DNA from: Candidatus Falkowbacteria bacterium
Lineage (GTDB): Bacteria; Patescibacteriota; Patescibacteriia; CAIXNZ01
Length of the DNA: 64,000 nucleotides
Reading direction: 5' to 3'
Assembly: GCA_963774955.1 (NCBI GenBank)
Contig: CAVZGV010000003.1
Coordinates: forward strand, 64,771 to 128,770
Under the pieces are notes generated by a model. The model saw only the letters and a program-made list of their open reading frames with translations, was not told the origin of the DNA and did no database searches. Shown here in pieces: positions 1 through 64,000 of this stretch (the first letter of the stretch is position 1; each line of letters opens with the position of its first letter). A program made the position numbers and the translations under genes.

Positions 1-1
1 G

Positions 2-1381
2 AATCAAGTTTTTTCGGCTTATATTCAGGGTAAGGTCAGTGAGGCTGCTTTAGCTGGTGAATTTGAGGAAAAAATCAGCCTCGATTTCAATGTAGCCATT
101 GATTTTGCCTATGAACTGGTGGAACAAGTGGTTCCTTTGTTGCCTGAAGATATTCAGTCAAAGCTTTTTCCTGAGTTAGCAGTAACCAAGGGGATTGATC
201 TGGCTGCGATGATTGAAAATTTGAAAAAAGAAGCCGGGATTAGTGTACCTAAAAATATGGAAGCCCGGCTGGTAGAATTGATTTATACTTGGTTTCGTGG
301 GATTCGCGATGATTGGGAGACGCTTGACCGGCTGACTTTGAGTTCCAAAATCGGGGGGTTAGGTTTGCCTTATGACCAAGCCCAGCAATTATTGTCCAGT
401 TTGAATAAAATAAAAAAAGTTGATAATGGAGAAATCCTGACGGCAATTAATAAAGAAATGGCCAGAAAATCAGCTGAGCCGGCTCTGCTGGAAGAATCGG
501 AAATTGATGTGGCGGCCAAACCCAAACCGAAAATTGAATTGGAAAAAATAACAGGACAGGAAGCAACTATCGAACAGCTTCTGGCGGATAAAGGCTTAGG
601 TTATAATGACCTGATAAAAAAAGCTTATGAAAGCCAGGCAGAACCACCGTTAGGTCACGAACCGAGCCATCTGCCGGACACTGAAGTGCCCAATTCGTTA
701 GTGGCAGAAATAAAAGAAGAAGAGGCGTTTTTAGACTCCCACGAAGAATTACCTGCGCCCAAAGAATTGCCTGTAATAAACCAAGAGTTTAAACCGCTCG
801 AACAAAAAGTTGAGTTGCCGACACCGGCCCAGGATATTTTAGAAGAATTGGGTTTGCCTCAGCCTGAACCACTCTGGAAAAAAACTCAAGCAGCTCCGGT
901 TACCCCAGAATCAGTGAAGTCAGATCCCGTACAGGCTTCTCAGTCAGCACCCGTGACGGCCTATCAGTCAGAACCAGCGCCGTCCTATCAGTCAGAACCT
1001 AAACCGCTTTATCGAAAGCCGGAAGTAAATGAAAGGCCGCGACTGGAAGATGTCAAAGGCTTTGCGACCAAATTATACGGGCCGATTGATGAATTGGGAT
1101 CCTTAAGTTTAATTGATTTTCGCCGTTTATCCAAAGATCCGCAAAAAGCCGTAGAAATTATCAGACAAAAATTGGAGGTTCTGGAAAACGATTCTTTGGA
1201 AAAAAGAGCAGCCGGCATCAAAGCTTTAAAGAACAGCCCTTTGTATAAAATTTATGCAGATATTATGAATCAGGCTTTTATGAATAATCAGTCTTATGAC
1301 AAGATTATTGCCCAAAGAGGGGATATTACTCCGGTTGAATATAAGGCGATTATGGATTTGAATAAAGGTTTGAAATATTAA
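2..1381 (+). CDS. hypothetical acidic/Pro-rich protein, 5' partial (frame open to window edge; first ATG at 119)
   Basis: ORF track 119..1381; same frame has no stop back to position 2; short internal YQSEP-type repeats; no recognisable catalytic motif. Confidence 0.45.
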   Translation, partial: NQVFSAYIQGKVSEAALAGEFEEKISLDFNVAIDFAYELVEQVVPLLPEDIQSKLFPELAVTKGIDLAAMIENLKKEAGISVPKNMEARLVELIYTWFRGIRDDWETLDRLTLSSKIGGLGLPYDQAQQLLSSLNKIKKVDNGEILTAINKEMARKSAEPALLEESEIDVAAKPKPKIELEKITGQEATIEQLLADKGLGYNDLIKKAYESQAEPPLGHEPSHLPDTEVPNSLVAEIKEEEAFLDSHEELPAPKELPVINQEFKPLEQKVELPTPAQDILEELGLPQPEPLWKKTQAAPVTPESVKSDPVQASQSAPVTAYQSEPAPSYQSEPKPLYRKPEVNERPRLEDVKGFATKLYGPIDELGSLSLIDFRRLSKDPQKAVEIIRQKLEVLENDSLEKRAAGIKALKNSPLYKIYADIMNQAFMNNQSYDKIIAQRGDITPVEYKAIMDLNKGLKY

Positions 1382-1448
1382 AAAAGTTAATCGATTTTCG
1401 TATAACGAAACGCAAGTCGAGACTGTTTAACGTAAAACGAATAAAACC

Positions 1449-1874
1449 ATGCCACTAACAGGACCGTTTTTAGTCCCACAATTTATTGACGTCGAAAGCA
1501 AAATCTTCGGGCCGATTACCACGAGGCAGTTTTTGATAATGATGGTGGCAGCGATGTTGGATTTTTTATTCTATAAGATGCTTTATGCCAATACTGCCAT
1601 AATCGTAATCGTTATTAATACCGGTCTATTTATGATAGTTGCTTTTTTAAAGATTAACGGCATGCCCTTCCATATTTTCTTTGTAAATCTGATGCAGACT
1701 TTATTGCGTTCCAGCGTAAGAATTTGGAGGCGGGTGGAAGTCACTGCTTTACCACCGGTGGAGAAAGAAGATGTTAAAAAAGAATTTGTCCCCAAAACTG
1801 CAATTCCAGAATCCAGACTTTCTTCTCTTTCCCTGACAATTAATACCGGCGGCGCTTATAAGGAAGAGGATTAG
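1449..1874 (+). CDS. small two-TM membrane protein, VirB3/PrgI-like (T4SS/conjugation-type), immediately upstream of VirB4-like ATPase
   Basis: 141 aa, two hydrophobic helices, position directly before VirB4-family gene as in Gram-positive/CPR T4SS loci. Confidence 0.45.
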   Translation: MPLTGPFLVPQFIDVESKIFGPITTRQFLIMMVAAMLDFLFYKMLYANTAIIVIVINTGLFMIVAFLKINGMPFHIFFVNLMQTLLRSSVRIWRRVEVTALPPVEKEDVKKEFVPKTAIPESRLSSLSLTINTGGAYKEED

Positions 1875-1976
1875 CGACGTGTTTTATTTGCTTCCGAATA
1901 CCCCGCATTTTTACCAGACTAGCTTTTTCACCCAGCCACCTTTTACCAATTAAATTATATATTCATATTTATTTTT

Positions 1977-4590
1977 ATGGCTTTTGCTTCCACTCAAAAA
2001 TATTTGCATATTTCCGAATTTCGTAACGACATGGTCATTCTTAAAGACGGTACTTTGAGAATGGTTATTATGTGTTCCAGTGTTAATTTTGCGCTTAAAG
2101 GTGAAGATGAACAAAGCGCTTTGATCGCCGGCTACATGGAATTTTTAAATTCCATGGATTATCCTATCCAGATTGTGATCCAGTCCAGAAAATTAGACAT
2201 TGAAGGCTATATGCGTCGTCTGCAGGAGGCGCAAAAGGCTCAAACCAATGAGTTATTGAAGACACAAATTGACGGCTATCGCGGTTATATCAATCAATTA
2301 ATTGAAATGCAGGAAATAATGACCAAGAAATTTTTTATTGTTATACCATTTAATCCGCTTGGTTCTAAAAATAAGAGTTTTTTTGCCAGGTTAAAGGAGT
2401 CTTTATTCCCGGTCCATCTTATTCGTTTACGGAAAGAAAAATTAGCTGAATACAAGGATGAAATAATGCTTAGAGCTGATAACGTGATGTCTAATTTGAG
2501 ATCAATGGGGCTTGAAGCCGTGGTCTTGGATACTCAGAGCTTAATTGAGCTTTATTATAATGTATATAATCCCAAAACCAGCCAGAATGAGAGATTAAAA
2601 GATGTCAGCCAGATGGGCTTGGAAGCTTAAATATTATTTTGAATTTATTATCTTATGCCATTAGAAATTAATCAACAAACCCAAGGCCCTCAGCCAAAAC
2701 AGCCTAAAGTGACTGCGGCGCAAATGAAAGCCCAGGAATCATCAGCGGCCAAAGGCGAGGCCATTACCTTGGAAGAAGAAAAAATTTATCGCCACGGTGT
2801 GATGGATATCAAGGATTTGATTTCCCCGGCTGCTTTTGAAGTTAAGCCGACTTATTTAATTTTAGGGGATATTTATTGTCCGAACATTTTTTGTTTTGAA
2901 TTATCCTCGCTATATTAATATTGGTTGGTTTACTCCGATTGTTAATTTGAGTAAGACCCTGGATGTGGCGATGTTTTTTTATCCGGTTAAATCAGATATG
3001 ATTTTAAAGCAACTAAAAAAAAGAGTCGGTAATATGGAAGCCCAGCTGATGTCTGATATTGAAAAAGGCGCGCCACGTGATCCGATTTTGGAAACCGGTT
3101 TGCGAGACATTGAAAAATTAAGAGATGATTTGACCCAGGGCATTGAGCAATTTTTTCAATTTGCTCTTTATATCACCATTTATGCCAAAAATATGGAGGA
3201 ACTGGAACAATTCAGCTTCGGAAATTGAATCAATATTTGGCGGTAAATTGATTTATAGTAAAAAAGTTTTTTATCAGGCGGAACAGGGCTTTAATTCTAC
3301 TATTGCCCATGGCCAATGATGAACTGATGATTTCTTTTAATATGAATACTTCGCCGGTGCGCCTCTTCTTTTCCGTTTATTTCTTCAGAATTGACCTCTG
3401 ACAACGGAATTTTATACGGGATTAATCGTCATAATAATAGTTTGATTTTTTTTGACAGATTTTCTTTGCAAAATGCCAATACGGTGGTTTTTGCCACTTC
3501 CGGTGCCGGTAAAAGTTATGCTATTAAATTGGAAGTTTTGCGTAGTTTAATGTTGGGCACTGATGTAATTATTATTGATCCGGAAAGGGAATATAAGCAT
3601 TTGTCTGAAGCTGTCGGCGGAACTTATATTGATATTTCTTTATCTTCAAAAAATAAAATTAATCCTTTTGATTTGCCTCGAGCCATTGGCGATGCCACCA
3701 CCGAAGATATTATCAGAAGCGCGGTTATTACTTTAAAAGGTTTATTGACGTTAATGCTGGGTAAACTGACAATTGAAGAAGATTCAATTTTGGATCGCGC
3801 CTTAATGGAAACTTATGCCAGTAAAGATATTACTCCCCAGTCTGATTTGGCTAAGATTGAAGCGCCGATTATGCAGGATTTGCAGAATATTTTAGACGGC
3901 ATGGAAGGCGCAAGCAATTTAAGCTTGAGGTTGAAAAAATATACCGAAGGTACTTTTTCCGGTTTATTTAACTCAGCCGACCAATGTGGATATGAAAAAT
4001 CAGTTGGTTGTTTTTTCGTCCGAGATTTGGAAGATGAATTACGGCCAATTGCTATTTACAGTATTATTAATTATATCTGGAATGTGGTTCGTTCAGAGAT
4101 TAAAAAAAGAATTTTGGTTATTGATGAAGCCTGGTGGCTGATGACTAGTGAGGATTCGGCTAAATTTATTTATGCTCTGGTTAAACGTTGTCGTAAATAT
4201 TATCTGGGCGTAACCACCATTACTCAGGATGTTAATGATTTTTTAAATAATCCTTATGGCAAGGCAATTGTGACTAATTCTTCATTGCAATTGCTTTTGA
4301 AACAATCTCCGGCTTCAATTGAAAATATCGTTAAAATATTTATGTTGACTGAGGGTGAAAAATATTTGCTTTTGGAATGCGGAGTCGGTGAAGGTATTTT
4401 TTTTGCCGGCCAGAAACATGCCGCTATTAAAATTGTGGCTTCTTATACTGAAGATCAGCTAATTACCAGTGATCCGCATCAACTTTTGGAAATTGAAGCG
4501 TCTAAACGAGAATTTGAACAGAAAAATGCAGCTGGGGAAGAAGCAGGTCAGGCTCCAAAGCGGGAAGGTGTTGAGGAAATAGCAATTTAA
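1977..4590 (+). pseudogene. virB4: VirB4/TrbE/CagE-family type IV secretion ATPase, disrupted into >=5 pieces (1977-2630, 2655-2918, 2896-3228, ~3225-3390 in two further frames, 3391-4590)
   Basis: N-terminal CagE_TrbE_VirB-like domain in 1977-2630; Walker A FATSGAGKSYAIK and Walker B VIDEAWW in 3391-4590; in-frame TAA (2628-2630) and TGA (2640-2642) plus at least three frame changes; summed length about 860 aa as expected for VirB4. Confidence 0.6.
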
Positions 4591-4623
4591 AATTATAACA
4601 GCTAATTACTAATTTTTTAATAT

Positions 4624-5280
4624 ATGGCATTGGCTCAAAATCAGGTCACCTCAAGGAAGAAAAGATCATTACTCTGGATCTTGTTGATTTTATTGTTATT
4701 AATTGCGGCTATTTTGATTTATTTGTATTTATTTTATTTTAAACCAAAACCAGTGACTGAAAATATCAATATTAATCAGAATACCAATCAGACAATTTCA
4801 CCGACTGCGCCGGCAACAACGACTTTCAATAATACAAATGCCAGCGTGTTAACGGATATTCAGGCAGCTACCGGCGGCAATCAGTCCGGTAATCAAAATG
4901 AACAGAATAATGCAATTTTAATAGCCACAGCTTTTACCGAAAGATTTGGCAGTTATTCCAATCAAAGCGATTATCGTAATTTCCAAGAGTTAGATCAGTT
5001 TATGACTGAGACGGTTAAAAAATGGGTCAGTCAGTATATCGAAGGCTTGAAAAAAGATCATGCTGATACCAATGTCTATTATGCTATTGAAACCAAGGCA
5101 ATTTCCACTCAGGTTAACAGTTTTGATGAGACAGCGGGTTTTGCTCAGATCTTAATCAGAACTCAGCGTCAGGAATTTAATAATACGATTACCAATCCCC
5201 AAATAATTTATCAGGATATGCTGTTAGAACTTATTAAAGATAATAATCAATGGAAAGTCAGGGGTGCTTATTGGCAATAA
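4624..5280 (+). CDS. hypothetical membrane-anchored protein (N-terminal TM, Asn/Gln/Thr-rich exterior)
   Basis: ORF track; single N-terminal hydrophobic helix, low-complexity N/Q/T region. Confidence 0.5.
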   Translation: MALAQNQVTSRKKRSLLWILLILLLLIAAILIYLYLFYFKPKPVTENININQNTNQTISPTAPATTTFNNTNASVLTDIQAATGGNQSGNQNEQNNAILIATAFTERFGSYSNQSDYRNFQELDQFMTETVKKWVSQYIEGLKKDHADTNVYYAIETKAISTQVNSFDETAGFAQILIRTQRQEFNNTITNPQIIYQDMLLELIKDNNQWKVRGAYWQ

Positions 5281-5317
5281 AAATAGACAGTGGTAATTAG
5301 TAAATGGTAATTGGTAC

Positions 5318-6052
5318 ATGGAAAATTTTATATTCATTTTAAACAAATTTAAAGATTTTTTTTTAAATTTAATTTTCCCGCAGGCATGCTTTGGTTGTCA
5401 GCAGGAGGGAAGTTATTTATGTTTAAAATGTTTAAATCAGATCGAATTAAATCGGGAATTTTATTGCGCGCTTTGCAAGCAAAAAAGCGACCTTGGCCTG
5501 ATTTGTCGTAATTGCAGGCAGTCTAGTGATTTGCAAGCAATTTGGGTCGCGGCAGATTATAATAATAAAATTTTGCAAGACTTGATTCATGCTTTAAAAT
5601 ATAAATATATCGAAGGTATAAGTGAAGATTTGGCTATCATTGCAGTTAAATATTTGCAGCAAGCGGATATTTTCTGCCATTTCGGAATTAATCAAACAAA
5701 TACTATTATAATTCCGGTACCTTTACATAGAAAACGTTTTTTAGCCAGAGGATTTAATCAGAGTGAATTGATTGCTGATCAAATCGGTAAGATATTAAAA
5801 CTTGATAAAGTAGACTTGCTTAAGCGTATAAAAAACACCGAAACTCAGATTAATTTAAATCGTTTGAAACGTCAAGAAAATGTTAAGGAGGCTTTTAGGC
5901 TAAGTAATTTGAAATTTGATCCAACAAAAAAAGTCATCCTAATAGATGACGTGGTAACCACGGGAAGTACTTTAAAAGAATGCGTCAAAGTTTTATCAGC
6001 AGTCGGTTATACGGAAATTTACGCTTTGGTTATAGCTCAGCGCGAAGATTGA
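5318..6052 (+). CDS. comF: ComF-family protein (double zinc-ribbon + phosphoribosyltransferase domain)
   Basis: N-terminal CxxC..CxxC..CxxC..CxxC, C-terminal PRTase motif VILIDDVVTTGSTL. Confidence 0.8.
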   Translation: MENFIFILNKFKDFFLNLIFPQACFGCQQEGSYLCLKCLNQIELNREFYCALCKQKSDLGLICRNCRQSSDLQAIWVAADYNNKILQDLIHALKYKYIEGISEDLAIIAVKYLQQADIFCHFGINQTNTIIIPVPLHRKRFLARGFNQSELIADQIGKILKLDKVDLLKRIKNTETQINLNRLKRQENVKEAFRLSNLKFDPTKKVILIDDVVTTGSTLKECVKVLSAVGYTEIYALVIAQRED

Positions 6053-6062
6053 TTATTTGGAC

Positions 6063-6079
6063 GGAGAGGGTGAGATTTG
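6063..6079. repeat. 17-nt near-exact duplicate (16/17) of the 3' end of tRNA-Ser(TGA) (6131-6147)
   Basis: ggagagggtgagatttg vs tRNA end ggagagggtgggatttg; separated by hairpin-pair element R2a. Confidence 0.7.
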
Positions 6080-6081
6080 TT

Positions 6082-6108
6082 CCGCAAAGCGGAATCCCGC
6101 TTTGCGGG
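6082..6108. repeat. hairpin-pair repeat R2a (ccgcaaagcgg-aat-cccgctttgcggg)
   Basis: two adjacent GC-rich hairpins; 25/30 identical to 10506-10532. Confidence 0.7.
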
Positions 6109-6129
6109 AAACCCTACGTTCGTGTTATT

Positions 6130-6216
6130 CGGAGAGGGTGGGATTTGAACCCACGGTCCCGTAAACGGGACTCCGGTTTTCAAGACCGGTACATTCAACC
6201 GCTCTGCCACCTCTCC
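6130..6216 (-). tRNA. tRNA-Ser (anticodon TGA), class II with long variable arm
   Basis: cloverleaf: acceptor ggagagg/cctctcc, anticodon loop cuUGAaa, T-loop ttcaaat; close to canonical bacterial tRNA-Ser. Confidence 0.85.
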
Positions 6217-6231
6217 ATAATAGGGACTTCC

Positions 6232-6327
6232 TGGCGGAGAGGGGGAGATTCGAACTCCCGCGCCGACTAAAAACGCCGACCTACAGGTTTAGCAAACCCG
6301 CCCCTTCAGCCTCTTGGGTACCTCTCC
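6232..6327 (-). tRNA. tRNA-Ser (anticodon GCT), CCA encoded
   Basis: acceptor ggagagg/cctctcc+gcca, anticodon loop ttGCTaa, T-loop ttcgaat, long variable arm. Confidence 0.85.
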
Positions 6328-6408
6328 AAAAGCCCTATTATGTCTAATATTTTATCTTAATTTAAAGAAAAAGTCAAACTTAGTACTTAATATTAACAAA
6401 TTAAATAT

Positions 6409-6918
6409 ATGCAGCAAACTCAAGATTCAAACCTAAAAAAAGGTGAATTTGGACGAATATTTTTCGAATGGCAGATTCCTGAATATACAATGCATGAAAG
6501 AAGTAATGCCTGGTATATTGTTATGGCGATTATTGGCATTGGGCTGGTAATTTATAGTATTTTTACGGCAAATTTTCTTTTTGCCTTGATTATTATTTTG
6601 GCTACCTTTGTTGTCTATTTACGGGTATATTATACTCCCAAGGACTTGTTTTTCCAGATTACTGAAGATGGCATCGTCATAGGCAATCAGTTTATTGGCT
6701 ATGAAACACTGCAAAATTTTTATATCATCTATTATCCCCCGGCGATTAAAAAGCTTTTTTTCAGACGTAAGGGAATAAATTTGACCGACATTTCAGTTCC
6801 TTTGGATAAAATAAATCCTGTTCTACTCAGAAAACAACTGCTGATTTATCTGAATGAAGATTTGGACAAAGAGCATCAAAGCGCAGCTGATTTGATTGAG
6901 ATGCTGTTTAAATTGTAA
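6409..6918 (+). CDS. hypothetical membrane protein
   Basis: ORF track; two TM helices near N-terminus; terminator hairpin at 6941-6966. Confidence 0.5.
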   Translation: MQQTQDSNLKKGEFGRIFFEWQIPEYTMHERSNAWYIVMAIIGIGLVIYSIFTANFLFALIIILATFVVYLRVYYTPKDLFFQITEDGIVIGNQFIGYETLQNFYIIYYPPAIKKLFFRRKGINLTDISVPLDKINPVLLRKQLLIYLNEDLDKEHQSAADLIEMLFKL

Positions 6919-6980
6919 AAAATAGTATTATAGGCTATAATAATTGGGGAGATGTTATGTCTCCCTTTTATATTCGTTTT

Positions 6981-7055
6981 ACGTTATTCGGTATCGGTTA
7001 ACGTTACGTTAATCGTCAACCGTTAGACGAAACGCATGTCGATACCGAATAACGA
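6981..7055. repeat. perfect 15-bp inverted repeat (cgttattcggtatcg / cgataccgaataacg) with 45-nt spacer, upstream of tRNA-Arg
   Basis: read directly; right arm overlaps motif ACGAAACGCATGTCGATAC shared with 1396-1446. Confidence 0.6.
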
Positions 7056-7067
7056 ACAACCGATTTA

Positions 7068-7139
7068 GTCCTCGTAGTTCAACGGATAGAACACAAGATT
7101 GCGGATCTTGTGATCCAGGTTCGATTCCTGGCGAGGGCA
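7068..7139 (+). tRNA. tRNA-Arg (anticodon read as GCG)
   Basis: acceptor gtcctcg/cgagggc, D-stem gttc/gaac, anticodon stem caaga/tcttg, loop ttGCGga, T-arm ccagg-ttcgatt-cctgg. Confidence 0.65.
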
Positions 7140-7147
7140 TACGTGGT

Positions 7148-7182
7148 TCTCCGCCGAAGGCGGATCCGCCTCTGGCGGAGAT
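7148..7182. repeat. hairpin-pair repeat R1a (ccgccgaaggcgg-at-ccgcctctggcgg)
   Basis: 34/37 identical to 10334-10366; lies between tRNA-Arg 3' end and its 17-nt duplicate. Confidence 0.7.
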
Positions 7183-7196
7183 TCCTGGTGAGGGCA
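7180..7196. repeat. 17-nt duplicate (16/17) of tRNA-Arg 3' end (7123-7139)
   Basis: gattcctggtgagggca vs gattcctggcgagggca. Confidence 0.7.
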
Positions 7197-7301
7197 TAAA
7201 TAAGTTTAAAGTTTAAAGTCAAAAGTTAAAAGTTTGGAAGATATATTTTAAAAAAATCCAAATACTGCTTCGCGGCATAACTTAGGAATAATAATTTCAA
7301 G

Positions 7302-9404
7302 ATGTATTCCTTAAGTGCTCCCATAGAAAATTTAACCCGGGTCGGTAAAACTACGGCCGGTCGTTTAAAAAGATTAGGCATTGCCACGGTCAATGACCTG
7401 CTTTTTTATTTTCCGTTCCGTTATGAGGATTTTAGTCAGGTGGTTAAAATAAATGATTTGCGGCCCAACCAGACAGTTACTATTAAAGGTAAGATTGTTT
7501 TGATTGAAAATAGGAGAGCCCATCGTCGCCGTATGACTATTACCGAGGCTTTGATTGAAGATGAAACCGGTTCAATTCAAGTTATCTGGTTTAATCAGCC
7601 TTTTTTAATAAAAAATTTAAAACCCGGTGATGAAGTTTTTATTGCCGGCACTACGGAGATAAATAATTTGTCCCTGCAGTTTACTTCACCGGCCTATGAA
7701 AAAATTACAGGCGGTGACAGCCTTAATACGGCTAAAATTGTACCGGTTTATCCCTTGACCAGCAATTTAACGCAAAAGCAATTGAGATTTTTAGTTAAAG
7801 TTGCTTTGGACTCGGTTAATCTGGTTAAAGAATGGCTGCCCAGGGAAATTTTGGATAAAAATAATTTAATGCCTTTGGCTCAAGCTTTGGCGGACATTCA
7901 TTTTCCGGCTAGTTTTGAGGTTCAGGCGCAGGCTCGTTATCGTTTTAAATTTGATGAGCTTTTTTTAATTGCCTTGCAAAGCCAGAGACTGCGTCAGTAT
8001 TTGGCTCAAACCAAAGCCCCGCAGATTGCGTTTAAAGAGCAGGAGATTAAAAATTTTGTCAGCAGTTTGCCTTTTACTTTGACCGCTGATCAGAAAAAAG
8101 CAGCCTGGCAAATCCTTTTAGATCTGGAAAAATCTCAGCCGGCCAACCGTTTGCTGGAAGGGGATGTCGGATCAGGCAAAACCGTGGTCGCAGCCATGGC
8201 CATTTTAAATACGGTTTTAAATGATTTTCAGGCGGTTTTAATGGCACCGACTGAAATTTTGGCCAGGCAACATTACAATGGAATCAAAACTTTATTAGCG
8301 CCGTTTAAAATTAAAACAGTTTTATTAACGAGCAGCGAAAAAGTATACTTTGACGGTCAGCAAGAAATTGTCGGGAAACATGAAGTTTTGAATTTGGTCA
8401 AAAACGGTAAGGCCCAATTAATAATCGGCACCCATGCTTTAATTCAGGATGAAGTTGAGTATAAGAATTTGGGTTTAGTCATTGTGGATGAGCAACATCG
8501 TTTCGGCGTGGAACAAAGGAAAACATTAAAAGATAAAAATAAAAACGGGTTGACACCTCATTTTATATCCATGACTGCTACGCCGATTCCCCGTTCGCTG
8601 GCTTTGATTTTATACGGCGATTTGGATTTATCCATGATTAAGGAAATGCCCAAGGGCCGTAAAAAAATTATTACCCGCCTGGTTGCTGAATCCGACCGGC
8701 AGCAGGCTTATCAGTTTATCAGGCAGGAAATTAATAACGGGCGTCAGGTTTTTGTCATTTGTCCCTTGATTGATCCTTCTGATAAATTGGGAGTCAAGTC
8801 AGTGACCGAAGAATTTAAAAAACTGGATAAGGAGATTTTTCCGGATCTCAAAATCGGTTTATTGCACGGCAAATTGAAAGGCAAGGAAAAAGAAGCAATT
8901 ATGGCCGACTTTAAAGCTAATGAAATTAAAATGCTGGTTTCCACTTCAGTGATTGAAGTCGGTATTGATATTCCCAATGCTACGATTATGATGATTGAAG
9001 GCGCGGATCGTTTCGGCCTGGCGCAATTACACCAGTTTCGCGGTCGGGTCGGCAGGGGAGAATACCAGTCTTATTGTTTCTTATTTGCGGAAAATTATCC
9101 CGCTAAACGGGATGCCGCTTCGCGGCATAATCCCAAGACTAGGGAAAGGCTGGAAGCCTTGGTTAAATCCAATGACGGTTTTGCTTTGGCTGAATATGAT
9201 CTTAAATTTCGCGGGCCTGGTGAGGTTTACGGCTCACGCCAATCTGGTTTGCCTGAATTACAGATTGCCAGTCTGACTGATTTGGAGTTGATTAATCTGA
9301 CCAAGGAACAGGCTAAGACTTTTTTTACTCAATATAAACTCGAAGATTTCCCTTGGCTTAAGGCTAAATTGGCTGAGAATAAACTGATTGATCATTTGGA
9401 ATAA
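7302..9404 (+). CDS. recG: ATP-dependent DNA helicase RecG
   Basis: 700 aa; N-terminal wedge domain, Walker A GDVGSGKT, DEQH box VIVDEQHRFG, conserved C-terminus TDGFALAEYDLKFRGPGE. Confidence 0.85.
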   Translation: MYSLSAPIENLTRVGKTTAGRLKRLGIATVNDLLFYFPFRYEDFSQVVKINDLRPNQTVTIKGKIVLIENRRAHRRRMTITEALIEDETGSIQVIWFNQPFLIKNLKPGDEVFIAGTTEINNLSLQFTSPAYEKITGGDSLNTAKIVPVYPLTSNLTQKQLRFLVKVALDSVNLVKEWLPREILDKNNLMPLAQALADIHFPASFEVQAQARYRFKFDELFLIALQSQRLRQYLAQTKAPQIAFKEQEIKNFVSSLPFTLTADQKKAAWQILLDLEKSQPANRLLEGDVGSGKTVVAAMAILNTVLNDFQAVLMAPTEILARQHYNGIKTLLAPFKIKTVLLTSSEKVYFDGQQEIVGKHEVLNLVKNGKAQLIIGTHALIQDEVEYKNLGLVIVDEQHRFGVEQRKTLKDKNKNGLTPHFISMTATPIPRSLALILYGDLDLSMIKEMPKGRKKIITRLVAESDRQQAYQFIRQEINNGRQVFVICPLIDPSDKLGVKSVTEEFKKLDKEIFPDLKIGLLHGKLKGKEKEAIMADFKANEIKMLVSTSVIEVGIDIPNATIMMIEGADRFGLAQLHQFRGRVGRGEYQSYCFLFAENYPAKRDAASRHNPKTRERLEALVKSNDGFALAEYDLKFRGPGEVYGSRQSGLPELQIASLTDLELINLTKEQAKTFFTQYKLEDFPWLKAKLAENKLIDHLE

Positions 9405-9585
9405 GACCAGATAGTTTCTTAAATTTGTATAGATTTTATTGGGCGGATACCGAAAGCCACCGAAATCAGGCCGCGCATGACAAAGGCGGATAGATCTTGA
9501 CAATAGTTTTTAAATTTAATAGGATTAAAATATGATTCCGGATGGTCCGGAATCAATATAAATTCAATAAGGAGGGGGCACAGAC

Positions 9586-10038
9586 ATGTCAGGAAGCAGG
9601 GATCGCGCTGGAAAAAAAGCGGAAGTAGAAAATGAAAAGTCAGGTAAACCGGAAAAGCCATTGGCTAAAAAGGAGGTAGAAAAGTTTCGTTTTTTATTGC
9701 AACGTAGACTTACAGAAGCTCAAAAAGTCTACCGGCAGGAGATCGGTAACGTCAAGGGCGCTGATTACAGTGATCAGGCCAGCCAGGAATGCGATTTAAG
9801 CGAGCAAATAAGGGCCAAAGACAAAGCCCGTAAGGAAATCTTTGAAATCCAGGCGGCTTTAGAGCGCATGGATAAAGAAGAATTCGGCATTTGCGAGGAT
9901 TGCGACGAACAAATTCCCAGGAAACGCCTGGAGTCGAGTCCGACCGCCAAATTCTGCATTACCTGCAAGATCGCCAACGAGCTGGCGGAAAAAAGGCTGG
10001 GCTACGGTCGAACTACGATCGTAGAGAGTGAGATCTAA
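9586..10038 (+). CDS. DksA/TraR-family C4 zinc-finger protein
   Basis: C-terminal CEDCDEQIP...CITCK four-Cys motif after coiled-coil; terminator 10056-10091. Confidence 0.7.
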   Translation: MSGSRDRAGKKAEVENEKSGKPEKPLAKKEVEKFRFLLQRRLTEAQKVYRQEIGNVKGADYSDQASQECDLSEQIRAKDKARKEIFEIQAALERMDKEEFGICEDCDEQIPRKRLESSPTAKFCITCKIANELAEKRLGYGRTTIVESEI

Positions 10039-10055
10039 AAAAAAACAAGGAGGGG

Positions 10056-10091
10056 GCGGACGGGCAGTTACCAGCTGTCCGCTCTTTTTTT
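10056..10091 (+). terminator. intrinsic terminator (gcggacgggcagttaccagctgtccgc + T-run)
   Basis: GC hairpin followed by tcttttttt. Confidence 0.7.
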
Positions 10092-10219
10092 ATGGTTACT
10101 AATCTAAGCGGGACGAATCAGCTACGAATCTACTAATGTAAAAAAATTTTTTTTAAGACGTGAGACGTAACACGCTTAACGATTCGAGCCTCGTAACCTA
10201 TTTACGTAAGACGCCTGCT

Positions 10220-10921
10220 TTATATTTTGGATACAAAAGGATTGTCCCTGAGATAAAAGCGCCAGGGTTTATGCTTGTAAGCGCCGGCGTAATCAACACC
10301 AATGCGTTTTGCACTTTGTATTTGAGAAGGTTTTCCGCCGGAGGCGGATCCGCCCTTGGCGGATATTTTTTCCTTGGGATTTTCAGCCAGATAAAGCTTG
10401 GGACTGGTAATGATATTTACCCCGTTTAATTTTTTATCAATTTTTAAGGCCTGGCAGAGTTTGGCCGAACCATTGGTAAGTACAGTATAAAGTCTAAAGT
10501 CTAGGCCGCGAAGCGGCATCCCGCAACGCGGGAAAGTTAAAAGTTTGGAATTTTTTATCTTAAGTTTACGATTTTTATACATTTGTTTAATGCCGGCGAC
10601 AGGTTCCAGGGCGCGGATTAAGATGGCGGCAGGGAAGTCCTTGGCTTCGGTTACAATATTAAAGCAATAATACATACCATAAACCAGATAAATATAAGCT
10701 GTACCCGGCTGGTCAAACATAATTTTGGTGCGTTCAGTTTTGCCGCGGGACGCATGTGAAGCTTTATCTTTCGGCCCGTAATAGGCCTCGGTTTCGACAA
10801 TTTTACCAATTAAAATATTTTTACCGTCTTGCCGCAGCAGGTATTTGCCCAAAAGTGCTTGAGCCAGCTTAAAGGTATTTTGTTTAAAAAAATTTGCGTT
10901 TAAACGTCGGTAGTTTGACAT
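10220..10921 (-). CDS. mpg: DNA-3-methyladenine glycosylase (Mpg/AAG family) carrying two in-frame repeat-derived insertions
   Basis: N-terminal ETEAYYGPKDKASHA...YIYLVYGMYYCFN, C-terminal RIGVDYA...WRFYL; about 35 aa longer than typical; extra segments coincide with repeats at 10334-10366 and 10487-10560. Confidence 0.75.
   Translation of the reverse strand: MSNYRRLNANFFKQNTFKLAQALLGKYLLRQDGKNILIGKIVETEAYYGPKDKASHASRGKTERTKIMFDQPGTAYIYLVYGMYYCFNIVTEAKDFPAAILIRALEPVAGIKQMYKNRKLKIKNSKLLTFPRCGMPLRGLDFRLYTVLTNGSAKLCQALKIDKKLNGVNIITSPKLYLAENPKEKISAKGGSASGGKPSQIQSAKRIGVDYAGAYKHKPWRFYLRDNPFVSKI
10334..10366. repeat. hairpin-pair repeat R1b, in frame inside mpg (encodes KGGSASGGK)
   Basis: tccgccggaggcggatccgcccttggcggatat; matches R1a. 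Confidence 0.7.
10487..10560. repeat. composite repeat inside mpg coding sequence: aaagtctaaagtcta + hairpin pair R2b (10506-10532) + aaagttaaaagtttggaa
   Basis: flanks match 7201-7246 (same flanks without the hairpin pair); R2b matches R2a. Confidence 0.65.
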
Positions 10922-11000
10922 AAATAGCTGGGGAGTATATAATAAATTTCAATAAATAGTTATTTCGCCTGTAAAACAATTTTTGCCAAGGAGGTATAAA

Positions 11001-11137
11001 ATGAAAATTAAATTTGGTAGGAAAGTCGCGCAAAAGCCGACGGTCTTTCTTAAGCTAGTCTGGGCCATGCTGGCCAATTGGATCACCTGGCAGGAAATGA
11101 CCGCAATTATGGCGGCCGAGCTCCGGGTTTACGCCTA
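11001..11137 (+). CDS. possible small hydrophobic protein (45 aa)
   Basis: strong RBS aaggaggtataaaATG, followed by bidirectional terminator at about 11195-11240. Confidence 0.3.
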
Positions 11138-11243
11138 AAAATGGAATCAGGCCATGCAGGAGCCAAATTGTCAGGACAATGAGTTGACCATAAAGGCGAA
11201 AACAAAGCGCCCAAAGAGAAATATTACTCGGGCGCTTTTTTAT

Positions 11244-12583
11244 TTATATAACTTTCTTGATGGCCTGTTCCAGATTTTTTACAGGTACTAATTCTTTTTG
11301 TGAGGGTGCGGTTTTGCCAACCGGTATGATAATTTTCTTAAAGTTTAGTTTCAAGGCCTCTTCGATTCTTTTGTCCAGCTGGTAAACCGGCCGGATTTCA
11401 CCACCCAAGCCGACTTCGCCCAAAATCAGGGTTTGCGGGTCAATAGCTTTGTTTTTTAGGGAAGAAACAATAGCCAGGCAAACTGCCAGGTCAGCGCCGG
11501 TTTCGTTGATTTTAAGGCCCCCAGTGACGTTTAAATGGATATCCTGGTTGAGCAAGGGTACATCAGCCCGTTTAATTAGGACAGCTGCCAGCATTTGCAG
11601 TCGATTCAAATCATAGCCTGAACTTCGTCTTTGCGGGTAGCCAAACATGGTTTTGGTAACCAGCGCCTGGACTTCAATCAAAAACGGCCGACTGCCTTCC
11701 ATAATGCAAGTCAGAGCAGAACCGGAAATAGGCGTCTGATTGATGCGGTAGAAAAAGTTCTGAGGGATTTTTTACTTCCAGCAGGCCGCTTGAGCTCATG
11801 CTGAATATGCCGATTTCCTGGGTTGAGCCAAATCGGTTTTTGGCGCAGCGCAGTGAGCCGAAAATCATCCGAAGTTGAACTTTCCAAATACATGACTGCA
11901 TCAACCAGATGTTCCAGTGATTTGGGACCGGCGACCTGGCCGTCTTTAGTCACATGACCGATGATTAGAATGGCGATATTATATTTTTTGGCTATTTCTA
12001 AAAGTTTAACCGTACAAATCCTGACCTGATTAATTGATCCGGCCTCGGAAGGAAGTTCATTAGAATATAAGGTTTGGATGGAATCAATGATAATTAAACT
12101 TGGTTTTTCTTCGACTGCAAATCCGGTAATTTTTTCAACGTTGTTTTCGGCCAGAAATTTTAATTTGGGAAAATCCAGATTAAGCCGGTCAATTCTCATT
12201 TTTATCTGGGAGGCTGATTCTTCACCGGAAACATAAAGAATGGGGGACTGGAGCTGATGGCAGAGTTGTAAAACCAGGGTTGATTTGCCGATGCCGGGTT
12301 CGCCGCCCAGCAGGATTAAACTGCCGGCGACAATACCGCCGCCCAAGACGCGGTCAAATTCGCCGATCTTAGTTTGCAAACGTTCGAATTTGGGAGTGGC
12401 TGAAGTTTTAAAGTCAATGAGTTGGGATTTATCTACCTTTATAGTTGTCATTTGAATTTTGTCATTTGTCATTTCTTCGGCTATGGTTCCCCAGGCGCTG
12501 CAAGTCGAACAGCGCCCAGTCCACTTGGGATACTGGGCGCCGCATTTTGAGCAAGCGTATATTGTCTGAGGTTGTTTAGACAT
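11244..12583 (-). CDS. radA: DNA repair protein RadA, interrupted by two frameshifts in this sequence (pieces 12583-11711, about 11904-11760, 11702-11244)
   Basis: N-terminal zinc ribbon [18 protein letters not shown], Walker [16 protein letters not shown] motif in a second frame, Lon-like C-terminal domain in a third. Confidence 0.75.
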
Positions 12584-12589
12584 GATGGT

Positions 12590-12782
12590 TATTTATTCAA
12601 CCCCCTCTTTGATTCTCCCCCTAATCATAGGGGGAGAGTGCGGGAATATCGGATTTTCCGTAAACACCCCTCCTTACAAAGGAGGGGATCGGGGGAGGTT
12701 CTCGGATACTTTATCAACTCCCTCCCACCTTCGCTAAAGCTACTGTGGGCTAGCTGTATCTCCCTCTAATCTTAGAGGGAGA
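12590..12782. repeat. GC-rich three-hairpin tail of DUF559 copy 1 (C' 12614-12637, B' 12667-12687, A' 12759-12782)
   Basis: perfect 9-10 bp stems tctccccctaatcatagggggaga, cccctccttacaaaggagggg, tctccctctaatcttagagggaga; homologous to 31851-32011. Confidence 0.75.
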
Positions 12783-13175
12783 TTCCGGAAGTGCAGGCTG
12801 AGTTTTGATTTTACGATCGTTTATTTCCTTACAAAGACAATATAGTTCCTCAACCACTGAATCAATATCTTCAAAGATTTGGTGATTCCAATATCTTTTT
12901 ACAATAATTCCGCAATCTTGTAAATATTTATCCCTGATTTTATCTCTATTAATATTCTTTTGTAGGGTATGAATATCACCGTCTAATTCAATCGCTAATT
13001 TTAATTCAGGGCAATAGAAATCTACTATATAGTATCCAATCCCATATTGCCGACGGAATTTGTATCCTAACTTTTTGTTTCTTAATTCTTTCCAGAGTGT
13101 AACTTCAGCTGGAGTCATTTTTTCCCTTAATATTCTTCTTTTCGTTTTATGCAATTTTAAATTAAACAATTGCAT
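12750..13175 (-). CDS. DUF559 (Vsr/restriction-endonuclease-like fold) domain protein, copy 1
   Basis: 141 aa, signature FRRQY..YIVDFYCPELKLAIELDGDIH; about 65% aa identity to 31458-31889. Confidence 0.75.
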   Translation of the reverse strand: MQLFNLKLHKTKRRILREKMTPAEVTLWKELRNKKLGYKFRRQYGIGYYIVDFYCPELKLAIELDGDIHTLQKNINRDKIRDKYLQDCGIIVKRYWNHQIFEDIDSVVEELYCLCKEINDRKIKTQPALPESPSKIRGRYS

Positions 13176-13263
13176 TTGATTTTTTATTTTGGTTTTAATT
13201 TAGTATCTCTGGGCGCCGCATTTTGAGCAAGCGTATATTGTTTGAGGTTGTTTGGGCATGGGG

Positions 13264-14961
13264 TTATTGAAAAAGTGGAAAATCAGAGGCTTCTGGTACA
13301 CAGGTGCCGCCAACAGATAATATTTTAGAAGTTGGGGTAGAGCATTTTAATCCCGCTCGGCACTCACCATCTCCTCTAGTTGTTACGCTATTACCAACCC
13401 TGGAACAGGAATCACCTATTTCACCTCGAGCGCAGGTATTGGTTCCCGCCGTGTTGCAAATTTTTGTTTTACATTCAGCATTACTGTTACAAGCTGTGCC
13501 TGCATCTCCAGTTGTACAAATATTGCCTAAAGAGGTATTGCAAATCATGGGATCGCCATTGGGAGCTTTGGGGCATTGATCGTTTGAATTACAATAACAA
13601 ACACACAACTTATCGCCTTTTGTTTGATTACTCGGTGCGCAAATGGTTCCGCCGGGAAATTGGAGATGGCCACCTTCAATTGGTTCTATTTTACATTCGT
13701 ACTCACCTTTGTTGCAATATGTTAATTCTTTTACCCCTGTTATTTTATCCATTGTGACACCAACAGCGGCACCTGCCATTCCTAATGTGGCTGTAATTGG
13801 CAATTTTGCATAAGCTGTGACGAGGGAACCTGTTAACCCGCAGGTAAATCCGCTTTGACAAGTAGTACTACTCATTCTGTAAGGATCACAGCGGCCATAG
13901 CCTATTTTGGGCATGCACTTGTTAGCCCCAAATGTTCCAACGCTGGTATTACAGTAATAGCCTTTCTCAGAGGCACAATCTTTATCAGCATCAGCATTAG
14001 CATTATAACAATTTTTTATTGTTTCAAAAGATGCACCACCTAAGCATTCTTGGAAATCAGTACCGACGCAAGGATTACCCACATAGCCAAATTGACAATA
14101 ATTTAAGCCTGCCCAAGGAGCATAGCATCTTAATCCCTTGCAGTCTTCTTTCTCAGTTTTATCAGAGCAGTCTTTAAAAAGTGATTCGGTAATATCAATG
14201 CATTTGCCGTCAGTACATTTGCCGCCGCAACAAAGGCGGTCTTCAGTGCAGGCTTCGCCGTTTTTAGTGCAATCTACACATTCCCAGGAACCGCTATTTT
14301 TACAAACCTTATCAGTACCTAAGGCTGAGCAGTCTTTGCCGGTGCATTTTGTTTTAAATGAATCTTCATAGGCTTCGCCGCATTTTTTAGTTAGGTCATC
14401 TGTGCAGGTGGTATTGTTTTCCAGATCCAAAGTGCGCAATTCGCCGACGCATAAACCAGGGGAGACTAATTTGCCTTTCTTGGCATCACAGTCGGCTTTT
14501 AATAAAAATTCATATTGTTTTTCACCTGTTTGACAGCATTTCGTGCCTTCTATTACTGTAATGGATAATGGCTGGAGCAGAATTGTGCCCGGTGCGACTA
14601 CTTGCAGGATGATAATCGCAAAAAGAGAGATACAGATGCCCAGGACAGCTTTGAAAATAGTATCTTTGGCTTTCTCGATATTTGACGGCGCTGCTCCGGA
14701 AAGTGTCCACAGGACACCGCCATACATGATCATAATAATAGCCAGGGCAATAACAGTGGCCGACCCAAATAAAAAGACAGCTTTGATATATTCGGCAATA
14801 GTTGAACCAGTAATCGGTAAACTGGCCGGTAAATCACCAAAAGGCACCTGTAGATCTAAAAAATCAAGCTGCGCCAGGCAGATAGGCAGGAAGATATTGA
14901 AAACCGTAACAATAATAAAGACAATAATCGGAAAAAGAAAAATTTTAGGCAATTTTGGCAT
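13264..14961 (-). CDS. cysteine-rich (about 60 Cys) surface protein with N-terminal signal peptide + two-TM hairpin (VirB2/T4SS-pilin-like topology)
   Basis: N-terminus MPKLPKIFLF..CLAQ then two helices; about 430-aa domain full of CxxC/GxC spacings; no homolog recognised. Confidence 0.55.
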   Translation of the reverse strand: MPKLPKIFLFPIIVFIIVTVFNIFLPICLAQLDFLDLQVPFGDLPASLPITGSTIAEYIKAVFLFGSATVIALAIIMIMYGGVLWTLSGAAPSNIEKAKDTIFKAVLGICISLFAIIILQVVAPGTILLQPLSITVIEGTKCCQTGEKQYEFLLKADCDAKKGKLVSPGLCVGELRTLDLENNTTCTDDLTKKCGEAYEDSFKTKCTGKDCSALGTDKVCKNSGSWECVDCTKNGEACTEDRLCCGGKCTDGKCIDITESLFKDCSDKTEKEDCKGLRCYAPWAGLNYCQFGYVGNPCVGTDFQECLGGASFETIKNCYNANADADKDCASEKGYYCNTSVGTFGANKCMPKIGYGRCDPYRMSSTTCQSGFTCGLTGSLVTAYAKLPITATLGMAGAAVGVTMDKITGVKELTYCNKGEYECKIEPIEGGHLQFPGGTICAPSNQTKGDKLCVCYCNSNDQCPKAPNGDPMICNTSLGNICTTGDAGTACNSNAECKTKICNTAGTNTCARGEIGDSCSRVGNSVTTRGDGECRAGLKCSTPTSKILSVGGTCVPEASDFPLFQ

Positions 14962-14967
14962 AAGAGG

Positions 14968-15669
14968 TTATTTTTTTAGTTCACTGTCAATGATATTTTT
15001 TATCGTGTAATAATTGATAAAACCTTCAATTTTTTGGTCGTTAACAAAGATAGTTGGCACTGCCGTGACTTCCATATTTATGGCTTCAACCAGATTGCGG
15101 TCTAAGACGGCTACATATTTGCCGGTATTAATACATTGCTGAAATTTTTCCTTATCTAAACTCAAGGTTTGAGCCAGGCTTACATAAGTGGCCGGACCTA
15201 AATTGGTTTGGTTTTGATAAAGTAACTCTTGATACTCCCAGAATTTATTTTGTTCCCAGGCGCAGTAAGCAGCCGAAAGAGACGGCCGGGTTTCCTGATT
15301 AATAGTGACCGGCAGGCCTTTAAATATAAAACGGACCTGACTGGCGTAAATTTTTTCCAAGTTGTTCATGGTTGCCTGAACCGAAGCACAGCTGGGGCAG
15401 GTGAAATCAGTATATTCAAAGACTGTTACCTTGGCATCCGGCTGGCCTTTGATCGGATCATAGCGGGTAACCGCTGGAATTTTTTTCAGGGCCTGTTCAG
15501 ACTGATTTTTGTAATACTGGTCTAGAAAATTATATAATTTCCATTCTTTCCAGTAATAGCCGAGTAAACTATAGGAAATAACGAAAATAACAAGCACCGT
15601 AAAAATCAGAAAATAAATAAAATAAAGCTTTTGCGGGGAAATCAGGATTTTTTTCTTGTCAGTCATCAT
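14968..15669 (-). CDS. membrane-anchored DsbA/BdbD-like thiol:disulfide oxidoreductase
   Basis: N-terminal TM; thioredoxin CxxC motif FTCPSCA; DsbA-like length. Confidence 0.7.
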   Translation of the reverse strand: MMTDKKKILISPQKLYFIYFLIFTVLVIFVISYSLLGYYWKEWKLYNFLDQYYKNQSEQALKKIPAVTRYDPIKGQPDAKVTVFEYTDFTCPSCASVQATMNNLEKIYASQVRFIFKGLPVTINQETRPSLSAAYCAWEQNKFWEYQELLYQNQTNLGPATYVSLAQTLSLDKEKFQQCINTGKYVAVLDRNLVEAINMEVTAVPTIFVNDQKIEGFINYYTIKNIIDSELKK

Positions 15670-15673
15670 AGTT

Positions 15674-16936
15674 TTATAATCTTATTTCTTTAATTTGTCC
15701 GGAATTTTTATCCCAGGCGTAGAGGATGGTTTTATCCTGACTGATCACCATTTTGCCGATTGAAGTATCAAAAAGCGGTTGAGCGATCAATTCCTTACTG
15801 CCAGTCATCAGGTTAATTTTATAAATATTATCAGGCTGGGAATCGGCCATGCTGGGAATAAAGCCGCTGCCCAGATCAAGTGTTTTTGGCACGGCGCAAT
15901 AGATAATATTATCCCCGCCAAAGGTGCATTTATCAGCCCAGGTATCAAGATCAAGTTTTGTTCGTCCGGTACCCAGTAAATCAGGAGTTGAATTAACTAC
16001 CCATAAAGTCGGATTGTATGAAGACGCTGAATTGTATGAGCTGTAAAGTAGTTTATTGCCAGTGGGTGAAAAAACATAGCGGGGATCACGGCCCTCAATG
16101 CGTACGGCTTTGAAATTTTCGCCGTTAAAGCCGATCGGGTAAATCTCAGAACGGTCAGCATCGAGTCCTTTGATAAACATCGCAACATATTGGTTATTAG
16201 GGGACCAGGTAATGGCAACATTTTCATCCTCATCACCCAGGGCTTCAATCTGGCGGTAATTACCTCCGTTGGTATCACTGATGGCTATATATCTGTCTTC
16301 AGGATCAAGTTTCATGGCTTTAAAAGCGATTTTGGAACTATCAGGTGAAAAAGTAAAATCTTTCCAGTGGGTGGGCAGAGTGATGGTGGTCTTTTTATTA
16401 ATATCGTAAATAACATTAGAACCGTCTGGATATTCCATGACTGCTTGTTTGCTGTTTGGCGCCCAGGTTACTTTCTCTACATTTTTAAAAGCAATGTCAG
16501 AAATTAAAGTTTTAGTGCCATCAGGGGTGATATTATAAAAAAATCCGTTATTGGCATTATAATAAACCAAATCCGTACCATTACTGCTTAAAGATGGGGT
16601 TAAGGCCGGATCATTTTCCAACACAGTATATGCTGTAAGGCCGCCATTTGCTTGAAATGAAATCGTAGTGCCCGGAATAGTGGTCACAGGCGGGGGTAGG
16701 CTGGGCAGTGCCGGCGGCAAGAGTGCCGGAGCATTAATAAGGGGAGGGATATAGGCTGGAGGTGGCTGGGTGGGAGGAAATTCAGTCGGTGGAGTCGGAG
16801 TAACCGGCGGTGTTACGGGTGGCGTTGGTTGTGGTAAAAGAGGCCTGAAAAATAAATAAAAAATAGCAAAGCCTATAAGCACAGCAACGGCAATAAAAAG
16901 TATAATCAGTAAAACTTTTTTTGTTCGATCAGACAT
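15674..16936 (-). CDS. membrane-anchored TolB-like/PD40 beta-propeller protein with Pro-rich linker
   Basis: N-terminal TM, PTPPVTPPVTPTPP linker, repeated beta-propeller blades. Confidence 0.5.
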   Translation of the reverse strand: MSDRTKKVLLIILFIAVAVLIGFAIFYLFFRPLLPQPTPPVTPPVTPTPPTEFPPTQPPPAYIPPLINAPALLPPALPSLPPPVTTIPGTTISFQANGGLTAYTVLENDPALTPSLSSNGTDLVYYNANNGFFYNITPDGTKTLISDIAFKNVEKVTWAPNSKQAVMEYPDGSNVIYDINKKTTITLPTHWKDFTFSPDSSKIAFKAMKLDPEDRYIAISDTNGGNYRQIEALGDEDENVAITWSPNNQYVAMFIKGLDADRSEIYPIGFNGENFKAVRIEGRDPRYVFSPTGNKLLYSSYNSASSYNPTLWVVNSTPDLLGTGRTKLDLDTWADKCTFGGDNIIYCAVPKTLDLGSGFIPSMADSQPDNIYKINLMTGSKELIAQPLFDTSIGKMVISQDKTILYAWDKNSGQIKEIRL

Positions 16937-17001
16937 ATTTTTTGGTTAATAATATATTAGTAAATAAAAGGCGGTAAAAATTATTAATTATTTTAAAATC
17001 T

Positions 17002-18393
17002 TTATGATTGCGGTGCTATTAATAACAGGAATAACGAAATAACAATTACCGGTGAGAGCAGGATCATTAAACAGATTATAAGTAACATCAGGATTATAGC
17101 GTCTAAGATGAGGAAAACAGCAATTTCAGCAATTTCAAAAAGCATCCACATGATTCTATCAGCCTTTTTATCAAAAGAATCATTGCCATCACTTATTTTT
17201 TCAGATTCTCCCGAGCCTCCTGATGTGCCGCCACCTCCTCCGGCAGCACCGCCACCTCCTCCGGCAGCACCGCCAGCTCCTCCGGCAGCGCCTCCAGCAC
17301 CTCCAGCAGCTCCGGCAGCACCGCCAGCTCCTTCGGCAGCTATATTTAGATATTCTTTCCATTCATGACCAAAACGGCAGACATATTTAGAATGTGCAAA
17401 ATATTTAACCAGAAAATGTATATTAATATAGATAATTCCTACGATAGGACCGAGAATTGTTTCCAGGTTAATTATGAGTGCCCAGGCATCACTTAAAAAT
17501 TGAGCTGATACTTTTTGCCCGATCATTATAATTACATCTTGGGCCACTTTCTTGGCAGCTTTAGCTGCTTCTCTGATCTTCATTTGAGAGGCTGCTCTTT
17601 GCATTCTCTGCAAATCTCTTTGCATGGCTTTTTCCGGATCTTCTTCCTGTTCTTTATCCTTGCCTTTATCCTCTGCTCCTTTTTTCTTATCTTTAGATTG
17701 GTCTTCTTCCCCTTGTTTTTCCTGGCCTCCTTGGCCCTGTATTAATTTAGTTTGATCAGACGGACCTGCTTCTTCAGGCGGTTCCGCCCCTGGTCCGGCT
17801 GAGGTTGGCTGCCGTTGCGCTACTCTGAAATCACGCGCTTGTTGATTTTCCTGTTGCTGTTCTTCTGGTTTTTCCGTGTTTTTATCTTGATCCGAGCTTT
17901 GTTGTTCCGGTTCTTTGCCCCCAGTTTGAGTTTGATCAGCAGGTTGCTGGTTACCGGTTTCGGCTTGGTTTTGTTCTGTAGTATTTTTATCTTGATCCGG
18001 ACCTTGTTGTTCCGGTTCTTTGCTCTCAGCTTGAGTTTGATCAGCAGGTTGCTGATTACCAGTTTCAGCTTGCGCATTACCATTAGTGGCCTGGCCTTGG
18101 TTTGCCGATGGAGCTCCTGACTTTTTCGGGGCAGTCATATTACCAGCTTGTTCTTGAGGCCCTGTTTTTTTCCCTTCCGCTTCATTAGCCAGGTTACCAG
18201 GTTCGTCTGGCGATCCTGGTTCTTGTGGTTGGCCATTTTTTCCCTTAGGTTTGCTTTGCGGAGTCTCATCATCATCAAGTTTTTCCGGTTTGGGGATATC
18301 TCCGGATATTTTAACTTGTCTTTTCTGATCACGTAAATTACGGCCCTGATCTTTTTCTTGGTTATTGGCTGGTGAAGTATTTGAATCGACCAT
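17002..18393 (-). CDS. hypothetical membrane protein with long disordered Q/E/K/G-rich N-terminal region, internal 35-aa tandem duplication and Gly/Ala repeat between TM helices
   Basis: 105-bp direct repeat x2 at 17879-18088; GAGGAAGAAGGAGG stretch; C-terminal hydrophobic helices. Confidence 0.5.
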   Translation of the reverse strand: MVDSNTSPANNQEKDQGRNLRDQKRQVKISGDIPKPEKLDDDETPQSKPKGKNGQPQEPGSPDEPGNLANEAEGKKTGPQEQAGNMTAPKKSGAPSANQGQATNGNAQAETGNQQPADQTQAESKEPEQQGPDQDKNTTEQNQAETGNQQPADQTQTGGKEPEQQSSDQDKNTEKPEEQQQENQQARDFRVAQRQPTSAGPGAEPPEEAGPSDQTKLIQGQGGQEKQGEEDQSKDKKKGAEDKGKDKEQEEDPEKAMQRDLQRMQRAASQMKIREAAKAAKKVAQDVIIMIGQKVSAQFLSDAWALIINLETILGPIVGIIYINIHFLVKYFAHSKYVCRFGHEWKEYLNIAAEGAGGAAGAAGGAGGAAGGAGGAAGGGGGAAGGGGGTSGGSGESEKISDGNDSFDKKADRIMWMLFEIAEIAVFLILDAIILMLLIICLMILLSPVIVISLFLLLIAPQS

Positions 18394-18415
18394 TTGAAAA
18401 AATTAATTCCTAAGC

Positions 18416-19198
18416 TTAAGCGCTTTTTACTCTTTTTAAATCCTGATATAAAGCAAAAGGATAAACTAGTATCAATAGCATGATAATAATAACAAAAATA
18501 TAGCTTAGTGCCGGTCCGATTGCCGGCAGTTTAAATAGTAAACCGGAAATGTTGTTTAAGATTAAGACCATAATGGCCAGCACAAAAATTTTAAAGGCCA
18601 GGCTGGAGAGGCTGCTTTTACTTAAATGGTACGTGTGTTTAATGGCATTTAGCGGGTATTCATCCTTTTCAATTATGATATAAATGCTAAAGATCAGTGT
18701 CGAGGAAAGCAGTAAGATCAAAATATAACCCAGGATCAGAGAAAGTATGCCTAAAACAGCTTGGTTGGCGATAAAGAAGATAATGGCAGCATAAATCGGC
18801 AGGGAAAAGATAACAAACAAAATGGAAATGATAATGGCGAGGAACAGAAAGTTTAAAAAATGTTTTTTGACCGACTTAATATTTTCTCTGAATTTCAATT
18901 TGGGATTCATTAAAGTATAAATAATAACGATTTGGGCAACTACGGCAATAAGAAAATAAATAAGATAAGTGCTTAAAGCCCAGAGAATGCGGGAGACTAT
19001 TATATTATCAACAGTAATGACTTTAAAGGTAACAAGTAAATAATAAATATAGGTCAAGAGCAGATTGGCAGCTAAAATCAGAACTGAAATAAAAATAAAA
19101 CTTAGCAGTAAATTCAGCCAGCTTTGCTTGACGATTTCCAGACATTTAAGAAATAGCTGGCTGGTCGGCATTAATTTTACGGAGTTATTGGTTGGCAT
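18416..19198 (-). CDS. hypothetical polytopic membrane protein
   Basis: about 6 predicted TM helices; in cluster with lemA-htpX. Confidence 0.5.
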   Translation of the reverse strand: MPTNNSVKLMPTSQLFLKCLEIVKQSWLNLLLSFIFISVLILAANLLLTYIYYLLVTFKVITVDNIIVSRILWALSTYLIYFLIAVVAQIVIIYTLMNPKLKFRENIKSVKKHFLNFLFLAIIISILFVIFSLPIYAAIIFFIANQAVLGILSLILGYILILLLSSTLIFSIYIIIEKDEYPLNAIKHTYHLSKSSLSSLAFKIFVLAIMVLILNNISGLLFKLPAIGPALSYIFVIIIMLLILVYPFALYQDLKRVKSA

Positions 19199-19282
19199 CT
19201 TTAAGAAAGATTAAGAATTAAAAGTTGAAATTAAATATTTTGTTTATTTTTTTCTATCATAAAAAAGCCCCTGAAAATTTAT

Positions 19283-20209
19283 TTATGCCATGCTGCGCAA
19301 TTTGTTGATGCGGTCTGCCAACGGCGGATGAGTAGAAAAGAGGCCGCTTAGGAATTTTTTAGTCTGGCCAAAAGGATTGGCAATATATAAATGAGCCGTG
19401 GCATTATGGGCTCTTTTTAAGGGTTGAATATTCTCTTGTCCGATTTTTTCCAAAGCATTGGCTAAGCCCTGAGGATAGCGGGTTAAAAGTGAACCATCAG
19501 CGTCAGCTAAATATTCGCGTTTGCGGGAAATTGCTAATTTGATAAGTTCGGCTATCAGCGGGGTAAGCAGGGCAACAAAGATGCCGATGATGATAAAAAT
19601 TCCGGCAGATTTACTATCATCTCCTTTATGGAAAAGGCCTCGCATCAGCCAGTCCGCCAAAAGTGCGATCACGCCGACCAAAACCAGGACAACCATCATC
19701 AAGCGGATATCATAATTTTTTACATGCGAAAGTTCGTGGGCAATCACACCTTCCAGTTCTTCATTGGTTAATTTGCTGATGGCGCCGCTGGTGAGCGCAA
19801 TAGATGCGTGTTGCGGATCTCTGCCAGTGGCAAAGGCATTGATATTCTGGTCTTCGATAATATAAATTTTAGGCAGGGGCAGGCCAGCAGTCAGACAGAG
19901 ATTTTCCACCATATGAAACACGTATTTATTTTCATCATGAGTGATTTCTTTGGCGCCCGAGCTAGATAAGGCGACTTTATCGCCGGCATAGTAGCTGACC
20001 AGAGTCATAATCATAGAAATTATAATTGCCGCAATGAGTCCCAGAGAACCGCTTTCAGTCAGATAACCAAAAAGCCAGCCCAAAGACAGAATAAAGGCGA
20101 TAAAAATAATAATTAAGAAAACAGTTTTGCGTTTATTGGAGTCAATTTGTTGATACATATTTTTGCTTATAGCAGATAGCTTATGGCAAATAGTTAAACT
20201 ATTTGCCAT
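19283..20209 (-). CDS. htpX: zinc metalloprotease HtpX (M48)
   Basis: HELSHVKN HExxH motif, N-terminal TM helices, lemA neighbour. Confidence 0.85.
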   Translation of the reverse strand: MANSLTICHKLSAISKNMYQQIDSNKRKTVFLIIIFIAFILSLGWLFGYLTESGSLGLIAAIIISMIMTLVSYYAGDKVALSSSGAKEITHDENKYVFHMVENLCLTAGLPLPKIYIIEDQNINAFATGRDPQHASIALTSGAISKLTNEELEGVIAHELSHVKNYDIRLMMVVLVLVGVIALLADWLMRGLFHKGDDSKSAGIFIIIGIFVALLTPLIAELIKLAISRKREYLADADGSLLTRYPQGLANALEKIGQENIQPLKRAHNATAHLYIANPFGQTKKFLSGLFSTHPPLADRINKLRSMA

Positions 20210-20222
20210 TGGTCATATGCTA

Positions 20223-20774
20223 TTAGAATTGAACTTTGGGTGCTTCTTTTTCTTCAGCTTCAATCTGGAAAAAGTCGTATTTTTTAAAGCCAAGCATGCC
20301 GGCGATCATATTGTTTGGGAAAACTTGAATTTTGGTGTTGAAATCGCGGACATTGCCGTTGTAAAAGCGGCGGGATGCCTGGATTTTGTTTTCAGTGTCG
20401 CTCAATTCATCCTGAAGCTGTAAAAAGTTGGTGCTGGCTTTCAAATCAGGATAAGCTTCAGCAACCGCAAATAATGACTTCAAAGTTCCTGATAAAATGT
20501 TTTCAGCCTCGCCTTTTTCTTCTATTCCCTTGGCTTGCATAGCTTGGGAGCGGGCTTCAGTGACTTTCTGGAAAACCTGGTTTTCATGGCCGGCATAGGC
20601 TTTGACTGTTTCCACTAAATTGGGAATCAGGTCATATCTTCTTTTTAATTGGACGTCAATATCTGACCAGGCTTCATCAACTCGGTTACGGCTTCTGATT
20701 AAATCATTATAAACCGCAATTAGCCATAAAAGCACAACGCCGATAATGACCAGAATTATTACCAAAATAGGCAT
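20223..20774 (-). CDS. lemA: LemA family protein
   Basis: N-terminal TM, conserved RRYDLIPNLVETVKAYAGHE region. Confidence 0.8.
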   Translation of the reverse strand: MPILVIILVIIGVVLLWLIAVYNDLIRSRNRVDEAWSDIDVQLKRRYDLIPNLVETVKAYAGHENQVFQKVTEARSQAMQAKGIEEKGEAENILSGTLKSLFAVAEAYPDLKASTNFLQLQDELSDTENKIQASRRFYNGNVRDFNTKIQVFPNNMIAGMLGFKKYDFFQIEAEEKEAPKVQF

Positions 20775-21011
20775 AATTTTTTGCTTTAATTAATTAAATT
20801 TAATATACTTAATTCAGCTATTTTATAAGGGCAGGTGTTTTAGCAAATATAAACAAAACTGGCCAAAATAAAACAGCCTGAAATTATGTCCTCATGAGTT
20901 AATTATAGTATGAAAATTGTGCTAATGTCAAAAGAAATTTATTATTTTTAATTAAATTTTCCCCAGTCAGCAATATTTTGCTGTAATTAGGGAAGATTTT
21001 GGAGAAAAAAT

Positions 21012-22196
21012 ATGATTTTCAAACGTCAACAATCATCAAGGCTATTAATCGCGGGCTTAGCGCTATTTGTGGTAATATTTTTTTTAACTTGCCCTAGTGC
21101 GAGTCAGGCAAATTTTGAGTCCAAGGACACTTCCGGCAATGTTTATATTCCGACAGGGACAGTTTTTGAGAATGTTTTTTATTTGGCGGGACAGAATTTA
21201 ACCATTAATGCCAGCATGAAAGATGATGTTTATCTGGCAGGCGCTAACATAAATATCTCCGGTCCGATTGAAGGCGATTTAATCGTCGCCGGTTCAAATG
21301 TAGTTATTAATTCGGAAATTAAGGGTGATTTAAGGGTAGCGGCTGGTTCGGTTACCATTAATGGCAAAGTAAATGGCAATACAACGATTTTGTCCGGTAT
21401 GGTTACTTTGTCTCAGAATTCCGAATTTGGCAAAAGTGTAATTATGTTGGCTGGTAATGGGGAGGTTTACGGTAAAATTAATAAGAATTTGTATGCTGCA
21501 GCGGGAAATGTCATATTAAATAATGAAATTTTAGGCAGTGCTTATTTAACAATCGATAGTGACGGAAGTTTAATTTTACAACCTGAAACCAATATTTATG
21601 GCAATTTGGAGTATACGGCCAGCCAAACCGCCAATATTATTTCAGGGGCAAAAATACAAAATGAAGAAAAATTCACTCAACGTCAGCCTCAAGCCGCAGG
21701 GCGTTCAAATAAAGGTATGGGTTTTGTCCTGGTACTCTGGTTGGCTGGTTTATTGGGCTCAATAATTGTCGGATTGATCATTGTTTTTGTTTTCAAAAAT
21801 CAGACAGTTAAAATTTTAAAGCAGCTGGAAATTAAAGTGCTGCTGACCATGCTTGCCGGTTTAGTTTATTTGATCGTCACCCCGATTGCTTTATTGATTT
21901 TGGCAGTAACCATCATCGGCTTACCTTTGGCTTTGATTATAGGTGCTTTTTTTGCCATTGCACTATTTATCAGTCGTATCTTTGTTGCCATTTATGTGGG
22001 CCAATTGATATTCAAAAATATTTTCAAACAAAAAGAAACATCAGCTGTCTGGTCAATGATTCTGGGCTTGGTATTATTATATGTTGTTTGTTGGTTACCA
22101 CTTTTAGGCTGGCTGGTTAAACTCGTTGTTTTGTTGTGGGGTTTAGGTGCCTTGATGGCCATTGTCAAAAAAGATCTTAATTTGGGAAATAATTAA
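21012..22196 (+). CDS. secreted/membrane protein with bactofilin-like beta-helical repeats and 4 C-terminal TM helices
   Basis: signal peptide; repeated xGDLxVAGSxVxIN motifs; terminator 22215-22245. Confidence 0.5.
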   Translation: MIFKRQQSSRLLIAGLALFVVIFFLTCPSASQANFESKDTSGNVYIPTGTVFENVFYLAGQNLTINASMKDDVYLAGANINISGPIEGDLIVAGSNVVINSEIKGDLRVAAGSVTINGKVNGNTTILSGMVTLSQNSEFGKSVIMLAGNGEVYGKINKNLYAAAGNVILNNEILGSAYLTIDSDGSLILQPETNIYGNLEYTASQTANIISGAKIQNEEKFTQRQPQAAGRSNKGMGFVLVLWLAGLLGSIIVGLIIVFVFKNQTVKILKQLEIKVLLTMLAGLVYLIVTPIALLILAVTIIGLPLALIIGAFFAIALFISRIFVAIYVGQLIFKNIFKQKETSAVWSMILGLVLLYVVCWLPLLGWLVKLVVLLWGLGALMAIVKKDLNLGNN

Positions 22197-22252
22197 AGAA
22201 AGCCTGAAGGCAGAAGTCTGGACTTCTGCCTTCTTGTTTAGGGTTTAAATAT

Positions 22253-23596
22253 ATGATCAATCCTTCCATTTTCAAAGCCTATGACGTGCGCGGCATTTAT
22301 CCTTCAGAAATTGACGAAAGCGCTGTTTATAAAATCGCTCAGGCTTATGCCAAGGTTTTTCAGCCCCAGAGCGCAATTGTTTTAGGCAAAGATGTGCGTT
22401 TATCTTCTCACAGTTTGTGGCAGTCAGCTGTCAAAGGCTTAACAGATGCCGGAATCGATGTCATTGATATCGGGACAATTTCCACGGATATGCTTTATTT
22501 TAGCGTGGCTAAATATGGCTATAGTGGGGGCCTGTCAGTTACTGCTTCCCATAATCCCAAAGAGTATAACGGTCTGAAATTTGTCAGAGAAAAGGCCATT
22601 GCCATATCAGGAGACACTGGCATTATGGATATGCGTGATCAGGCCTTGAAAAATGAACAAATCATGGAGCCGGAAAAGGGGGAAATAATTAAAAAAGACA
22701 TACTTTCAGATTATGCCGAGCACTGTTTGAGTTTTATTGATACTAAGGCTATTAAGCCTATGAAAATTGTAGCTAATGCCAATTTTGGCATGGCCGGAGT
22801 GGCGATTAATAAAATTTTGGAAGATATTCCGGTGGAAATAGTACCTTTAGATTTTGAACCTAATGGCAATTTCCCTAAGGGGCGACCAGATCCGATGATT
22901 CTGGAGAGAAGAAAAGAAACCGAAGAATTGGTCATATCTGCCAAGGCTGACTTGGGTGTAGCCTGGGATGCTGATGCTGACCGCTGTTTTCTTTTTGATG
23001 AAAATGGAGAATATGTTGATAATTATTATTTAACCGCGATATTGGCTGAATTATTTTTAGAAAAATCTCATAAAAAGGAAAAAATAATCTTGGATCCCAG
23101 GCAGTATTGGGCTGTGGCAGATACGGTAGCCAAGGCCGGGGGTGAATCAATCATGAATAAAGTCGGGCATGCTTTTATTAAAGACAGAATGCGCAAAGAA
23201 AACGTGCTTTTTGCCGGAGAAATTACGGGTCATTTTTATTTCCGCGATAATTTTTTCTGTGATAACGGCATGATTCCTTTGCTGTTAATTTTAGAAAAAC
23301 TAAGTCAAGAGGGGATTAAATTGTCGGAATTGGCAGATCCTTTTCGAAAAAAATATTTCATTTCCGGTGAAATTAATACCAAAGTAAATGATCCTGATGT
23401 GGTTTTAAAAAATGCTGAAGCCAAATATTCCGACGGTGAAATTTTACATATTGACGGCGTGTCAGTGGAATATAAAGACTGGCGTTTTAATTTGCGTAAA
23501 TCAAATACCGAACCATTAATTCGCTTGAATGTAGAGGCAAAATCGCAAGCGCTAGTTGACGAGAAGGTTAAGGAATTGTTGACTTTAATAAAATAG
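22253..23596 (+). CDS. phosphoglucomutase/phosphomannomutase (alpha-D-phosphohexomutase)
   Basis: active-site TASHNPKEYNGLK, metal-binding DADADR. Confidence 0.85.
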   Translation: MINPSIFKAYDVRGIYPSEIDESAVYKIAQAYAKVFQPQSAIVLGKDVRLSSHSLWQSAVKGLTDAGIDVIDIGTISTDMLYFSVAKYGYSGGLSVTASHNPKEYNGLKFVREKAIAISGDTGIMDMRDQALKNEQIMEPEKGEIIKKDILSDYAEHCLSFIDTKAIKPMKIVANANFGMAGVAINKILEDIPVEIVPLDFEPNGNFPKGRPDPMILERRKETEELVISAKADLGVAWDADADRCFLFDENGEYVDNYYLTAILAELFLEKSHKKEKIILDPRQYWAVADTVAKAGGESIMNKVGHAFIKDRMRKENVLFAGEITGHFYFRDNFFCDNGMIPLLLILEKLSQEGIKLSELADPFRKKYFISGEINTKVNDPDVVLKNAEAKYSDGEILHIDGVSVEYKDWRFNLRKSNTEPLIRLNVEAKSQALVDEKVKELLTLIK

Positions 23597-23610
23597 ATGA
23601 AGGCTGAAGA

Positions 23611-23694
23611 GCGAAAACGGCTGTTTTTAAGGAAGGTAGAGACGCGCTGCAGCGCGTCTCTACAGGCCAATGTCCTCGATGTCAGCCGTTTTCG
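23611..23694. repeat. nested GC-rich hairpin: outer 13-bp IR (agcgaaaacggctg / cagccgttttcgc) enclosing perfect palindrome gagacgcgc-tgca-gcgcgtctc
   Basis: read directly, between phosphohexomutase and next gene. Confidence 0.6.
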
Positions 23695-24647
23695 CCCGGA
23701 GATCAAATATGAACAAAGAAAAACCACAAGTAAAAAATGAATCCGCGCCGGCCTTGGAAATGGCTCGGCAGGCTTTGGGTCGGGTAAAAGAACTGGATCT
23801 GACGCCGGAAGAAAAAGAAGAAGTAATGCAGATGATTGATCAGGCAAAAAAGGAAGAATCCAGCGGTAATAAAGCTAAGGCGTTGGTGGTTTATAATGAG
23901 TTGTTAAGAAAATTAAAGGAAAGAAAAAACCCAGTTTCTGAAGTTATTAAATTTACTACACCTGAAGGCAAGGAAATAAATATTGATTTAGGTAAAGAAT
24001 TGGAATATTGGTCTGATTTTTATAATGAAATTGGTCTTGATTGGATAAAAATGCCCAAGCGTATTACTTTATCACAGGAACAAAAAGAAACATTGGTAAA
24101 AGGCGCTTTGGCTTTATGTCCTAATGGTCATTATGAAAAACTTAAATTATTAATAATCCCGGAGGGTATTGCTGATAAAAGTGATGATTATAGAAAATTA
24201 ACAAAGTTAGTCAGCAAAAATTTCAAAGTTAGTTTATCTGCGGATCCCATTTATGGTTTAGAAAATAAACCTGGGAAATTGAAGTTAATATTAGTCAAGG
24301 ATGCCAAAGAGTTAAGAAACGATAAAGTTTATCAGAATACTGCAAATTTATCTTTTAATGATTTAACTGCTGAAGGAGGACTTTTTGAACGAAAAGGATT
24401 GCAAAGCATTGATGTGGCGACTTATCTTATTTGGCAAATGGAAGCTAAATTAAGAACAGGAGAATTATTAGATAAAATGAGTCAGGTCTGGCTGACTGAA
24501 AATAAGTTACCTCAAGGAATTTTTCCGGAAACAAGAGAATTATCCTCTTATGTTGTCGGGGATAAATTATTCTTTGAAAGAAATAATCCCGATTATTATG
24601 CGCCACAATTGGGTTGCCGTCTTGCTTGCACAGTGGAAATTGAATAA
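23670..24647 (+). CDS. hypothetical protein (true start probably ATG 23709, MNKEK)
   Basis: ORF track; 5' part overlaps hairpin element. Confidence 0.5.
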   Translation: MSSMSAVFARRSNMNKEKPQVKNESAPALEMARQALGRVKELDLTPEEKEEVMQMIDQAKKEESSGNKAKALVVYNELLRKLKERKNPVSEVIKFTTPEGKEINIDLGKELEYWSDFYNEIGLDWIKMPKRITLSQEQKETLVKGALALCPNGHYEKLKLLIIPEGIADKSDDYRKLTKLVSKNFKVSLSADPIYGLENKPGKLKLILVKDAKELRNDKVYQNTANLSFNDLTAEGGLFERKGLQSIDVATYLIWQMEAKLRTGELLDKMSQVWLTENKLPQGIFPETRELSSYVVGDKLFFERNNPDYYAPQLGCRLACTVEIE

Positions 24648-24674
24648 AAAATATAAAAAGGTTTTACAAATAAT

Positions 24675-25478
24675 ATGAAGATCGGTATTTTTGATTCAGG
24701 CTTGGGTGGCCTGATTATTTTAAAAGAAATCATAAAAAAACTGCCGCAGTATGATTACATTTACCTGGGCGATAATGCGCGGACGCCGTATGGCAACCGC
24801 TCGCAGGAGGTAATCTATAAGTTTACAGAACAGGCAGTTGATTTTTTGTTTAAACAAAATTGCCAGCTGGTAATTATTGCCTGTAATACGGCTTCGGCTG
24901 AAGCTTTGCGTAAAATTCAGCAGGAGTGGCTGCCCAAGAATTATCCTGACAGGCGAGTGCTGGGAGTTATCAGACCAGTAGTAGAACAAGCGGTTAAAAC
25001 TGCGAAAAAGAAAATCGGGGTCATCGGCACCAAAGGCACGGTGGCTTCGCAGGCCTATATTCATGAAATTACCAAATTGAACCCTAAGCTTGAAGTTTTA
25101 CAGCAGGCCTGTCCGCTTTTGGTGCCTTTGGTTGAAGAAGGCTGGCAAAAATCAGATGTGACTAAACGAGTTTTACGAACATATTTGAAACCATTAAAAT
25201 CAGCAAAAGTAGATACTTTAATTTTGGGCTGTACCCATTATCCGATTTTATATAAAGAAATTCAGGGCATAATGGGCCCAAGAACTAAAGTTTTGCATTC
25301 CGGTGAAATCGTGGCTGAGTCTTTGGTTGATTATTTGGGGCGACATCCGGAAATTGAAACTAAATTAGATAAAAACTCTCAAAATATTTTTTACGTGACT
25401 GATTTGTCGGCGCATTACCAGATATTGGGGGAGGGCTGGTTTGGGCAGGGGATTAAGTTTGAAAAAGTTAGTTTATAA
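24675..25478 (+). CDS. murI: glutamate racemase
   Basis: IFDSGLGGL, ACNTAS, GCTHYP motifs. Confidence 0.9.
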   Translation: MKIGIFDSGLGGLIILKEIIKKLPQYDYIYLGDNARTPYGNRSQEVIYKFTEQAVDFLFKQNCQLVIIACNTASAEALRKIQQEWLPKNYPDRRVLGVIRPVVEQAVKTAKKKIGVIGTKGTVASQAYIHEITKLNPKLEVLQQACPLLVPLVEEGWQKSDVTKRVLRTYLKPLKSAKVDTLILGCTHYPILYKEIQGIMGPRTKVLHSGEIVAESLVDYLGRHPEIETKLDKNSQNIFYVTDLSAHYQILGEGWFGQGIKFEKVSL

Positions 25479-25574
25479 GGTTCTATTAGGTTAGATGAGG
25501 TTTTATAAAGTTATATAAGGTTGCGATGAGGAAATAAAAAATCCCGGACCAGGTGGCCGGGATTTTGGGTTTTA

Positions 25575-26213
25575 TCAGAGTTCCTTCTGGCCTCGAATTT
25601 CTTCTCTTTCGAGGTATAACTCTTTTAGTTTTTGCCGCAGCTTTTCATTATTAATATTTCTGCCTTTTAAGCGACGGGTAAGCTTGGCAATTATTTGATT
25701 GACTCGTCCGCCGGAAATATCAAATTTTCGTCCGATTTCCTCGTATGAATATTCCCGGTGCTCCGGATTTAATCCGAATTTGAGTCTTATCATTTCTTCT
25801 TCTTTCGGCGAAAATTGAGCAATTGACTGCTCAATGGTTTCCAGAAGTTCTGTTTCCACTATCTCCAGATACGGTTCTGAAACAGTAGGCAAGCATTTGA
25901 GCCTTGATATGTCTGTGGCACTCAGTTCATGCAGAGACAATTCAATCGCTCTTTTAGGAGATTCAAGCTGATAGAGCTTCAGGGGAAAAAGTAGGTCAAT
26001 ATTAATTTTGAGAATTTCTGACAACCTGACGCAAAACGGCAGCCAGTTGCCTCGTTTGCCAATGGGTGATTTTTTCAGGTTGATCAAATCTCCAATATAG
26101 GTCATATGCAGGCCGCATTGCCGGCTAAAGGCGGCAATTGAAGCGTAGTTATCATAAATAGCATGATAAAGAACATTATTTCGGACTCTGATTTCCACTC
26201 GTACTTCTTCCAT
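25575..26213 (-). CDS. sigma-70 region 3/4-containing HTH protein (no recognisable region 2)
   Basis: SYEEIGRKFDISGGRVNQIIAKLTRRLK region-4 HTH. Confidence 0.5.
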   Translation of the reverse strand: MEEVRVEIRVRNNVLYHAIYDNYASIAAFSRQCGLHMTYIGDLINLKKSPIGKRGNWLPFCVRLSEILKINIDLLFPLKLYQLESPKRAIELSLHELSATDISRLKCLPTVSEPYLEIVETELLETIEQSIAQFSPKEEEMIRLKFGLNPEHREYSYEEIGRKFDISGGRVNQIIAKLTRRLKGRNINNEKLRQKLKELYLEREEIRGQKEL

Positions 26214-26305
26214 CTTTTTTCTCCTTTGTCAGAGTAGACCTTGGCGACACATTAAATCAATTTAGCAATGATTTTGAGATTTGTCAATAATAAATTTAAG
26301 ATAAT

Positions 26306-26339
26306 ATAAAAGAAAAGGAGCTCCGCAACGCGGAGCTCC
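26306..26339 (-). terminator. intrinsic terminator for gene 26355-28208 (palindrome ggagctccgc-aac-gcggagctcc + T-run on minus strand)
   Basis: perfect 10-bp stem then cttttctttt on minus strand. Confidence 0.7.
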
Positions 26340-26354
26340 TTTGATAATTTGTGG

Positions 26355-28208
26355 CTATGGCTTGTCGCTGAGCAGTTGCTCCAGTTGTTTCAGTTGCTCA
26401 GGAGTCAGGTTGTCCAGCCGTCGTTTGACTTCTTCGTTGTCTGTGTTGGTTTCGGCTTCTGCTTGCGCCGGTACGGTGATAGCATCGCTGGCTTGCTGAA
26501 TTTCGGATTTGGTAAATTCCACATCCGGCAGGTCAAAGCTTGCCATCTGGATAATGCCTTCGTTTGTTTCCAGGTAGGTAATCTTGGCTTGGTCATTGTC
26601 GCGGGCAATAGCCAGTTCTTCGGAGATTTTACTGGTACCGGAAAAAAGCTTGTCAGGCATTTGGTCCAGCCAAACGTAGTATATGGTTACTCCGTTTTGG
26701 CTGTCAGCTGCGATGCGTTTAATTTTGCCTTCAGCTTTTTTTACGTACTTTTCATTACTGGGAGCCATGGTATTGCCGTTGGAAGCCAGTAGCTTGCGAT
26801 ACTCGGCCAGTAATTCCGTTTTGTCCTGTCCGAATGCAACTCGTGAAGACGAGGCTTCGACCATGGCAATGCGCTGGAAAACATGCTGGTCCGAAAGAAT
26901 CGGTACCACCCAGGTAAGGGTGCCGTAAATGTTATAAAGGATTGGATCAGTCGGATGCCATTTGGCAGATTCTGCGCCTAAACCGCTGGAAACAGCCTGG
27001 ATTACCGCTGTTTCATTGGCGCCGTTGATGCGGTAGAAATATGATTTGGCGTTGCGAGAGTTGATCATCAGAAATCCGACCAAGGCGTTATCGCTGGCAG
27101 AAGATGAGGTCATGCCGGTAAACCAGTATGGCTGGCCGTCATTACCGTAGACTAGCCACATATCCAGTTTGCCTGCGACTTCTGTGGGAATCATCACATC
27201 CTGTTCCGACCAGATTGAATTCCACCAGCCGCGGGTGTATTTGCCCCGCCACTTGGCATACGAAAAAGCGATTTTCTGAGGGATGATTCGATCCACCCAG
27301 ACAGGAGCTTCTTCTGGTTTGTATTTTTCAATCTCTCCGGTTTCCGCGTTGACCAGAATTACTCCGGTAACCTTGTCGCCGGTGTAATGATGGATTAGGT
27401 CGTATTTGGTGATGACCCAATAAGGGTTCAATTCATCATCAACTTCAAAGGTAAAATCGGTCAGGCCGGTAAACTGGTAACCTTTGGCATAGACATAACG
27501 TCTGAGGTTGTCGCTAAACCAGCCGGTGGTGACATATTTCAATTTGCGCTGTTCAATCCTGACGGGTCGGTTGCGATCCTCGGCATTGACCATGATAAAA
27601 CCATAGGTTTCCCCATAGCTTTGCCAGGAGGCAAAACCATTGAATTCCAGGGGAGCAACCCACCACAGTTCGTCTTTGACGCGCTGGATATGGAGTGTGC
27701 CCACATGGAAACGGCTGCCGATATTGCCGGGGATTTTGCCGATGTCCTGATTGCCCAACCATTCGGCGTGTTCCTGGTCAATGATCCTGATGTGCTTGGT
27801 ATCAATCGGCTGAAAATCATCCTGCCAGGATTTATCTTCCACCTTGCCGATCATATCCCGCAGATTGACTGACTGGAACATACCCATGGAAAGGATACCC
27901 CGGATCAAAACCAGAACCAGCAGAACCACGAAAAGATAAGTGCCGCCGGGAAGCTCCTCCGAGGTTATCCCGGTGATTAATAGATTGATACTCATGGTCA
28001 GCAAAATCATGAAACTCAGACCCCAGAACGGTCCATAAAGACCGGGGCAGACGGCATAAACAATGCCTACCCATAAGATCAGGGCTACAACTGAACGGAT
28101 GATCCAACCCAAAAGCCATTTGCCATGACCGTCTTCTTTCAGTTGATTGAAATTGGGGTTAAACCCGCCGACGACGCTGACGATAAAAGCCACCCAAAGA
28201 TAACTCAT
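26355..28208 (-). CDS. hypothetical large membrane protein (N-terminal polytopic region + about 450-aa soluble domain); codon usage more GC-rich than neighbours
   Basis: 617-aa intact ORF, 4-5 N-terminal TM helices. Confidence 0.55.
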   Translation of the reverse strand: MSYLWVAFIVSVVGGFNPNFNQLKEDGHGKWLLGWIIRSVVALILWVGIVYAVCPGLYGPFWGLSFMILLTMSINLLITGITSEELPGGTYLFVVLLVLVLIRGILSMGMFQSVNLRDMIGKVEDKSWQDDFQPIDTKHIRIIDQEHAEWLGNQDIGKIPGNIGSRFHVGTLHIQRVKDELWWVAPLEFNGFASWQSYGETYGFIMVNAEDRNRPVRIEQRKLKYVTTGWFSDNLRRYVYAKGYQFTGLTDFTFEVDDELNPYWVITKYDLIHHYTGDKVTGVILVNAETGEIEKYKPEEAPVWVDRIIPQKIAFSYAKWRGKYTRGWWNSIWSEQDVMIPTEVAGKLDMWLVYGNDGQPYWFTGMTSSSASDNALVGFLMINSRNAKSYFYRINGANETAVIQAVSSGLGAESAKWHPTDPILYNIYGTLTWVVPILSDQHVFQRIAMVEASSSRVAFGQDKTELLAEYRKLLASNGNTMAPSNEKYVKKAEGKIKRIAADSQNGVTIYYVWLDQMPDKLFSGTSKISEELAIARDNDQAKITYLETNEGIIQMASFDLPDVEFTKSEIQQASDAITVPAQAEAETNTDNEEVKRRLDNLTPEQLKQLEQLLSDKP

Positions 28209-28684
28209 TTTCTTTACTCCTTTTCTTCTGTTTTTGAGGTACGTTTTTGTACTAAAAAGTACAAATAGCCATAAAAATTTACGACACCTTAGTATATAAT
28301 TTTAAAAGATTTTTGTCAATAAAAAAGACGACCTGCTATTTTGGGTCGTCTAGGTAAAACATCACTGAGATTTTTCAGGATTTGAATTCAAAATGGAATT
28401 AGAGTTTTTATCCTTGCGGATTAGGATAAGACTAAAAGCAAAGGGAGTTTGTCTTTTAGATTATCCATCGGGACGGCTGATTGTTACATATCCAGGCCAT
28501 TGGCCTTGGTCTTGTAAACTGATCAACCAAACTCTTGGAACAAGCATTTGGCAATGCCTGATCCTCTTAACCCGACGTTGGTTTTTATAGCCAGAAACCA
28601 GCATTCTTGTCTGACTATTTTGAGATAACTCAATTAAAAACCAACAATTTTAGTAATAATAACTTATCATATTATTGAATTTTT

Positions 28685-29128
28685 GTCAAGATTAATAAAA
28701 AAGCGGTCAGACAGGGTCTGACCGCGTAATGGTTTGGTTCGGATTCCGGGAGGCGCTGGGCGTCTTCCGCTTATAAGGCCAATTGGTCTTACTGGAATCC
28801 GATTTTTAAAGCGACCAGTGCCGCTTTAAATACAATATTAAGTGTTTCTGGGCGTCTCAAAAGCCAAGATGCTTGAGGATACGGCTAAAAGCGGATTTGC
28901 GCAAACCCACTCAAGCTTCTCCATCGGGCAGAGCAATCTTTCCTGATCGGAGGCAAATATCCTTAGAAAAGATTGCCAACACTTGGCCAGCGCTTCCTCG
29001 AGGCGGGGCTGCCTACCCCAAGCGCCAACCTTCAAACCCGACGTCAGATCCGGAGGCCGAACATTTGCCTCACTTACGCGACCGCATTTACGGCAGTCCA
29101 TGACCTGACAATTTAAATTTCGATTATG
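28685..29128 (-). ncRNA. candidate structured ncRNA of about 440 nt, unidentified class
   Basis: minus-strand sigma70 promoter TTGACA-17-TAATAT (plus coords 29134-29162), GC-rich body, intrinsic terminator gcggtcagaccctgtctgaccgc+TTTTTT at 28688-28716; only short, GC-codon-biased ORFs inside. Confidence 0.5.
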
Positions 29129-29133
29129 CTGCC

Positions 29134-29162
29134 ATATTAGCAAAAATAATAGGTAATGTCAA
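29134..29162 (-). promoter_or_regulatory. sigma70-type promoter (TTGACA, 17-nt spacer, TAATAT) driving the candidate ncRNA
   Basis: revcomp of 29157-29162 = TTGACA; revcomp of 29134-29139 = TAATAT. Confidence 0.6.
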
Positions 29163-29231
29163 TGGTTTGCCTTTTATTTTATTTTGAGATAAAATTAGAG
29201 TATTCAATTTATTATTTAACTTTTCAATACA

Positions 29232-30339
29232 ATGATTACAACTGTATTAATTTTTCTGATTGTTTTAGGTATTTTAGTGCTGGTTCACGAACTGGGACAT
29301 TTTTGCACTGCCAAATTAATGGGCATGAAGATTTACGAATTTGGTATCGGCTTTCCACCGAAAATCTGGAGCAAAAAGGGTAAAGACGGGGTGATTTACT
29401 CGATTAATTCTATACCTTTGGGCGGTTTTGTTAATTTAAGGGAAACAGAATCAGAGGCTTCTGATCCCAATAGTTTTATCAATAAGAAACCATGGAAAAG
29501 GGCCGTCGTTATTTTAGCCGGCGTAGCCATGAATTTTTTATTATGCGTTGTTTTGCTTTCATTTGGTTTTATGTTTGGCCTACCGCAGTCAGTGGATCAG
29601 GATGCGCTTAATTCCGGAATTGTAAAAGATTATAAAATTCAGGTGGTGACTGTTTTAGATGATAAACCAGCCAAAACTGCAGGAGTTGAAATCGGCGATG
29701 TGCTGCTGGCTGTTGATGACCAGAAATATTGCCAGTGTTAAGGATTTGGTTGTGTATACCAGTACTAAAATAGGGACGAAAGTTAATTTTAAATTTTTGC
29801 ATGAAAAAGAGGAAGTAACCAAGGAAATTGAAATTGCAGAATTGGAAAAAGGCAAGGGCGGTATTGGTGTTGGCTTGGTGGAAACCGGGATTGTTTCTTA
29901 TCCGGTTCATTTGGCTGTTTGGCACGGTGTGAAATTAACTTTGGCGCTAACTAAGGAATTTATTTTTGCTTTTGCCAATATTATAAAGAATTTAGTCATT
30001 GGCCAGCCAATCGGCGTCCAGGTTTCCGGTCCGGTCGGTATTGCGGTTTTAACCGGTCAGGTAGCCAAATTGGGTATAATTTATTTACTGCAATTTACGG
30101 CTTTACTCTCATTAAATTTGGCGATTATCAATGCGATACCGTTTCCGGCTTTTGACGGCGGTCATTTAGTCTTTATTATAATTGAAAAAATTCGCCGCAA
30201 GCCTGTTGATAAGAAAATTGAGGGTATAATTCATACTATTGGGTTTTCTTTGTTAATGCTATTGATTATTGTTATTACTTTTCAGGATATTTTAAGGTAT
30301 AGTCATTTTTTTAGTAATTTTTTCAGTAATTTGATTTAA
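29232..30339 (+). CDS. rseP: RseP-like site-2 protease (M50), interrupted by one frameshift near 29710-29740
   Basis: HELGHFCTAK HExxH, PDZ segment, C-terminal NLAIINAIPFPAFDGGH; two overlapping ORFs in frames 0 and 1 rejoin as ...VLLAVDDQK|IASVKDLVVY. Confidence 0.75.
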
Positions 30340-30409
30340 ACGGCTTAGTGCTATAGGGCTTTGAGCTTAGAGCTTTATGCCCAAAGTTTATAGCTTATAG
30401 CAAAAAAAT

Positions 30410-31450
30410 ATGGAATTAAAATTCAAAGAACTCAAAGAGCAGGCCTTGAAGGAGATTCAGGCGATTCGCAATTCGGAAGAGTGGCAGCAGATTGAGAATA
30501 AGTATTTTTCCAGAAAAAGCGGGGAATTGGCCAAGCTTTTGAAAGATCTCAAGGATGTTTCCGAGGATTTGCGTCCGAAAATTGGCGCGGTTGCCAATGA
30601 AATAAAAAATGAAATCAGTAAGGCTTTGGAACAAAAAAAAGTCAGATTTGAATTTGGATATTGATGAGGATTTGGAACATGATTTTATTGATGTAACTTT
30701 AGAAATTGAAAAATATAAGCTTGGTCATTTGCATCCTTTGACTCAGGTGCAAATGGAACTGGAAGATATTTTTAAATCCATGGGTTTTATGATTTTGGAC
30801 GGTCCGGAGCTGGAATCGGATTATTATAATTTTGAAGCTTTAAATCTTCCGTCTTGGCATCCGGCTCGTGATATGCAGGATACTTTTTATATTGATCCCA
30901 AGACTGTGAACGGCACGGAAAATTTGCTTATGCGCACTCAAACTTCACCGGTACAAGTGCGGGCAATGCAAAAATATGGCGCGCCTTTGCGTTGTGTGAT
31001 GCCCGGCCGTTGTTTTCGTAATGAAGCCACTGATGTGCGTCATGAACATACTTTTTATCAGATGGAAGGCTTGATGATTGATAAAAATATTTCTTTTAAT
31101 GATATGTGCGGTGTTTTTGGAAACAGTGGCTAAAGAATTATACGGAGATGACACTAAATTAAGATTGCGACCAAAATATTATCCTTTTGTGGAGCCGGGT
31201 GTTAACGGAGAAGTGACTTGTTTTTTGTGCCATGGCAAAGGTTGTAAATTATGCAAACAGACCGGCTGGCTGGAAATCGTCGGCGCGGGCATGGTTCATC
31301 CCAATGTTTTGAAAGCCGGCAATGTTGACCCCAATAAATATCAGGGTTTTGCTTTTGGTTTTGGCTTAACCGGTTGGTGATGCTGAAATACAATATTGAC
31401 GATGCCAGGTTATTGCAGAGTGGGGATTTACGTTTCTTAAACCAATTTTA
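30410..31450 (+). CDS. pheS: phenylalanine--tRNA ligase alpha subunit, interrupted by three single-nt frameshifts (about 30640, about 31100, about 31378)
   Basis: class II motifs across four frames: N-terminal helix, [28 protein letters not shown]-terminal [20 protein letters not shown]. Confidence 0.8.
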
Positions 31451-31457
31451 GATTATA

Positions 31458-31889
31458 ATGCAGTTGTATAATATAAAAGTGCATAAAGAGAAAAGAAGGA
31501 TTTTAAGAAACACAATGACACCCGCTGAAGTTGCGCTTTGGGTAGAATTGAAAAATGAAAAATTAGGATATAAATTTCGACGACAATATGGAGTCGGTCA
31601 CTATATAATTGATTTTTATTGTCCTCAACTTAAATTCGCCATTGAATTGGATGGCGATGTTCATGCCATTGATAGTGTTCATAAAAAAGATCTGATTAGG
31701 GATAAATTTTTGGAAGAATGCGGGATTACCATGAAAAGATTTTGGAATCACGAGATATTTGAGGATATAAATTCAGTTTTGGAGGTGATAGTTAATCTTT
31801 GTCAACAAAAAACCGATTGTAATTCTAAGGTACAGCCGTCTCATCCGGAGTCTCCCTCTAAGATTAGAGGGAGATACAGAGGGAGTTGA
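31458..31889 (+). CDS. DUF559 (Vsr/restriction-endonuclease-like fold) domain protein, copy 2, inserted between pheS and pheT
   Basis: 143 aa; FRRQY..YIIDFYCPQLKFAIELDGDVH; paralog of 12750-13175 in inverted orientation. Confidence 0.75.
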   Translation: MQLYNIKVHKEKRRILRNTMTPAEVALWVELKNEKLGYKFRRQYGVGHYIIDFYCPQLKFAIELDGDVHAIDSVHKKDLIRDKFLEECGITMKRFWNHEIFEDINSVLEVIVNLCQQKTDCNSKVQPSHPESPSKIRGRYRGS

Positions 31890-32030
31890 TCGGGTAACCC
31901 GAATTCCCCGAATACCCCGAGAACCTCCCCCGAACCCCTCCTTTGTAAGGAGGGGAGATTGCGGGGAATGCCGTGACCACTAAGGATTCTCCCCCTTAGA
32001 CAAGGGGGAGACAAAGAGGGGGGGGTAAAT
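31851..32030. repeat. GC-rich three-hairpin tail of DUF559 copy 2 (A 31851-31874, B 31935-31955, C 31988-32011)
   Basis: A tctccctctaagattagagggaga overlaps ORF 3' end (encodes SPSKIRGRY); B identical to copy-1 B'; spacers also conserved. Confidence 0.75.
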
Positions 32031-32093
32031 TTTGACCGTTAACGACTTTCGTAATTTTCAAACGATTATCGCGAAAATTAATAATATTTTTAT

Positions 32094-34538
32094 ATGGATA
32101 TCTCAAAAAATTGGCTCCAAGATTTTGTAAAAATACCAGACTCTTTATCAGCTAAAGAGCTGGGTTCGAAATTAACCATGTCCACGGCTGAAGTGGAGGG
32201 GATGACTGATCAGGCTGAAAGTTTGAGAGGTGTTGTTGTGGGAGAAATTTTGGAAGTCAAAAAGCATCCTAATGCCGATAAATTACAGTTGACCGTAGTT
32301 GATATTGGCTCGCCTTCGCATAAAGCTTCGGCGAATGCAGACAAAGAGAAATTAAATATAGTCTGCGGTGCGCCTAATATTGCAGTCGGACAAAAAGTTC
32401 CGGTCGCCACTATTGGAACCAAATTGCCGAATGGTATGGAAATCCAGAAAGCCAAAGTTCGCGGTGAAGAATCTAGTGGCATGCTTTGCGCTGAAGATGA
32501 ACTGGGTCTGGGTAAAGATCATGCCGGGATTTTAATTTTAGACAGTAAAGTCATGGTCGGAGAATCTTTGACTAAGGCTTTAGGTTTAGATGATACTATT
32601 TTTGAATTTGATAATAAATCTTTAAGCAATCGTCCTGATTTATGGTCACATTACGGTATTGCTAGGGAAGTTGCGGTTTTATTGGGCGAAAAGTTAAAGG
32701 AATTTAAAGTGAATGTTAAGGAACCGGGAAAACCCGCAGAAAAGCTTGATATTAAAATTGATGATTATAAATTATGCCCGCGATATTGCGGCGTTGTCTT
32801 GGAAGGCATTAAAATTGCGGAATCACCTGATTGGCTAAAAAAACGAGTAGCTAGCGTGGGCATGCGTTCAATCAATAATATTGTTGATATTACCAATTAT
32901 GTAATGATGGAAATCGGTCAGCCTCTTCATGCGTTTGATTACGATAAATTAGCGGAACATAGGATTATTGTTCGTAAAGCTAAAAAAGGCGAAAAAATAA
33001 AGACTTTGGATGAACAAACCAGAGAACTTGATGAGAGTATGTTAGTGATTGCCGATGCCAGTAAGCCCGTAGCTATTGCCGGGATAATGGGTGGAGCAAA
33101 TACGGAAATTGATAATAATACTAAAAAAGTCATTATTGAATCTGCTAATTTTGACCATGTCTCTGTGCGCCAAACCGAAACAAAATTAAATTTAAGAACA
33201 GAAGCTTCCATCCGCTTTGAAAAGTCTTTGGATCCGAATTTGTCTGAATGGGGGATTAAGCGCGCCATTGAATTGATTCTACAGGTTTGCCCACAAGCTA
33301 AACTTGTTTCTAAAATTGAAGACGTAAAAAAGTTTAAATTGAACCAGGGTCCTATAAAATTAAGTTTTGATTTTATAACTAAAAAAATCGGACAGGAAAT
33401 TCCTAAAGATAAAGTCATGAAGATTTTATCAAGTTTGGGCTTTGTGATTAAAAAAGGTGTTAAGGATTTAGGCGTGACCATCCCAACCTGGCGCGCCACG
33501 AAGGATATTTCCATCCCAGAGGATTTAGTGGAAGAAGTGATTAGAATTTACGGTTACAACAATTTGAAATCAAGCCTGCCCATGATTGAAATTTCTAAGC
33601 CCGAAGCCAATACTGAGCGTGATTTGGAACGAAAGATCAAACAGCTCTTGGCCTATGGTTTTGGCTTAAGCGAAGTCTACAATTATTCGTTTGTCGGTGA
33701 GGAACAGGTGAAAAAACTAGGTTTAAAGATAGAAGATCATGTCCGGCTGGCGAATCCCCTGGCTAAAGAGTGGAATTTACTCAGGCGCTCTTTAGTCCCC
33801 AATCTCGTGAATAATGCCGCAACTAATTGCCGTAATTATGATGACTTCGGGCTATTTGAGGTCGGTTCCATATTCTGGCCTGGAGCCAAAGGCGAAAAAA
33901 TATCCGACAAGTCAGATAAAACCTTGCCTTTGCAGGTGAAAATGATGGCCGGGATTATTTGCGAAAAGAAAAATGACCGACCATTTTTTAACGCGAAAAA
34001 TATAATGGCCGGGCTTTTAGCTAAACTGCATTTTAATTATAGCTTTGAGAAATCAGCCGAGCCCTGGCCCTTTATTAATAAAAACCGCACAGTTAAAATT
34101 TTGGTTGAAGGCAAAGAAATTGGCTATGTTACGGAATTGGCAGATGATATCTATGATAAATTTAATATTTTGAATAAAATAGGTATTTTTGAGTTTAATT
34201 TGACTAAATTGACTCTTTTATATAAAGAGGCTTTGAAATATAAGCCGATTCCAAAATTCCCTAGTATTGAACTGGATATTTCCATGATTATAGCCAAAAA
34301 GATTCTCTGGGAAGAAATTTATCAGGCGGTTAAAGACGTTGACAAGGATTTAATCCGTAAAATATCGTTTTTTGATGTTTATGAAGGCCAGGGTATTCCC
34401 GAAGGCAAAAAATCAATTGCCTTCAGAATAGAATATCGTTCTGATGACAAGACCTTGACCATGGATGAAGTTCAGATTATTCATCAGAAAGTTTTAAATA
34501 TATTGAACTCAAAATTTGAAGCTCAAATAAGACAATAA
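32094..34538 (+). CDS. pheT: phenylalanine--tRNA ligase beta subunit
   Basis: 814 aa intact; N-terminal tRNA-binding domain, B3/4 and B5 domains. Confidence 0.85.
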   Translation: MDISKNWLQDFVKIPDSLSAKELGSKLTMSTAEVEGMTDQAESLRGVVVGEILEVKKHPNADKLQLTVVDIGSPSHKASANADKEKLNIVCGAPNIAVGQKVPVATIGTKLPNGMEIQKAKVRGEESSGMLCAEDELGLGKDHAGILILDSKVMVGESLTKALGLDDTIFEFDNKSLSNRPDLWSHYGIAREVAVLLGEKLKEFKVNVKEPGKPAEKLDIKIDDYKLCPRYCGVVLEGIKIAESPDWLKKRVASVGMRSINNIVDITNYVMMEIGQPLHAFDYDKLAEHRIIVRKAKKGEKIKTLDEQTRELDESMLVIADASKPVAIAGIMGGANTEIDNNTKKVIIESANFDHVSVRQTETKLNLRTEASIRFEKSLDPNLSEWGIKRAIELILQVCPQAKLVSKIEDVKKFKLNQGPIKLSFDFITKKIGQEIPKDKVMKILSSLGFVIKKGVKDLGVTIPTWRATKDISIPEDLVEEVIRIYGYNNLKSSLPMIEISKPEANTERDLERKIKQLLAYGFGLSEVYNYSFVGEEQVKKLGLKIEDHVRLANPLAKEWNLLRRSLVPNLVNNAATNCRNYDDFGLFEVGSIFWPGAKGEKISDKSDKTLPLQVKMMAGIICEKKNDRPFFNAKNIMAGLLAKLHFNYSFEKSAEPWPFINKNRTVKILVEGKEIGYVTELADDIYDKFNILNKIGIFEFNLTKLTLLYKEALKYKPIPKFPSIELDISMIIAKKILWEEIYQAVKDVDKDLIRKISFFDVYEGQGIPEGKKSIAFRIEYRSDDKTLTMDEVQIIHQKVLNILNSKFEAQIRQ

Positions 34539-34576
34539 TTGGCTAATTGCTTAGGGCTTATAGTTAATTAGAAAGT

Positions 34577-35965
34577 ATGAAAAAATTTAACCTCATATTA
34601 ATAATTTTGTTATTTTTAGGGTTTCCATTCATTGGAGCCAGGGCTGCTGATTTGTCAGGAGTCAGTTTAAGCATCAATCCGCAAAATGCCAGCAGTTTGG
34701 CGACCTGGACAATAAGTTTTACTGTTCCGGAAGATATAAAATTAGGCCATATTTTAATATCTTTAGGCGGTTATCAGCCTGAGTTGGGTTCGGCTGAACT
34801 TTTTGTTTCCGGCTTGCCCAAGGGAACGCCTCAGGTCGGAAAAAGCAATCCCAATTGCGTCTTTAATTGTGATGACATCCGCTATTACTATAGCGATCCT
34901 ATTAGCGTCAAGAAAAATACTAAAATTACCTTTACTTTAAATAAAGTTAAAAATCCAGATAAAGTCGGAACAACCGGTTTAGGCTTTATCAATATCTTTT
35001 CCTCCAAATATCCGCAAATGACCTTGGTTTATTCCAGCGGGGAGAAGCTGGTGAATTTGGGCGAGGCTTTGACCAGCCCTGATGATGAAAATTTAATTCC
35101 GGCGACAACTACTACCGAAAATACAGAGCCGGCTTCCGGCCTTGCCGGCGTCAAACTAAATGAGTTATTTTTTCAGCCGGGCGCCAAAACCACTAAATTA
35201 GACACGATTAAAGACGCTAGTAAGGTAGAAAATTTGACCTTAGATCTTTTAGGCAAGGAAAAAATTACCTTCAAAGGCACTTTGGATTTATCCACACCAG
35301 AGGCAGTTAAATTTTTTGAAAATCTTGGTGATTACATGACTTTTGATAAATTGAAATTCGAGGTCAAACAGGACTTGATGGATCAGTTTAAGGTACCGTT
35401 GGATATTACTTATTACGATTTGCCATTTATTTGGGATCCGGATATTTTAAAAAATGAAACGGAAGTAATAGCCAAAGAAAATATTACCAATTATCATTAT
35501 GTTATTTTTGATAATAAACCACAGGTTTCTTTGACACTTAATGAAGGCGGTGTGTATCAGTTGGTCCCTCATTTGCAGGTGTTTATTACGGATAATCAGA
35601 AAATACAGGGCTCGAAAAATGAGGCGACTTTTAACGGACGGATTTCAGATCCTAAAGCTAAGATTGTAATTTCCCTAAACGGCAAGGATCTGGATGATTT
35701 GGGTGTTTTAGTGGATCCACTTAAAGGTGAATTTAATTTTACCTTAAAGCTTTTATCAGGGACAAATTTAATCGAGGTTAAAGCTATCAGCGAGTATGGT
35801 ACCTTGCCTAAAATTACCAAATTAGTCCAGTACCTAGCGCCAGAAACATTCCTACCCAAGGAAAAAACCTTCATTAGCCCCTTTAATTTGATCGCTGTCG
35901 GCCTGGCCATCCTGGCAATTATTTTCATTTTTGCCATCAGGCGTTTGGCCAAGAAACGGAAATAG
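34577..35965 (+). CDS. hypothetical cell-surface protein (signal peptide, C-terminal TM anchor + KKRK)
   Basis: N-terminal signal, C-terminal LIAVGLAILAIIFIFAIRRLAKKRK. Confidence 0.5.
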   Translation: MKKFNLILIILLFLGFPFIGARAADLSGVSLSINPQNASSLATWTISFTVPEDIKLGHILISLGGYQPELGSAELFVSGLPKGTPQVGKSNPNCVFNCDDIRYYYSDPISVKKNTKITFTLNKVKNPDKVGTTGLGFINIFSSKYPQMTLVYSSGEKLVNLGEALTSPDDENLIPATTTTENTEPASGLAGVKLNELFFQPGAKTTKLDTIKDASKVENLTLDLLGKEKITFKGTLDLSTPEAVKFFENLGDYMTFDKLKFEVKQDLMDQFKVPLDITYYDLPFIWDPDILKNETEVIAKENITNYHYVIFDNKPQVSLTLNEGGVYQLVPHLQVFITDNQKIQGSKNEATFNGRISDPKAKIVISLNGKDLDDLGVLVDPLKGEFNFTLKLLSGTNLIEVKAISEYGTLPKITKLVQYLAPETFLPKEKTFISPFNLIAVGLAILAIIFIFAIRRLAKKRK

Positions 35966-35986
35966 TGGTATAATAAGGATAGCTGA

Positions 35987-36053
35987 AACACGGATTTAAT
36001 TCACAGATAACACTGATTACTTTATCTGTGTAATCAGTGATTATAAATCAGTG
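35987..36053. repeat. solo copy of the inverted-repeat pair that flanks the GxxExxY gene at 63424-63879
   Basis: aaacacggattt..cacagat..cactgattac..atctgtg..aatcagtg; same words as 63424-63464 and 63849-63879. Confidence 0.6.
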
Positions 36054-36068
36054 GTTAATAATTCCCAT

Positions 36069-36362
36069 ATGCTTATCGAGACTACTAAAGACATTTTATA
36101 TATAGTAATTTCCTTTGTCGTCCTTTTGTTGACTATTTTTATTTGCTGGGCGATTTATTATGTGGCGATGATTTTACGGGAATTTAAAAAAATTGTCATG
36201 GATATGCGCAAGAAAATAGAGTTGGTTGAGGCTGTTTTAACTACGTTTAAAGAAAAAATTGAACACACTTCCAGCTATATGAAGCTTTTAGTGGAAAGCG
36301 CAGGGAATATTGTGGAATTTCTAAAGGATAGGAAGGAAGAAAAGTCTAAGAAGAAGAAATAG
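36069..36362 (+). CDS. small membrane protein (start taken at ATG 36069; ORF track begins at GTG 36051)
   Basis: one TM helix, Lys-rich C-terminus. Confidence 0.45.
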   Translation: MLIETTKDILYIVISFVVLLLTIFICWAIYYVAMILREFKKIVMDMRKKIELVEAVLTTFKEKIEHTSSYMKLLVESAGNIVEFLKDRKEEKSKKKK

Positions 36363-36420
36363 AAGATTAGGACTTAGGCATTAAGAATTTGAATACCCGT
36401 TAGCGGGTATTCTTTTAGTC

Positions 36421-36449
36421 TTGACAAGGTTATAATAATATGATAGATT
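36421..36449 (+). promoter_or_regulatory. sigma70-type promoter with extended -10 (TTGACA-17-TGnTAGATT)
   Basis: read directly. Confidence 0.5.
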
Positions 36450-36455
36450 AAAGAT

Positions 36456-36716
36456 GCTCAAATGCCGCCGAGGCAGATCTCGGCCTGATTCCGCTTCGGA
36501 TCAGAATGACTTGAAAAACTGGTTTTCGGCAGCTTTTACAGGGTTTTGAGCCAGGCTTTTCCGAGCGCATCGTGGCCACTTGCCTGGGCGGAAGTCGCCC
36601 TTCATAAGCGAGAGGACGCACACGCACAAGTCGAGAAAAAAAAGAGATTATTTTTTCGGTCTGAAAAGCTGCCATCCCATTTCTTATTGCCGGAGTCCAC
36701 GTACTCCGGTTTTTTT
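36456..36716 (+). ncRNA. candidate structured RNA of about 260 nt (ncRNA or leader), unidentified class
   Basis: promoter at 36421-36449; GC-rich body with long-range pairing ggcagctttt (36526-36535) / aaaagctgcc (36664-36673); terminator ccggagtccacgtactccgg+TTTTTTT at about 36690-36716. Confidence 0.45.
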
Positions 36717-36739
36717 ATTAGCTGATTTATAGGTCTAGA

Positions 36740-37171
36740 TTGTTATTATTTGGTAGAAAATGTTATAATAGGCACATGACAATTAAACCAAAAACTCATA
36801 AGGTCAGAGGTAAGCATCATAAATTCGTAATGCCGGTATTATTTATTTTATTTACTTTAGTAATTTTAGGGGCAGTGGCCAGAACTGTTATGGCCTCAAG
36901 CGCCGGGGTAGTCTTTTGGGGAAGAATTGCCACTGTTGTGGCCATTTGTACTCCGGATCCGAATACCAATCCTTGTAATCCTTTTTTGTTGGCGCCGCCA
37001 TATGTTGTCGTGGCTACAGTAGACGGACTTCCTAATTTGGTTGGTATTATCCCTATGGCATCCTTAGGTCTGTCCAAAACTGCAGTTCCGGGGAATTGGA
37101 TTGTCGGTTTTGGAGCCCAGACTGGGCCTGCTTTTGTCGCCACAACCTATTGGATGTATAGTCTGCGATAA
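36740..37171 (+). CDS. hypothetical small secreted/membrane protein (probable start M at 36776)
   Basis: N-terminal basic segment then TM/signal; Pro/Val/Ala/Gly-rich body. Confidence 0.45.
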   Translation: MLLFGRKCYNRHMTIKPKTHKVRGKHHKFVMPVLFILFTLVILGAVARTVMASSAGVVFWGRIATVVAICTPDPNTNPCNPFLLAPPYVVVATVDGLPNLVGIIPMASLGLSKTAVPGNWIVGFGAQTGPAFVATTYWMYSLR

Positions 37172-37237
37172 AATTTAGTACTTTACTAGCCATTTAGGCC
37201 AGGGATTCTCTGGTCTTTTTTAATGCGTTGAAATTGA

Positions 37238-37266
37238 TTGACAAGTTTTACTTTTTCTGTTAAAAT
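37238..37266 (+). promoter_or_regulatory. sigma70-type promoter TTGACA-17-TAAAAT upstream of 37323
   Basis: consensus hexamers with 17-nt spacer; RBS AGGAGG before ATG. Confidence 0.6.
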
Positions 37267-37322
37267 ATATAATCGAGTAAATAGGTCAGAACTTTGACAA
37301 ATTTAACCTAAAAAGGAGGTAC

Positions 37323-38672
37323 ATGGTCATGTTTAAGCGTTCAAATTGGCTGGAAAAATATGGCCTTGTGCCAAAGATTTTTCTGGTCTGTCTGCTTTTT
37401 GTGTGTATTGGCGGTCTGAATATTTTTTTGGGGTTTGCTCAGGTAAATTCTTATTCTTATCAGCAAAAATTCAGCCACAATGCCAAACTGGATCCCTGGT
37501 TTCAACCGCCGGCGTACACCGGTCCGGAATTTGATTCCTGGCGGGAACGTAAAGAGGCTGCGCAAAAAGAAATTGACTCGCTTTATCAGCTGGCTTTGGT
37601 CAAGGGCAACGCATATTCGGTGGCGGATTATTTTCATGACTTTGACAGCCTGATGGAACTGGAAGATAAATACAACATACGCTTAACTTCCAGTACGCCA
37701 TTTTCGCCGCTGGATCAATTTGTCCTTCTGCGGGATAAATTGTCTGCCTGGTCAAGGCCCACACCCGATGACAAGCAGGTGGCTTACATCCAAAAAATCG
37801 GAGAAAAGATACGTCAACGCAACGGGGAGTTGGATTATACATCAAATACTGACATCAGCTGGTCAAGCTTAAGACCCATATTGTCCTGGCTGATAGATGC
37901 TTATCTGAAATTTATGTTCTTCTGCACCTTGATTTATATTATCAGGTTTGAGGAGCACAAAAAGTCTATCAGGCGTTTCCAGAGGCATCATCATGAACTT
38001 GGTAGATTTATTAATGATGAAGAGCCTTTTCCGGGTAGACTTTCATTCTACGATGAAATCCTGATCAACCCGTGGCGTTTTATCGGGCGTGTCCTGCTTT
38101 GGCCTAAGTACTTTCTGCATTATCCGCTTTATGAAAGTCCGGCTCAGCTGTGGCGTTTTAATCGGCTTAAAGCCGAGTTTTTGCGCTACCAGCCATTGGG
38201 CTATCAGCTGACTCCCAGGGAAGAAGCGATTTTACTGGCTCAGGCCGGAAAACCGGTAAAGGATTTTGGCAAAACTATTCGCACTTTGTTTTCCTATCCG
38301 GTTTTTATCAGACGTTCAGTCTATCTTGGCTACCTGTCTCTGGTCTTGGGATTTTTATTGCAGCCGGTAATAGTCTTGGCCGCGGATTATTCCAAGAAGA
38401 TTGAAGCTCATTGCTATGGGCAAGATCAGACCATTTTGGCTGAACAACCAAGTGATACCGGTCAACAAATAAGGGCTGGGACTGAAACCCCAAAACAGCA
38501 ACCTGACGAATCAGGCAATGAATGTCTGATTTTGACAGTTGCAGAGATGAGCATTCCTCTGAGCAGAAGCGAAAAGATCATGGATTTAATTTTGCTCAAA
38601 CCCAAAGAAATTGTTGCTGATATTGTCCATGTTCCCATTTTCCGGTTGCTTATCGCGGCGCGTTGTTTCTAA
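37323..38672 (+). CDS. hypothetical membrane protein (first gene of GC-rich island)
   Basis: 449 aa, TM helices at N-terminus, middle and near C-terminus; about 50% GC codon usage. Confidence 0.5.
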   Translation: MVMFKRSNWLEKYGLVPKIFLVCLLFVCIGGLNIFLGFAQVNSYSYQQKFSHNAKLDPWFQPPAYTGPEFDSWRERKEAAQKEIDSLYQLALVKGNAYSVADYFHDFDSLMELEDKYNIRLTSSTPFSPLDQFVLLRDKLSAWSRPTPDDKQVAYIQKIGEKIRQRNGELDYTSNTDISWSSLRPILSWLIDAYLKFMFFCTLIYIIRFEEHKKSIRRFQRHHHELGRFINDEEPFPGRLSFYDEILINPWRFIGRVLLWPKYFLHYPLYESPAQLWRFNRLKAEFLRYQPLGYQLTPREEAILLAQAGKPVKDFGKTIRTLFSYPVFIRRSVYLGYLSLVLGFLLQPVIVLAADYSKKIEAHCYGQDQTILAEQPSDTGQQIRAGTETPKQQPDESGNECLILTVAEMSIPLSRSEKIMDLILLKPKEIVADIVHVPIFRLLIAARCF

Positions 38673-38729
38673 ACAACAAACCAACTAAAGCAACCCGGAA
38701 GAAGTTCTTCCGGTTTTAGGGAGAACGAA

Positions 38730-39341
38730 ATGCGGAACAAGATGTTTTCGGTAATCGTGTCTTTGGTCATTGGCCTGCTGGCGTTTTCAGCTCTGGCTGT
38801 TGAGGACAAGCCCCAGATGGGAGTGTCGCTCAATACCGGCAGGGAACTTGGCGCCAATGTCAATCTGACCGCCAGCATGGTGTTCATCAATCTGATGTCC
38901 ACTCACGCGCCTTACACTTCCTTGGGCTTGAGCTATCAGGTGACTGACCAGTTTACTCTGGCCGGTTCTATGGGCTACGGCTTCGAGGAAGCAGATACTA
39001 TGGATGCCGGCTGGTTTGTAGGCGCTGATACGACCTTCAAGTCCGATGACTGGATCATGGTCAACAGCCTTTACTACTACGCTGGTTATGATATGTGGTT
39101 TTCTTACCACTCGTTGACTTATCCGCTCGGGTTTACCCGTGTGGGAGTTGATGTGCGTAATTACCACTATCTGCAACTGGTGGATGAAGGCTCCAGATCT
39201 TACCAGGTCGGTCCGAGCCTGAAGATCACTTTCAATGACAAGCTGAGCTTGAAGTTGAATTACTATTACGCGTTTGAACCCTATGGCGAACCGGCCATGG
39301 ATTCGAATGTGTACAAAGCAACTTTGATCTACAAATTCTAA
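38730..39341 (+). CDS. outer-membrane-type small beta-barrel protein (signal peptide, amphipathic beta-strands, C-terminal ...LIYKF)
   Basis: N-terminal signal; alternating hydrophobic pattern; terminal aromatic Phe typical of BAM substrates. Confidence 0.55.
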   Translation: MRNKMFSVIVSLVIGLLAFSALAVEDKPQMGVSLNTGRELGANVNLTASMVFINLMSTHAPYTSLGLSYQVTDQFTLAGSMGYGFEEADTMDAGWFVGADTTFKSDDWIMVNSLYYYAGYDMWFSYHSLTYPLGFTRVGVDVRNYHYLQLVDEGSRSYQVGPSLKITFNDKLSLKLNYYYAFEPYGEPAMDSNVYKATLIYKF

Positions 39342-39353
39342 GCGAGGCTGATC

Positions 39354-39593
39354 ATGACTGCCCCAAAGATTAGTGGTAAAGTAACATTAACTTGCTGTTG
39401 CGGACAAGAAATCAGTGTTCATTTATACCGCAACGATGAACCGCGAACAGCTTATGTTGTTTCTGCGGATGATAAGTCTCAATGTTGTTCAAGTTGCGGT
39501 AGGAAATATCAGTTCGCCCCAGTCGACTGTGTTGCATTTCAGATTTGGCCACCGCCATCGAAGCTCAAAGACGATGGCCATGTCATGACTTGA
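39354..39593 (+). CDS. small Cys-rich zinc-ribbon-like protein
   Basis: TCCCGQ...CCSSCGRKY; terminator 39618-39650. Confidence 0.4.
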   Translation: MTAPKISGKVTLTCCCGQEISVHLYRNDEPRTAYVVSADDKSQCCSSCGRKYQFAPVDCVAFQIWPPPSKLKDDGHVMT

Positions 39594-39617
39594 TTTTTTA
39601 ACGGTAATTAATATAAG

Positions 39618-39650
39618 GGCGAGGAGAAATCTTCGCCCTTTTTTAAATGG
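39618..39650 (+). terminator. intrinsic terminator gggcgaggagaaatcttcgccc+TTTTTT (near-identical copy at 40356-40390)
   Basis: read directly. Confidence 0.7.
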
Positions 39651-39741
39651 GTTGTTACTTGACATTTAAATAATATTGTGTTAAATTAAGGAGTTAAGGT
39701 TCGTTCTTTTTAATCAGGAAACAAAAGGAGGATGGGAAGAA

Positions 39742-40344
39742 ATGTACAGATATTCGGAAAAGAAAAATTCAAATTGGTTGCTGGTGTTGGCCATTTTTAT
39801 GGCGTTGCCGCTTGTTGTCCTTACTGCCGCCCGTTTTTACCAGCAGTACATGTTCAAAATTGAATGCACTGGCCATCTGAAGCGGGCGGCTGACGCCAAT
39901 GTCATCCGTCTGGCGAGTCAGGAAATGGACACAGCAATCCGCTATCTGGAAAAGAATGAGATGACCAGCGGTTATACTTCAGTGATAATTCAGACACCGG
40001 ATGAGGATGTGGGCTTCTGGTATCAGAATCTCAAGGCATCTGCGGAAGAGCTGGTTAATATTTCTTCGGAGGCAACGCAGCTGGAAAGCAGCAATGTGTT
40101 GATGAAATTGAGGGAAACTTTGTTGGATGAAGGACAAATCACTAAGGTTACTGTTCCCAGTGGCGTGGCTATATTTCCACATAATAAGGCCTATGCCCTT
40201 TTTACAGCCTTGGCAGCTCTGATGTTTGTTGGTGCCGCCATCCTGTATTTGCATAATTCCAAACAAAGTTTTACTTTGATTGAATTGATGATAGTGATCT
40301 CAATCGTCGGGATACTTATCACCTTGGCTTACCAGTATGCCTAG
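39742..40344 (+). CDS. hypothetical membrane protein whose last 25 aa reproduce a prepilin-type N-terminal motif (FTLIELMIVISIVGIL) without the cleavage-site Gly
   Basis: N-terminal TM, soluble domain, second TM, then pilin-like hydrophobic segment ending at the stop. Confidence 0.45.
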   Translation: MYRYSEKKNSNWLLVLAIFMALPLVVLTAARFYQQYMFKIECTGHLKRAADANVIRLASQEMDTAIRYLEKNEMTSGYTSVIIQTPDEDVGFWYQNLKASAEELVNISSEATQLESSNVLMKLRETLLDEGQITKVTVPSGVAIFPHNKAYALFTALAALMFVGAAILYLHNSKQSFTLIELMIVISIVGILITLAYQYA

Positions 40345-40355
40345 ATAAATAATAG

Positions 40356-40390
40356 GGGCGAGGAGAAATCCTCGCCCTTTTTTAATTTAT
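40356..40390 (+). terminator. intrinsic terminator ggggcgaggagaaatcctcgccc+TTTTTT
   Basis: duplicate of 39618-39650. Confidence 0.7.
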
Positions 40391-40496
40391 TACAAATTTC
40401 AGGATAGCGAATATACAAATCGAGTACAAATATACAAATAACCTAATTCATTAATAAACTAATAGATATTGACAATAAGTATTTATTTCGCTACAT

Positions 40497-40796
40497 TTGA
40501 TTTATGTTTCTAAGCCAAAGGAGGGACTGGAAATGATAGGTTTTGCCATAATGCTTTCGATTTTGGGTGCGTGTGTCGTGACCGGCATTTTGTTGAGAAA
40601 GTTCAAGTTCAAACGCGACTGTGAGAATGAGATGATTGCCGGAGTTTGCGCCGGTTTAGCCAAAACCTGTGGCATTCAGCCTTTGTGGATGCGTCTGGGC
40701 TTTGTTCTTTCAACCGTATGTGTCGGTTATGGCCTGGGTCTCTATATTATATTGTGGATCGTCTTACCCGAGGATTTACCAGAGGAAGGGGTGTAA
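40497..40796 (+). CDS. PspC-domain membrane protein
   Basis: MIAGVCAGLAKTCGIQPLWMRLGFVL...LYIILWIVLPE. Confidence 0.75.
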   Translation: MIYVSKPKEGLEMIGFAIMLSILGACVVTGILLRKFKFKRDCENEMIAGVCAGLAKTCGIQPLWMRLGFVLSTVCVGYGLGLYIILWIVLPEDLPEEGV

Positions 40797-40845
40797 AGAC
40801 GTGGAAATTTATTGCTCGATCGGGGTCTTTTCTATCAGCCTGAGC

Positions 40846-41073
40846 ATGTTCATTTTGATTATCCGGATTTCCAAAATCGGTCTGAGCCAACAAGGTAAAA
40901 AAATAGCCGGTGTTTGCGCCGGTTTATCTGAAGCTTCAGATATGCCGGTTTGGTGGATCCGCATTTTCTTTATGATTTTCTTCTTTTTTGTCGGGTATGG
41001 TTTTTTTCTCTATCTGGCGCTCTGGCTTTGCATGGTCAAAGTGAAGAAAAATACTCAGACGGAGACAAAATAG
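40846..41073 (+). CDS. PspC-domain membrane protein (second copy; start at M60 of the ORF-track entry)
   Basis: KKIAGVCAGLSEASDMPVWWIRIFFMIFF..LYLALW; bidirectional terminator 41087-41112. Confidence 0.65.
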   Translation: MFILIIRISKIGLSQQGKKIAGVCAGLSEASDMPVWWIRIFFMIFFFFVGYGFFLYLALWLCMVKVKKNTQTETK

Positions 41074-41160
41074 CAAAATAGTCTTTAAAAACGGCCGCTT
41101 GGCCGTTTTTTCCTTTTAGAATTTTTTTATTTTTTGAAATATTTATCCAGCCTATTAAAG

Positions 41161-41859
41161 CTATCTGAGATAACAAATTAAATTGGCATCAGCATAGATA
41201 CAGCTTTTAAATTGCCATAAGACATCAAGGCAAAAGACCACATCCTGGGCTCTGGGTAAATTTGAGTATTTTATTTTTTTAAAGACACTTTTGGCCACAG
41301 TGGCATGACCATGAGCCGGCAAGAGAACATAGGGCTTCTTTTGAGTAGGTTTGCGGTCGGTATAAATATAAATGGCCTGTTGACGTTTCGGTGGCCGGCC
41401 AAAGGTTAAGTTATAAATTTGTTTAGAAAACACCAGCCTTAATTTTTTAGGATTATATTTCTGCCAAGGGCAGACACCTGAAGAATATTGATGTAAAAAA
41501 AGTTTGGGCTGATATTTATCAAATATATATTTGGTAATTTCCAGCTTTTGCGGGTGACAGAGGTCATCTGCATCAAAAAAAACTAAAATGTCATAACGCG
41601 CAATTCTGGCGCCGCGATTCCGGTTTTGGCCTGCATATTGTTTTTTTAATGTGGTGGCAAAGGTAATAGGAAATTTACAGCTGGCCTGAAATTTACGGGT
41701 AAGTTTTAGGCCTTCTTTTTTGTCTGTTTCACTTAGAGCCACAATTACTTCATTTGGTAAAAGCGTAGATTGATTAAGGCTGGACAAGGCTTGAGGTAAA
41801 TCTTTAAGGTCAGGCGGATGGCAGGGGATAATAACCGAGATTTTGTTGTTTTTATTCAT
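41161..41859 (-). CDS. family 2 glycosyltransferase
   Basis: ISVIIPCHP...FDADD DxD motif. Confidence 0.75.
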   Translation of the reverse strand: MNKNNKISVIIPCHPPDLKDLPQALSSLNQSTLLPNEVIVALSETDKKEGLKLTRKFQASCKFPITFATTLKKQYAGQNRNRGARIARYDILVFFDADDLCHPQKLEITKYIFDKYQPKLFLHQYSSGVCPWQKYNPKKLRLVFSKQIYNLTFGRPPKRQQAIYIYTDRKPTQKKPYVLLPAHGHATVAKSVFKKIKYSNLPRAQDVVFCLDVLWQFKSCIYADANLICYLR

Positions 41860-42136
41860 GTTGTTAGATTTTGGGGTAGTTACTGCTTAATTTTATCAAA
41901 ATACCTTAATTTTCGCAAAAATTAGAAGTTTTTCTTGATTTTTTTTGTTAAAAATGATATCTTTTTATTGTAAATTAGCCTTAATTTATGAATGGAAAAT
42001 CAGGAGTTTCATTACATATTAACGGCCGGGTGCAGGGCGTTTTTTTCCGTTTAAAAAGGCCACAAATATACAAATTTTTACAAATGATTACAAATTTGTA
42101 GTAATTTGTATTTGATTCGTATATTTGTAACAATCT

Positions 42137-43642
42137 ATGCATTTAGACAAGCTTTCACCGGAAGAACGTAAAAAATATCGCAAACGAGAATATATTCCGG
42201 GCCTGATGATCTGGTCGACTTTTGTATTTTCTGTTGTCTTATCATTTATAAAACCAATGTGGGTGATTTATTTTATAATTCTCTTCTCCTTATATTGGGT
42301 CTTGCGAATTTTTTATTTTATTTTTTACTCTATCTATTCGGCCTATATTTTTAATAAGGCGATCAAGATTGATTGGAAGGCAAAAAGAGAAAGCCTGTCA
42401 AATTGGCATGATTATTATCATTTATTTATTTTACCGACTGCAACCGAGCCTTATGAAGTTTTGGAAACAACTTTAAACGGTATTTTGGCCTGCAAATATC
42501 CGACTGAAAAAATAATCGTGGCGATTAGCTGGGAGGAAAGAAAAAAAGATGTTTATGACGCGGTTGAGCCCAGGATTAAACAGAATTTTGAAGGAAAATT
42601 TTATAAAATGTTAACGACGTTACATCCTGACGGCTTGGAGGGTGAAATGAAAGCCAAAGGAGCCAATGCCAATTGGGTGGGCTGGAAGTGCAAGGAATTA
42701 ATTGACCAATTGGCTGTTCCTTATGAAAAGGTTATTGTTTCATATTTTGATTGTGATACCTTTGCTCATGAAAAATATTTGGATTACCTGACTTATTTAT
42801 ATGCAACTCATCCCAATCCGACCCGTTCATCTTTTCAGCCTGCTGTTTTATATAATAATAATATTTGGGACGCGCCGGCGCCAATGCGCATCACCGCATT
42901 TTCAACGGTGTTTTGGCTTTTGGCGGAATTAATGCGTCCTGACCGTTTATATACTTTTTCTTCCCATGCCATGAGTTTTAAAGCTTTGGTTGATGTGGGT
43001 TTTTGGGAAAAAGATATTGTCACGGATGATTCGCGCATTTTTTTGCAGTGTTTTATCCATTATAACGGGGATTATGAAGTGACGCCGATGTATATTCCCG
43101 TTTCTATGGATACTGTTATTTCCGAAACATCGATCTGGAACGGGTTTGTCAGTTTGTATAAGCAGCAGCGTCGTTGGGGCTGGGGCGTGGAACATCTGCC
43201 GTACATGCTTTATCATTTCAAAAAGAAGAAAGATTTAATTCCTTTCAAAACCAGAGTTAAGTATATTTGGAATTTAACCGAAGGTATGTATTCTTGGGCA
43301 ACCGCGCCGTTGATTCTTTTTATTCTGGGTCGTTTGCCCCTATATGTAGCAGGCCCCGCAGTTAAAGAAACAGTCTTAGCGCAGAATGCTCCTTTTGTGC
43401 TGGAATGGATTATGAGCATCGGTATGGTTGGTATTTTTGTTTCAGCTATTTTAAGTGTGCGTCTTTTGCCGCCGCGACCGTCTCAATATCCAAAGTATAA
43501 ATGGTTAATTATGTTTGCCCAGTGGGCACTTTTGCCCATCAATATTATTATTTTCGGGGCTATCCCCGCAGCTGAAGCTCAGACTCGTCTGATGTTGGGA
43601 AAATATTTAGGATTTTTTGTCACGCCGAAAGCCCGCAAATAA
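42137..43642 (+). CDS. processive family-2 beta-glycosyltransferase (cellulose/chitin/hyaluronan-synthase-like) integral membrane protein
   Basis: DCD (DxD), TDDSRIF (TED) and QQRRWGWG (QxxRW) motifs, N- and C-terminal TM bundles. Confidence 0.7.
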   Translation: MHLDKLSPEERKKYRKREYIPGLMIWSTFVFSVVLSFIKPMWVIYFIILFSLYWVLRIFYFIFYSIYSAYIFNKAIKIDWKAKRESLSNWHDYYHLFILPTATEPYEVLETTLNGILACKYPTEKIIVAISWEERKKDVYDAVEPRIKQNFEGKFYKMLTTLHPDGLEGEMKAKGANANWVGWKCKELIDQLAVPYEKVIVSYFDCDTFAHEKYLDYLTYLYATHPNPTRSSFQPAVLYNNNIWDAPAPMRITAFSTVFWLLAELMRPDRLYTFSSHAMSFKALVDVGFWEKDIVTDDSRIFLQCFIHYNGDYEVTPMYIPVSMDTVISETSIWNGFVSLYKQQRRWGWGVEHLPYMLYHFKKKKDLIPFKTRVKYIWNLTEGMYSWATAPLILFILGRLPLYVAGPAVKETVLAQNAPFVLEWIMSIGMVGIFVSAILSVRLLPPRPSQYPKYKWLIMFAQWALLPINIIIFGAIPAAEAQTRLMLGKYLGFFVTPKARK

Positions 43643-43757
43643 ACTAAGATTTAAAAACTAAAATGTAAGAGCTTTAACTAAAAAATTTATAACTGATTAG
43701 TTTTTAGTTCTAAGATCGAGTTCTTAGTTCTAACATCTAAGTTTTGAGTTATGTATT

Positions 43758-44840
43758 ATGCCTAAAGTCGCTATCAATTTGGTCACCTGGAACGGAGAAA
43801 AACAGATTGAATACTGTCTGAATTCTATCCTGGAACAAAAATTTCAGGACTTTTTGCTGTTGATTATTGATAATGGCTCTGTTGACAAGACTGTCGATAT
43901 AATTGAAACTGAGTATTTGCCCGCCTTTAAGGATAAAATAAAATTTGTTAAAAATAAAAGTAATCTGGGCTTTGCCTTTGCGCATAATCAGGCGATCTTA
44001 TGGACTGATTCGGATTATGTTTTAGTCCTCAATCAGGACGTAATTTTAGAGCCGGATTTTTTGGCTAAAGCAACAGAATTCATGGATGGTCATCATGACG
44101 TCGGCTCAATCAGCGGTAAGATATTACGTTGGGAATATCGGCAAATGGAAGACTTGAAAAAATGCGAAAAAACTGATATTATTGACTCACTGGGACTTAA
44201 AATTTTTAAAAGCCAGAGAGTGGTTGATCGTGGTTCCGGGGAAAAGGATTCGGCGCCTACCTCCGCTTTAACTGAGGCAAAAGCTTCGATGGACAAGTCG
44301 GCCGGCAGGCAATATGAAAATATTACGGAAATTTTTGGTGTTTCAGCAACTTGCCCGATTTACCGTCGTCAGGCCTTGCAGGATATCCGCTACGAAGATG
44401 AATTTTTCGATATAGATTTTTTTAGCTATAAAGAGGATGTTGATCTGGCTTATCGCCTTGCTTGGCGCGGTTGGAAAAGTTATTTTTTACCGGAGGTTAT
44501 TGCTTATCATGAAAGAGCCGCTAAGGGGCAGGAAAAAATTTCTCATTTGGCTTTAATTCGTCATCGTAAAGATAAATCAAAATTTGTTAATTATCACTCT
44601 TATAAAAACCATCGTTTCATTTTATTAAAGAATTTGAGTGGCCGCAACTTTTGGCGCTATTTTTTCCCGATTTGCTGGTTCGAATTTAAAAAATTTATTT
44701 ATTTGTTATTTGTAGAATTTTCTACCTTGAAAGCTATCGGTGAATTTAGGGCTAAGCGTAAGAAAATGAAAATTAAACGCCGTTTTATAATGTCGCGTCG
44801 GTTGATTAAAGACGATGAGATGAGAAAATGGTATTCGTGA
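43758..44840 (+). CDS. family 2 glycosyltransferase
   Basis: INLVTWNGEKQIEYCLNSI...LLIIDNGSVD GT2 N-terminal fold. Confidence 0.75.
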   Translation: MPKVAINLVTWNGEKQIEYCLNSILEQKFQDFLLLIIDNGSVDKTVDIIETEYLPAFKDKIKFVKNKSNLGFAFAHNQAILWTDSDYVLVLNQDVILEPDFLAKATEFMDGHHDVGSISGKILRWEYRQMEDLKKCEKTDIIDSLGLKIFKSQRVVDRGSGEKDSAPTSALTEAKASMDKSAGRQYENITEIFGVSATCPIYRRQALQDIRYEDEFFDIDFFSYKEDVDLAYRLAWRGWKSYFLPEVIAYHERAAKGQEKISHLALIRHRKDKSKFVNYHSYKNHRFILLKNLSGRNFWRYFFPICWFEFKKFIYLLFVEFSTLKAIGEFRAKRKKMKIKRRFIMSRRLIKDDEMRKWYS

Positions 44841-44941
44841 TAATAACCAATAATCAATAATCAAATTCCAAATAAATTCAAAATTACAATAATAAAAGCT
44901 AAAATTAGTTTGGAATTTTACATTTAGATATTTGTTATTGT

Positions 44942-45808
44942 TTGGTTGTTGGATCTTGGTTATTGTTTATTTCTAACATTATGGATTTATCAATTATAAT
45001 TTTAAATTACAAAACTCGGGGGCTGGTTAAGTATTGCCTGAAAAATGCCATTAATACGGTTAAGAATTTAAATTACGAAATTATTGTTGTTGATAACGGC
45101 TCTAATGACGGGATTGAGAAGATGCTGGCTGATGATTTTTCGCAGGTCAGATTTTTTCAAACCGGAAAAAATAAGGGCTTTGCCACCGGCTATAATGTCG
45201 GTATCAGACAAGCACAAGGTAAATATATTCTTATTTTAACGGCTGATGTCACGGTTTTAGACGGCTCAATTGAAAAAATGGTGGAGTTTATGGAAAAAAA
45301 TCCGACGACTGGTTTGGCCGGTCCGAAAATTATTAATCCGGATGGGAGTTATCAGATTACCTGCCGCACTTTTCAGACACCTGAAATTATTTTATATCGA
45401 CGGACACCCTTGGGTTATTTTTCATTTGCCAAAAAAGAATTAGACAAACATTTATTGTCAAATTTTGACCGTCAGACAAGCAGGGAAGTTGACTGGGTTA
45501 TGGGCGCCTGTATGATTGTCAGGAAATCAGCTTTAGACCAGGTCGGGTTATTTGATGAAAGATTCTTTTTCTATGTCGAGGACATGGATTGGTGTCGTCG
45601 CTTTTGGGCCAGCGGTTATAAAGTCAATTATATAGCTGATGCGGTCGTGATCCATTTATACGAAAAAGCCTCTGATCACGGCATCTGGAATTTTTGGAAA
45701 TTGGACAAAATGGCGCGCTGGCATATGGTTTCCGGCATTAAATATTTTCTTAAATATTTAGGACAAAAAAATCATGGAACAGTATCAAACCCCGCCACAA
45801 CCAAATAA
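44942..45808 (+). CDS. family 2 glycosyltransferase
   Basis: LSIIILNYKTRGLVKYCL...EIIVVDNGSNDG. Confidence 0.75.
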   Translation: MVVGSWLLFISNIMDLSIIILNYKTRGLVKYCLKNAINTVKNLNYEIIVVDNGSNDGIEKMLADDFSQVRFFQTGKNKGFATGYNVGIRQAQGKYILILTADVTVLDGSIEKMVEFMEKNPTTGLAGPKIINPDGSYQITCRTFQTPEIILYRRTPLGYFSFAKKELDKHLLSNFDRQTSREVDWVMGACMIVRKSALDQVGLFDERFFFYVEDMDWCRRFWASGYKVNYIADAVVIHLYEKASDHGIWNFWKLDKMARWHMVSGIKYFLKYLGQKNHGTVSNPATTK

Positions 45809-47626
45809 TATCAACCTGCCTTCACCCGACTATACTCAAATCAGAGAAAAACCGAGAAAATCTTTAGCTAAGATTATTATCTGGGGTGCTGTTAAAATTT
45901 TAGCCTTAATTTTGGTATTGATTTTGATTTTTGGGGGAGCGATCGGTTTGATTTATTACGATAATATTAAACAAGCCTATAGTTTGTCCTTTTCGGCTAA
46001 GGCTGATTTGGAAAATACGGCTCATCAGATAATTAACCGTGATTTTAAAACTGCGGTTGAATCAATCAAGAGCGCTAACTCTAAATTTTTACAGGCTCAG
46101 AATTATCTCAATCAGGTGGTAATTGTGCGCCAGATTCCCTATATTGGCCTGCAGATTACGGGCGGTTGATAATGTTTTGGTCGCAGCTATAAAATTAACA
46201 GACAGCGGTCAGCAGGTTGTGTTATTGATTGACGATATAACAGCGCCTTTGAAAAATGAATCTATTTCCTATGCCAGTTTGAGTCCTGAACAAAAAAGGC
46301 AGATTTTGGAAAAAGTAGTCGCTTCTGAAAGCATGTTGCTGGAAGTTCAGATCCAAATTGATGAAGCTGACCTGGCGATTTCTACCATACCTTCAGAGAA
46401 ATTAGTTAAACCGCTGAGAGACGGAATTGCCCCGATTCAGCAATATTTGCCTAGAATGAAATTGCTTATTGATAATGCGTTGCCATTATTGAGATTAGTT
46501 CCCAAAATTGCCGCCTTTGATGAACCAAAATCATATTTATTCTTGTTGCAAAATAATTCAGAATTACGGCCTACAGGAGGTTTTATCGGGACTTATGGAA
46601 TATTAAAATTGCAGGATGGCGATATTAAAGAATTTGCCACAGATAATATCTATAATCTGGACCGTTCGACTCAAAAAATTGTGGCCGAACCTTCACCCTG
46701 GCCGATTGTTAAATATTTGGAACAGAAAGATTGGTCTTTACGCGATATTAATTGGGCGCCTGATTTCCCAACCACAGCGCAAAAGGCCTTAGATATGTAT
46801 GACAAGGAAAATAAGGTCTGGCTGGATTTGAAAAAATCAGGTCAGAAAATCTTGGGTGAAAAAGGCATAGAAATTACCGATGTTTTGCCCTACCAGGAAA
46901 ATTTATCAGGTGTCATTGCGGTTACGCCGGAGATTTTGGGTGAACTTTTGGGATTAACTGGTCCGATCGTTACTGATAATATGCTGTTTACCGCTGAGAA
47001 TTATCAGGATCAGCTGGAATTAATGGTGGGTAAAATGTATCAGGAATTAAATATTCCAGTTAACCAAAGAAAAGAAATTATCAGAAAATTGGCTGATCAG
47101 ATTAAATTTAAATTAACGACATTGCCTTTGAGCCAGTTGCCAGCCTTAATTGATATGGGTTTTAAAGCGATGGATCAGAAACAAGTTCAAATTTATGTCC
47201 AAGACGTTGATTTGGAAAAATTAATATTGGAGCGCGGTTGGGGTGGAGAAATCAAAGAAACTGACGCTGATTATCTGATGGTCGTAGATAGCAATCTGGC
47301 CAGTTTAAAAACAGATCAGTATGTCAAGAGAACTATTAATTATTCAGTTTATTGGACAAGGCGATGATTTAATTGGCAAGACTGAAATTACTTATCAAAA
47401 TAATGCTGATTTTACCTGGAAGTCAACCCGCTTAAGAACTTATACTCGGGTTTATGTACCTTTGGGAAGTGAATTAATCAGTTCAGCCGGCGCCATGGAA
47501 AATGATAAAATTAAAGATCCTCAATTACAGGCCGGTCAGGTAGAGGCAGCCACTGAATTTGGTAAAACTTTTTTTGGCGCTTTTATTTCCATTGAACCGC
47601 ATGAAACGAGGTGTTTTAAGCTTTGA
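45774..47626 (+). CDS. hypothetical N-terminally TM-anchored about 620-aa protein (possibly DUF4012-like), interrupted by two frameshifts (about 46160, about 47340)
   Basis: three consecutive overlapping ORFs in frames 0,1,2 joining as ...GLQITGG|VDNVLVAA... and ...YSVYWT|... Confidence 0.5.
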
Positions 47627-47928
47627 ATATAAATTGCCTGCAGCGTATCAAGGATTCAATTAGAATTTATAACTGCATATAATTTAAGTTGTACAGAAGC
47701 AAGCCGGCGTGTTGCCTGATTTGACTTTGGATCTAAAGTTTGGTAAAAATATTAAATCAGCGACTCCGGCTGAACCGGAAAATGAGTGGTTTAATAACTC
47801 GTATAATAATGCAATGTCTCTGGATAAGGACAAAAATATAGTGGTCGGTTTTAAGTAAGCTTTTAATAAATTTTCAATAATAAAATTTTCAAACATTGAA
47901 AATTGAATATTGAGAATTAAATTTCGAT

Positions 47929-48936
47929 ATGTTAAGAAAAAAGATCGGTATTGATTTGGGTACAACTAATATATTAGTCTATTTACCTAAAAAGGGGGTG
48001 GTTATAAACGAACCATCCGTGGTTGCGATTTCCACGACTGATAAAAAAATTCTGGCTGTCGGCATTGAAGCTAAGGAAATGTTGGGTAAAACGCCTGATA
48101 CCATTATTGCTAAGCGTCCCTTAAAGGATGGCGTGATTGCCGATTATCACACCACAGAAGCCATGCTTAGATATTTTATCAATAAAGCCTTAGGCGGTTT
48201 GCGAATTTTGCGTCCTGAAGTCATGGTCGCTGTTCCGGCGGGTATTACATCTACTGAAAGACGCGCCGTGGTTGATGCGACTATGGCTGCCGGAGCCAAA
48301 GCCGCATATATTATCAAAGAACCGATTGTAGCTGCGATTGGCGCCGGTATTCCGATTGGCAGCCCTTCAGGCAATATGATTATTGATAGTGGCGGTGGTA
48401 CCACTGAAGTGGCGGTTATCTCTTTAGGCGGTATTGTGGCCAGCGCTTCAGTCAGAATCGGCGGTAACAAATTGGATCAGGCGATTTTGGAATACACCAG
48501 GAGAAATTACAATTTAGCTATTGGGGAAAGAACCGCTGAGGATATTAAAATTAATATTGGTTCAGCCTTGCCTATGAAAGAGCCTTTAACCATGGAAGTC
48601 AGAGGCCGCGATATGATCACGGGTTTACCGCGTACAATTACCATGACCACCAATGACGTAGTGGAAGCGGTCAAATCTGCGCTGGAGGGCATGATTGAAG
48701 CGATTAAAGAAGTTTTACATAATACGCCCCCGGAATTATCCGCTGACGTGATTGACAAAGGCATTATCATGAGCGGCGGTACTTCGCTTTTGCGCAACAT
48801 TGACCAGTTGATTTCTAAAGCTACCGGCGTGCCGGCTTACGTTGCTGATGACGCCTTGTATTGCGTAGCCAAGGGTACCGGCATTGCCCTGGAGAATTTG
48901 GAAGCCTATAAGAGGTCAATTTTAAGTTCAAATTAA
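47929..48936 (+). CDS. mreB: rod shape-determining protein MreB
   Basis: IGIDLGTTNILVY, DSGGGTTEVAVISLGGIV actin-fold motifs. Confidence 0.9.
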   Translation: MLRKKIGIDLGTTNILVYLPKKGVVINEPSVVAISTTDKKILAVGIEAKEMLGKTPDTIIAKRPLKDGVIADYHTTEAMLRYFINKALGGLRILRPEVMVAVPAGITSTERRAVVDATMAAGAKAAYIIKEPIVAAIGAGIPIGSPSGNMIIDSGGGTTEVAVISLGGIVASASVRIGGNKLDQAILEYTRRNYNLAIGERTAEDIKINIGSALPMKEPLTMEVRGRDMITGLPRTITMTTNDVVEAVKSALEGMIEAIKEVLHNTPPELSADVIDKGIIMSGGTSLLRNIDQLISKATGVPAYVADDALYCVAKGTGIALENLEAYKRSILSSN

Positions 48937-49026
48937 ACTTAGATATATAATTATTTATTGAGTTATTGGCAATTTTGACGGATAAATAATTAGATAGTAT
49001 ACTATTGGTATAAGAGATTAAATTTT

Positions 49027-49293
49027 ATGGCCATGGATCAGGAAAAACAATTGCAGGAAATTTTAGAAATCGTCGGATTTATCAAGGATAATGCTGCTAT
49101 GAAGGAAAATTTGGATCGTTTTGCTACCAAGGAACAACTAGATGAAACTAAGAATGAATTAATGAACCACATTGATATTTTTATTGGTTTGCATCAGAAA
49201 TTGGATATAGAACTAACAGCCCTGCGTTCCAAGTACGATCGTTTAGAAACCTCAATGAAAAAGGTCTTAGATCATTTGCATCTACAGGCATAA
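49027..49293 (+). CDS. hypothetical coiled-coil protein
   Basis: ORF track only. Confidence 0.4.
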   Translation: MAMDQEKQLQEILEIVGFIKDNAAMKENLDRFATKEQLDETKNELMNHIDIFIGLHQKLDIELTALRSKYDRLETSMKKVLDHLHLQA

Positions 49294-49421
49294 TTTCTGA
49301 TTTGCTCTAAAATGTTGATATTGTAGCAAAAACGTCACGCGTCGCGTGGTGTTTTTTATTTTATTGAAAATGTGGCCAAATATGCCTTTACTTAGCAATA
49401 TCTTTAGGCTATAATTAGGCT

Positions 49422-50444
49422 ATGAATAATTTCACTTGGCCGGTGGTCGGCCATCAGAAAATTCAGCAGTTTTTGCAAAAAAGCTTGGCCAATAATAAGC
49501 TGGGGCACGCTTATTTATTTTCCGGTCCGGTCCATCTGGGTAAGAGTCTGATCGCGGAAAATTTCATGGCTTCAATTTTGTGCGCTGATTACCATCAGCA
49601 GAATAAAAAAGAAGGCCAGAAATTACCTTGCGGGGAATGTGTGTTTTGCCAGCAGTTTAATAAAGGTATTCACCCCGACGTTTATTTTTTAAAAAAAGAA
49701 GAGGCTAAGAAAAATATCAGTGTGGAGCAGGTCAGGGAAATGCAGAAGTTTTTAAGTCTGACTTCATTCCTTAATTCTTATAAAATTGCGCTAGTAGTTA
49801 ATGCGCAGGATTTAAGCGAGAGCGCCCAGAATGCTTTACTCAAGGTTTTGGAAGAGCCTGCACCCAAAACGATTTTGATTTTAGTAGTTAGTGACTATAA
49901 TTTACTGCTGAAAACAATTGTTTCCCGTTGCCAGTTGATAAAATTTAGTTTGCTATCCGAAGAAGAAATTTTTCATCATCTCGTAGGTTTAGGTTCTAGT
50001 AGGGAACAGACAAAAATTTTAACCGCCTTGGCTTGCGGCCAAATTGGGTTGGCTATTGATTATCTGCGAAATCCTGAGCTGTTTAACGGCTATTTGGAAA
50101 AAATGGGTCGGATTTTGGGGATGTTTGACCAAAACTTGGCCACGAAATTTAAGAATATAGAAAGCATTTTTTCAGGCTCAAAAAACAATATGGAATCCGT
50201 AGAGGTCTTGGCTGAGGAATTAAATTATTGGCAATTAATTTTACGCGATATGCTTGTTACTAAAAATAGCGCGGATAATGTTTTATTTAATCTGTATTTC
50301 CGCGACCAAATTAAAAAGGTTGCAGAAAATTACTCGACCAAAAAGTTACTGGGACTGTTACAAACAGTAAAAAAGATAAAAATTTATTTAAATTATAATA
50401 TTAATCCGCGCTTAGCCGTGGAAAATTTACTTATAAATTTGTAA
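49422..50444 (+). CDS. holB: DNA polymerase III subunit delta'
   Basis: GHAYLFSGPVHLGKS, zinc module CGECVFCQQF. Confidence 0.8.
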   Translation: MNNFTWPVVGHQKIQQFLQKSLANNKLGHAYLFSGPVHLGKSLIAENFMASILCADYHQQNKKEGQKLPCGECVFCQQFNKGIHPDVYFLKKEEAKKNISVEQVREMQKFLSLTSFLNSYKIALVVNAQDLSESAQNALLKVLEEPAPKTILILVVSDYNLLLKTIVSRCQLIKFSLLSEEEIFHHLVGLGSSREQTKILTALACGQIGLAIDYLRNPELFNGYLEKMGRILGMFDQNLATKFKNIESIFSGSKNNMESVEVLAEELNYWQLILRDMLVTKNSADNVLFNLYFRDQIKKVAENYSTKKLLGLLQTVKKIKIYLNYNINPRLAVENLLINL

Positions 50445-50450
50445 AATCCT

Positions 50451-51560
50451 ATGCAAAACAAAAAATTATTATTATCTTTAGTCTTGGGCCTGTTGCTGCT
50501 AGTCTCAACCGGTTGTATTTCCATTAAAACCGGTGGTCAAACCGGGACAGCCGGAGGCGGTTTTGTCGGCATGTTTAAGTCAAACGACGCTGCGGCCAGC
50601 TGGCGGATGATAAACAATTTAGCCAATGCTCAAGGCAAGCCGCTTTATATCGCTGACGTCAATATCAGTAAAATTATAATGGATCCCAACGATAATCTGG
50701 CTTTGTATCTGGCAACCGATAGGGGCTTATATTATTCTTATGACGGCGGTGAAAGCTGGCAGCAATCTAAATTGCCTGGCAGTGAGACGATTATCAATGA
50801 TGTAGCGGTTGATTATAATAATAAATGCATAATATATGTGGCTACGGGATCATCGATTTATAAATCATATGATTGTTTGCGGGCCTTTGAAAAGGTTTAT
50901 TTTGACACTACTCGTCAGGGCTTGCAGATAACTGATGTTGAAACTGATCATTATGCTGCTAATAAAAATATTGTTTATGCCGCCAATAATAAAGGCGACG
51001 TGCTAAAAAGTGAAGATTACGGTAAAACCTGGCAGTTGAAGCGCAATTTAAATAACAATCCGATTAAAAAGATTCTTATTAATAAAGGCGATTCCAGGAT
51101 AATTTACTTTGCCACTCAAGATATCGGTATTTATAAAACTACGGACGCTGCCAATACCTGGAGTGATGAAAAACCAGAAACAGATATAAATAGGGGCTTG
51201 GATCAATTCGGCGATTCTAAACAATTTCGTTATTTAGTCCAGGATATGACCGAACCGAACACCTTGCTTTTGGCCAGTAAGTTCGGCTTATTAAGGACTA
51301 TTGACGGCGGGATGAAATGGGAAAGCTTGGAATTGGTGACGCCTGATCGTGGCGCCAATATTTACTCCCTGGCCATTGATCCTAAGGACAATAAAGTAAT
51401 TTATTATGGTACTGATACCACGCTATATAAATCAGTAAATAGCGGGGTCAGCTGGGCACCACAAAAGCCGCCTACAATCGGCTGGGTCAATGCTTTATTA
51501 ATTGATCCGCAGGATTCAAAGATTATTTATTTGGGGGGCAAGGCTCTACCCAAAAAATAA
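50451..51560 (+). CDS. lipoprotein with BNR/Ycf48-like beta-propeller repeats
   Basis: lipobox LLLLVSTGC; repeated S/T-x-D-x-G-x-S/T-W motifs. Confidence 0.55.
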   Translation: MQNKKLLLSLVLGLLLLVSTGCISIKTGGQTGTAGGGFVGMFKSNDAAASWRMINNLANAQGKPLYIADVNISKIIMDPNDNLALYLATDRGLYYSYDGGESWQQSKLPGSETIINDVAVDYNNKCIIYVATGSSIYKSYDCLRAFEKVYFDTTRQGLQITDVETDHYAANKNIVYAANNKGDVLKSEDYGKTWQLKRNLNNNPIKKILINKGDSRIIYFATQDIGIYKTTDAANTWSDEKPETDINRGLDQFGDSKQFRYLVQDMTEPNTLLLASKFGLLRTIDGGMKWESLELVTPDRGANIYSLAIDPKDNKVIYYGTDTTLYKSVNSGVSWAPQKPPTIGWVNALLIDPQDSKIIYLGGKALPKK

Positions 51561-51592
51561 CATTTAACACTTAACATTTAACACTTGACTTT

Positions 51593-52156
51593 ATGGCAGA
51601 CACAAATCAATTTATCAGTAAACATAAACCTGAGTTTGACGCTGTTATTGAACATTTTAAAAAAGAAATTGGCAGTTTGCGTACCGGACGGGCTCAGTCA
51701 GCCTTAGTTGATAATTTATTGGTTGAGGCTTATGGCACCAAGCAGGGTTTAAAACAATTAGCAGGAATCAGTATCCAGGATTCAAAGACTATCAGTATCG
51801 AACCTTGGGATAAGAGCATTATGAAGGATATTGAAAAAGCCATAAGCGCTTCAAATTTGGGTTTGTCTGTTATAAATCTCGGAGGAAAGATTCTGGCCAA
51901 AGTATCGATGATGACGGAAGATACTCGTAAGGAATTGCTGAAAATTTTAGGTAAAATGATGGAAACCTGTAAGATAAATATTCGACAAAGCAGAGACAAA
52001 GTCAAAGAAGAAATTTTAAAAGCCGAAAAGGATAAGGATATTACTCAGGATGACCGTTATCAGTATCTGGCGGACCTGGACAATTATGTGACGGAATTGA
52101 ATAAAAAGGTTGAAGCTATTGCCCAGGAAAAGGAAGAGGAAATTATGACCGTGTAA
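51593..52156 (+). CDS. frr: ribosome recycling factor
   Basis: RTGRAQSALVDNLLVEAYG...ISIQDSKTISIEPWDKS. Confidence 0.9.
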   Translation: MADTNQFISKHKPEFDAVIEHFKKEIGSLRTGRAQSALVDNLLVEAYGTKQGLKQLAGISIQDSKTISIEPWDKSIMKDIEKAISASNLGLSVINLGGKILAKVSMMTEDTRKELLKILGKMMETCKINIRQSRDKVKEEILKAEKDKDITQDDRYQYLADLDNYVTELNKKVEAIAQEKEEEIMTV

Positions 52157-52239
52157 GAACCACTGATTTTTAACACAGAGCACACAGATTTTGAGGCAGC
52201 TATTTGCAGTAAATAATTTTTTGGGGTAATATTCATAAC

Positions 52240-52410
52240 AGATAATATACAGCCTTGATCAGGGGTTTGGCTCCCTGGGAGCTGTGAATATATGAGGTGT
52301 CCTCCTTCGCTAAAGCTTCGGAGGAAACTTGGGTGGAACCGCCCTAAATAAAAAGGGGTCCCAAGATGGCAAGGTATTGTTGTATTTGCCGTTTCGGGAC
52401 TCTTTTTGTT
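52240..52410 (+). promoter_or_regulatory. probable glycine T-box leader of glyQS (T-box GGGTGGAACCGCC at 52331-52343; terminator 52358-52410)
   Basis: T-box consensus match, preceding hairpin cctccttcgctaaagcttcggagg (52301-52324), downstream hairpin + T-run. Confidence 0.5.
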
Positions 52411-52438
52411 TAAAAAATAATAAATAACTAATAAGTTT

Positions 52439-53932
52439 ATGAAAAAACAAGAATCCTCCTCCGCTAAAGCTACGGTGGATAAGTCAAATTCCTTGGAAAA
52501 GATCGTATCTTTTTGCAAACGTAGGGGATTTATTTATCCGTCATCTGAAATTTATGGGGGCTTGGGCGCTATTTATGATTACGGACATTATGGAGTTTTA
52601 TTAAAAAATAATATCCGTGATGCCTGGTGGCGCCATATGGTGCAGCTGCGCGAAGATGTGTTGGGTTTAGACAGCGCTATTTTTATGCATCCGCAAACCT
52701 GGGTGGCTTCAGGCCATGTGGCTGGTTTTAACGACCCGCAGATTGACTGTAAACAATGTAAAAATCGTTTTCGCGCTGATCATTTATTGGAAGAATATGG
52801 TATCAATATGGATAAAGCGTCCATTGAAGATATTAATAAGGCGCTGGATGAAGTCAGAGCCAGCGGTAAATTAAAATGTCCGGTTTGCGGTTCTAAAGAT
52901 TTAACCGAGGCAAAAGTTTTTTCGCTGATGGTCAAATCCAATTTGGGTTCTCCAACTGAAGCTTTGACTGAAGATAATGTCGTCTATTTAAGACCGGAAA
53001 CCTGCGGCGGCATTTATCTGGAATATAAAAATGTGGTGGATACTTTGCATCCCAAATTGCCTTTTGGCATTGCTCAGGTCGGTAAAGCCTTTAGAAATGA
53101 GATAATAACGCGTCAGTTTATTTTCCGTACTAGAGAATTTGAGCAGATGGAACTGCAGTATTTTTTAAAGTCGGAAATGATGGAAGAAAAATATGAAATG
53201 TGGAAAAATCTGCGCTGGGATTGGTATCTGGAATATGGTATTTCCAAAGATAAGATCCGCTGGTATAAACATGAAAAACTGGCGCATTATGCCAGTCAGG
53301 CTTATGATATTGAATTTGATTTTCAGTCTTTGGGCGGTTTTAAGGAAGTCGAAGGTATTCATGCCCGCGGTGACTGGGATTTATCTCAGCATGCTAAATC
53401 TTCAGGCGCGGATTTGACTTATTTTGACGATGAAACTAAGGAAAAAATAATTCCTCATATTATGGAGACTTCTGTCGGTTTAAATCGTTTATTACTAATG
53501 TTTTTGGATAATGCCTATCATGAAGAAGAAGTTGAACCCTCCTCCGCTGAAGCTTCCTCCTCCGCTAATGCTTCGGAGGACAAGTCGGAGGGCAGGGGTG
53601 AACAGAGAGTGGTTTTGAAAATTGATAAGCGCTTGGCTCCGGTGAAAATTGCTATTTTCCCGCTTTTGAAAAATAAGCCTAACTTAGTGGCTAAAGCCAG
53701 GGAGATTTATATTAATTTGCGCCAGAATTATTTCTGTGAATTTGATGATAACGGCAATATTGGTAAGCGTTACCGCCGTCAGGATGAAATCGGCACTCCG
53801 TATTGTGTTACGGTTGATTTTGAGACTCTGGAAAAGGATGATAGCGTCACTGTCAGAGACAGAGACACTATGAAACAGGAAAGAATAAAAATTGAAGCTC
53901 TGGGTGAATATTTTAGGGAAAAATTAGTTTAG
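52439..53932 (+). CDS. glyQS: glycine--tRNA ligase (alpha2-type GlyQS) with N-terminal extension and an internal Ser/Ala/Glu-rich insertion derived from hairpin repeats
   Basis: FIYPSSEIYGGLGAIYDYGHYG, class II motifs; inserts at 52455-52479 and 53538-53580. Confidence 0.85.
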   Translation: MKKQESSSAKATVDKSNSLEKIVSFCKRRGFIYPSSEIYGGLGAIYDYGHYGVLLKNNIRDAWWRHMVQLREDVLGLDSAIFMHPQTWVASGHVAGFNDPQIDCKQCKNRFRADHLLEEYGINMDKASIEDINKALDEVRASGKLKCPVCGSKDLTEAKVFSLMVKSNLGSPTEALTEDNVVYLRPETCGGIYLEYKNVVDTLHPKLPFGIAQVGKAFRNEIITRQFIFRTREFEQMELQYFLKSEMMEEKYEMWKNLRWDWYLEYGISKDKIRWYKHEKLAHYASQAYDIEFDFQSLGGFKEVEGIHARGDWDLSQHAKSSGADLTYFDDETKEKIIPHIMETSVGLNRLLLMFLDNAYHEEEVEPSSAEASSSANASEDKSEGRGEQRVVLKIDKRLAPVKIAIFPLLKNKPNLVAKAREIYINLRQNYFCEFDDNGNIGKRYRRQDEIGTPYCVTVDFETLEKDDSVTVRDRDTMKQERIKIEALGEYFREKLV

Positions 53933-53943
53933 AATAAGATAAG

Positions 53944-53972
53944 AAAACCCCTCCGCGCTGCGGAGGGGTTTT
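53944..53972. terminator. bidirectional intrinsic terminator aaaa-cccctccgcgctgcggagggg-tttt between glyQS and the aminotransferase
   Basis: read directly. Confidence 0.75.
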
Positions 53973-53979
53973 AAGTTGT

Positions 53980-55197
53980 TTATTTTTGCCGATAGTTTGA
54001 TAAGAAGTCACCCAAACGTGTGATAGCTTCTTTGAGCTCATCGGCATGAGGCAGAAAAACCAGCCGAAAGTGGTCAGGTTGGGCCCAATTAAAGCCTTTG
54101 CCGGTAACAAGCAGTACATGTTTTTCCCTTAAGAAATCGAGTAGGAATTTTTCATCACTGGTGATGTTGAATTTCTGAATGTCGATTTTGGGAAAAAGAT
54201 ACAAGGCGCTTTGAGGCTTAACACAGCTGAGACCGTCAATTTGAGTGATCATGTCGTAAGCCAAGTCACGTTGTACTCGCAGGCGGCCGCCTTCTTTGGT
54301 CAGGTCGTTGATTGATTGATAACCTCCCAATGATGTCTGAATCGCCATCTGACCTGGGACATTGCTGCACAGGCGCATATTGCAAAGCAGGTTGATGCCT
54401 TCGATGTAATCCTTGGCGGCGGCAGTATTGCCTGAAAGCACCATCCAGCCGGCACGGAAGCCGGGCAGGCGGTAAGCTTTGGACAGACCATTGAAAGTCA
54501 CAAAAAGCACATCATCAGCCAGTGAGGCAATGGCAACGCTTTGGACATTGTCATAGCAGATTTTGTCATAGATCTCGTCCGAGTAGATGATCAGATGATG
54601 TTCCTGGGCGAGTTTGACGATCTGCTCTAAAATTTCCCGGGGATAAACCGCCCCGGTAGGATTGTTAAAAGGAATCACGACAATACCTTTGGTCTTGCTC
54701 GTAATTTTCTTTTTCATATCCTCAATGTCCGGTAGCCAGCCCGCCTGTTCATCACAAAGATAATGAACAGGTTTGCCGCCGGCGAATTTTACCGCTGCAG
54801 TCCATAACGGATAGTCAGGTGCAGGTATCAGCATCTCATCGCCCTTATTGAGGAGGGCGTCACAGGCAATGCGGATTAGGCCGGAGACGCCGTCGCCAGT
54901 GAAAATGTTCTCGAGATTCAGGTTGAGAAAACCTTTTAGCTGGCATTCCTGCATGATGGCTTTACGGGCGCTGAAAATACCCTTGGATTCGCTGTAGCCT
55001 TCAGCCTGCCTGAGGTTTTGGATCACATCAGCGATAATTTCATCAGGCGCGTCAAAGCCAAAGGGCTTGGTATTGCCGATATTGAGCTTGATGACTTTTA
55101 CGCCCTGATCTTCGAGGCGTTTGGCCTCGTCGTGCAAAGGTCCGCGGATGTCATAAAGTACACCGTCAAATTTGCGAGCTTTTTGATATGAAGACAT
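53980..55197 (-). CDS. PLP-dependent aminotransferase, class I (AlaA-like)
   Basis: 405 aa; SKAYRLPGFRAGW lysine region. Confidence 0.75.
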   Translation of the reverse strand: MSSYQKARKFDGVLYDIRGPLHDEAKRLEDQGVKVIKLNIGNTKPFGFDAPDEIIADVIQNLRQAEGYSESKGIFSARKAIMQECQLKGFLNLNLENIFTGDGVSGLIRIACDALLNKGDEMLIPAPDYPLWTAAVKFAGGKPVHYLCDEQAGWLPDIEDMKKKITSKTKGIVVIPFNNPTGAVYPREILEQIVKLAQEHHLIIYSDEIYDKICYDNVQSVAIASLADDVLFVTFNGLSKAYRLPGFRAGWMVLSGNTAAAKDYIEGINLLCNMRLCSNVPGQMAIQTSLGGYQSINDLTKEGGRLRVQRDLAYDMITQIDGLSCVKPQSALYLFPKIDIQKFNITSDEKFLLDFLREKHVLLVTGKGFNWAQPDHFRLVFLPHADELKEAITRLGDFLSNYRQK

Positions 55198-55338
55198 TAT
55201 GGTTCCTCCTTGTTTATGAATGAACTATTTACCTAATTTAACAGAAAATATAGAAGTTGTCAACTATTTGTAATAGTTGGGTAAACTATGATAAAATATG
55301 AGTAGTTGGATCACTAATTTTTATTAACTTATAGTACT

Positions 55339-55536
55339 ATGTGCGTAAAAATTGTAGAATTAATTGGCTGTTCAAGTAAAAGCTTTGAAGATGCTATTAG
55401 CGACGGTGTAAAACGCGCCGGCAAGACTATCCGGGGCATAACCGGAGTCGATGTTATTGGACAGACAGCTAGAGTCGAGGATAATAAAATTGTTGAGTAC
55501 CATGTTAATATGAAAGTCGCCTTCAAGGTGGAATAA
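55339..55536 (+). CDS. dodecin-family protein
   Basis: 65 aa, VELIGCSSKSFEDAISDGVKRAGKTIRGITGVDVIGQTARV. Confidence 0.65.
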   Translation: MCVKIVELIGCSSKSFEDAISDGVKRAGKTIRGITGVDVIGQTARVEDNKIVEYHVNMKVAFKVE

Positions 55537-55581
55537 TTAATAAGAGCTAATGGCCAATAGCCAATGGCGTAAAGTTTCTTT

Positions 55582-56859
55582 ATGTTTCAAAAAATTGTTT
55601 TAAAAAACGGATTGCCGGTTATTCTGGCGCCAAAAAAAGAGAGTAAATCAGTGGCTGTTTTTTTAATTTATAGGGTCGGGTCCCGTTATGAAAAATCTGA
55701 TAAAATTTTTGGTATTTCCCATTTCGTGGAACATTTGATGTTTAAGGGCACAAAAAAGAGGCCGTCTACCCTGGAGATTTCCAAAGAACTTGATAGCATT
55801 GGCGCTGATTATAATGCCTATACTGCCAAAGATCATACGGCCTATCATATAAAGGTAAATGCGGAAAATTTTGGTTTAGCCTGTGATATTTTGTCTGATA
55901 TGCTGTATGATTCAGTCTTTGATAAGGCTAAGCTGGAACACGAAAAAGGGGTGATTCTTGAGGAAATTAAAATGTATGAAGATCAGCCGATTCAATACGC
56001 GGAAATGTTATTTGAGGAACAAATTTTTAGCGGCACGGATCTGGAGCATAATATCGCCGGCACCAGAGCTTCTGTCCAAGGTATCAGCAGACACGATATA
56101 ATTGAATATCTGGAGAACTTTTATTCTCCGCAAAATGCGATTTTGGTTGTGGCCGGTAAGATTGATAAAAATATTAACAAGACTCTGGATAAATATTTTG
56201 TTCGACCAGGTTTCGGTAAGAATTTTAAAGCCAAGGCTGAATTTAAGAAGTTGGTGGTTAAGCAGAAAACGGCCAAGGTAATATTGAATTATAAAAAAAC
56301 AAATCAGGCTCATATTGCCTTGGGTTTTCCAGCTTATTCATATTTTGATCCCAAAGTTTATGCTTTTTATCTTTTGGCCACTATCTTGGGCGGTAATATG
56401 AGCTCTCGTTTATTTATAGATGTCAGGGAAAAACAAGGTTTATGTTATTATATCCGCGCTCAGGCCGATGTCTATGAGGATACCGGAGATTTATTGATTC
56501 GGGCCGGGCTAGACGTTAACAAAGTGGAAAAAGGCCTGAGAATTATTGCTAAAGATTTAAAAGACATAAAAGCAAAGGGGATTACCAATGAAGAGTTATT
56601 AAAGGCCAAGAAGTTTTTAAAAGGTAGGCTGACTTTACAATTAGAAGAGCTCAATGACTTGGCGGAATTTTACGGCCGGGAATTTTTACTCGCTGATCAG
56701 TTGCTAACTCCGGAACAGAAAATCAATAAGATTTTAAAAGTTACCAGACAGGAAGTTAATCAGGTGGCTAAGGAAATATTGAATAAGCAGAAACTGAATT
56801 TTGCCATGGTCAGTCCGTTTAAGGATAAAAATAAATATTTAAAGATTTTAAAGATATGA
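55582..56859 (+). CDS. M16-family zinc peptidase
   Basis: inverted zinc motif HFVEHLMFKGT (HxxEH). Confidence 0.8.
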   Translation: MFQKIVLKNGLPVILAPKKESKSVAVFLIYRVGSRYEKSDKIFGISHFVEHLMFKGTKKRPSTLEISKELDSIGADYNAYTAKDHTAYHIKVNAENFGLACDILSDMLYDSVFDKAKLEHEKGVILEEIKMYEDQPIQYAEMLFEEQIFSGTDLEHNIAGTRASVQGISRHDIIEYLENFYSPQNAILVVAGKIDKNINKTLDKYFVRPGFGKNFKAKAEFKKLVVKQKTAKVILNYKKTNQAHIALGFPAYSYFDPKVYAFYLLATILGGNMSSRLFIDVREKQGLCYYIRAQADVYEDTGDLLIRAGLDVNKVEKGLRIIAKDLKDIKAKGITNEELLKAKKFLKGRLTLQLEELNDLAEFYGREFLLADQLLTPEQKINKILKVTRQEVNQVAKEILNKQKLNFAMVSPFKDKNKYLKILKI

Positions 56860-57581
56860 AAATCCTTATTGCCAATTGGAAAATGAATCTTTCTGTTAAT
56901 GAAAGTATCAGGTATGTAAAAGCCTTGAAAAAAAGTAAAGCCGAAGTGGTTATCGCGGCCCCTTTTACTTTTTTGGCTGATTTGAAAAAGAATATCGGTA
57001 ATAAAAAAATAAAATTAGCTGCGCAGGATGTTTCCCAATTTGAAGTCGGCGCTTATACGGGGGAAGTTTCAGCTAAGATGCTCAAGGAAGCCGGCTGTTC
57101 ATATTGTCTGGTCGGCCATTCAGAACGTCGTATCTATTTTCAAGAAACCGATGCCCAAGTTAATCAGAAAATAAAAAATTTGCTACAGTATAAAATTACC
57201 CCCATAATTTGTATCGGTGAAAATGCCGAGCAAAAGCAAAAAGGCCTGACTAAGCAGGTCATTAAAAAACAACTTTTAGCGGCGTTAGCCGGGATTAAAA
57301 ATACGTCCTTGATAATTGCTTATGAGCCGATTTGGGCTATTTCCACCTTTCAAAAAGGAAAAGTTATAAAAAGCGCCGGAATTTTTGATATTATTGCGGT
57401 TCATAATTATATTAGGAGTTTATTACCGGGAAAATCCCGTCAAATCAGGATTATTTATGGGGGGACTGTTAAACCTGAAAATAGCCAGGCAATTTTCAGC
57501 CTCAAAGAAGTTGAAGGTGCCTTGGTAGGCGGAGCCAGCTTGAAAGTTTCCAGCTTTAATGATATAATCCATATTACTTAA
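56856..57581 (+). CDS. tpiA: triose-phosphate isomerase
   Basis: ANWKMN, GHSERR, catalytic-loop context. Confidence 0.85.
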   Translation: MKILIANWKMNLSVNESIRYVKALKKSKAEVVIAAPFTFLADLKKNIGNKKIKLAAQDVSQFEVGAYTGEVSAKMLKEAGCSYCLVGHSERRIYFQETDAQVNQKIKNLLQYKITPIICIGENAEQKQKGLTKQVIKKQLLAALAGIKNTSLIIAYEPIWAISTFQKGKVIKSAGIFDIIAVHNYIRSLLPGKSRQIRIIYGGTVKPENSQAIFSLKEVEGALVGGASLKVSSFNDIIHIT

Positions 57582-57583
57582 TT

Positions 57584-58375
57584 ATGTATAATATATTACC
57601 TTTGATCATAATTTTGATTTGCCTGGCTGTCATTTTGGCCATTGTTTTTAAGAAACTGCCTCTTTTGGCTGTTTTTGATGTTAATGCTTTGCCTGAAGAA
57701 AAAGAAGCGGAAACAAAAAATAAAATTATGGAAGAAAGGCTGAATAGAAGATTGAAGTTGTTAGGCGAAAAAATTAAGCCTTTTTGGCGGCTTTTTACTA
57801 ATTTTTTCCAGCGTAAATTAAAAGCCTCAAAAGAAAGAATATCCAAATTGGAAGAAAAATATCAGGCTAAAGCTAAGCCGGAATCATTGATAACCAAGAA
57901 AGAGTTTGAAACTAATGAGAAGAAGATAGCTAGATTGCTTCAGGATGCTGAGAATTTGGCTAAAGCAGAGGATTATACTTCTGCTGAAAATAAGTACATT
58001 GAAATTTTAGGTTTGGAGGCAAAAAATATCGACGCTTATCGCGGTTTAGGCGACCTCTATCTTTTACAAAAACAATTTCAGAACGCAATTCAAACATTTA
58101 AGCATATTATTAAACTGGACAAAAACGACAGCCTGGCATATTTTGAATTGGCTGAAGTTTTCATGAGGCTGGAAGATTATGATAATGCTTTAAATAATTT
58201 GAATAAAGCCTTGGAAATTGAGCCTGTAAACCCGAAATACCTTGACCTTTTGCTCACAATTAGTATAATTATAAAAAACAAGGAAATGGCCAAAGAGGGC
58301 TTAACCAGGTTAAAGGCAATAAACCCCGAAAATGCCAAAATTGAGGAATTTGAGGCAAAGATTCGTGAAATCTAG
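57584..58375 (+). CDS. membrane-anchored TPR-repeat protein
   Basis: N-terminal TM, coiled coil, TPR-like helices. Confidence 0.5.
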   Translation: MYNILPLIIILICLAVILAIVFKKLPLLAVFDVNALPEEKEAETKNKIMEERLNRRLKLLGEKIKPFWRLFTNFFQRKLKASKERISKLEEKYQAKAKPESLITKKEFETNEKKIARLLQDAENLAKAEDYTSAENKYIEILGLEAKNIDAYRGLGDLYLLQKQFQNAIQTFKHIIKLDKNDSLAYFELAEVFMRLEDYDNALNNLNKALEIEPVNPKYLDLLLTISIIIKNKEMAKEGLTRLKAINPENAKIEEFEAKIREI

Positions 58376-58472
58376 GGATATTAAATATTTGAAGTTAAAT
58401 CGATTAAGACGATTTTTTTATTTAAGGAGAAAAATGGCCTAGGGCTTTGGCTTTAAGCCATTAAATGAAGTT

Positions 58473-58633
58473 CACGGACGGTCTACCAACTTCGCTTCCA
58501 GAAGTTACACGGATGGTCCTTGAATACTGGCCGTTGTATCCTTCGACTCGCTTCGCTCGCTCAGGACTTCGGCTCTTACGATATTAAAGAGATTATGGAC
58601 GGTCTACCAACTTCGCTCTCAGAAGTTACGGTC
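58473..58633. repeat. about 33-nt direct repeat x2 (ggacggtctaccaacttcgctYYcagaagttac at 58476-58510 and 58597-58631) plus R6 word ccttcgactcgcttcgctcgctcagg (58550-58575; second copy 58888-58913) and a duplicate of the tRNA-Thr 5' end gccgttgta (58534-58542)
   Basis: read directly; direct repeats resemble degenerate tRNA D-arm sequence on the opposite strand. Confidence 0.55.
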
Positions 58634-58647
58634 AGTCCGTAATATAC

Positions 58648-58720
58648 GCCGTTGTAGCTCAGTTGGTAGAGCAACTCCATGGTAAGGAGTAGGTCCGCGG
58701 TTCAAATCCGCGCAACGGCT
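58648..58720 (+). tRNA. tRNA-Thr (anticodon GGT)
   Basis: acceptor gccgttg/caacggc, anticodon loop atGGTaa, T-loop ttcaaat. Confidence 0.85.
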
Positions 58721-58801
58721 CACGGATATGTAATTAGAAATTCTGAATTAAATATGGACAATAATTTTGCTTTTTAATTTTTGATTTTTTATTTTAAAAA
58801 T

Positions 58802-58884
58802 GGGTCGGTACCAAAGCGGTCAAATGGGGCAGACTGTAAATCTGCTGGCTTACGCCTTCGGAGGTTCGATCCCTCCCCGGCCCA
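58802..58884 (+). tRNA. tRNA-Tyr (anticodon GTA), long variable arm
   Basis: acceptor gggtcgg/ccggccc, anticodon loop ctGTAaa, T-loop ttcgatc. Confidence 0.85.
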
Positions 58885-58965
58885 CCCTTCGACTCGCCTT
58901 GCTCGCTCAGGGCAGGCCTTGAAGTAGTCTTTAAAAGGCTTTTTGTTCTTTCGATATTTGTAAAT

Positions 58966-59038
58966 GCCGGAATAGCTCAGTTGGTAGAGCAGCTGTTTTG
59001 TAAACAGCAGGTCGTGGGTTCGAGCCCCTCTTCCGGCT
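58966..59038 (+). tRNA. tRNA-Thr (anticodon TGT)
   Basis: acceptor gccggaa/ttccggc, anticodon stem gctgt/acagc, loop ttTGTaa. Confidence 0.8.
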
Positions 59039-59071
59039 CAGATAATTAATAACTAATAACGATAAAATAGT

Positions 59072-59227
59072 ATGTCTCAAGACAATCTAATCAAACTGGA
59101 ATGTACTGTCTGTAAAAAGACCAATTATTATTCTCAAAAGAATAAAAAAATCATTAAGGAAAGATTACAGCTAAAAAAGTATTGCCGTCATTGCAAAAAA
59201 CATAGTTTGCATAAAGAAACTAAGTAG
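59072..59227 (+). CDS. rpmG: 50S ribosomal protein L33 (51 aa; below ORF-track cutoff)
   Basis: [26 protein letters not shown]...[14 protein letters not shown] with two CxxC pairs; terminator about 59236-59262. Confidence 0.8.
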
Positions 59228-59294
59228 ATAGTCAGGAAAAGGGCCGCTATAGTAGGGCCTTTTTCTGTTAACAGTCAAAAAAAGGAGGTGGCAG

Positions 59295-59582
59295 ATGGAG
59301 CGTGAAGACGGCTGGGAAGGGGACTTGATTATGGTGCTTTTAGTCGTTGGGAATGGAAATGAACGCAGAGTTCTGATTAGAACAGATCGGGGTAAGTATG
59401 AAGTGCCTTTATCTGATTTGACAGTGTCTCAGGCCAGCAGTGAATATTGTATGCCGTTATATGATCCGTTGAAAAAGATGATTCTAATCGGCTGGGAGAC
59501 GGAAACGCATGTTTCTAACGGCAAGGAGCGACGCTTGGTGGAAAAAGTAGGCCTTATTGCCTTGGCTCAGCAAGCGGCTTAA
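59295..59582 (+). CDS. hypothetical protein
   Basis: strong RBS aaaggagg before ATG; terminator hairpin after stop. Confidence 0.5.
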   Translation: MEREDGWEGDLIMVLLVVGNGNERRVLIRTDRGKYEVPLSDLTVSQASSEYCMPLYDPLKKMILIGWETETHVSNGKERRLVEKVGLIALAQQAA

Positions 59583-59605
59583 GGTTTCAGCTTAAAGGGA
59601 CAGCA

Positions 59606-60070
59606 ATGTCCCTTTTCTTTTTGAGTGGGTTTGTTATAATCAAAACAGATATGCAAAGGGTAAATCATTGTTCTCTAAAAAAGGAGGCTTACATGCAGAG
59701 AACTTTTGCAGAAATGATGATCCTGTTCTCAAATACAGATTTGTGCGAATTTTTTCAGATCCCCAATGCTAGTCAGTGGATTGGCATAATTAATCCGAGG
59801 GAAGTCCTGAGTATTCTGTCTGAGGCCGAAGACCAAAATTGGCAAACACGTTTTTGCGGTTTTGTTTCTGCGGAGGCGTACAGTGTCGATTACTCAAGTG
59901 TGGTGGAAATAGAGGCCGCACTTGACGAGTTAGATGAAATTTTTGTTTTGGTGGAAGAACAACCTGAACGGGTTAGTTCTTATCTGGCAGGCATAGATGA
60001 ACAGAAAAAAGCCAAGCTTCTCAAAGCGCTGATGTCCCAGTTGTTGCTGGAAGATTTGATTCAAGTTTGA
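59606..60070 (+). CDS. hypothetical protein (likely start M at about 59693, preceded by aaaggagg)
   Basis: ORF track. Confidence 0.45.
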   Translation: MSLFFLSGFVIIKTDMQRVNHCSLKKEAYMQRTFAEMMILFSNTDLCEFFQIPNASQWIGIINPREVLSILSEAEDQNWQTRFCGFVSAEAYSVDYSSVVEIEAALDELDEIFVLVEEQPERVSSYLAGIDEQKKAKLLKALMSQLLLEDLIQV

Positions 60071-60290
60071 ACAATAGAGGCCTTGTCGGGTAATTCTGGC
60101 AGGGCTTTTTCTTTTCGTTGATTCCTGTTAAAATAGCAGCATTGGGTAATTTCAGGTATAAATCACCAATCATCAATAATCAATAACCAAACAAATTTTA
60201 AATTCAAATATCAAATAATTTTGAGTTTTGTTATTTAGTTATTGGGTATTATTTGATGATTGAGATTTGATTATTGGTTATTAATCACCT

Positions 60291-61538
60291 ATGGATTTAT
60301 TTGATCAAAATTTAAAAGAAAGCGCGCCTTTGGCTGACCGGATGCGACCGCTTGATTTTAAGGACTTTGTTGGCCAGGAACAAATTGTAGGCGAAAAAAC
60401 CCTATTGCGCCAAGCCATTGAGGCTGATAATCTACCTTCAATTATTTTTTGGGGACCGCCCGGAACCGGCAAAACGACCTTGGCCAAAATAATAGCCCAA
60501 AAGACCTCGGCGTTTTTTGAGCCTTTTTCAGCTGTGGCTTCAGGCGTGAAAGAATTGCGGGAGGTTATAAAAGCGGCCATTGAGCGCAAGAAATTTAAAA
60601 ACCAAAAGACGATTTTATTCATTGATGAAATCCACCGCTGGAATAAATCACAGCAGGATGCGCTTTTACCGTTCGTGGAAAAGGGGATTGTAACTCTGAT
60701 TGGAGCGACCACGGAAAATCCGTCTTTTGAAGTTAATTCCGCTTTATTATCCCGTTGCCGGGTGTTTGTTTTAAACTTGCTGGACCAGGAACAATTAAAA
60801 CAAATAATAAAGAATGCACTTAGCGATAAAGACAGGGGTTTGGGTAATTTAAAAATTGACATGCCGGCAGAAGTTTCTGATTTTTTAACCCAAATGGCCA
60901 ACGGCGATGCCCGGACGGTTTTGAATGCTTTGGAGTTTGCAGCTAATTCCAGCCAGCCTGATGAAGACGGAAAAATTATTTTAGATAAAAAAATCATTGA
61001 GCAGGCTTTGCAAAAAAGTTATCTTTACGATAAGGCCGGGGAACAACATTACAATATAATTTCTGCTTTGCATAAATCCATGCGTGGTTCTGATGCCAAT
61101 GCTTCATTGTACTGGTTGGGGCGCATGGTTGAGTCAGGCGAGGATCCTTTATACATTGCGCGGCGTTTAGTCCGGTTTGCCTCCGAAGATATTGGTTTAG
61201 CTGACCCCCAGGCTTTGGTTCAGGCTGTTTCAGCCTATACTGCCTGCCATTACTTGGGTTATCCTGAATGTGATGTGATTTTAGCCCAGGCCGTTGCTTA
61301 TTTAGCCAAAGCACCGAAAAGTAATAAACTTTATACTGCCATTGGCCAGGTTAAACAGGATATTAAGAATTTACCCAATGAGCCAGTGCCTTTGCATTTG
61401 CGCAACGCGCCAACCAAATTGATGCAGGATTTAGATTATGGCAAGGGGTATAAATATACACCTAATTTTAAAGATGCCGAGGAAGCCAAGCAGGATTATC
61501 TGCCGGAAAAGTTAAAAGGGAAAAAGTATCTTGACTAA
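60291..61538 (+). CDS. rarA: replication-associated recombination protein A (RarA/MgsA AAA+ ATPase)
   Basis: FVGQEQIVG, Walker A GPPGTGKTT, Walker B ILFIDEIHR, conserved C-terminal domain. Confidence 0.85.
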   Translation: MDLFDQNLKESAPLADRMRPLDFKDFVGQEQIVGEKTLLRQAIEADNLPSIIFWGPPGTGKTTLAKIIAQKTSAFFEPFSAVASGVKELREVIKAAIERKKFKNQKTILFIDEIHRWNKSQQDALLPFVEKGIVTLIGATTENPSFEVNSALLSRCRVFVLNLLDQEQLKQIIKNALSDKDRGLGNLKIDMPAEVSDFLTQMANGDARTVLNALEFAANSSQPDEDGKIILDKKIIEQALQKSYLYDKAGEQHYNIISALHKSMRGSDANASLYWLGRMVESGEDPLYIARRLVRFASEDIGLADPQALVQAVSAYTACHYLGYPECDVILAQAVAYLAKAPKSNKLYTAIGQVKQDIKNLPNEPVPLHLRNAPTKLMQDLDYGKGYKYTPNFKDAEEAKQDYLPEKLKGKKYLD

Positions 61539-61590
61539 AATTTATTCAAATAATAAGATACCAACAAACAGCTAACAAGGAGGGTTTAAA

Positions 61591-61872
61591 ATGGCGGGAA
61601 TAGCGGTTAGGCCGAATGCTTCGGAGTACCATGAAATCACCAGCCTGTCGATTGATGACCATGGTTGGGAAGTCGTAACCAAAGAAGGTAAAAAGTTCCA
61701 TTTTGACGGCAGGCCAATTTGGGCGGAACATCTTGACAAGGCTGACACGCTCTTGGTTGATGTCAAAAGGGGCTTTGTGCTTATTCCGCCTTTACAGCCG
61801 ATTCCCCATAAGATTTATGATCCTGGGGAACGGTCAGCTGACAAGGGCCGAGAAGTGATTGAGAGTCCTTGA
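61591..61872 (+). CDS. hypothetical small protein
   Basis: RBS aaggaggg; terminator about 61888-61920. Confidence 0.45.
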   Translation: MAGIAVRPNASEYHEITSLSIDDHGWEVVTKEGKKFHFDGRPIWAEHLDKADTLLVDVKRGFVLIPPLQPIPHKIYDPGERSADKGREVIESP

Positions 61873-62013
61873 ATTTAACTTTTTTCATTTAAAGCGCACC
61901 AGCGGGTGTGCTTTTTTTTATAGTAGAAAAATTGAAAATAGAAAATATTTAGGGGATTGACAGGAGTGATTTTTATTGCTACGATTTGAAATCAATAAAG
62001 GGAGGGCAAGACA

Positions 62014-62235
62014 ATGAAAATTCGGAACTTGATCAATGGGCTTCTCGTAGGATTGAAGCGATACTATCAGGCAAGGAAGTTGCACTATCGTCTTTCACGC
62101 CTGAAAACCGAAGTGCATAATCATCCAGAGACAAGACCCAGGATACTATTTACTGGCACAGGCGGACGCATACGCGATGTGCCAGTGGGTCCTATTGAGT
62201 TTAAAGTTGAGCCGGAAAAAGATATCAAGCTTTAA
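62014..62235 (+). CDS. hypothetical small protein
   Basis: RBS aagggaggg; terminator about 62262-62295. Confidence 0.4.
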   Translation: MKIRNLINGLLVGLKRYYQARKLHYRLSRLKTEVHNHPETRPRILFTGTGGRIRDVPVGPIEFKVEPEKDIKL

Positions 62236-62403
62236 TTTGAGCGAAAACATTAATTTAAATCGCTCTGAGGTATATTACCTCGGGGCTTTTTTTTATGGCT
62301 GTTATTTGGTAAAATAAAGGTAGAATTTAAGTGTTAAAGCGTTTAAGCATTTAAGCACTAAAATTCTTAAATTCTGTAACTCTAAAACACTAACTTTAAA
62401 ATT

Positions 62404-62742
62404 ATGAAAATTCTCCTTCGTTGGCTAATTAACACGATCGCCATTATGCTCATGGCTCTTTATTTGCCGGGCATTGGCGTGTCCAGCTTTTATGCGGCTT
62501 TAATCGCAGCTTTGGTTTTGGGTATAATTAACGCTTTAATCAGACCATTGCTGGTCTTGCTGACCTTACCCATCAATTTACTAACCTTAGGTTTATTTAC
62601 ACTTTTGATCAACGCCTTTTTATTCTGGTTTACCAGTACGATTGTCAAAGGCTTTACCGTGGCTGGATTTTGGCCGGCTTTCTGGGGCGCTTTGATTATG
62701 TGTCTGGTTTCTTGGGTGACAAGTTGGTTGATTAAAAAATAA
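62404..62742 (+). CDS. four-TM membrane protein, phage-holin-4_2/YvlD-like
   Basis: 112 aa, four evenly spaced hydrophobic helices. Confidence 0.5.
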   Translation: MKILLRWLINTIAIMLMALYLPGIGVSSFYAALIAALVLGIINALIRPLLVLLTLPINLLTLGLFTLLINAFLFWFTSTIVKGFTVAGFWPAFWGALIMCLVSWVTSWLIKK

Positions 62743-62848
62743 GCACCAAATAGCAAATCGCAAGCTCCAAATAATCGACAAATAACAAATTTTTAAATTA
62801 CAAACTTGTTTGAGGTTTAATTTTTATAATTTAAAATTTATTTGATGT

Positions 62849-63433
62849 TTGTTATTTGAGTTTTGTAATTTTAAGAATACTATGTCTGACTTCGAGTTAA
62901 AAGAAAAGCTGCTACTCCACACCTGCTGCGCGCCGTGCAGCATATACGTGATTAACCAGTTATTGGATAGATTTGACCTGACTGTATATTTTTTTAATCC
63001 TAATATTTTCCCTGAAGATGAATATTTGCAGCGTTTGGCCGAAGTTAAAGAATTTTGCCGCCGCAAACGGATTGATTATATAGAGGAACACTATCAGCCT
63101 AAAGACTGGTTGGGCTTTGTTCGCGGTTATGAACAGGAGCCGGAAAAGGGGTTTCGCTGCGATTTGTGCTTTTTATTGCGTTTGAGCAAAACTGCCGAAT
63201 TTGCCCAGACAAACGGCTTTGATTGGTTCAGCACGACCCTGACCATGGGTCGGCAGAAAAACTCCTTGCAAGTTTTGAACGCAGGGCGTAAAGTAGAAGG
63301 TAAGTACCGGGTTAAATTCTGGGACCAGGATTTTAAAAAGAAATACGGGACTCAGATCGCTGATTGGTTGGCGAGTCGGTTGGGGTTGTATCGGCAGGAT
63401 TATTGCGGTTGTGTCTTCTCAAAGAAATCTTAA
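62849..63433 (+). CDS. queH: epoxyqueuosine reductase QueH (DUF208)
   Basis: LLLHTCCAPCSIYV signature, conserved Cys later; probable start M at 62882. Confidence 0.75.
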   Translation: MLFEFCNFKNTMSDFELKEKLLLHTCCAPCSIYVINQLLDRFDLTVYFFNPNIFPEDEYLQRLAEVKEFCRRKRIDYIEEHYQPKDWLGFVRGYEQEPEKGFRCDLCFLLRLSKTAEFAQTNGFDWFSTTLTMGRQKNSLQVLNAGRKVEGKYRVKFWDQDFKKKYGTQIADWLASRLGLYRQDYCGCVFSKKS

Positions 63434-63851
63434 ACACGGATTTTTAATCACTGATTACACTGATTTTCACAGATATATATGGGACTATTTATATCAAGAT
63501 ATTACTTATAAAATTAATGGAGCAGCTTTCCGATGTTATAATAAATTGAGCTATGGATACAGGGAAAAGTTTTACCACAGGGGCTTTGCCGAAGAATTAA
63601 AATTGGAATTATTAAAGTTTAAACATGAATGCCCCGTCAAATTAATTTATAATGGTAAAATTATAGGTAAATATTATATTGATTTTGTTGTTGAGGATAA
63701 AATAGCCGTAGAGATACAAATTGCCAATGATTTTTACGTGAGGGATATTAAACAATTATTTAGTTATTTAAAGGCAAAGAATTTAAAGCTGGGCTTGTTG
63801 ATTATTTTTAATAAAGATGGAGTTAAGATTAAACGTATAATTAATTCATAA
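63411..63851 (+). CDS. GxxExxY-family (PD-(D/E)xK-like) protein, bounded by inverted repeats 63448-63464 and 63849-63879
   Basis: YQDITYKINGAAFRCYNKLSYGYREKFYHRGFAEELK...VEIQIAN..LKLGLLIIFN; start codon uncertain. Confidence 0.65.
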   Translation: MSSQRNLKHGFLITDYTDFHRYIWDYLYQDITYKINGAAFRCYNKLSYGYREKFYHRGFAEELKLELLKFKHECPVKLIYNGKIIGKYYIDFVVEDKIAVEIQIANDFYVRDIKQLFSYLKAKNLKLGLLIIFNKDGVKIKRIINS

Positions 63852-63883
63852 TCTGTGTTTATCTGCGAGGATAAATCAGTGTT

Positions 63884-64000
63884 TAAGTTCACTATGAGTC
63901 CTGACAAATGGGAAGAAATAAAAGACATGGCCAAGAAGAATTTTGAGGTTTTGGAAATAGGTAAAAGTGAAAATGAGGACGTAATTACCGAGGAGTTAAT
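63884..64000 (+). CDS. hypothetical protein, 3' partial at window end
   Basis: ATG at 63884, frame open to 64000. Confidence 0.3.

Follow-up and report, generated by a model that had tools for sequence, protein, structure and literature searches.

Single-base indels in a Candidatus Falkowbacteria contig cluster in four patches and very probably reflect consensus error

Five conserved genes in a 64,000-nt stretch of DNA from a Candidatus Falkowbacteria bacterium (the window) are interrupted by frameshifts: a virB4-like ATPase gene, radA, rseP, pheS, and a gene encoding a DUF4012 protein. Among them, pheS is essential. The question is whether these genes are broken in the organism or only in its deposited sequence.

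Number, position, and context of the indels

Frameshift-aware alignment to orthologues, combining a banded, frameshift-tolerant protein-to-DNA aligner with nucleotide alignments to relatives, identified 18 single-base indels (16 extra and 2 missing bases) that split the five genes (Table 1). All 18 lesions are 1 nt in length, with no longer indels and no nonsense substitutions found, and the 16:2 ratio of extra to missing bases departs from 1:1 (binomial P = 0.0007). The indels fall into four patches of 0.1–1.6 kb each, ~4.4 kb in sum, which lie 8–18 kb apart. The identical aligner returned 0 events in 16 control genes near the patches (16,077 nt), and the remaining Pfam-matching ORFs in the window all have complete profile coverage, bearing out an earlier note on this DNA which held that the frameshifts are clustered in five genes and that the long genes elsewhere in the window are uninterrupted. 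When 18 events were scattered randomly over 55 kb of coding sequence, none of 200,000 simulations affected eight genes or fewer (minimum 9, mean 15, observed 5). Successive events are separated by a median of 259 nt, where ~2,430 nt would be expected. The clustering is genuine and exceeds what the earlier note described.

Table 1. Coordinates of genes, indels, patches, and inserted elements (positions in the window)
Feature	Position	Strand	Description
TraC-like gene	1977–2630	+	Intact, 217 aa, separate from virB4; orthologues also separate in L004 (232 aa) and L005 (217 aa, 93% identical)
virB4-like P-loop ATPase gene	2655–4590	+	Intein-free; 643 aa once repaired
virB4-like indels	2876, 3217, 3302, 3356, 3975 (extra); 4017/4018 (missing)	+	From alignment to L005/L006
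Patch 1	2876–4017	+	6 indels in 1.14 kb
radA	11244–12583	-	445 aa once repaired; L007 orthologue 91% identical (aa), intact
radA indels	within 11854–11860 and within 11739–11745	-	Two extra bases, in CGGCTCA (gene strand) and CATCAAT, respectively; nucleotide alignment to L007
Patch 2	11742–11854		
DUF559 insertion in 5′ end of radA	12585–13260	-	With 52-nt duplicate of the radA start
rseP	29232–30339	+	368 aa once repaired; L001 orthologue 368 aa, intact
rseP indel	29725–29727	+	One extra base (AAATATT)
Patch 3	29727–31371	+	Across rseP and pheS; 4 indels in 1.64 kb
pheS	30410–31450	+	346 aa once repaired
pheS indels	30633–30640, 31112–31117 (extra); 31371/31372 (missing)	+	Extra A in A8; extra T in GGTGTTTTTGG; missing base
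DUF559 insertion in pheS–pheT spacer	31451–32093	+	
DUF4012 gene	45774–47858	+	692 aa once repaired; true 3′ end at 47858
DUF4012 gene indels	46155, 47356, 47607, 47640, 47677, 47686	+	Six extra bases
Patch 4	46155–47686		
Densest run of lesions	47607–47686	+	Four extra bases in 80 nt

For radA, rseP, and pheS, the two, one, and three frameshifts reported earlier could each be mapped: two extra bases, a single extra base, and two extra bases plus a missing one, respectively. The virB4-like gene, previously credited with four or more frame changes, contains six indels, of which the pair at 3975 and 4017 is mutually compensating and therefore concealed within a 399-aa ORF. The two in-frame stops ascribed to this gene are instead the stop codon of the separate TraC-like gene and the 24-nt spacer that follows it, the virB4-like gene starting only at 2655. 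Because these apparent in-frame stops fall in the intergenic spacer, an alternative genetic code is rejected as their explanation. The Pfam family PF26593 is precomputed for the TraC-like orthologues in L004 and L005, and a Pfam scan of the window ORF gave only a sub-threshold match to TraC_F_IV. The gene that had been placed at 45774–47626 with two frameshifts is the DUF4012 gene, which extends further in the 3′ direction and harbors six indels.

The emphasis that was placed on homopolymers does not survive inspection of the sites. An indel occurs in only one of 17 A/T runs of at least 8 nt, namely the A8 run in pheS (earlier given as 30636–30643, three positions downstream of its actual location), while the A8 (3015–3022) and T8 (3446–3453) runs within the virB4 patch are of the correct length. 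The T6 run near 11768, proposed as a shift site in radA, is no such site: it lies in frame (11766–11771) and has an in-frame A5 counterpart in the closest relative. Many extra bases are found off homopolymers, for example in GG[A]CA at 47356, CT[G]CA at 47640, and TC[A]GC at 3975. Natural replication slippage is a poor fit because of these sites and because just one long A/T run is affected. No motif is shared around the sites, the contexts being heterogeneous and k-mer enrichment failing multiple-testing correction. The possibility of errors linked to a methylation motif was also considered, as CTGCA(G) adjoins two to three sites; only 2 of the 10 CTGCAG occurrences in the window are involved, and the association is not significant after the k-mer correction.

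Repaired genes, relatives, and database records

Removal of 16 bases and addition of 2 restores five single ORFs of 643, 445, 368, 346, and 692 aa. The repaired lengths equal those of the orthologues for RadA (445 aa in L007), RseP (368 aa in L001), PheS (346 aa), and the DUF4012 protein (692 aa in P0167); for VirB4 (643 aa) the length comparison is only against a partial or intein-stripped orthologue. The dN/dS ratios of the repaired genes, 0.056–0.088, do not differ between the inside and the outside of the patches and fall within the 0.014–0.113 range of the controls (12 valid genes). Where 97% or more of 120 homologues agree at a column, repaired PheS shows no private deviation, and the same conserved-column check found one in the repaired DUF4012 protein. 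The virB4-like gene, for which pseudogenisation had been called plausible, carries six indels, yet its dN/dS after repair is 0.068 in the patch and 0.066 outside, and the repaired protein is 92% identical in amino-acid sequence to its closest relative. None of the 18 sites is disrupted in the examined relatives (L001/L002, L003, L005/L006, and L007), whose nucleotide identity is ~77–90%; in L005/L006, for instance, the frame of virB4 is uninterrupted at ~90% nucleotide identity.

Broken fragments of these genes are found in the protein collection in the source record only, on one contig. This record lists pheS, rseP, radA, and DUF4012 fragments as separate proteins (P0441, P0452, P0453, and P0189); a virB4 fragment looked up in the same record was not found. 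Nine plausible sequences, repaired or fragment, were looked up by exact match, the repairs comprising two versions each of RseP, PheS, and RadA and one of VirB4; no repaired form is in the collection. In the genome and metagenome contig collections, a variable-gap DNA pattern across the A8 site of pheS had 0 matches. The 617-aa protein, in contrast to these, was matched exactly on a Logan contig from run ERR12035938, which contains this strain or one very close to it; a literature search on the run accession found no paper. Exact look-ups of the intact neighbors pheT, the PrgI-like protein, MreB, and MPG and of the 414-aa fragment put no further same-strain contig on record. The ERR12035938 contig terminates ~70 nt before the rseP indel, and those of L005 and L006 terminate ~150 nt past the last virB4 indel. 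Such ends of short-read contigs near the patch borders, in this strain or in close relatives, are circumstantial evidence for consensus error.

Protein databases, metabolic reconstructions, and estimates of completeness will inherit these fragments, which stand mainly as a warning about sequence quality; they could, for example, give rise to the false claim of a CPR bacterium without PheS or RadA. The 18 sites and the coordinates as corrected here allow the sequence to be repaired directly.

Origin of the indels

The 18 indels are very probably errors of the deposited consensus and not features of the organism's DNA. The earlier note had offered two explanations, local consensus error and pseudogenisation. 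The former is indirectly supported by the single-nucleotide size of the indels, the preponderance of extra bases (16 of 18), the orthologue lengths, the normal dN/dS, and the intact relatives; the evidence speaks against the latter. Both a technical cause and the step responsible for it are inferred from the pattern of the indels, the intactness of the relatives, and the signature of selection. The source contig (565,549 nt, Patescibacteria) would be accurate over most of its span, with the four short patches resting on poorly supported or error-prone data. Such patches may be stretches that were bridged or gap-filled by few long reads, or stretches where short-read polishing was made impossible by low coverage or strain variation. 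Single bases, mainly extra ones, would have been left in the patches, causing gene callers to fragment the five genes. The patches show few, if any, substitution errors, which is somewhat unexpected under a raw long-read gap fill.

It is well known that long-read and hybrid assemblies fail through single-base indels that fragment genes (PMC12007338; bioRxiv 10.1101/2020.03.12.974238). The resemblance to the present case is close: 1-nt indels split conserved genes whose orthologues are intact, removal of the indels restores the genes, and each fragment is annotated as a CDS of its own. Published errors of Nanopore assemblies are, however, dominated by deletions, linked to homopolymers, and spread genome-wide (PMC12007338), whereas here the indels occupy four short patches in otherwise clean sequence, favor extra bases 16:2, and lie mostly off long homopolymers.

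It is improbable, in our estimation, that virB4, radA, rseP, pheS, and the DUF4012 gene are genuine recent pseudogenes, lost by frameshift in the organism or in its dominant clone. In favor of this reading, the deposited sequence does carry disrupted ORFs, CPR bacteria depend on hosts and their genomes are reduced, a cell could in principle do without a type IV secretion-like ATPase, and the window does include one apparently genuine remnant, that of an acylphosphatase gene (41988–42056). Reductive-evolution pseudogenes, such as those of Mycobacterium leprae and insect endosymbionts, likewise involve frameshifted conserved genes in small host-dependent genomes. In those respects the likeness holds, but the genes of the window show no relaxation of selection: with up to six independent 1-nt indels per gene, dN/dS is not raised and the conserved residues are kept without substitution. 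Nonsense substitutions and indels of more than 1 nt are absent, and bacterial pseudogenes are said, by Mira, Ochman and Moran in 2001, to gather mainly deletions, a bias opposite to the excess of extra bases seen here. Only one site falls in a run of at least 8 nt. The lesions are moreover confined to patches smaller than a gene, and because one patch crosses the adjacent rseP and pheS genes, a cause acting by position fits better than one acting gene by gene. The inclusion of pheS, of which no second copy was found within the window, also weighs against gene loss; were the lesions genuine, the loss of pheS from a free-standing genome would be remarkable, and the evidence is against it.

Indels that are real might also be tolerated, with the proteins expressed via +1 ribosomal frameshifting or transcriptional slippage. 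The strong directional bias (a +1 shift would be required at 16 of the 18 sites) and the single A8 site recall known cases such as the +1 shift in prfB, the frequent +1 shifting in Euplotes, and the poly(A) slippage of insect endosymbionts, and RNA polymerase is known to slip on runs of the A8 type. We find this hardly credible nonetheless, since no common or conserved slippery motif survives multiple testing, the 0-frame stop lies 3–7 codons past the site and not at the site, two sites require the opposite shift, and the sites themselves are not conserved, being absent from every orthologue at ~77–90% nucleotide identity. A gene with six sites would require six shifts per mRNA, leaving hardly any full-length product. 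A slight chance, lower than that of pseudogenes, attaches to the proposal that the indels are real tracts of error-prone repair synthesis beside cuts made by mobile endonucleases (DUF559 at radA and pheS, the intein homing site in virB4), captured in a near-clonal population. For three of the four patches, a site at which genomes differ in carrying a mobile element lies within ~0.1–0.7 kb or is spanned by the patch, and mutagenic break repair is known in yeast. The DUF4012 patch, however, has no such element nearby, L028 has the same DUF559 element beside an intact pheS, a knockout of pheS would be lethal, and break-repair mutagenesis is known chiefly by -1 frameshifts in homopolymers, a pattern contrary to the present one. 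A broader version, in which the extra bases are genuine in near-clonal DNA through localised insertion-biased mutagenesis (for example, repair at DUF559 or intein sites) and the broken essential genes are rescued by a second copy or by the host, appears just as doubtful.

Inserted elements and other features of the window

The earlier note hinted that the DUF559 repeats next to pheS, radA, and rseP may matter, but the virB4 and DUF4012 patches have no DUF559 copy nearby. A related candidate mechanism under the preferred reading of consensus error, in which multi-mapping reads from the DUF559 repeats cause the errors, is weak, as both DUF559 ORFs are intact and two patches lack a nearby repeat.

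An apparent deletion in the gene for a 288-aa glycosyltransferase is an artefact of nucleotide alignment at a divergent 5′ end; the protein-level aligner reports no event, at 87% identity. The acylphosphatase remnant consists of the first 23 codons only.

Distribution of single-base indels along the window

The window is gene-dense, has a GC content of ~40% and comes from the Patescibacteria (CPR, Parcubacteria-like); its nearest public relative is a Lac Pavin sediment MAG, GCA_026395755.1, at ~90% nucleotide identity. The frame changes reported in the earlier note are visible in three-frame translation. For their placement, orthologues of PheS, VirB4, DUF4012 and RadA were gathered together with syntenic DNA from relatives, comprising the rseP-pheS-pheT region (L001/L002), the DUF4012 neighbourhood (L003), the virB4 neighbourhood (L004 and L005/L006) and radA (L007). 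A banded, frameshift-tolerant protein-to-DNA dynamic-programming aligner and nucleotide alignments to the relatives identified 18 lesions, each of exactly one base. Four of the extra bases in the DUF4012 gene lie inside 80 nt near its 3′ end.

Indel-bearing genes and other features, in window positions
Feature	Location	Strand	Extra base(s)	Missing base	Remark
virB4-like	patch 2876-4017		2876, 3217, 3302, 3356, 3975	after 4017	
radA	patch 11742-11854		within 11854-11860; within 11739-11745	none	
DUF559 (Vsr-like, PD-(D/E)XK) endonuclease gene	12750-13175	minus			in radA-side element
sigma-70 region-4 protein	25575-26213				additional relative to L001
617-aa ORF	26355-28208				no Pfam match; additional relative to L001
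rseP	patch 29727-31371, with pheS		29725-29727	none	
pheS	patch 29727-31371, with rseP		in A8 run 30633-30640; 31112-31117	31371/31372	
DUF4012	patch 46155-47686		46155, 47356, 47607, 47640, 47677, 47686	none	

The clustering of these indels is real. When 18 events were placed at random on 55 kb of coding sequence in 200,000 simulations, a mean of 15 genes and a minimum of 9 were struck, and no simulation gave eight or fewer; in the window, 5 genes are struck. Neighbouring events are separated by a median of 259 nt, where ~2,430 would be expected. That the remaining coding sequence is intact holds up, with no events in 16 control genes (16,077 nt) under the same aligner and relatives, and with complete profile coverage in each of the other ORFs assigned to a Pfam family. 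Clustering follows position more than gene: the events fall into four patches of 0.1–1.6 kb, one of which covers two adjacent genes, rseP and pheS.

Several gene models required correction. The two in-frame stops previously ascribed to virB4 are really the stop codon and spacer of a separate TraC-like gene at 1977-2630, which is a gene of its own in L004 and L005 (93% amino acid identity in L005), and virB4 itself starts at 2655. PF26593 is precomputed for orthologues of this TraC-like ORF; the window ORF gave only a weak TraC_F_IV match in its own Pfam scan. The count of at least four virB4 frame changes stands as a minimum, the actual number of indels being six, with a compensating pair (3975/4017) concealed within a 399-aa ORF. 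The DUF4012 gene extends to 47858 rather than ending at 47626, the T6 run near 11768 keeps the reading frame, as does its counterpart in L007, an A5 run, and the A8 run placed at 30636-30643 lies three bases upstream. In the source record, P0189, P0441, P0452 and P0453 are fragments of window ORFs, all from a single 565,549-nt contig (NCBI, ENA); the record thus lists the broken pieces as separate proteins.

Repaired genes and the origin of the indels

Once the 16 extra bases are taken out and the 2 missing ones put back, RseP (368 aa), PheS (346), RadA (445) and DUF4012 (692) each become a single ORF that matches orthologue length exactly. Repaired VirB4 is a single 643-aa ORF, compared only with one partial and one intein-stripped orthologue. 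The repaired genes have dN/dS values of 0.056–0.088 (Nei-Gojobori, against relatives), falling within the range of neighbouring intact genes (0.014–0.113), and the values do not differ between patches and the sequence around them (in virB4, 0.068 inside the patch versus 0.066 outside). Repaired PheS shows no private deviation at columns where at least 97% of 120 homologues agree; repaired DUF4012 has one at conserved columns. All 18 sites are uninterrupted in every relative examined, the nearest at ~10% nucleotide divergence.

The lesions are biased toward extra bases (16/18; P = 0.0007 versus 1:1), and none exceeds 1 nt. Many extra bases (bracketed) lie outside homopolymers, as in GG[A]CA at 47356, CT[G]CA at 47640, TC[A]GC at 3975 and CT[A]TT at 3302. 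Only 1 of the 17 A/T runs of at least 8 nt in the window is affected, and the A8 and T8 runs within the virB4 patch are correct. No motif was enriched around the sites after multiple-testing correction. The window has ten CTGCAG sites, two of which (46149 and 47638, both in the DUF4012 gene) directly adjoin extra bases, an adjacency that is not significant after the same correction. Low-depth PacBio CLR-type error resembles this spectrum more closely than Nanopore consensus error does. Published Nanopore consensus errors differ from the extra bases, mostly outside homopolymers, seen here (PMC12007338).

The pattern is as from local consensus error, in which short tracts of an authentic sequence under constraint have picked up stray single bases, and the indels are very probably a data-quality artefact of the deposited sequence rather than a biological feature. 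Long-read and hybrid assemblies are known to fail in this way, through one-base indels that fragment genes (PMC12007338; bioRxiv 10.1101/2020.03.12.974238). Because the indels are restricted to patches 8–18 kb apart, the patches may have been bridged, gap-filled or missed by polishing; low short-read support or strain variation would be likely causes. Short-read contigs from this strain or from near relatives stop close to patch borders, which gives circumstantial backing to bridged or unpolished stretches: a contig of ERR12035938, a public run with the same or a very close strain, terminates ~70 nt before the rseP site, and L005/L006 terminate ~150 nt beyond the final virB4 site. Three patches adjoin or span sites variable between genomes, namely the virB4 intein site and the two DUF559 insertions. 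Contig, pattern and exact-sequence look-ups found no independent same-strain sequence covering any of the 18 sites.

Genuine pseudogenes, which the earlier note had also considered, are unlikely. A gene with six independent frameshifts would be expected to show numerous unconstrained substitutions, a few nonsense codons and indels that are mainly deletions of varied length. Nothing of the kind is seen, and gradual pseudogenisation is a poor fit. The essential pheS is moreover among the affected genes; the second copy that might have spared it was sought, and none is present within the window. Real localised mutagenesis, in which the clustered indels would be true mutations, appears less probable still. 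Least credible is tolerated frameshifting, by programmed +1 frameshifting or transcriptional slippage: the sites share no common motif, are absent from orthologues and number up to six per gene, and 2 of them need the opposite shift. On the preferred reading of consensus error, what is of use is the list of 18 sites together with the corrected gene models.

Other differences and repeats in the window

Between the Asp/Glu racemase gene and rseP, the window contains additional material relative to L001 (25575-29231), of which the final ~1 kb (28209-29231) lacks both a convincing ORF and an Rfam match. Of an acylphosphatase gene, no more than the initial ~23 codons survive at 41988-42056, with 74% identity to the beginning of a 92-aa gene in L003, and the 501-aa glycosyltransferase starts too near the acylphosphatase start for a full-length gene; the fragment is probably a genuine deletion remnant. 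The mreB-holB interval of L003 (7995-10346) carries a gene for a 783-aa trypsin-like protease, while that of the window (48937-49421) has only an 88-aa ORF (49027-49293).

The minus-strand 463-aa ORF, which has no Pfam match, contains low-complexity tandem repeats at 17202-17340 and 17876-18072: a GC-rich tandem repeat with 9–21-nt units, and a 105-nt repeat with two 92-nt aligned copies 89% identical. Terminator-like 34-mers, 94% identical, at 39613-39646 and 40352-40385 flank a 200-aa ORF (39742-40344) whose sole strong Pfam match is an N-terminal methylation (pilin) motif located at its C-terminal end (residues 173–197).

DUF559 elements and the virB4 intein site

A ~0.62-kb element lies within the 5′ end of radA (12533-13260, minus strand) and carries a GC-rich palindromic tail besides its DUF559 gene. 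On either side of it stands a 52-nt copy of the initial 17 radA codons, the two being 94% identical (12533-12584 and 13209-13260). Of these, the upstream one (MPKQPQ...) corresponds to the native start in L007 and now terminates in a stop, and the downstream one (MSKQPQ...) is joined to the radA body, so that radA regains an intact start through the insertion. None of the ten closest RadA-bearing loci (at least 51% identity) contains the element; for L007, the contig covers just 27 nt upstream of radA.

A second DUF559 copy, 66% identical to the first in amino acids, occupies the pheS-pheT spacer (31451-32093), which in L001/L002 is only 41 nt long, and has the same 53-nt tail motif and TCTCCC...GGGAGA hairpins. 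A homologue with the same tail lies at the same pheS-pheT position in a JGI contig (L028, 2034-2711; 70% amino acid identity to the radA-side copy). Both insertions are absent from most relatives, and the unit resembles a small mobile element with site specificity.

An intein interrupts the VirB4 Walker A motif in 44 of the 46 best homologues (about 1,200–1,300 aa); in the database protein P0126 it spans ~660 aa and has a LAGLIDADG homing endonuclease. The corresponding site in the window is at ~3513/3514 in the virB4 P-loop, between GAGK and S, where the window and its closest relative, L005/L006, carry intein-free alleles.

What the first reader, a model, noticed from the sequence alone, without database searches (positions are those of the whole stretch)
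6059..7200. Hairpin-pair mini-elements sit between tRNA 3' ends and 17-nt duplicates of those ends
At tRNA-Ser(TGA), on the minus strand, the tRNA 3' terminus ggagagggtgggatttg (6131-6147) is repeated 16/17 at 6063-6079. Between the two copies lie 51 nt containing the tandem hairpins ccgcaaagcgg/cccgctttgcggg. At tRNA-Arg the terminus gattcctggcgagggca (7123-7139) is repeated 16/17 at 7180-7196. Between those copies lie 40 nt containing ccgccgaaggcgg-at-ccgcctctggcgg. The same 17-nt duplication of a tRNA 3' end appears at two independent tRNAs, each around a different member of a hairpin-pair repeat family. That points to site-specific insertion or excision scars. Possible mechanisms are integrase att-core duplication left after loss of an element, or a MITE-like element that targets tRNA ends.
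Basis: seen in the sequence. Interest (0 to 1): 0.75.

Follow-up and report, generated by a model that had tools for sequence, protein, structure and literature searches.

The report
Mobile 30-base double-hairpin insertion family
The duplicated tRNA ends are real, but each belongs to a short spare copy of the tRNA's tail that is split in its T-loop by a 30-base GC-rich double hairpin, and the same hairpin also sits in-frame inside genes here and in at least 120 environmental contigs, so it looks like a very small, apparently undescribed selfish insertion and not an integrase scar.

Summary
tRNA-Ser(tga) and tRNA-Arg(gcg) are each followed by a 17/18 or 18/19 copy of their 3' end, with a hairpin pair in between.

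The anatomy differs from the first description:
- Each insert is exactly 30 nt: two abutting 15-nt hairpins that together form a near-palindrome centred on GGATCC.
- The 5-9 nt on its other side (GGTTC; CGTAGGGTT) copy the 5' half of the T-arm.
- So the hairpin pair interrupts the T-loop of a redundant terminal fragment that lies next to the intact gene.

Three more copies lie in-frame inside RecG and a 3-methyladenine glycosylase. The RecG site is empty in a sister genome, a precise 30-nt difference. An exact-stem pattern found at least 120 metagenome contigs. Most of those copies are read as SAxGGSAxGG and sit at TT|AA sites.

The fragment anatomy recurs at other tRNAs, in T-, D- and anticodon loops and at both 3' and 5' ends. 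Relatives carry empty tRNA sites. No integrase or transposase is present in the 64 kb.

Best reading: a miniature palindromic insertion family. Copies in tRNA genes survive only inside a short tandem duplication. The enzyme and the duplication mechanism are unknown. I found no prior description.

The parts
6130..6217 (-). Intact tRNA-Ser(tga), the inner, functional copy
   Evidence: ARAGORN 6129-6217; Rfam tRNA 62.3 bits at 6130-6216
6119..6129 (-). 11-nt spacer (aataacacgaa on the - strand) between the tRNA-Ser end and the fragment
   Evidence: Sequence. Its origin is unresolved and it is not clearly a copy of the native flank.
6110..6118 (-). Interior piece X' of the redundant Ser fragment. 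On the - strand it reads cgtagggtt and copies tRNA cgtgggtt (5' strand of the T-stem plus the first T-loop bases).
   Evidence: Sequence comparison. Five nt are exact next to the insert and three more match across a 1-nt gap.
6080..6109 (.). 30-nt double hairpin (HP30), TTCCGCAAAGCGGAA|TCCCGCTTTGCGGGA, inside the T-loop of the Ser fragment
   Evidence: Fold -21.6 kcal/mol, z -5.7. Absent from L144, L145, L146 and L148 at this tRNA.
6062..6079 (-). Terminal piece R of the Ser fragment: T-loop 3' half, T-stem 3' strand, acceptor 3' strand and discriminator; 17/18 identical to the tRNA
7068..7139 (+). Intact tRNA-Arg(gcg)
   Evidence: 66 bits
7140..7149 (+). tacgtggttc, the junction plus interior piece X' of the Arg fragment (ggttc matches tRNA ccaggttc)
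   Evidence: In L148 the orthologous piece ataaaggttc matches atctaggttc at 8 of 10-11 positions.
7150..7179 (.). HP30 TCCGCCGAAGGCGGA|TCCGCCTCTGGCGGA inside the T-loop of the Arg fragment
   Evidence: An orthologous copy is present in L001, L144 and L148. All stems pair in every copy and there is one compensatory pair.
7180..7198 (+). Terminal piece R of the Arg fragment (18/19 identical to the tRNA), contiguous with the native 3' flank aataagtt...
   Evidence: L145 has tRNA-Arg followed directly by cc-aataagttcaaa.
9098..9127 (.). HP30 copy in-frame inside RecG, read as PAKRDAASRH
   Evidence: There is a 10-residue gap against Thermotoga RecG 1gm5. The site is empty in L001: gaaaattat|aatccg. 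RecG is 690 aa in L145, L146 and L148 against 700 aa here.
10334..10363 (.). HP30 copy in-frame in the 3-methyladenine DNA glycosylase gene (- strand), read as SAKGGSASGG
   Evidence: There is a 10-residue gap against human AAG. The copy is shared with L148/P0024 and P0023 and absent from other relatives of about 70% identity.
10504..10533 (.). HP30-like copy (GGCCGCGAAGCGGCA|TCCCGCAACGCGGGA) in-frame in the same glycosylase gene, read as PRCGMPLRGL, set in an AAAGTYT heptamer array
9536..9552 (.). Single T...A GC-rich hairpin unit in the RecG-DksA spacer. Its membership of the family is uncertain.
   Evidence: L001 has a different hairpin at the same place.

Best explanation
Both loci are instances of one phenomenon: a family of 30-nt GC-rich near-palindromic double-hairpin insertions, called HP30 here.

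What HP30 is (shown):
- Its consensus with flanks is tTT-TCCGCC-nnA-GGCGGA|TCCGCC-Tnn-GGCGGA-AAa.
- Variants keep the T-stem-loop-stem-A design but use other GC stems.
- It populates this Parcubacteria/Buchananbacteria-like lineage and many other uncultivated bacteria.
- It enters DNA as a precise 30-nt block at T-rich|A-rich sites, with at most 2 nt of target duplication.
- It is stop-free in all six frames.
- It persists mainly in-frame in protein genes, as an SAxGGSAxGG decapeptide.

What happens at tRNA genes (shown):
- HP30 is found only inside a redundant terminal fragment of the gene that lies directly outside the intact gene.
- The fragment is a short tandem copy of the last or first 20-60 nt of the gene.
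- HP30 splits its T-, D- or anticodon loop.
The GGTTC / CGTAGGGTT block on the other side of the hairpins is the inner half.
- The outer copy is a relic that stays contiguous with the native flank.

What is inferred:
- An insertion into the loop of an essential single-copy tRNA gene is tolerated only if a short tandem duplication leaves one intact copy.
- The duplication most likely arises in the same replication or repair event as the insertion. One possibility is that a hairpin-containing 5' flap resists removal and is ligated. Another is a misaligned template switch at the hairpin.
- Survivorship then does the rest.
- The enzyme that moves HP30 is unknown.
For: Anatomy in the window.

Insertion character:
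- 10-residue gaps fall exactly at the three CDS copies in alignments to solved RecG and AAG structures.
- The three copies are read in three different frames.
- The RecG site is empty in sister L001.
- L068 is empty and L095/L123 are filled at ccggtat|aaaaccgg.

Distribution:
- Contig GC ranges from 0.28 to 0.72.

Target and frame:
- T at -2 in 83% of copies and A at +2 in 85%.
- 99 of 128 copies lie in open frames of at least 120 codons.
- 79 of 97 junctions are in phase 0, against 43-44% for matched TT/AA control sites.

Same fragment anatomy elsewhere:
- L047 Ser(gga), T-loop; L038 Tyr, anticodon loop; L079 Val, L139 and L142, D-loop.
- L063 Lys and L140 Thr, with other hairpin types.
- L144 and L148 Arg, with fragments on both sides and tandem units.

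Phylogeny of the loci:
- The Arg unit is present in the window, L001, L144 and L148. The site is empty in L145, L146/L147 and L013, where the native flank follows the tRNA directly.
- The Ser unit is present only in the window.

Duplication tied to HP30: flanking direct repeats of at least 10 nt occur at 22 of 125 copies, against 2.5 expected.

DNA-level duplication: the upstream Arg fragments in L148 include about 6 nt of non-tRNA flank.

Lineage specificity: hairpin units are enriched only in the window, L001, L144 and L148 among syntenic relatives.

No integrase or transposase in the window.
Against: - No mobilising enzyme was found, and only 64 kb of a contig of about 565 kb was inspected.
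- The link between duplication and insertion is inferred from anatomy. Spacers of 4-55 nt between the gene and the fragment are not clearly copies of the native flank in every case (Ser in the window, L038, L079), so a simple tandem duplication does not fit all loci.
- Fragments without a hairpin also exist: L115, and the 5' repeats of L140. Duplications can therefore arise or persist without HP30.
- The idea that HP30 targets hairpin loops in general was tested and not supported.
- The Arg-trailer stems are fully conserved across four genomes while the adjacent relic has diverged. This could mean a host function and not selfishness.
- The metagenome sample was selected with an exact-stem pattern, so stem conservation within that sample says nothing.
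Confidence: 0.7

Rival explanations
1. Integrase att scars. A tRNA-integrating element (prophage, ICE or CIME) carried a copy of the tRNA 3' end. Nearly all of it was later lost, leaving attL/attR core duplicates with a hairpin remnant between them.
For: The duplicated block starts in the T-loop and runs to the 3' end. From my own knowledge of tRNA-gene att sites, that is one of the classic crossover sublocations. L006 (Saccharibacteria) has a 21-nt 3'-end duplicate about 100 nt from tRNA-Val that could be of this type.
Against: - No integrase or recombinase in 64 kb.
- The 30-mer interrupts a fragment that continues 5-10 nt on its other side.
- The same anatomy occurs with 5' fragments and with D- and anticodon loops.
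- The 'remnant' is the same 30-nt sequence found in CDSs and in more than 120 unrelated contigs.
- L148 has three tandem 56-nt units.
Confidence: 0.04
2. A tRNA-end-specific miniature element. The hairpin pair is a MITE that recognises tRNA 3' ends and generates a 17-19-nt target-site duplication on insertion.
For: Two tRNAs in the window show a 17-19-nt direct repeat around the hairpins. 22 of 125 copies elsewhere have flanking repeats of at least 10 nt.
Against: - Clean filled/empty pairs show no target duplication.
- Most copies are in CDSs far from tRNAs.
- In the tRNA cases, 8-20 nt that include a copy of the interior T-arm lie between the left repeat and the hairpins, which a simple TSD does not produce.
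- Repeat lengths range from 7 to 36 nt.
Confidence: 0.08
3. A host-functional trailer. The hairpins and the pseudo-T-arm after tRNA-Arg and tRNA-Ser form an evolved 3'-trailer structure (a processing, stability or termination signal), and the duplicate is part of that RNA.
For: In the Arg locus the 38 nt of X' plus HP30 are identical between the window and L001, while the relic end differs at 3 of 17 positions plus an indel, and coding DNA is about 85% identical. Across four genomes the stems pair in every copy, with one compensatory change, while the loops vary. The trailer folds at -30.3 kcal/mol, z -3.9.
Against: - The site is empty in L145, L146 and L013 and the Ser unit is unique to the window, so it is dispensable.
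- The same 30-mer sits inside CDSs.
- No U-tract follows the hairpin; the flanks are TTT before and AAA after in either orientation.
- Palindromes can keep perfect arms through intrastrand templated correction, without selection (my own knowledge of quasipalindrome mutagenesis).
- This rival is compatible with co-option after insertion, so it is not exclusive of the best explanation.
Confidence: 0.12
4. Duplication first, hairpin later. Short tandem duplications of tRNA termini arise spontaneously and are normally lost. HP30 happens to land in the spare loop, a good TTC|RA target, and stabilises the duplicate by breaking its homology.
For: Fragments without a hairpin exist: L115, and the 5' repeats of L140. 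The T-loop sequence fits the TT|AA-type target. L148 shows that the units can amplify by slippage.
Against: It requires a very high insertion rate into a transient target of about 27 nt. The interior pieces are confined to 4-11 nt, which suggests a mechanistic link. No hairpin-free fragment is seen at the Arg or Ser loci in seven relatives.
Confidence: 0.15

Closest known systems
Rickettsia palindromic elements (RPE)
   Same: Palindromic selfish DNA that inserts in-frame into protein-coding genes and is tolerated as an extra peptide. No transposase of its own. This comparison rests on my own knowledge; the papers returned were not read.
   Different: RPEs are about 100-150 bp and confined to Rickettsia. 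HP30 is 30 nt, occurs in Patescibacteria-type and other environmental contigs, and is accompanied at tRNA genes by terminal-fragment duplications.
Mitochondrial double-hairpin elements, yeast mitochondrial GC clusters, sponge repetitive hairpin-forming elements
   Same: Short GC-rich single or double hairpins dispersed in AT-richer genomes, found in intergenic regions, rRNA and coding genes, with presence/absence polymorphism between close relatives. The enzyme is unknown. (Literature lists; PMC2800124 read.)
   Different: Those are organellar. HP30 is bacterial, has a fixed 30-nt (2 x 15) architecture with T...A termini, a strong reading-frame bias, and the tRNA-fragment anatomy.
REP / REPIN elements mobilised by RAYT (Y1 HUH) transposases, and IS200/IS605-derived palindrome-associated elements
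   Same: Short GC-rich palindromes, often as inverted doublets. Insertion without target duplication is expected for single-strand HUH transposition (my own knowledge).
   Different: REPs are extragenic and carry a conserved 5' GTAG-type tetranucleotide. HP30 is mostly intragenic and has no such motif. No Y1 transposase domain was found among the window's ORFs.
tRNA-gene att duplications of integrative elements, and the repeated tRNA 3'-end segments distal to E. coli tyrT
   Same: A partial copy of a tRNA 3' end lies just outside an intact tRNA gene. Tandem units each ending in the tRNA's last 17-19 nt (L148) recall the tyrT distal repeats (my own knowledge).
   Different: No integrase is present. 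The fragments include the interior side of a loop, can be 5' fragments, and are split by a dispersed 30-nt palindrome.
Hairpin-stabilised flap ligation or template-switch duplications (yeast rad27/FEN1 mutants; repeat-expansion models)
   Same: Short tandem duplications of 5-100 nt are generated when a structured 5' flap escapes nuclease removal. This would yield [X-R][X-hairpin-R], as observed. It is only a mechanistic analogy, from my own knowledge.
   Different: Not demonstrated here. The two window loci have opposite polarity only 1 kb apart, which a purely lagging-strand model does not predict.

Membership tests
Integrase att-site duplication (genomic island / CIME remnant) | A tyrosine or serine integrase gene in or next to the element | tested here: not met
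   Pfam scan of about 60 ORFs covering the 64-kb window found no integrase, resolvase or transposase domain. The rest of the genome was not tested.
Integrase att-site duplication (genomic island / CIME remnant) | Two att cores flank element DNA, and the identity block starts at the crossover and runs only to the 3' end of the tRNA | tested here: not met
   The fragment continues 5-10 nt on the other side of the 30-mer. 5' fragments split in D- and anticodon loops also occur.
MITE (miniature inverted-repeat transposable element) | Terminal inverted repeats | tested here: met
   The whole 30-mer is a near-perfect palindrome (TCCGCC...GGCGGA ends).
MITE (miniature inverted-repeat transposable element) | Fixed-length target-site duplication | tested here: not met
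   RecG filled versus empty shows a precise 30-nt difference with at most 2 nt of ambiguity. L068 versus L095/L123 shows none. Flanking repeats, where present, vary from 7 to 36 nt.
MITE (miniature inverted-repeat transposable element) | A parent autonomous element with matching ends | not tested
   None is present in the window.
REP/REPIN-RAYT system | A RAYT (Y1_Tnp) gene in the genome | tested here: inconclusive
   Absent from the 64-kb window. The remaining ~500 kb of the source contig was not available.
REP/REPIN-RAYT system | Extragenic location and a conserved 5' tetranucleotide beside the hairpin | tested here: not met
   99 of 128 copies lie in long open frames. The flank consensus is TTT|...|AAA, not GTAG.
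Rickettsia palindromic elements | In-frame insertion into coding genes, tolerated as an extra peptide | tested here: met
   10-residue gaps against solved homologues. 79 of 97 junctions are in phase 0.
Rickettsia palindromic elements | Sequence or size relationship (about 100-150 bp, RPE-1 to RPE-8 consensus) | tested here: not met
   The element is 30 nt. No sequence comparison with RPE consensus sequences was run, so size alone excludes membership.
Mitochondrial double-hairpin / GC-cluster elements | Two adjacent GC-rich hairpins dispersed in an AT-richer genome, with insertion polymorphism | tested here: met
   (17 units against 0.3-1.4 in shuffles; window GC 39.7%).
Mitochondrial double-hairpin / GC-cluster elements | Organellar host and shared sequence family | tested here: not met
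   The host is a Patescibacteria-type bacterium: L001 is Candidatus Parcubacteria and L148 is Candidatus Buchananbacteria.

The most novel reading that the evidence does not exclude
HP30 is a protein-independent, or host-replisome-driven, self-propagating palindrome, the smallest mobile DNA known in bacteria. Its insertion chemistry intrinsically produces a short tandem copy of the target, so that it can enter essential structured genes such as tRNAs without killing the cell. The stem-conserved copies in tRNA trailers have been co-opted as processing or stability signals.
Probability: 0.15. Interest if true: 0.85.

Novelty: new variant of a known kind. Interest (0 to 1): 0.6.

Why it matters
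If this holds, Patescibacteria-type genomes, which are tiny, streamlined and mostly uncultivated, carry a very small mobile insertion.
- It repeatedly adds a flexible decapeptide to proteins and remodels the flanks of tRNA genes.
- That affects gene calling, protein-family alignments (10-residue indel hot spots) and tRNA annotation in MAGs.
- It provides a natural system for asking how a 30-nt palindrome can move without a recognisable transposase.
- The recurrent 'intact gene plus hairpin-split terminal fragment' anatomy is a directly testable signature of how insertions into essential structured RNA genes are survived.

Tried and rejected
- General targeting of hairpin loops. After removing HP30, the junction lies in a predicted hairpin loop in 32% of copies against 35% of TT/AA control sites. 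Only strong stems of at least 6 bp are mildly enriched, 9.4% against 5.4%. Rejected as a rule.
- Integrase or transposase in the window: none.
- Association with the two DUF559/Vsr-like endonuclease genes or with the PDDEXK_3 nuclease: 1 and 3 homologues respectively in about 0.8 Mb of HP30-bearing loci. No support.
- RNA-templated origin of the fragments, suggested because their ends coincide with mature tRNA ends. Rejected because there is no CCA, the upstream fragments include about 6 nt of non-tRNA flank, and spacers vary from 0 to 55 nt.
- Intrinsic-terminator role. No U-tract follows the hairpins.
- Rfam. Nothing other than tRNAs reaches significance in 5950-7320.
- Literature. No paper holds the core sequence except as a BamHI primer site, and none describes such elements in CPR/Patescibacteria.
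- Extending beyond the window through exact-protein look-ups failed. Two further look-ups returned no DNA.
- Concerted evolution of the relic with the tRNA. Two parallel changes are suggestive, but the ancestral state is ambiguous, so nothing is claimed.
Full report
**1. Checking the observation**

ARAGORN and Rfam place tRNA-Ser(tga) at 6130-6217 (-), tRNA-Ser(gct) at 6232-6327 (-) and tRNA-Arg(gcg) at 7068-7139 (+). The 3' end of tRNA-Ser(tga) is repeated at 6062-6079 with 17/18 identity. The 3' end of tRNA-Arg is repeated at 7180-7198 with 18/19 identity, 2 nt past the discriminator. Such matches did not occur in 20,000 shuffles of the flanks, and about 1e-6 to 1e-7 are expected per locus.

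**2. Anatomy**

Three points change the picture.

First, each insert is exactly 30 nt (6080-6109 and 7150-7179). It is made of two abutting 15-nt units, T plus a 5-bp GC stem, a 3-nt loop, the stem complement and A. Together they form a near-perfect palindrome centred on GGATCC or GGAATCC. As RNA it folds equally well as one long hairpin.

Second, the bases on the tRNA-proximal side of the 30-mer are not random. In Arg, ggttc precedes the insert, and in the tRNA ggttc precedes the duplicated gattcc... block. In Ser, read on the - strand, cgtagggtt precedes the insert, against cgtgggtt in the tRNA. The downstream copy is therefore a fragment of the tRNA that spans the T-loop, and the 30-mer sits inside that loop. 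The layout is: gene...X-R, then an optional spacer, then X'-[30-mer]-R.

Third, a scan for abutting hairpins found three more 30-mers in the window, at 9098-9127, 10334-10363 and 10504-10533. All lie inside ORFs.

**3. The hairpin pair behaves as inserted DNA**

- The ORFs that carry the extra copies are RecG and a 3-methyladenine DNA glycosylase.
- Alignments to solved structures show 10-residue gaps exactly at the 30-mers.
- The three copies are read in three different frames (PAKRDAASRH, SAKGGSASGG, PRCGMPLRGL). What is conserved is therefore the DNA hairpin, not a peptide.
- A sister genome, L001 (Candidatus Parcubacteria MAG, RecG 88% identical), has the RecG site empty. It reads gaaaattat|aatccg, against gaaaattat-[30 nt]-aatccc here. 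This is a precise 30-nt difference with at most 2 nt of possible target duplication.
- RecG is 690 aa in three further relatives and 700 aa here.

**4. A large dispersed family**

Contig GC ranges from 0.28 to 0.72.
- Flanks are strongly biased: T at -2 in 83% of copies and A at +2 in 85%, with consensus TTT|HP|AAA.
- Loop positions show a conserved inner A and T.
- 99 of 128 copies lie in open frames of at least 120 codons, and most are read as SAxGGSAxGG.
- After removing the insert, 79 of 97 junctions are in codon phase 0, against 43-44% for matched TT/AA control sites. This points to filtering at the protein level.
- A second filled/empty pair appears inside another repeat. L068 has ccggtataaaaccgg, while L095 and L123 have ccggtat-[HP30]-aaaaccgg.
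- In the window, T...A GC-rich hairpin units number 17, against 0.3-1.4 in shuffles.
- Among syntenic relatives, these units are enriched only in the window, L001, L144 and L148.

**5. The tRNA anatomy recurs**

Among the fetched loci the same arrangement appears repeatedly: an intact tRNA plus an adjacent terminal fragment of that same tRNA, with hairpins in a loop.

| Locus | tRNA | Loop split | Fragment |
|---|---|---|---|
| L047 | Ser(gga) | T-loop | 3' fragment |
| L038 | Tyr | anticodon loop | 36-nt 5' half plus 10 nt interior, upstream of the gene |
| L079 | Val | D-loop | 5' fragment |
| L139 | not called by ARAGORN | D-loop | 5' fragment |
| L142 | Arg-like | D-loop | 5' fragment |
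| L063 | Lys | T-loop | 3' fragment, with a different hairpin pair |
| L140 | Thr | T-loop | 3' fragment, with a nest of five or six hairpin units |

The interior piece is always short, 4-11 nt. The outer end lies at or a few nt beyond the gene end. The fragment is always on the side of the gene whose end it copies.

About 8 of 138 hairpin pairs in the fetched loci are of this kind. tRNA genes plus 60-nt margins make up under 1% of that DNA.

**6. History of the two window loci**

I used the membrane protein between the tRNAs to fetch syntenic relatives.

The Arg unit is present in four genomes:
- the window;
- L001;
- L144;
- L148 (Candidatus Buchananbacteria RBG_13_39_9), which has three tandem 56-nt units.

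In L145, L146/L147 and L013 the tRNA is followed directly by the native flank, aataagtt... in L145. The outer copy is thus contiguous with the native flank. It is a relic of the original end that no longer co-evolves with the T-stem.

L144 and L148 also have one and two 5' fragments of tRNA-Arg upstream. Each reads gtcctcgtagtt-[hairpin pair]-caatgga(t) and includes about 6 nt of non-tRNA flank. That points to DNA-level tandem duplication and not to copying from tRNA.

The Ser(tga) unit exists only in the window and is absent from L144, L145, L146 and L148. Its state in L001 is unknown, because that contig starts downstream of the tRNA-Ser genes. The events are therefore of different ages, which fits continuing activity.

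Across the four filled Arg loci:
- all 12 stem pairs are kept in every copy, with one compensatory C-G to A-T change;
- the loops vary (GAA/TCT, AAG/TCC, AAA/TCT);
- the relic end has 3-5 changes in 17 nt.

**7. Mechanism**

Shown:
- HP30 is inserted DNA with a TT|AA preference and no fixed target duplication.
- It lives mainly in-frame in genes.
- At tRNA genes it is found only in a redundant terminal fragment.

Also shown: flanking direct repeats of at least 10 nt are about nine times more frequent around HP30 than at control positions (22 of 125 against 2.5). Many copies lie in short AT-rich tandem arrays.

Inferred:
- An HP30 insertion in the loop of a single-copy tRNA gene is viable only if a short tandem duplication of the region spanning the insertion point leaves an intact copy.
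- The narrow 4-11-nt interior piece, and the absence of hairpin-free fragments at these loci in seven relatives, suggest that duplication and insertion arise in one replication or repair event.
- Two candidate events are ligation of a hairpin-containing flap that resists nuclease removal, and a misaligned template switch at the hairpin.
- I put this last step at about 0.3.

The alternative is that the duplication comes first and the hairpin lands in the spare loop and stabilises it. This remains possible, because L115 and L140 show fragments without hairpins.

The moving enzyme is unknown. The window has no integrase, recombinase or transposase. The two DUF559 endonuclease genes and the PDDEXK nuclease show no association.

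**8. Comparison with known systems**

- Integrase att scars fail three defining features: no integrase, fragments that continue beyond the insert, and 5'-fragment and other-loop cases.
- A tRNA-specific MITE with a target-site duplication fails on target specificity and on the duplication.
- REP/RAYT fails on location and flank motif. A RAYT gene was not seen, but most of the genome was not inspected.

The closest functional analogues are:
- Rickettsia palindromic elements, which give in-frame coding insertions;
- mitochondrial double-hairpin elements, GC clusters and sponge hairpin elements.

HP30 is much smaller than RPEs, is bacterial, and adds the tRNA-fragment anatomy.

Full-text searches found no description of the sequence or of such elements in CPR/Patescibacteria. 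Absence from that library is not proof of novelty.

**9. Verdict**

The tRNA-specific and integrase readings are not supported.
- I classify HP30 as a new variant of a known kind, the miniature palindromic selfish insertions, with an unexplained and recurrent tRNA-healing duplication.
- Interest is about 0.6.

Noticed in passing
window 6967-7067: About 100 nt of leader upstream of tRNA-Arg, rich in AACG/CGTT and forming a long imperfect hairpin. It is about 99% identical to L001 although neighbouring coding DNA is about 85% identical. There is no Rfam match. Similar TAAACG/AAACGW-rich blocks flank the tRNA-Ser genes in L144 and L145. It may be a regulatory element, an ncRNA or another repeat family.
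   Followed up: partly
window 58540-58565 and 58886-58911: A 26-nt repeat, CCTTCGACTCGCYTYGCTCGCTCAGG, lies upstream of tRNA-Thr(ggt) and just after tRNA-Tyr. Peptides of the same kind (CHPELSRR... in one orientation...PSTKLRMT in the other) occur as in-frame insertions in many Patescibacteria glycosylase homologues. This looks like a second mini-insertion family.
   Followed up: partly
window 7203-7238 and 10485-10549: AT-rich heptamer arrays (AAAGTYT), including an exact 17-mer, AAAGTTAAAAGTTTGGA, at 7222-7238 and 10533-10549. One array lies after the tRNA-Arg unit. The other lies inside the glycosylase CDS and surrounds a hairpin pair. Similar arrays flank many HP30 copies in other contigs.
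   Followed up: partly
window 12750-13175 (-) and 31458-31889 (+): Two DUF559 / Vsr-like endonuclease genes, 66% identical, lie downstream of RadA and PheS. Each is followed about 100 nt later by a CCCCCT-N6-AGGGGG hairpin (12617-12634; 31991-32008). They look like copies of a small selfish cassette.
   Followed up: partly
window 11244-12583; 29232-30339; 30609-31380; 1977-4590: Several housekeeping genes are split into two ORFs: RadA, the M50 protease, PheS and probably the VirB4/TraC-like ATPase. These may be frameshifts from sequencing error, or real pseudogenisation or recoding. Relatives have single ORFs (for example RadA of 444 aa).
   Followed up: no
window 10220-10921 (-) and homologues P0021-P0080: The 3-methyladenine glycosylase of this clade is an indel hot spot. 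Homologue lengths run from 186 to 255 aa, and several different inserted peptides occupy the segment between EPxxG and LTNGPxKLC.
   Followed up: partly
L148 (rc coordinates 2830-3230): In Candidatus Buchananbacteria RBG_13_39_9, tRNA-Arg is preceded by two tandem 5'-fragment units and followed by three tandem 56-nt [X'-hairpin pair-3' end] units. This is a small array that grew by unit duplication.
   Followed up: yes
L140 6466-6640: The 3' fragment of tRNA-Thr has five or six hairpin units packed into its T-loop position, including one hairpin inserted in the loop of another. The tRNA's first 26 nt are also repeated three times with 24-nt spacers and no hairpins.
   Followed up: partly
window 1-5300: A type IV secretion/conjugation-like cluster (PrgI, TraC-like, TraG P-loop ATPase) lies directly upstream of ComF. 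Its synteny is conserved in relatives L144-L148.
   Followed up: no

Follow-up and report, generated by a model that had tools for sequence, protein, structure and literature searches.

Very short, GC-rich hairpin repeats add codons in frame to conserved enzyme genes of an AT-rich Parcubacteria genome, and we consider it probable (about 70%) that they are selfish DNA of a REP-like kind. Relative to close orthologs, the coding copies are clean 10-codon additions. The elements nest in each other, and members of these families turn up in a wide range of unrelated genes and genomes. In family A, the share of copies inside open reading frames (ORFs) is about what random placement gives, and one reading frame strongly predominates among the ORF copies.

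Three families of 30-nt hairpin elements in the window

The window, that is, the whole 64-kb stretch of DNA analysed here, belongs to a Parcubacteria genome (Patescibacteria; Buchananbacteria-like) and has a GC content of 40%. The nearest named homologs of its Mpg and GlyRS proteins are found in Candidatus Parcubacteria, Buchananbacteria, and Patescibacteria MAGs. Three of its genes, namely radA, a DUF4012 gene, and pheS, are apparently frameshifted. The window holds three families (A, B, and C) of 30-nt hairpin elements, with a GC content of 53-77%. Family A (TCCGCCnnnGGCGGA-TCCGCCnnnGGCGGA; pattern TCCGCCN3GGCGGATCCGCCN3GGCGGA) is an inverted dimer of a 15-nt hairpin, family B is a double hairpin made of GCCGCGAAGCGGC followed by ATCCCGCnnnGCGGGA, and family C (YCCWCCTYCGCTRAAGCTWCGGWGGRCARG, also written CCTCCTYCGCTAAWGCTWCGGWGG) is a single hairpin with a large loop. 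The consensus of family A begins with TCCGCC after tTt and ends with GGCGGA before aAa, whereas the ends read GCCGC.../...GCGGGA in family B and YCCWCC...CARG in family C.

Pattern searches returned two matches to family A and three to family B, against 0.00 for either in dinucleotide-preserving shuffles. Family C matched at about 52301-52324, 52455-52478, and 53556-53579, again with 0.00 in the shuffles, and nhmmer added a copy at 12724-12753 and a split outer copy starting at 53537. The repeats listed in an earlier analysis made from this DNA alone (the sequence-only reading) are real, since all of them lie at, or a few bases off, the positions given there and chance would be expected to produce none of them. 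Families A and B form stable double hairpins when folded as DNA (-11 to -14 kcal/mol, z -3.1 to -4.2), and likewise as RNA; the fold of family C is weak (z about -1.3 to -1.7).

In the window, coding copies make up about half of families A, B, and C. Among the intergenic ones, a family B element (6081-6110, plus strand) lies between a comF-like gene and tRNA-Ser, and a family A element (7150-7179, no strand assigned) occupies the T-loop position of a partially duplicated tRNA-Arg 3' end (7143-7198). Upstream of recG, an intergenic segment on the plus strand (7196-7277) comprises an AT-rich repeat, R3 (7196-7250), and half a family B hairpin (7262-7277). A family C copy (12724-12753, plus strand) separates a DUF559 gene from radA. 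In Rfam searches of the window only tRNAs reached the gathering threshold, and permissive scans of the hairpin-rich stretches added a sub-threshold T-box match and noise only; ten non-CPR loci with family C arrays likewise returned tRNAs only. On these scans, the hairpins are explained by no described RNA family.

Coding copies are in-frame additions relative to syntenic orthologs

Orthologs were compared at the codon level in four syntenic loci of relatives (L001, L002, L124, and L125), and every window ORF was surveyed for indels against the same loci by tblastn. Where a protein shared at least 60% identity with its ortholog, every indel of 4 aa or more was a hairpin-derived segment. Because all window ORFs were compared, this association is no selection artefact of the first reading. 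Indeed, in the alignments of Mpg, RecG, and GlyRS the indels are lineage-specific and fall precisely on the repeats, as that reading had anticipated.

The mpg gene (10220-10921, minus strand) encodes a DNA-3-methyladenine glycosylase of 233 aa (PF02245 homologs; human AAG in the PDB, E 5e-36). The protein had been described as about 35 aa longer than typical; it is longer, by 26 aa relative to the insert-free syntenic ortholog (207 aa) and by ~45 aa relative to the shortest orthologs (186-189 aa). Ortholog alignment also bears out the claim that its extra segments are repeat copies, one being a 30-nt block at site 2 and the other a family B element nested in R3 at site 1. The site 2 block (TCCGCCAAGGGCGGATCCGCCTCCGGCGGA) is the family A copy at 10334-10363 (minus strand; DNA fold -12.2 kcal/mol, z -3.1), which encodes SAKGGSASGG (aa 187-196). 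It is present in the window and in L001 and exactly missing in L002, with junctions reading ...AAAAT(A/T) on one side and AAACC... on the other. Site 1 adds 42 nt (14 aa) in the window and none in L001 or L002, and corresponds to a composite of R3 (heptamers AAGTYWA) and family B at 10487-10560 (minus strand). The B hairpin (10505-10534, minus strand) encodes FPRCGMPLRG (aa 130-139). Once these 30 nt are removed, the AT-rich R3 flanks align to the intergenic repeat at 7196-7250 with ~85% identity, and this restored match identifies B as nested in another repeat.

An AlphaFold2 model of Mpg, computed from an alignment of 32 orthologs, had a mean pLDDT of 82 and fell below 50 only at residues 135-138 and 187-197, i.e., at both inserts. 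The model retained the fold of human AAG (target-normalised TM 0.83-0.89), and the HMMER alignment of Mpg to AAG opened gaps at both inserts. Mapped onto structure, the two segments, whose placement in surface loops the sequence-only reading had raised, are predicted to form low-confidence loops of an otherwise confident model. The same two sites carry different palindrome-derived peptides (CHPELSRRMT..., SSSAEALKERR), or none, in other Parcubacteria orthologs. At the protein level, one of these Mpg sequences (P0003) has a longer, apparently nested insert at site 2.

The site 2 element of the window is identical to that of L001 at 27/30 positions, as compared with 71% identity over the remaining gene. 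Carriers of a site 2 insert among the Mpg proteins were monophyletic in 0/100 NJ bootstraps, a suggestive result against a single origin of the insert, drawn from a crude tree (186 columns). Together, these sequence comparisons suggest that site 2 may be a hot spot of recurrent gain or else a place of precise loss; recurrent gain and an ancestral insertion followed by precise loss are inseparable here, the protein behind the tree being short.

Similar additions were evident in other enzymes. RecG (recG, 7302-9404) is 10 aa (YPAKRDAASR, aa 599-608) longer than its orthologs in L001 and L002, to which it is 77-79% identical overall. The segment is encoded by a family B element lying antisense in the plus-strand gene at about 9096-9126, with one mismatch to the pattern. 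It follows helicase motif VI, and T. maritima RecG (1gm5) shows a 10-residue gap at this position. The match of recG to the reverse complement of this repeat had been reported over 18 nt; the match holds, and it extends over the whole 29-30-nt double hairpin.

GlyRS had been proposed to carry hairpin copies at its N-terminus and internally, and comparison with L124 and L125 confirmed both, as additions of 10 aa and of 10 plus 10 aa, respectively. At the N-terminus, a family C copy (52454-52483, plus strand; SSSAKATVDK, aa 6-15) yields MKKQE[SSSAKATVDK]SNSLEKI in the window as opposed to MKKQETNSLEKI at the same codon in L124 (85% identical). The internal site, which corresponds in the alignment to the linker joining the catalytic and anticodon-binding domains, offers a graded series: it is empty in L125 (GTT GAT followed directly by GGC GAG), holds the outer 30 nt only in L124 (CCCTCCTCCGCTGAAGCTTCGGAGGGCAGG), and holds a nested pair in the window (53537-53596, plus strand; aa 367-386). 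In this pair the inner element (53555-53584) sits at the loop apex (GCT^TCGG) of the outer one (53537-53554 and 53585-53596). Two further GlyRS proteins (P0142 and P0150) have other inserts at the linker site. An 18-aa extra segment (PTSALTEAKASMDKSAGR; 44256-44309, plus strand) of a family-2 glycosyltransferase (gene 43758-44840) is missing in the L125 ortholog and has a degenerate nested family C structure, its portion at 44277-44309 matching glyS 53564-53596 at 82%.

Upstream of glyS, the hairpin copy assigned to non-coding DNA at 52301-52324 is indeed present, and its location can be refined: the family C element (52299-52328, plus strand) constitutes Stem III of a T-box leader (52246-52366; RF00230 at 36.3 bits and E 1e-6, short of the Rfam gathering score). 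The L124 glyS leader is ~90% identical to that of the window save for Stem III, which is different and of equal length.

Insertion sites, nesting, and flanking duplications

The tRNA-Arg locus of L002 consists of a plain tRNA, i.e., an empty site, whereas that of the window has an added partial 3' copy with family A at the T-loop position GGTTC^GATTCC. L001 carries three such tandem copies downstream, along with two partial 5' copies upstream in which hairpins interrupt the D-loop at GTTC^AATGG. The insertion points in both tRNA loops conform to TTC^RAT. Among the family A matches listed, T occupies position -2 in 86% and A position +2 in 83% of copies, so that the flanks are inverted rather than direct. 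Since the mpg insertion adds a net 30 nt to the empty site, these flanks are most readily interpreted as a target preference (nTn^nAn). Nesting was seen for C in C (glyS), B in R3 (mpg), and C within a DUF559 cassette, the last of these (12724-12753) having no counterpart at the corresponding place in the second of the two DUF559 cassettes. The 52-nt 5' end of radA and the ends of tRNA-Arg are duplicated around hairpin-bearing inserts.

Direct repeats indicative of target-site duplication were found at none of five resolved junctions, and Pfam searches revealed no transposase, RAYT, or Y1_Tnp domain among the ORFs scanned within the 64-kb window of a contig of at least 565 kb; the other window ORFs carry only the Pfam labels of their syntenic orthologs, and a few have neither. 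As neither transposase nor target duplication was found, we infer mobility from patterns of presence and absence only. The DUF559 nuclease was considered as a general mobilising partner and rejected: the two copies in the window are flanked by hairpins, and tblastn placed the nuclease in only 3/245 hairpin-bearing loci.

Distribution in metagenomes and across phyla

Family A is represented in metagenome contigs by at least 118 copies (at least 120 loci; chance expectation ~0), and the loci have a median GC content of 43%. Coding status was scored on stop-to-stop ORFs of at least 600 nt rather than on curated genes. By this measure, 70 of the 118 copies among the matches listed (59%) fall inside ORFs, as compared with 66% of random positions (p=0.14). 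Frame 0, which encodes SAxGGSAxGG, accounts for 58 of these 70 ORF copies (p=2e-17) and PPKADPPLA for most of the remainder, again among the matches listed. In the ORFs examined, Pfam identified FtsK, RecG, DnaE, AlaRS, MutL, GyrB, UvrC, and UvrD as hosts, and the AlaRS insert occupies an identical site in two contigs.

Family C was sought in genomes with a degenerate pattern for which ~35 chance matches are expected, and its counts are lower bounds. The matches listed include Bacteroidota, Verrucomicrobiota, Planctomycetota, Proteobacteria, and Omnitrophota, as well as other phyla, with ~15 Patescibacteria among 80 titled loci. Flank position -1 pairs with pattern position 19 as T-A in 76, A-T in 25, and G-T in 9 of these matches, flank -4 pairs with flank +1 as C-G in 50 and T-A in 50, and C occupies flanks -2 and -3 in 89% and 94% of copies, respectively. 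Since these positions are unconstrained by the pattern and yet are conserved and covary, the matches are genuine relatives. The 30-nt unit of family C therefore consists of a 6-bp covarying stem, an invariant 14-nt loop (TYCGCTRAAGCTWC), and a CARG tail. The family C alignment comprises at least 124 distinct sequences. In other phyla, among the matches listed, the unit forms tandem arrays with a 30-nt period, recurs in the nested arrangement too, and often adjoins tRNA genes. Of the listed family C copies, 38% lie in long ORFs, where the GlyRS frame predominates; for random positions the share is 77%.

Viral contigs yielded family A in 2 and family C in 11 cases, and family B in none of those scanned. 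These numbers are too few to argue for phage carriage between hosts, which we do not retain as an explanation.

Relation to described repeats

The in-frame behaviour of these elements recalls that of the Rickettsia palindromic elements (RPEs), to which the sequence-only reading had likened them. According to the portions of the literature consulted, RPEs (Ogata et al. 2000) are Rickettsia-specific stem-loops of 105-150 bp with 12-bp terminal inverted repeats, located between genes, in frame in conserved enzymes, and in RNA genes, and read as selfish DNA (PMC2229807, PMC10969869). As with RPEs, whose hosts tolerate inserts in surface regions in those same accounts, the elements described here have both intergenic and in-frame copies (Mpg, RecG, GlyRS, and the glycosyltransferase). 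Unlike RPEs, they are 30 nt long, consist of one or two mini-hairpins, share no sequence similarity with them, and reside in Patescibacteria. Membership in the RPE family is excluded because size and host differ. "RPE-like in-frame insertion" is nonetheless a fair label for the behaviour, in view of the ortholog indels at the repeats and the low-confidence loops of the Mpg model.

The accompanying statement, by which descriptions of such elements outside Rickettsia are few, goes too far: published examples include GTAG/CGTC REPs located within genes as well as in-frame ERIC and Correia elements, as the available text of three papers documents (PMC3733652, PMC2229807, PMC10969869). In the excerpts of Di Nocera et al. 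(2013), GTAG/CGTC REPs are GC-rich palindromes of 20-40 nt, predominantly extragenic and often arranged as inverted dimers, which encode 20-30 aa when located in genes, notably those for UvrABCD, RecBCD, and PolA, with different REPs at about the same site of orthologs (PMC3733652). These excerpts of the account of intragenic REPs hold no mention of Patescibacteria (PMC3733652). On that partial description, the likeness comprises 30-nt palindromic units, the inverted dimer of family A, replication and repair genes as hosts, and similar sites in orthologs. On the other hand, the GTAG/CGTC end tag is absent, the one place where GTAG turns up being the reverse strand of the family C loop, in roughly half of its copies; nor is the extragenic bias seen, family A having 59% of copies in ORFs of at least 600 nt versus 66% at random. 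REPs as a class also tend to lie downstream of ORFs and are associated with a RAYT (Y1/HUH) transposase gene that they flank; the window ORFs scanned gave no hit to such a gene. In behaviour, the elements resemble intragenic GTAG/CGTC REPs, so far as these are covered by the text available, more closely than RPEs.

Among bacterial MITEs, in-frame copies are known for ERIC and for the 107-bp form of Correia (PMC2229807). MITEs measure 100-200 bp or more (usually >50 bp), end in terminal inverted repeats, and are flanked by target-site duplications of TA or another sequence, whereas the present units are 30 nt long, have inverted flanks (T..A), and show no target duplication at the five resolved junctions. 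Families A, B, and C are members of neither the RPE, the REP, nor the MITE families. Short GC-rich hairpins also populate AT-rich, reduced mitochondrial genomes, as exemplified by the RHEs of sponges (PMC2800124) and the GC clusters of yeast (PMC4478555). The likeness lies in GC-rich single, double, or triple hairpins, placed in tandem or nested, in intergenic DNA and variable parts of genes; the mitochondrial elements also occur in rRNA genes. They are organellar and 17-84 bp long, in contrast to the fixed 30-nt units of a free-living or episymbiotic bacterium, and the likeness is one of analogy only. Double-hairpin elements (DHEs) of Allomyces mitochondria were reportedly described by Paquin et al. 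in 2000. The literature searched, incomplete in coverage, contained no description of palindromic, hairpin, or in-frame repeats in CPR, Patescibacteria, or Parcubacteria.

Origin of the elements

The spread of REP-like selfish DNA could account for these features as follows. Intergenic DNA, RNA leaders, tRNA fragments, and protein genes would be targeted alike, with insertion roughly blind to coding status, and selection would then keep those copies that fall in surface loops, linkers, and termini, in frames encoding small or flexible residues (SAxGGSAxGG, SSSAKAxxDK). Copying probably takes place in trans on single-stranded or hairpin-extruded DNA, and the preferred sites are apparently nTn^nAn (TTY^RAA-like) and hairpin-loop apexes, entered without target-site duplication. 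In this way the elements may provide a steady supply of 10-aa indels in housekeeping enzymes. A bolder proposal, which we advance tentatively and regard as possible rather than likely, is that A, B, and C make up an undescribed class of fixed-length 30-nt mobile modules inserting at nTn^nAn and at hairpin apexes, with family C crossing phyla. The apexes targeted would be those of the modules' own copies, of tRNA D- and T-loops, and of riboswitch stems, without target duplication. If this were true, family C, which is common to many phyla and a few viral contigs, would imply a widespread mobilising or binding machinery, and the modules would be a principal generator of indels in essential CPR enzymes.

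Other origins must be weighed against selfish spread. The hairpins could be functional nucleic-acid elements (REP/BIME-like mRNA stabilisers, attenuators, terminators, or protein-binding sites) whose structure is under selection even in coding copies. The intergenic copies at 6081 and 7150 lie directly downstream of genes or tRNAs, one copy acts as T-box Stem III, the family C stem covaries around a 14-nt loop conserved across phyla, and the mpg element is conserved at 27/30 positions versus 71% of its host gene, all of which would suit such a role. We nevertheless hold it unlikely, given that family A placement with respect to ORFs is indistinguishable from random among the matches listed, that the host proteins are unrelated, that in close relatives the site is without the element and nothing visibly compensates for its absence, and that the hairpins match no Rfam family. 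Spread without dedicated mobility, by ectopic gene conversion, hairpin template switching, or break repair capturing hairpin DNA, would make the partial gene-end duplications mere by-products. It draws on the T-box Stem III, which differs from that of L124 at equal length as if converted, on the duplication of the 52-nt radA 5' end and of tRNA-Arg ends around hairpin-bearing inserts, and on the failure to find a transposase among the window ORFs scanned or a target duplication at the junctions. However, no prior hairpin or homology that could have served as a seed is seen where L125, L124, L002, and L001 are empty, and identical 30-nt units occur in very distant genomes, which renders this route quite improbable.

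Selection for flexible Gly/Ser/Ala linkers at the protein level, with DNA palindromy as an incidental feature, would explain the frame bias of family A (58/70 for SAxGGSAxGG among the matches listed) and the location of the segments in loops, linkers, and termini. This is very improbable and already contradicted for the most part by the non-coding copies: intergenic DNA, the T-box leader, and tRNA fragments contain the same sequences. Moreover, other frames such as PPKADPPLA are in use, GC-rich codons are fixed in a genome of 40% GC, and the covariation in family C pairs Ser..Glu with Thr..Val, for which there is no protein-level rationale. Assembly or sequencing errors deserve hardly any credence as a source of the inserts; the frameshifts in radA, the DUF4012 gene, and pheS suggest some indel errors in the assembly, but the inserts are multiples of 30 nt that keep the frame, and the same elements are present in frame in independent NCBI, JGI, ENA, and Logan assemblies.

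Implications

What distinguishes these elements, taken as REP-like selfish DNA, is the fixed 30-nt unit, the near-random placement with respect to genes, the prevalence in essential CPR enzymes, and the cross-phylum occurrence of family C. A concrete question follows from the unit length, the missing target duplication, the tendency to occupy hairpin loops, and the phylogenetic breadth of family C, namely which enzyme copies these elements. The coding copies in Mpg, RecG, GlyRS, AlaRS, GyrB, DnaE, UvrC/D, MutL, and FtsK provide a natural catalogue of sites that tolerate 10 residues. If the phenomenon is general, much of the unexplained protein length variation and many of the "low-complexity inserts" of CPR/Patescibacteria would be translated selfish DNA rather than adaptive features, with consequences for gene calling, the alignment of orthologs, phylogenomics, and structure prediction in a very large uncultivated radiation.

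Hairpin-bearing cassettes at radA and between pheS and pheT

At its 5' end, radA has a stretch of 52 nt (12533-12584) that recurs at 13209-13260 with 94% identity, and the two copies of this 5' end flank a cassette of ~625 bp (12585-13208), the whole region spanning 12533-13260. The cassette carries a DUF559 ORF (PF04480, PD-(D/E)XK-like) on the minus strand (12750-13175), followed by hairpins in the order D-C-E-D'. A second DUF559 cassette lies between pheS and pheT (31457-32011); its ORF is 74% identical to the first and it has the same hairpins, but it is devoid of a copy of family C, a 30-nt hairpin element. Comparison with syntenic loci from relatives revealed DUF559 upstream of radA in L001 as well, but none at this place in L002. 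This layout resembles a mini-cassette of the homing or integrative type, one that rebuilds the gene end it displaces.

The 3' regions of both cassettes further contain two more hairpin families, TCTCCCYCTnnnnnnAGRGGGAGA and CCCCTCCTTnnAAGGAGGGGATCGGGGGAGG (12611-12637, 12756-12782, 31848-31874, 31985-32011; 12653-12705, 31917-31969). The DUF559 ORFs take both their stop codon and their last residues, SPSKIRGR, from one of these families, and peptides of the second type (PLLNKEGVEGG) occur in FtsK of the metagenome locus L141.

Hairpin elements in partial tRNA-Arg(GCG) copies and the glyS leader, and a possible one in pheT

Partial copies of the 3' end of tRNA-Arg(GCG) lie beside the gene itself, one in the window (7068-7198) and three in tandem in L001 (about 6200-6720), where two partial copies of the 5' end were also found. 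Every partial copy is broken by a double hairpin where the T-loop or the D-loop would lie (TTC^RAT). The tRNA-Arg(GCG) region of L002 (13330-13781) shows neither interruption nor duplication.

Upstream of glyS, a T-box leader (52246-52366) matched Rfam RF00230 at 36 bits (E 1e-6), well under the gathering score of 93, with the T-box sequence AACTTGGGTGGAACCGCC being recognisable. Stem III of this leader is a family C hairpin. The leader is common to the syntenic locus L124, but Stem III differs there; in L125, glyS lacks the leader altogether. In pheT, the segment SPSHKASANADK of the tRNA-binding domain (aa 73-84) is encoded by TCGCCTTCGCATAAAGCTTCGGCGAATGCAGACAAA (32310-32345), which looks like a degenerate family C copy (nhmmer E 0.08). 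In PheT, the match to tRNA_bind of Pfam extends over 111 residues for 95 profile positions.

Split genes, terminators and other gene content

Three conserved genes, radA (11244-12583), a DUF4012 gene (45774-47626) and pheS (30609-31380), are each broken up into two or three overlapping ORFs in the window, while the relatives L002 and L125 have intact single genes. Either the splits are genuine, as pseudogenes or frameshifts, or they stem from indel errors in this assembly. Synteny with L001 and L002 also places genes of a type IV secretion or conjugation-like system at 1449-4590, with PrgI-like, TraC-like and VirB4/TraG-like AAA_10 members. Its ATPase appears to be divided between two ORFs, 2896-3228 and 3391-4590.

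Two perfect hairpins with a 13-bp stem and a 3-nt loop (26314-26342, AAAGGAGCTCCGCAACGCGGAGCTCCTTT; 53944-53972, AAAACCCCTCCGCGCTGCGGAGGGGTTTT), flanked by A and T runs and located between convergent genes, are probably bidirectional terminators. The regions 13264-14961 and 17002-18393 hold a gene for a secreted, Cys-rich protein of 565 aa that has no match in Pfam, and another that contains tandem repeats of 21 nt, rich in Pro/Ala/Gly (17202-17340), as well as a duplication of 105 nt (17876-18072).

A recurrent landing site in Mpg

Alignment A1 of orthologs of Mpg (DNA-3-methyladenine glycosylase) uncovered unrelated palindrome-derived peptides, such as CHPELSRRMT..., LLRGAGRGLPS and QCPIPN, at the same loop in other Parcubacteria (P0002, P0007-P0009, P0013, P0016, P0020, P0061 and P0085). 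Because these peptides are scattered phylogenetically, the Mpg loop is a place where different repeat families have landed repeatedly.
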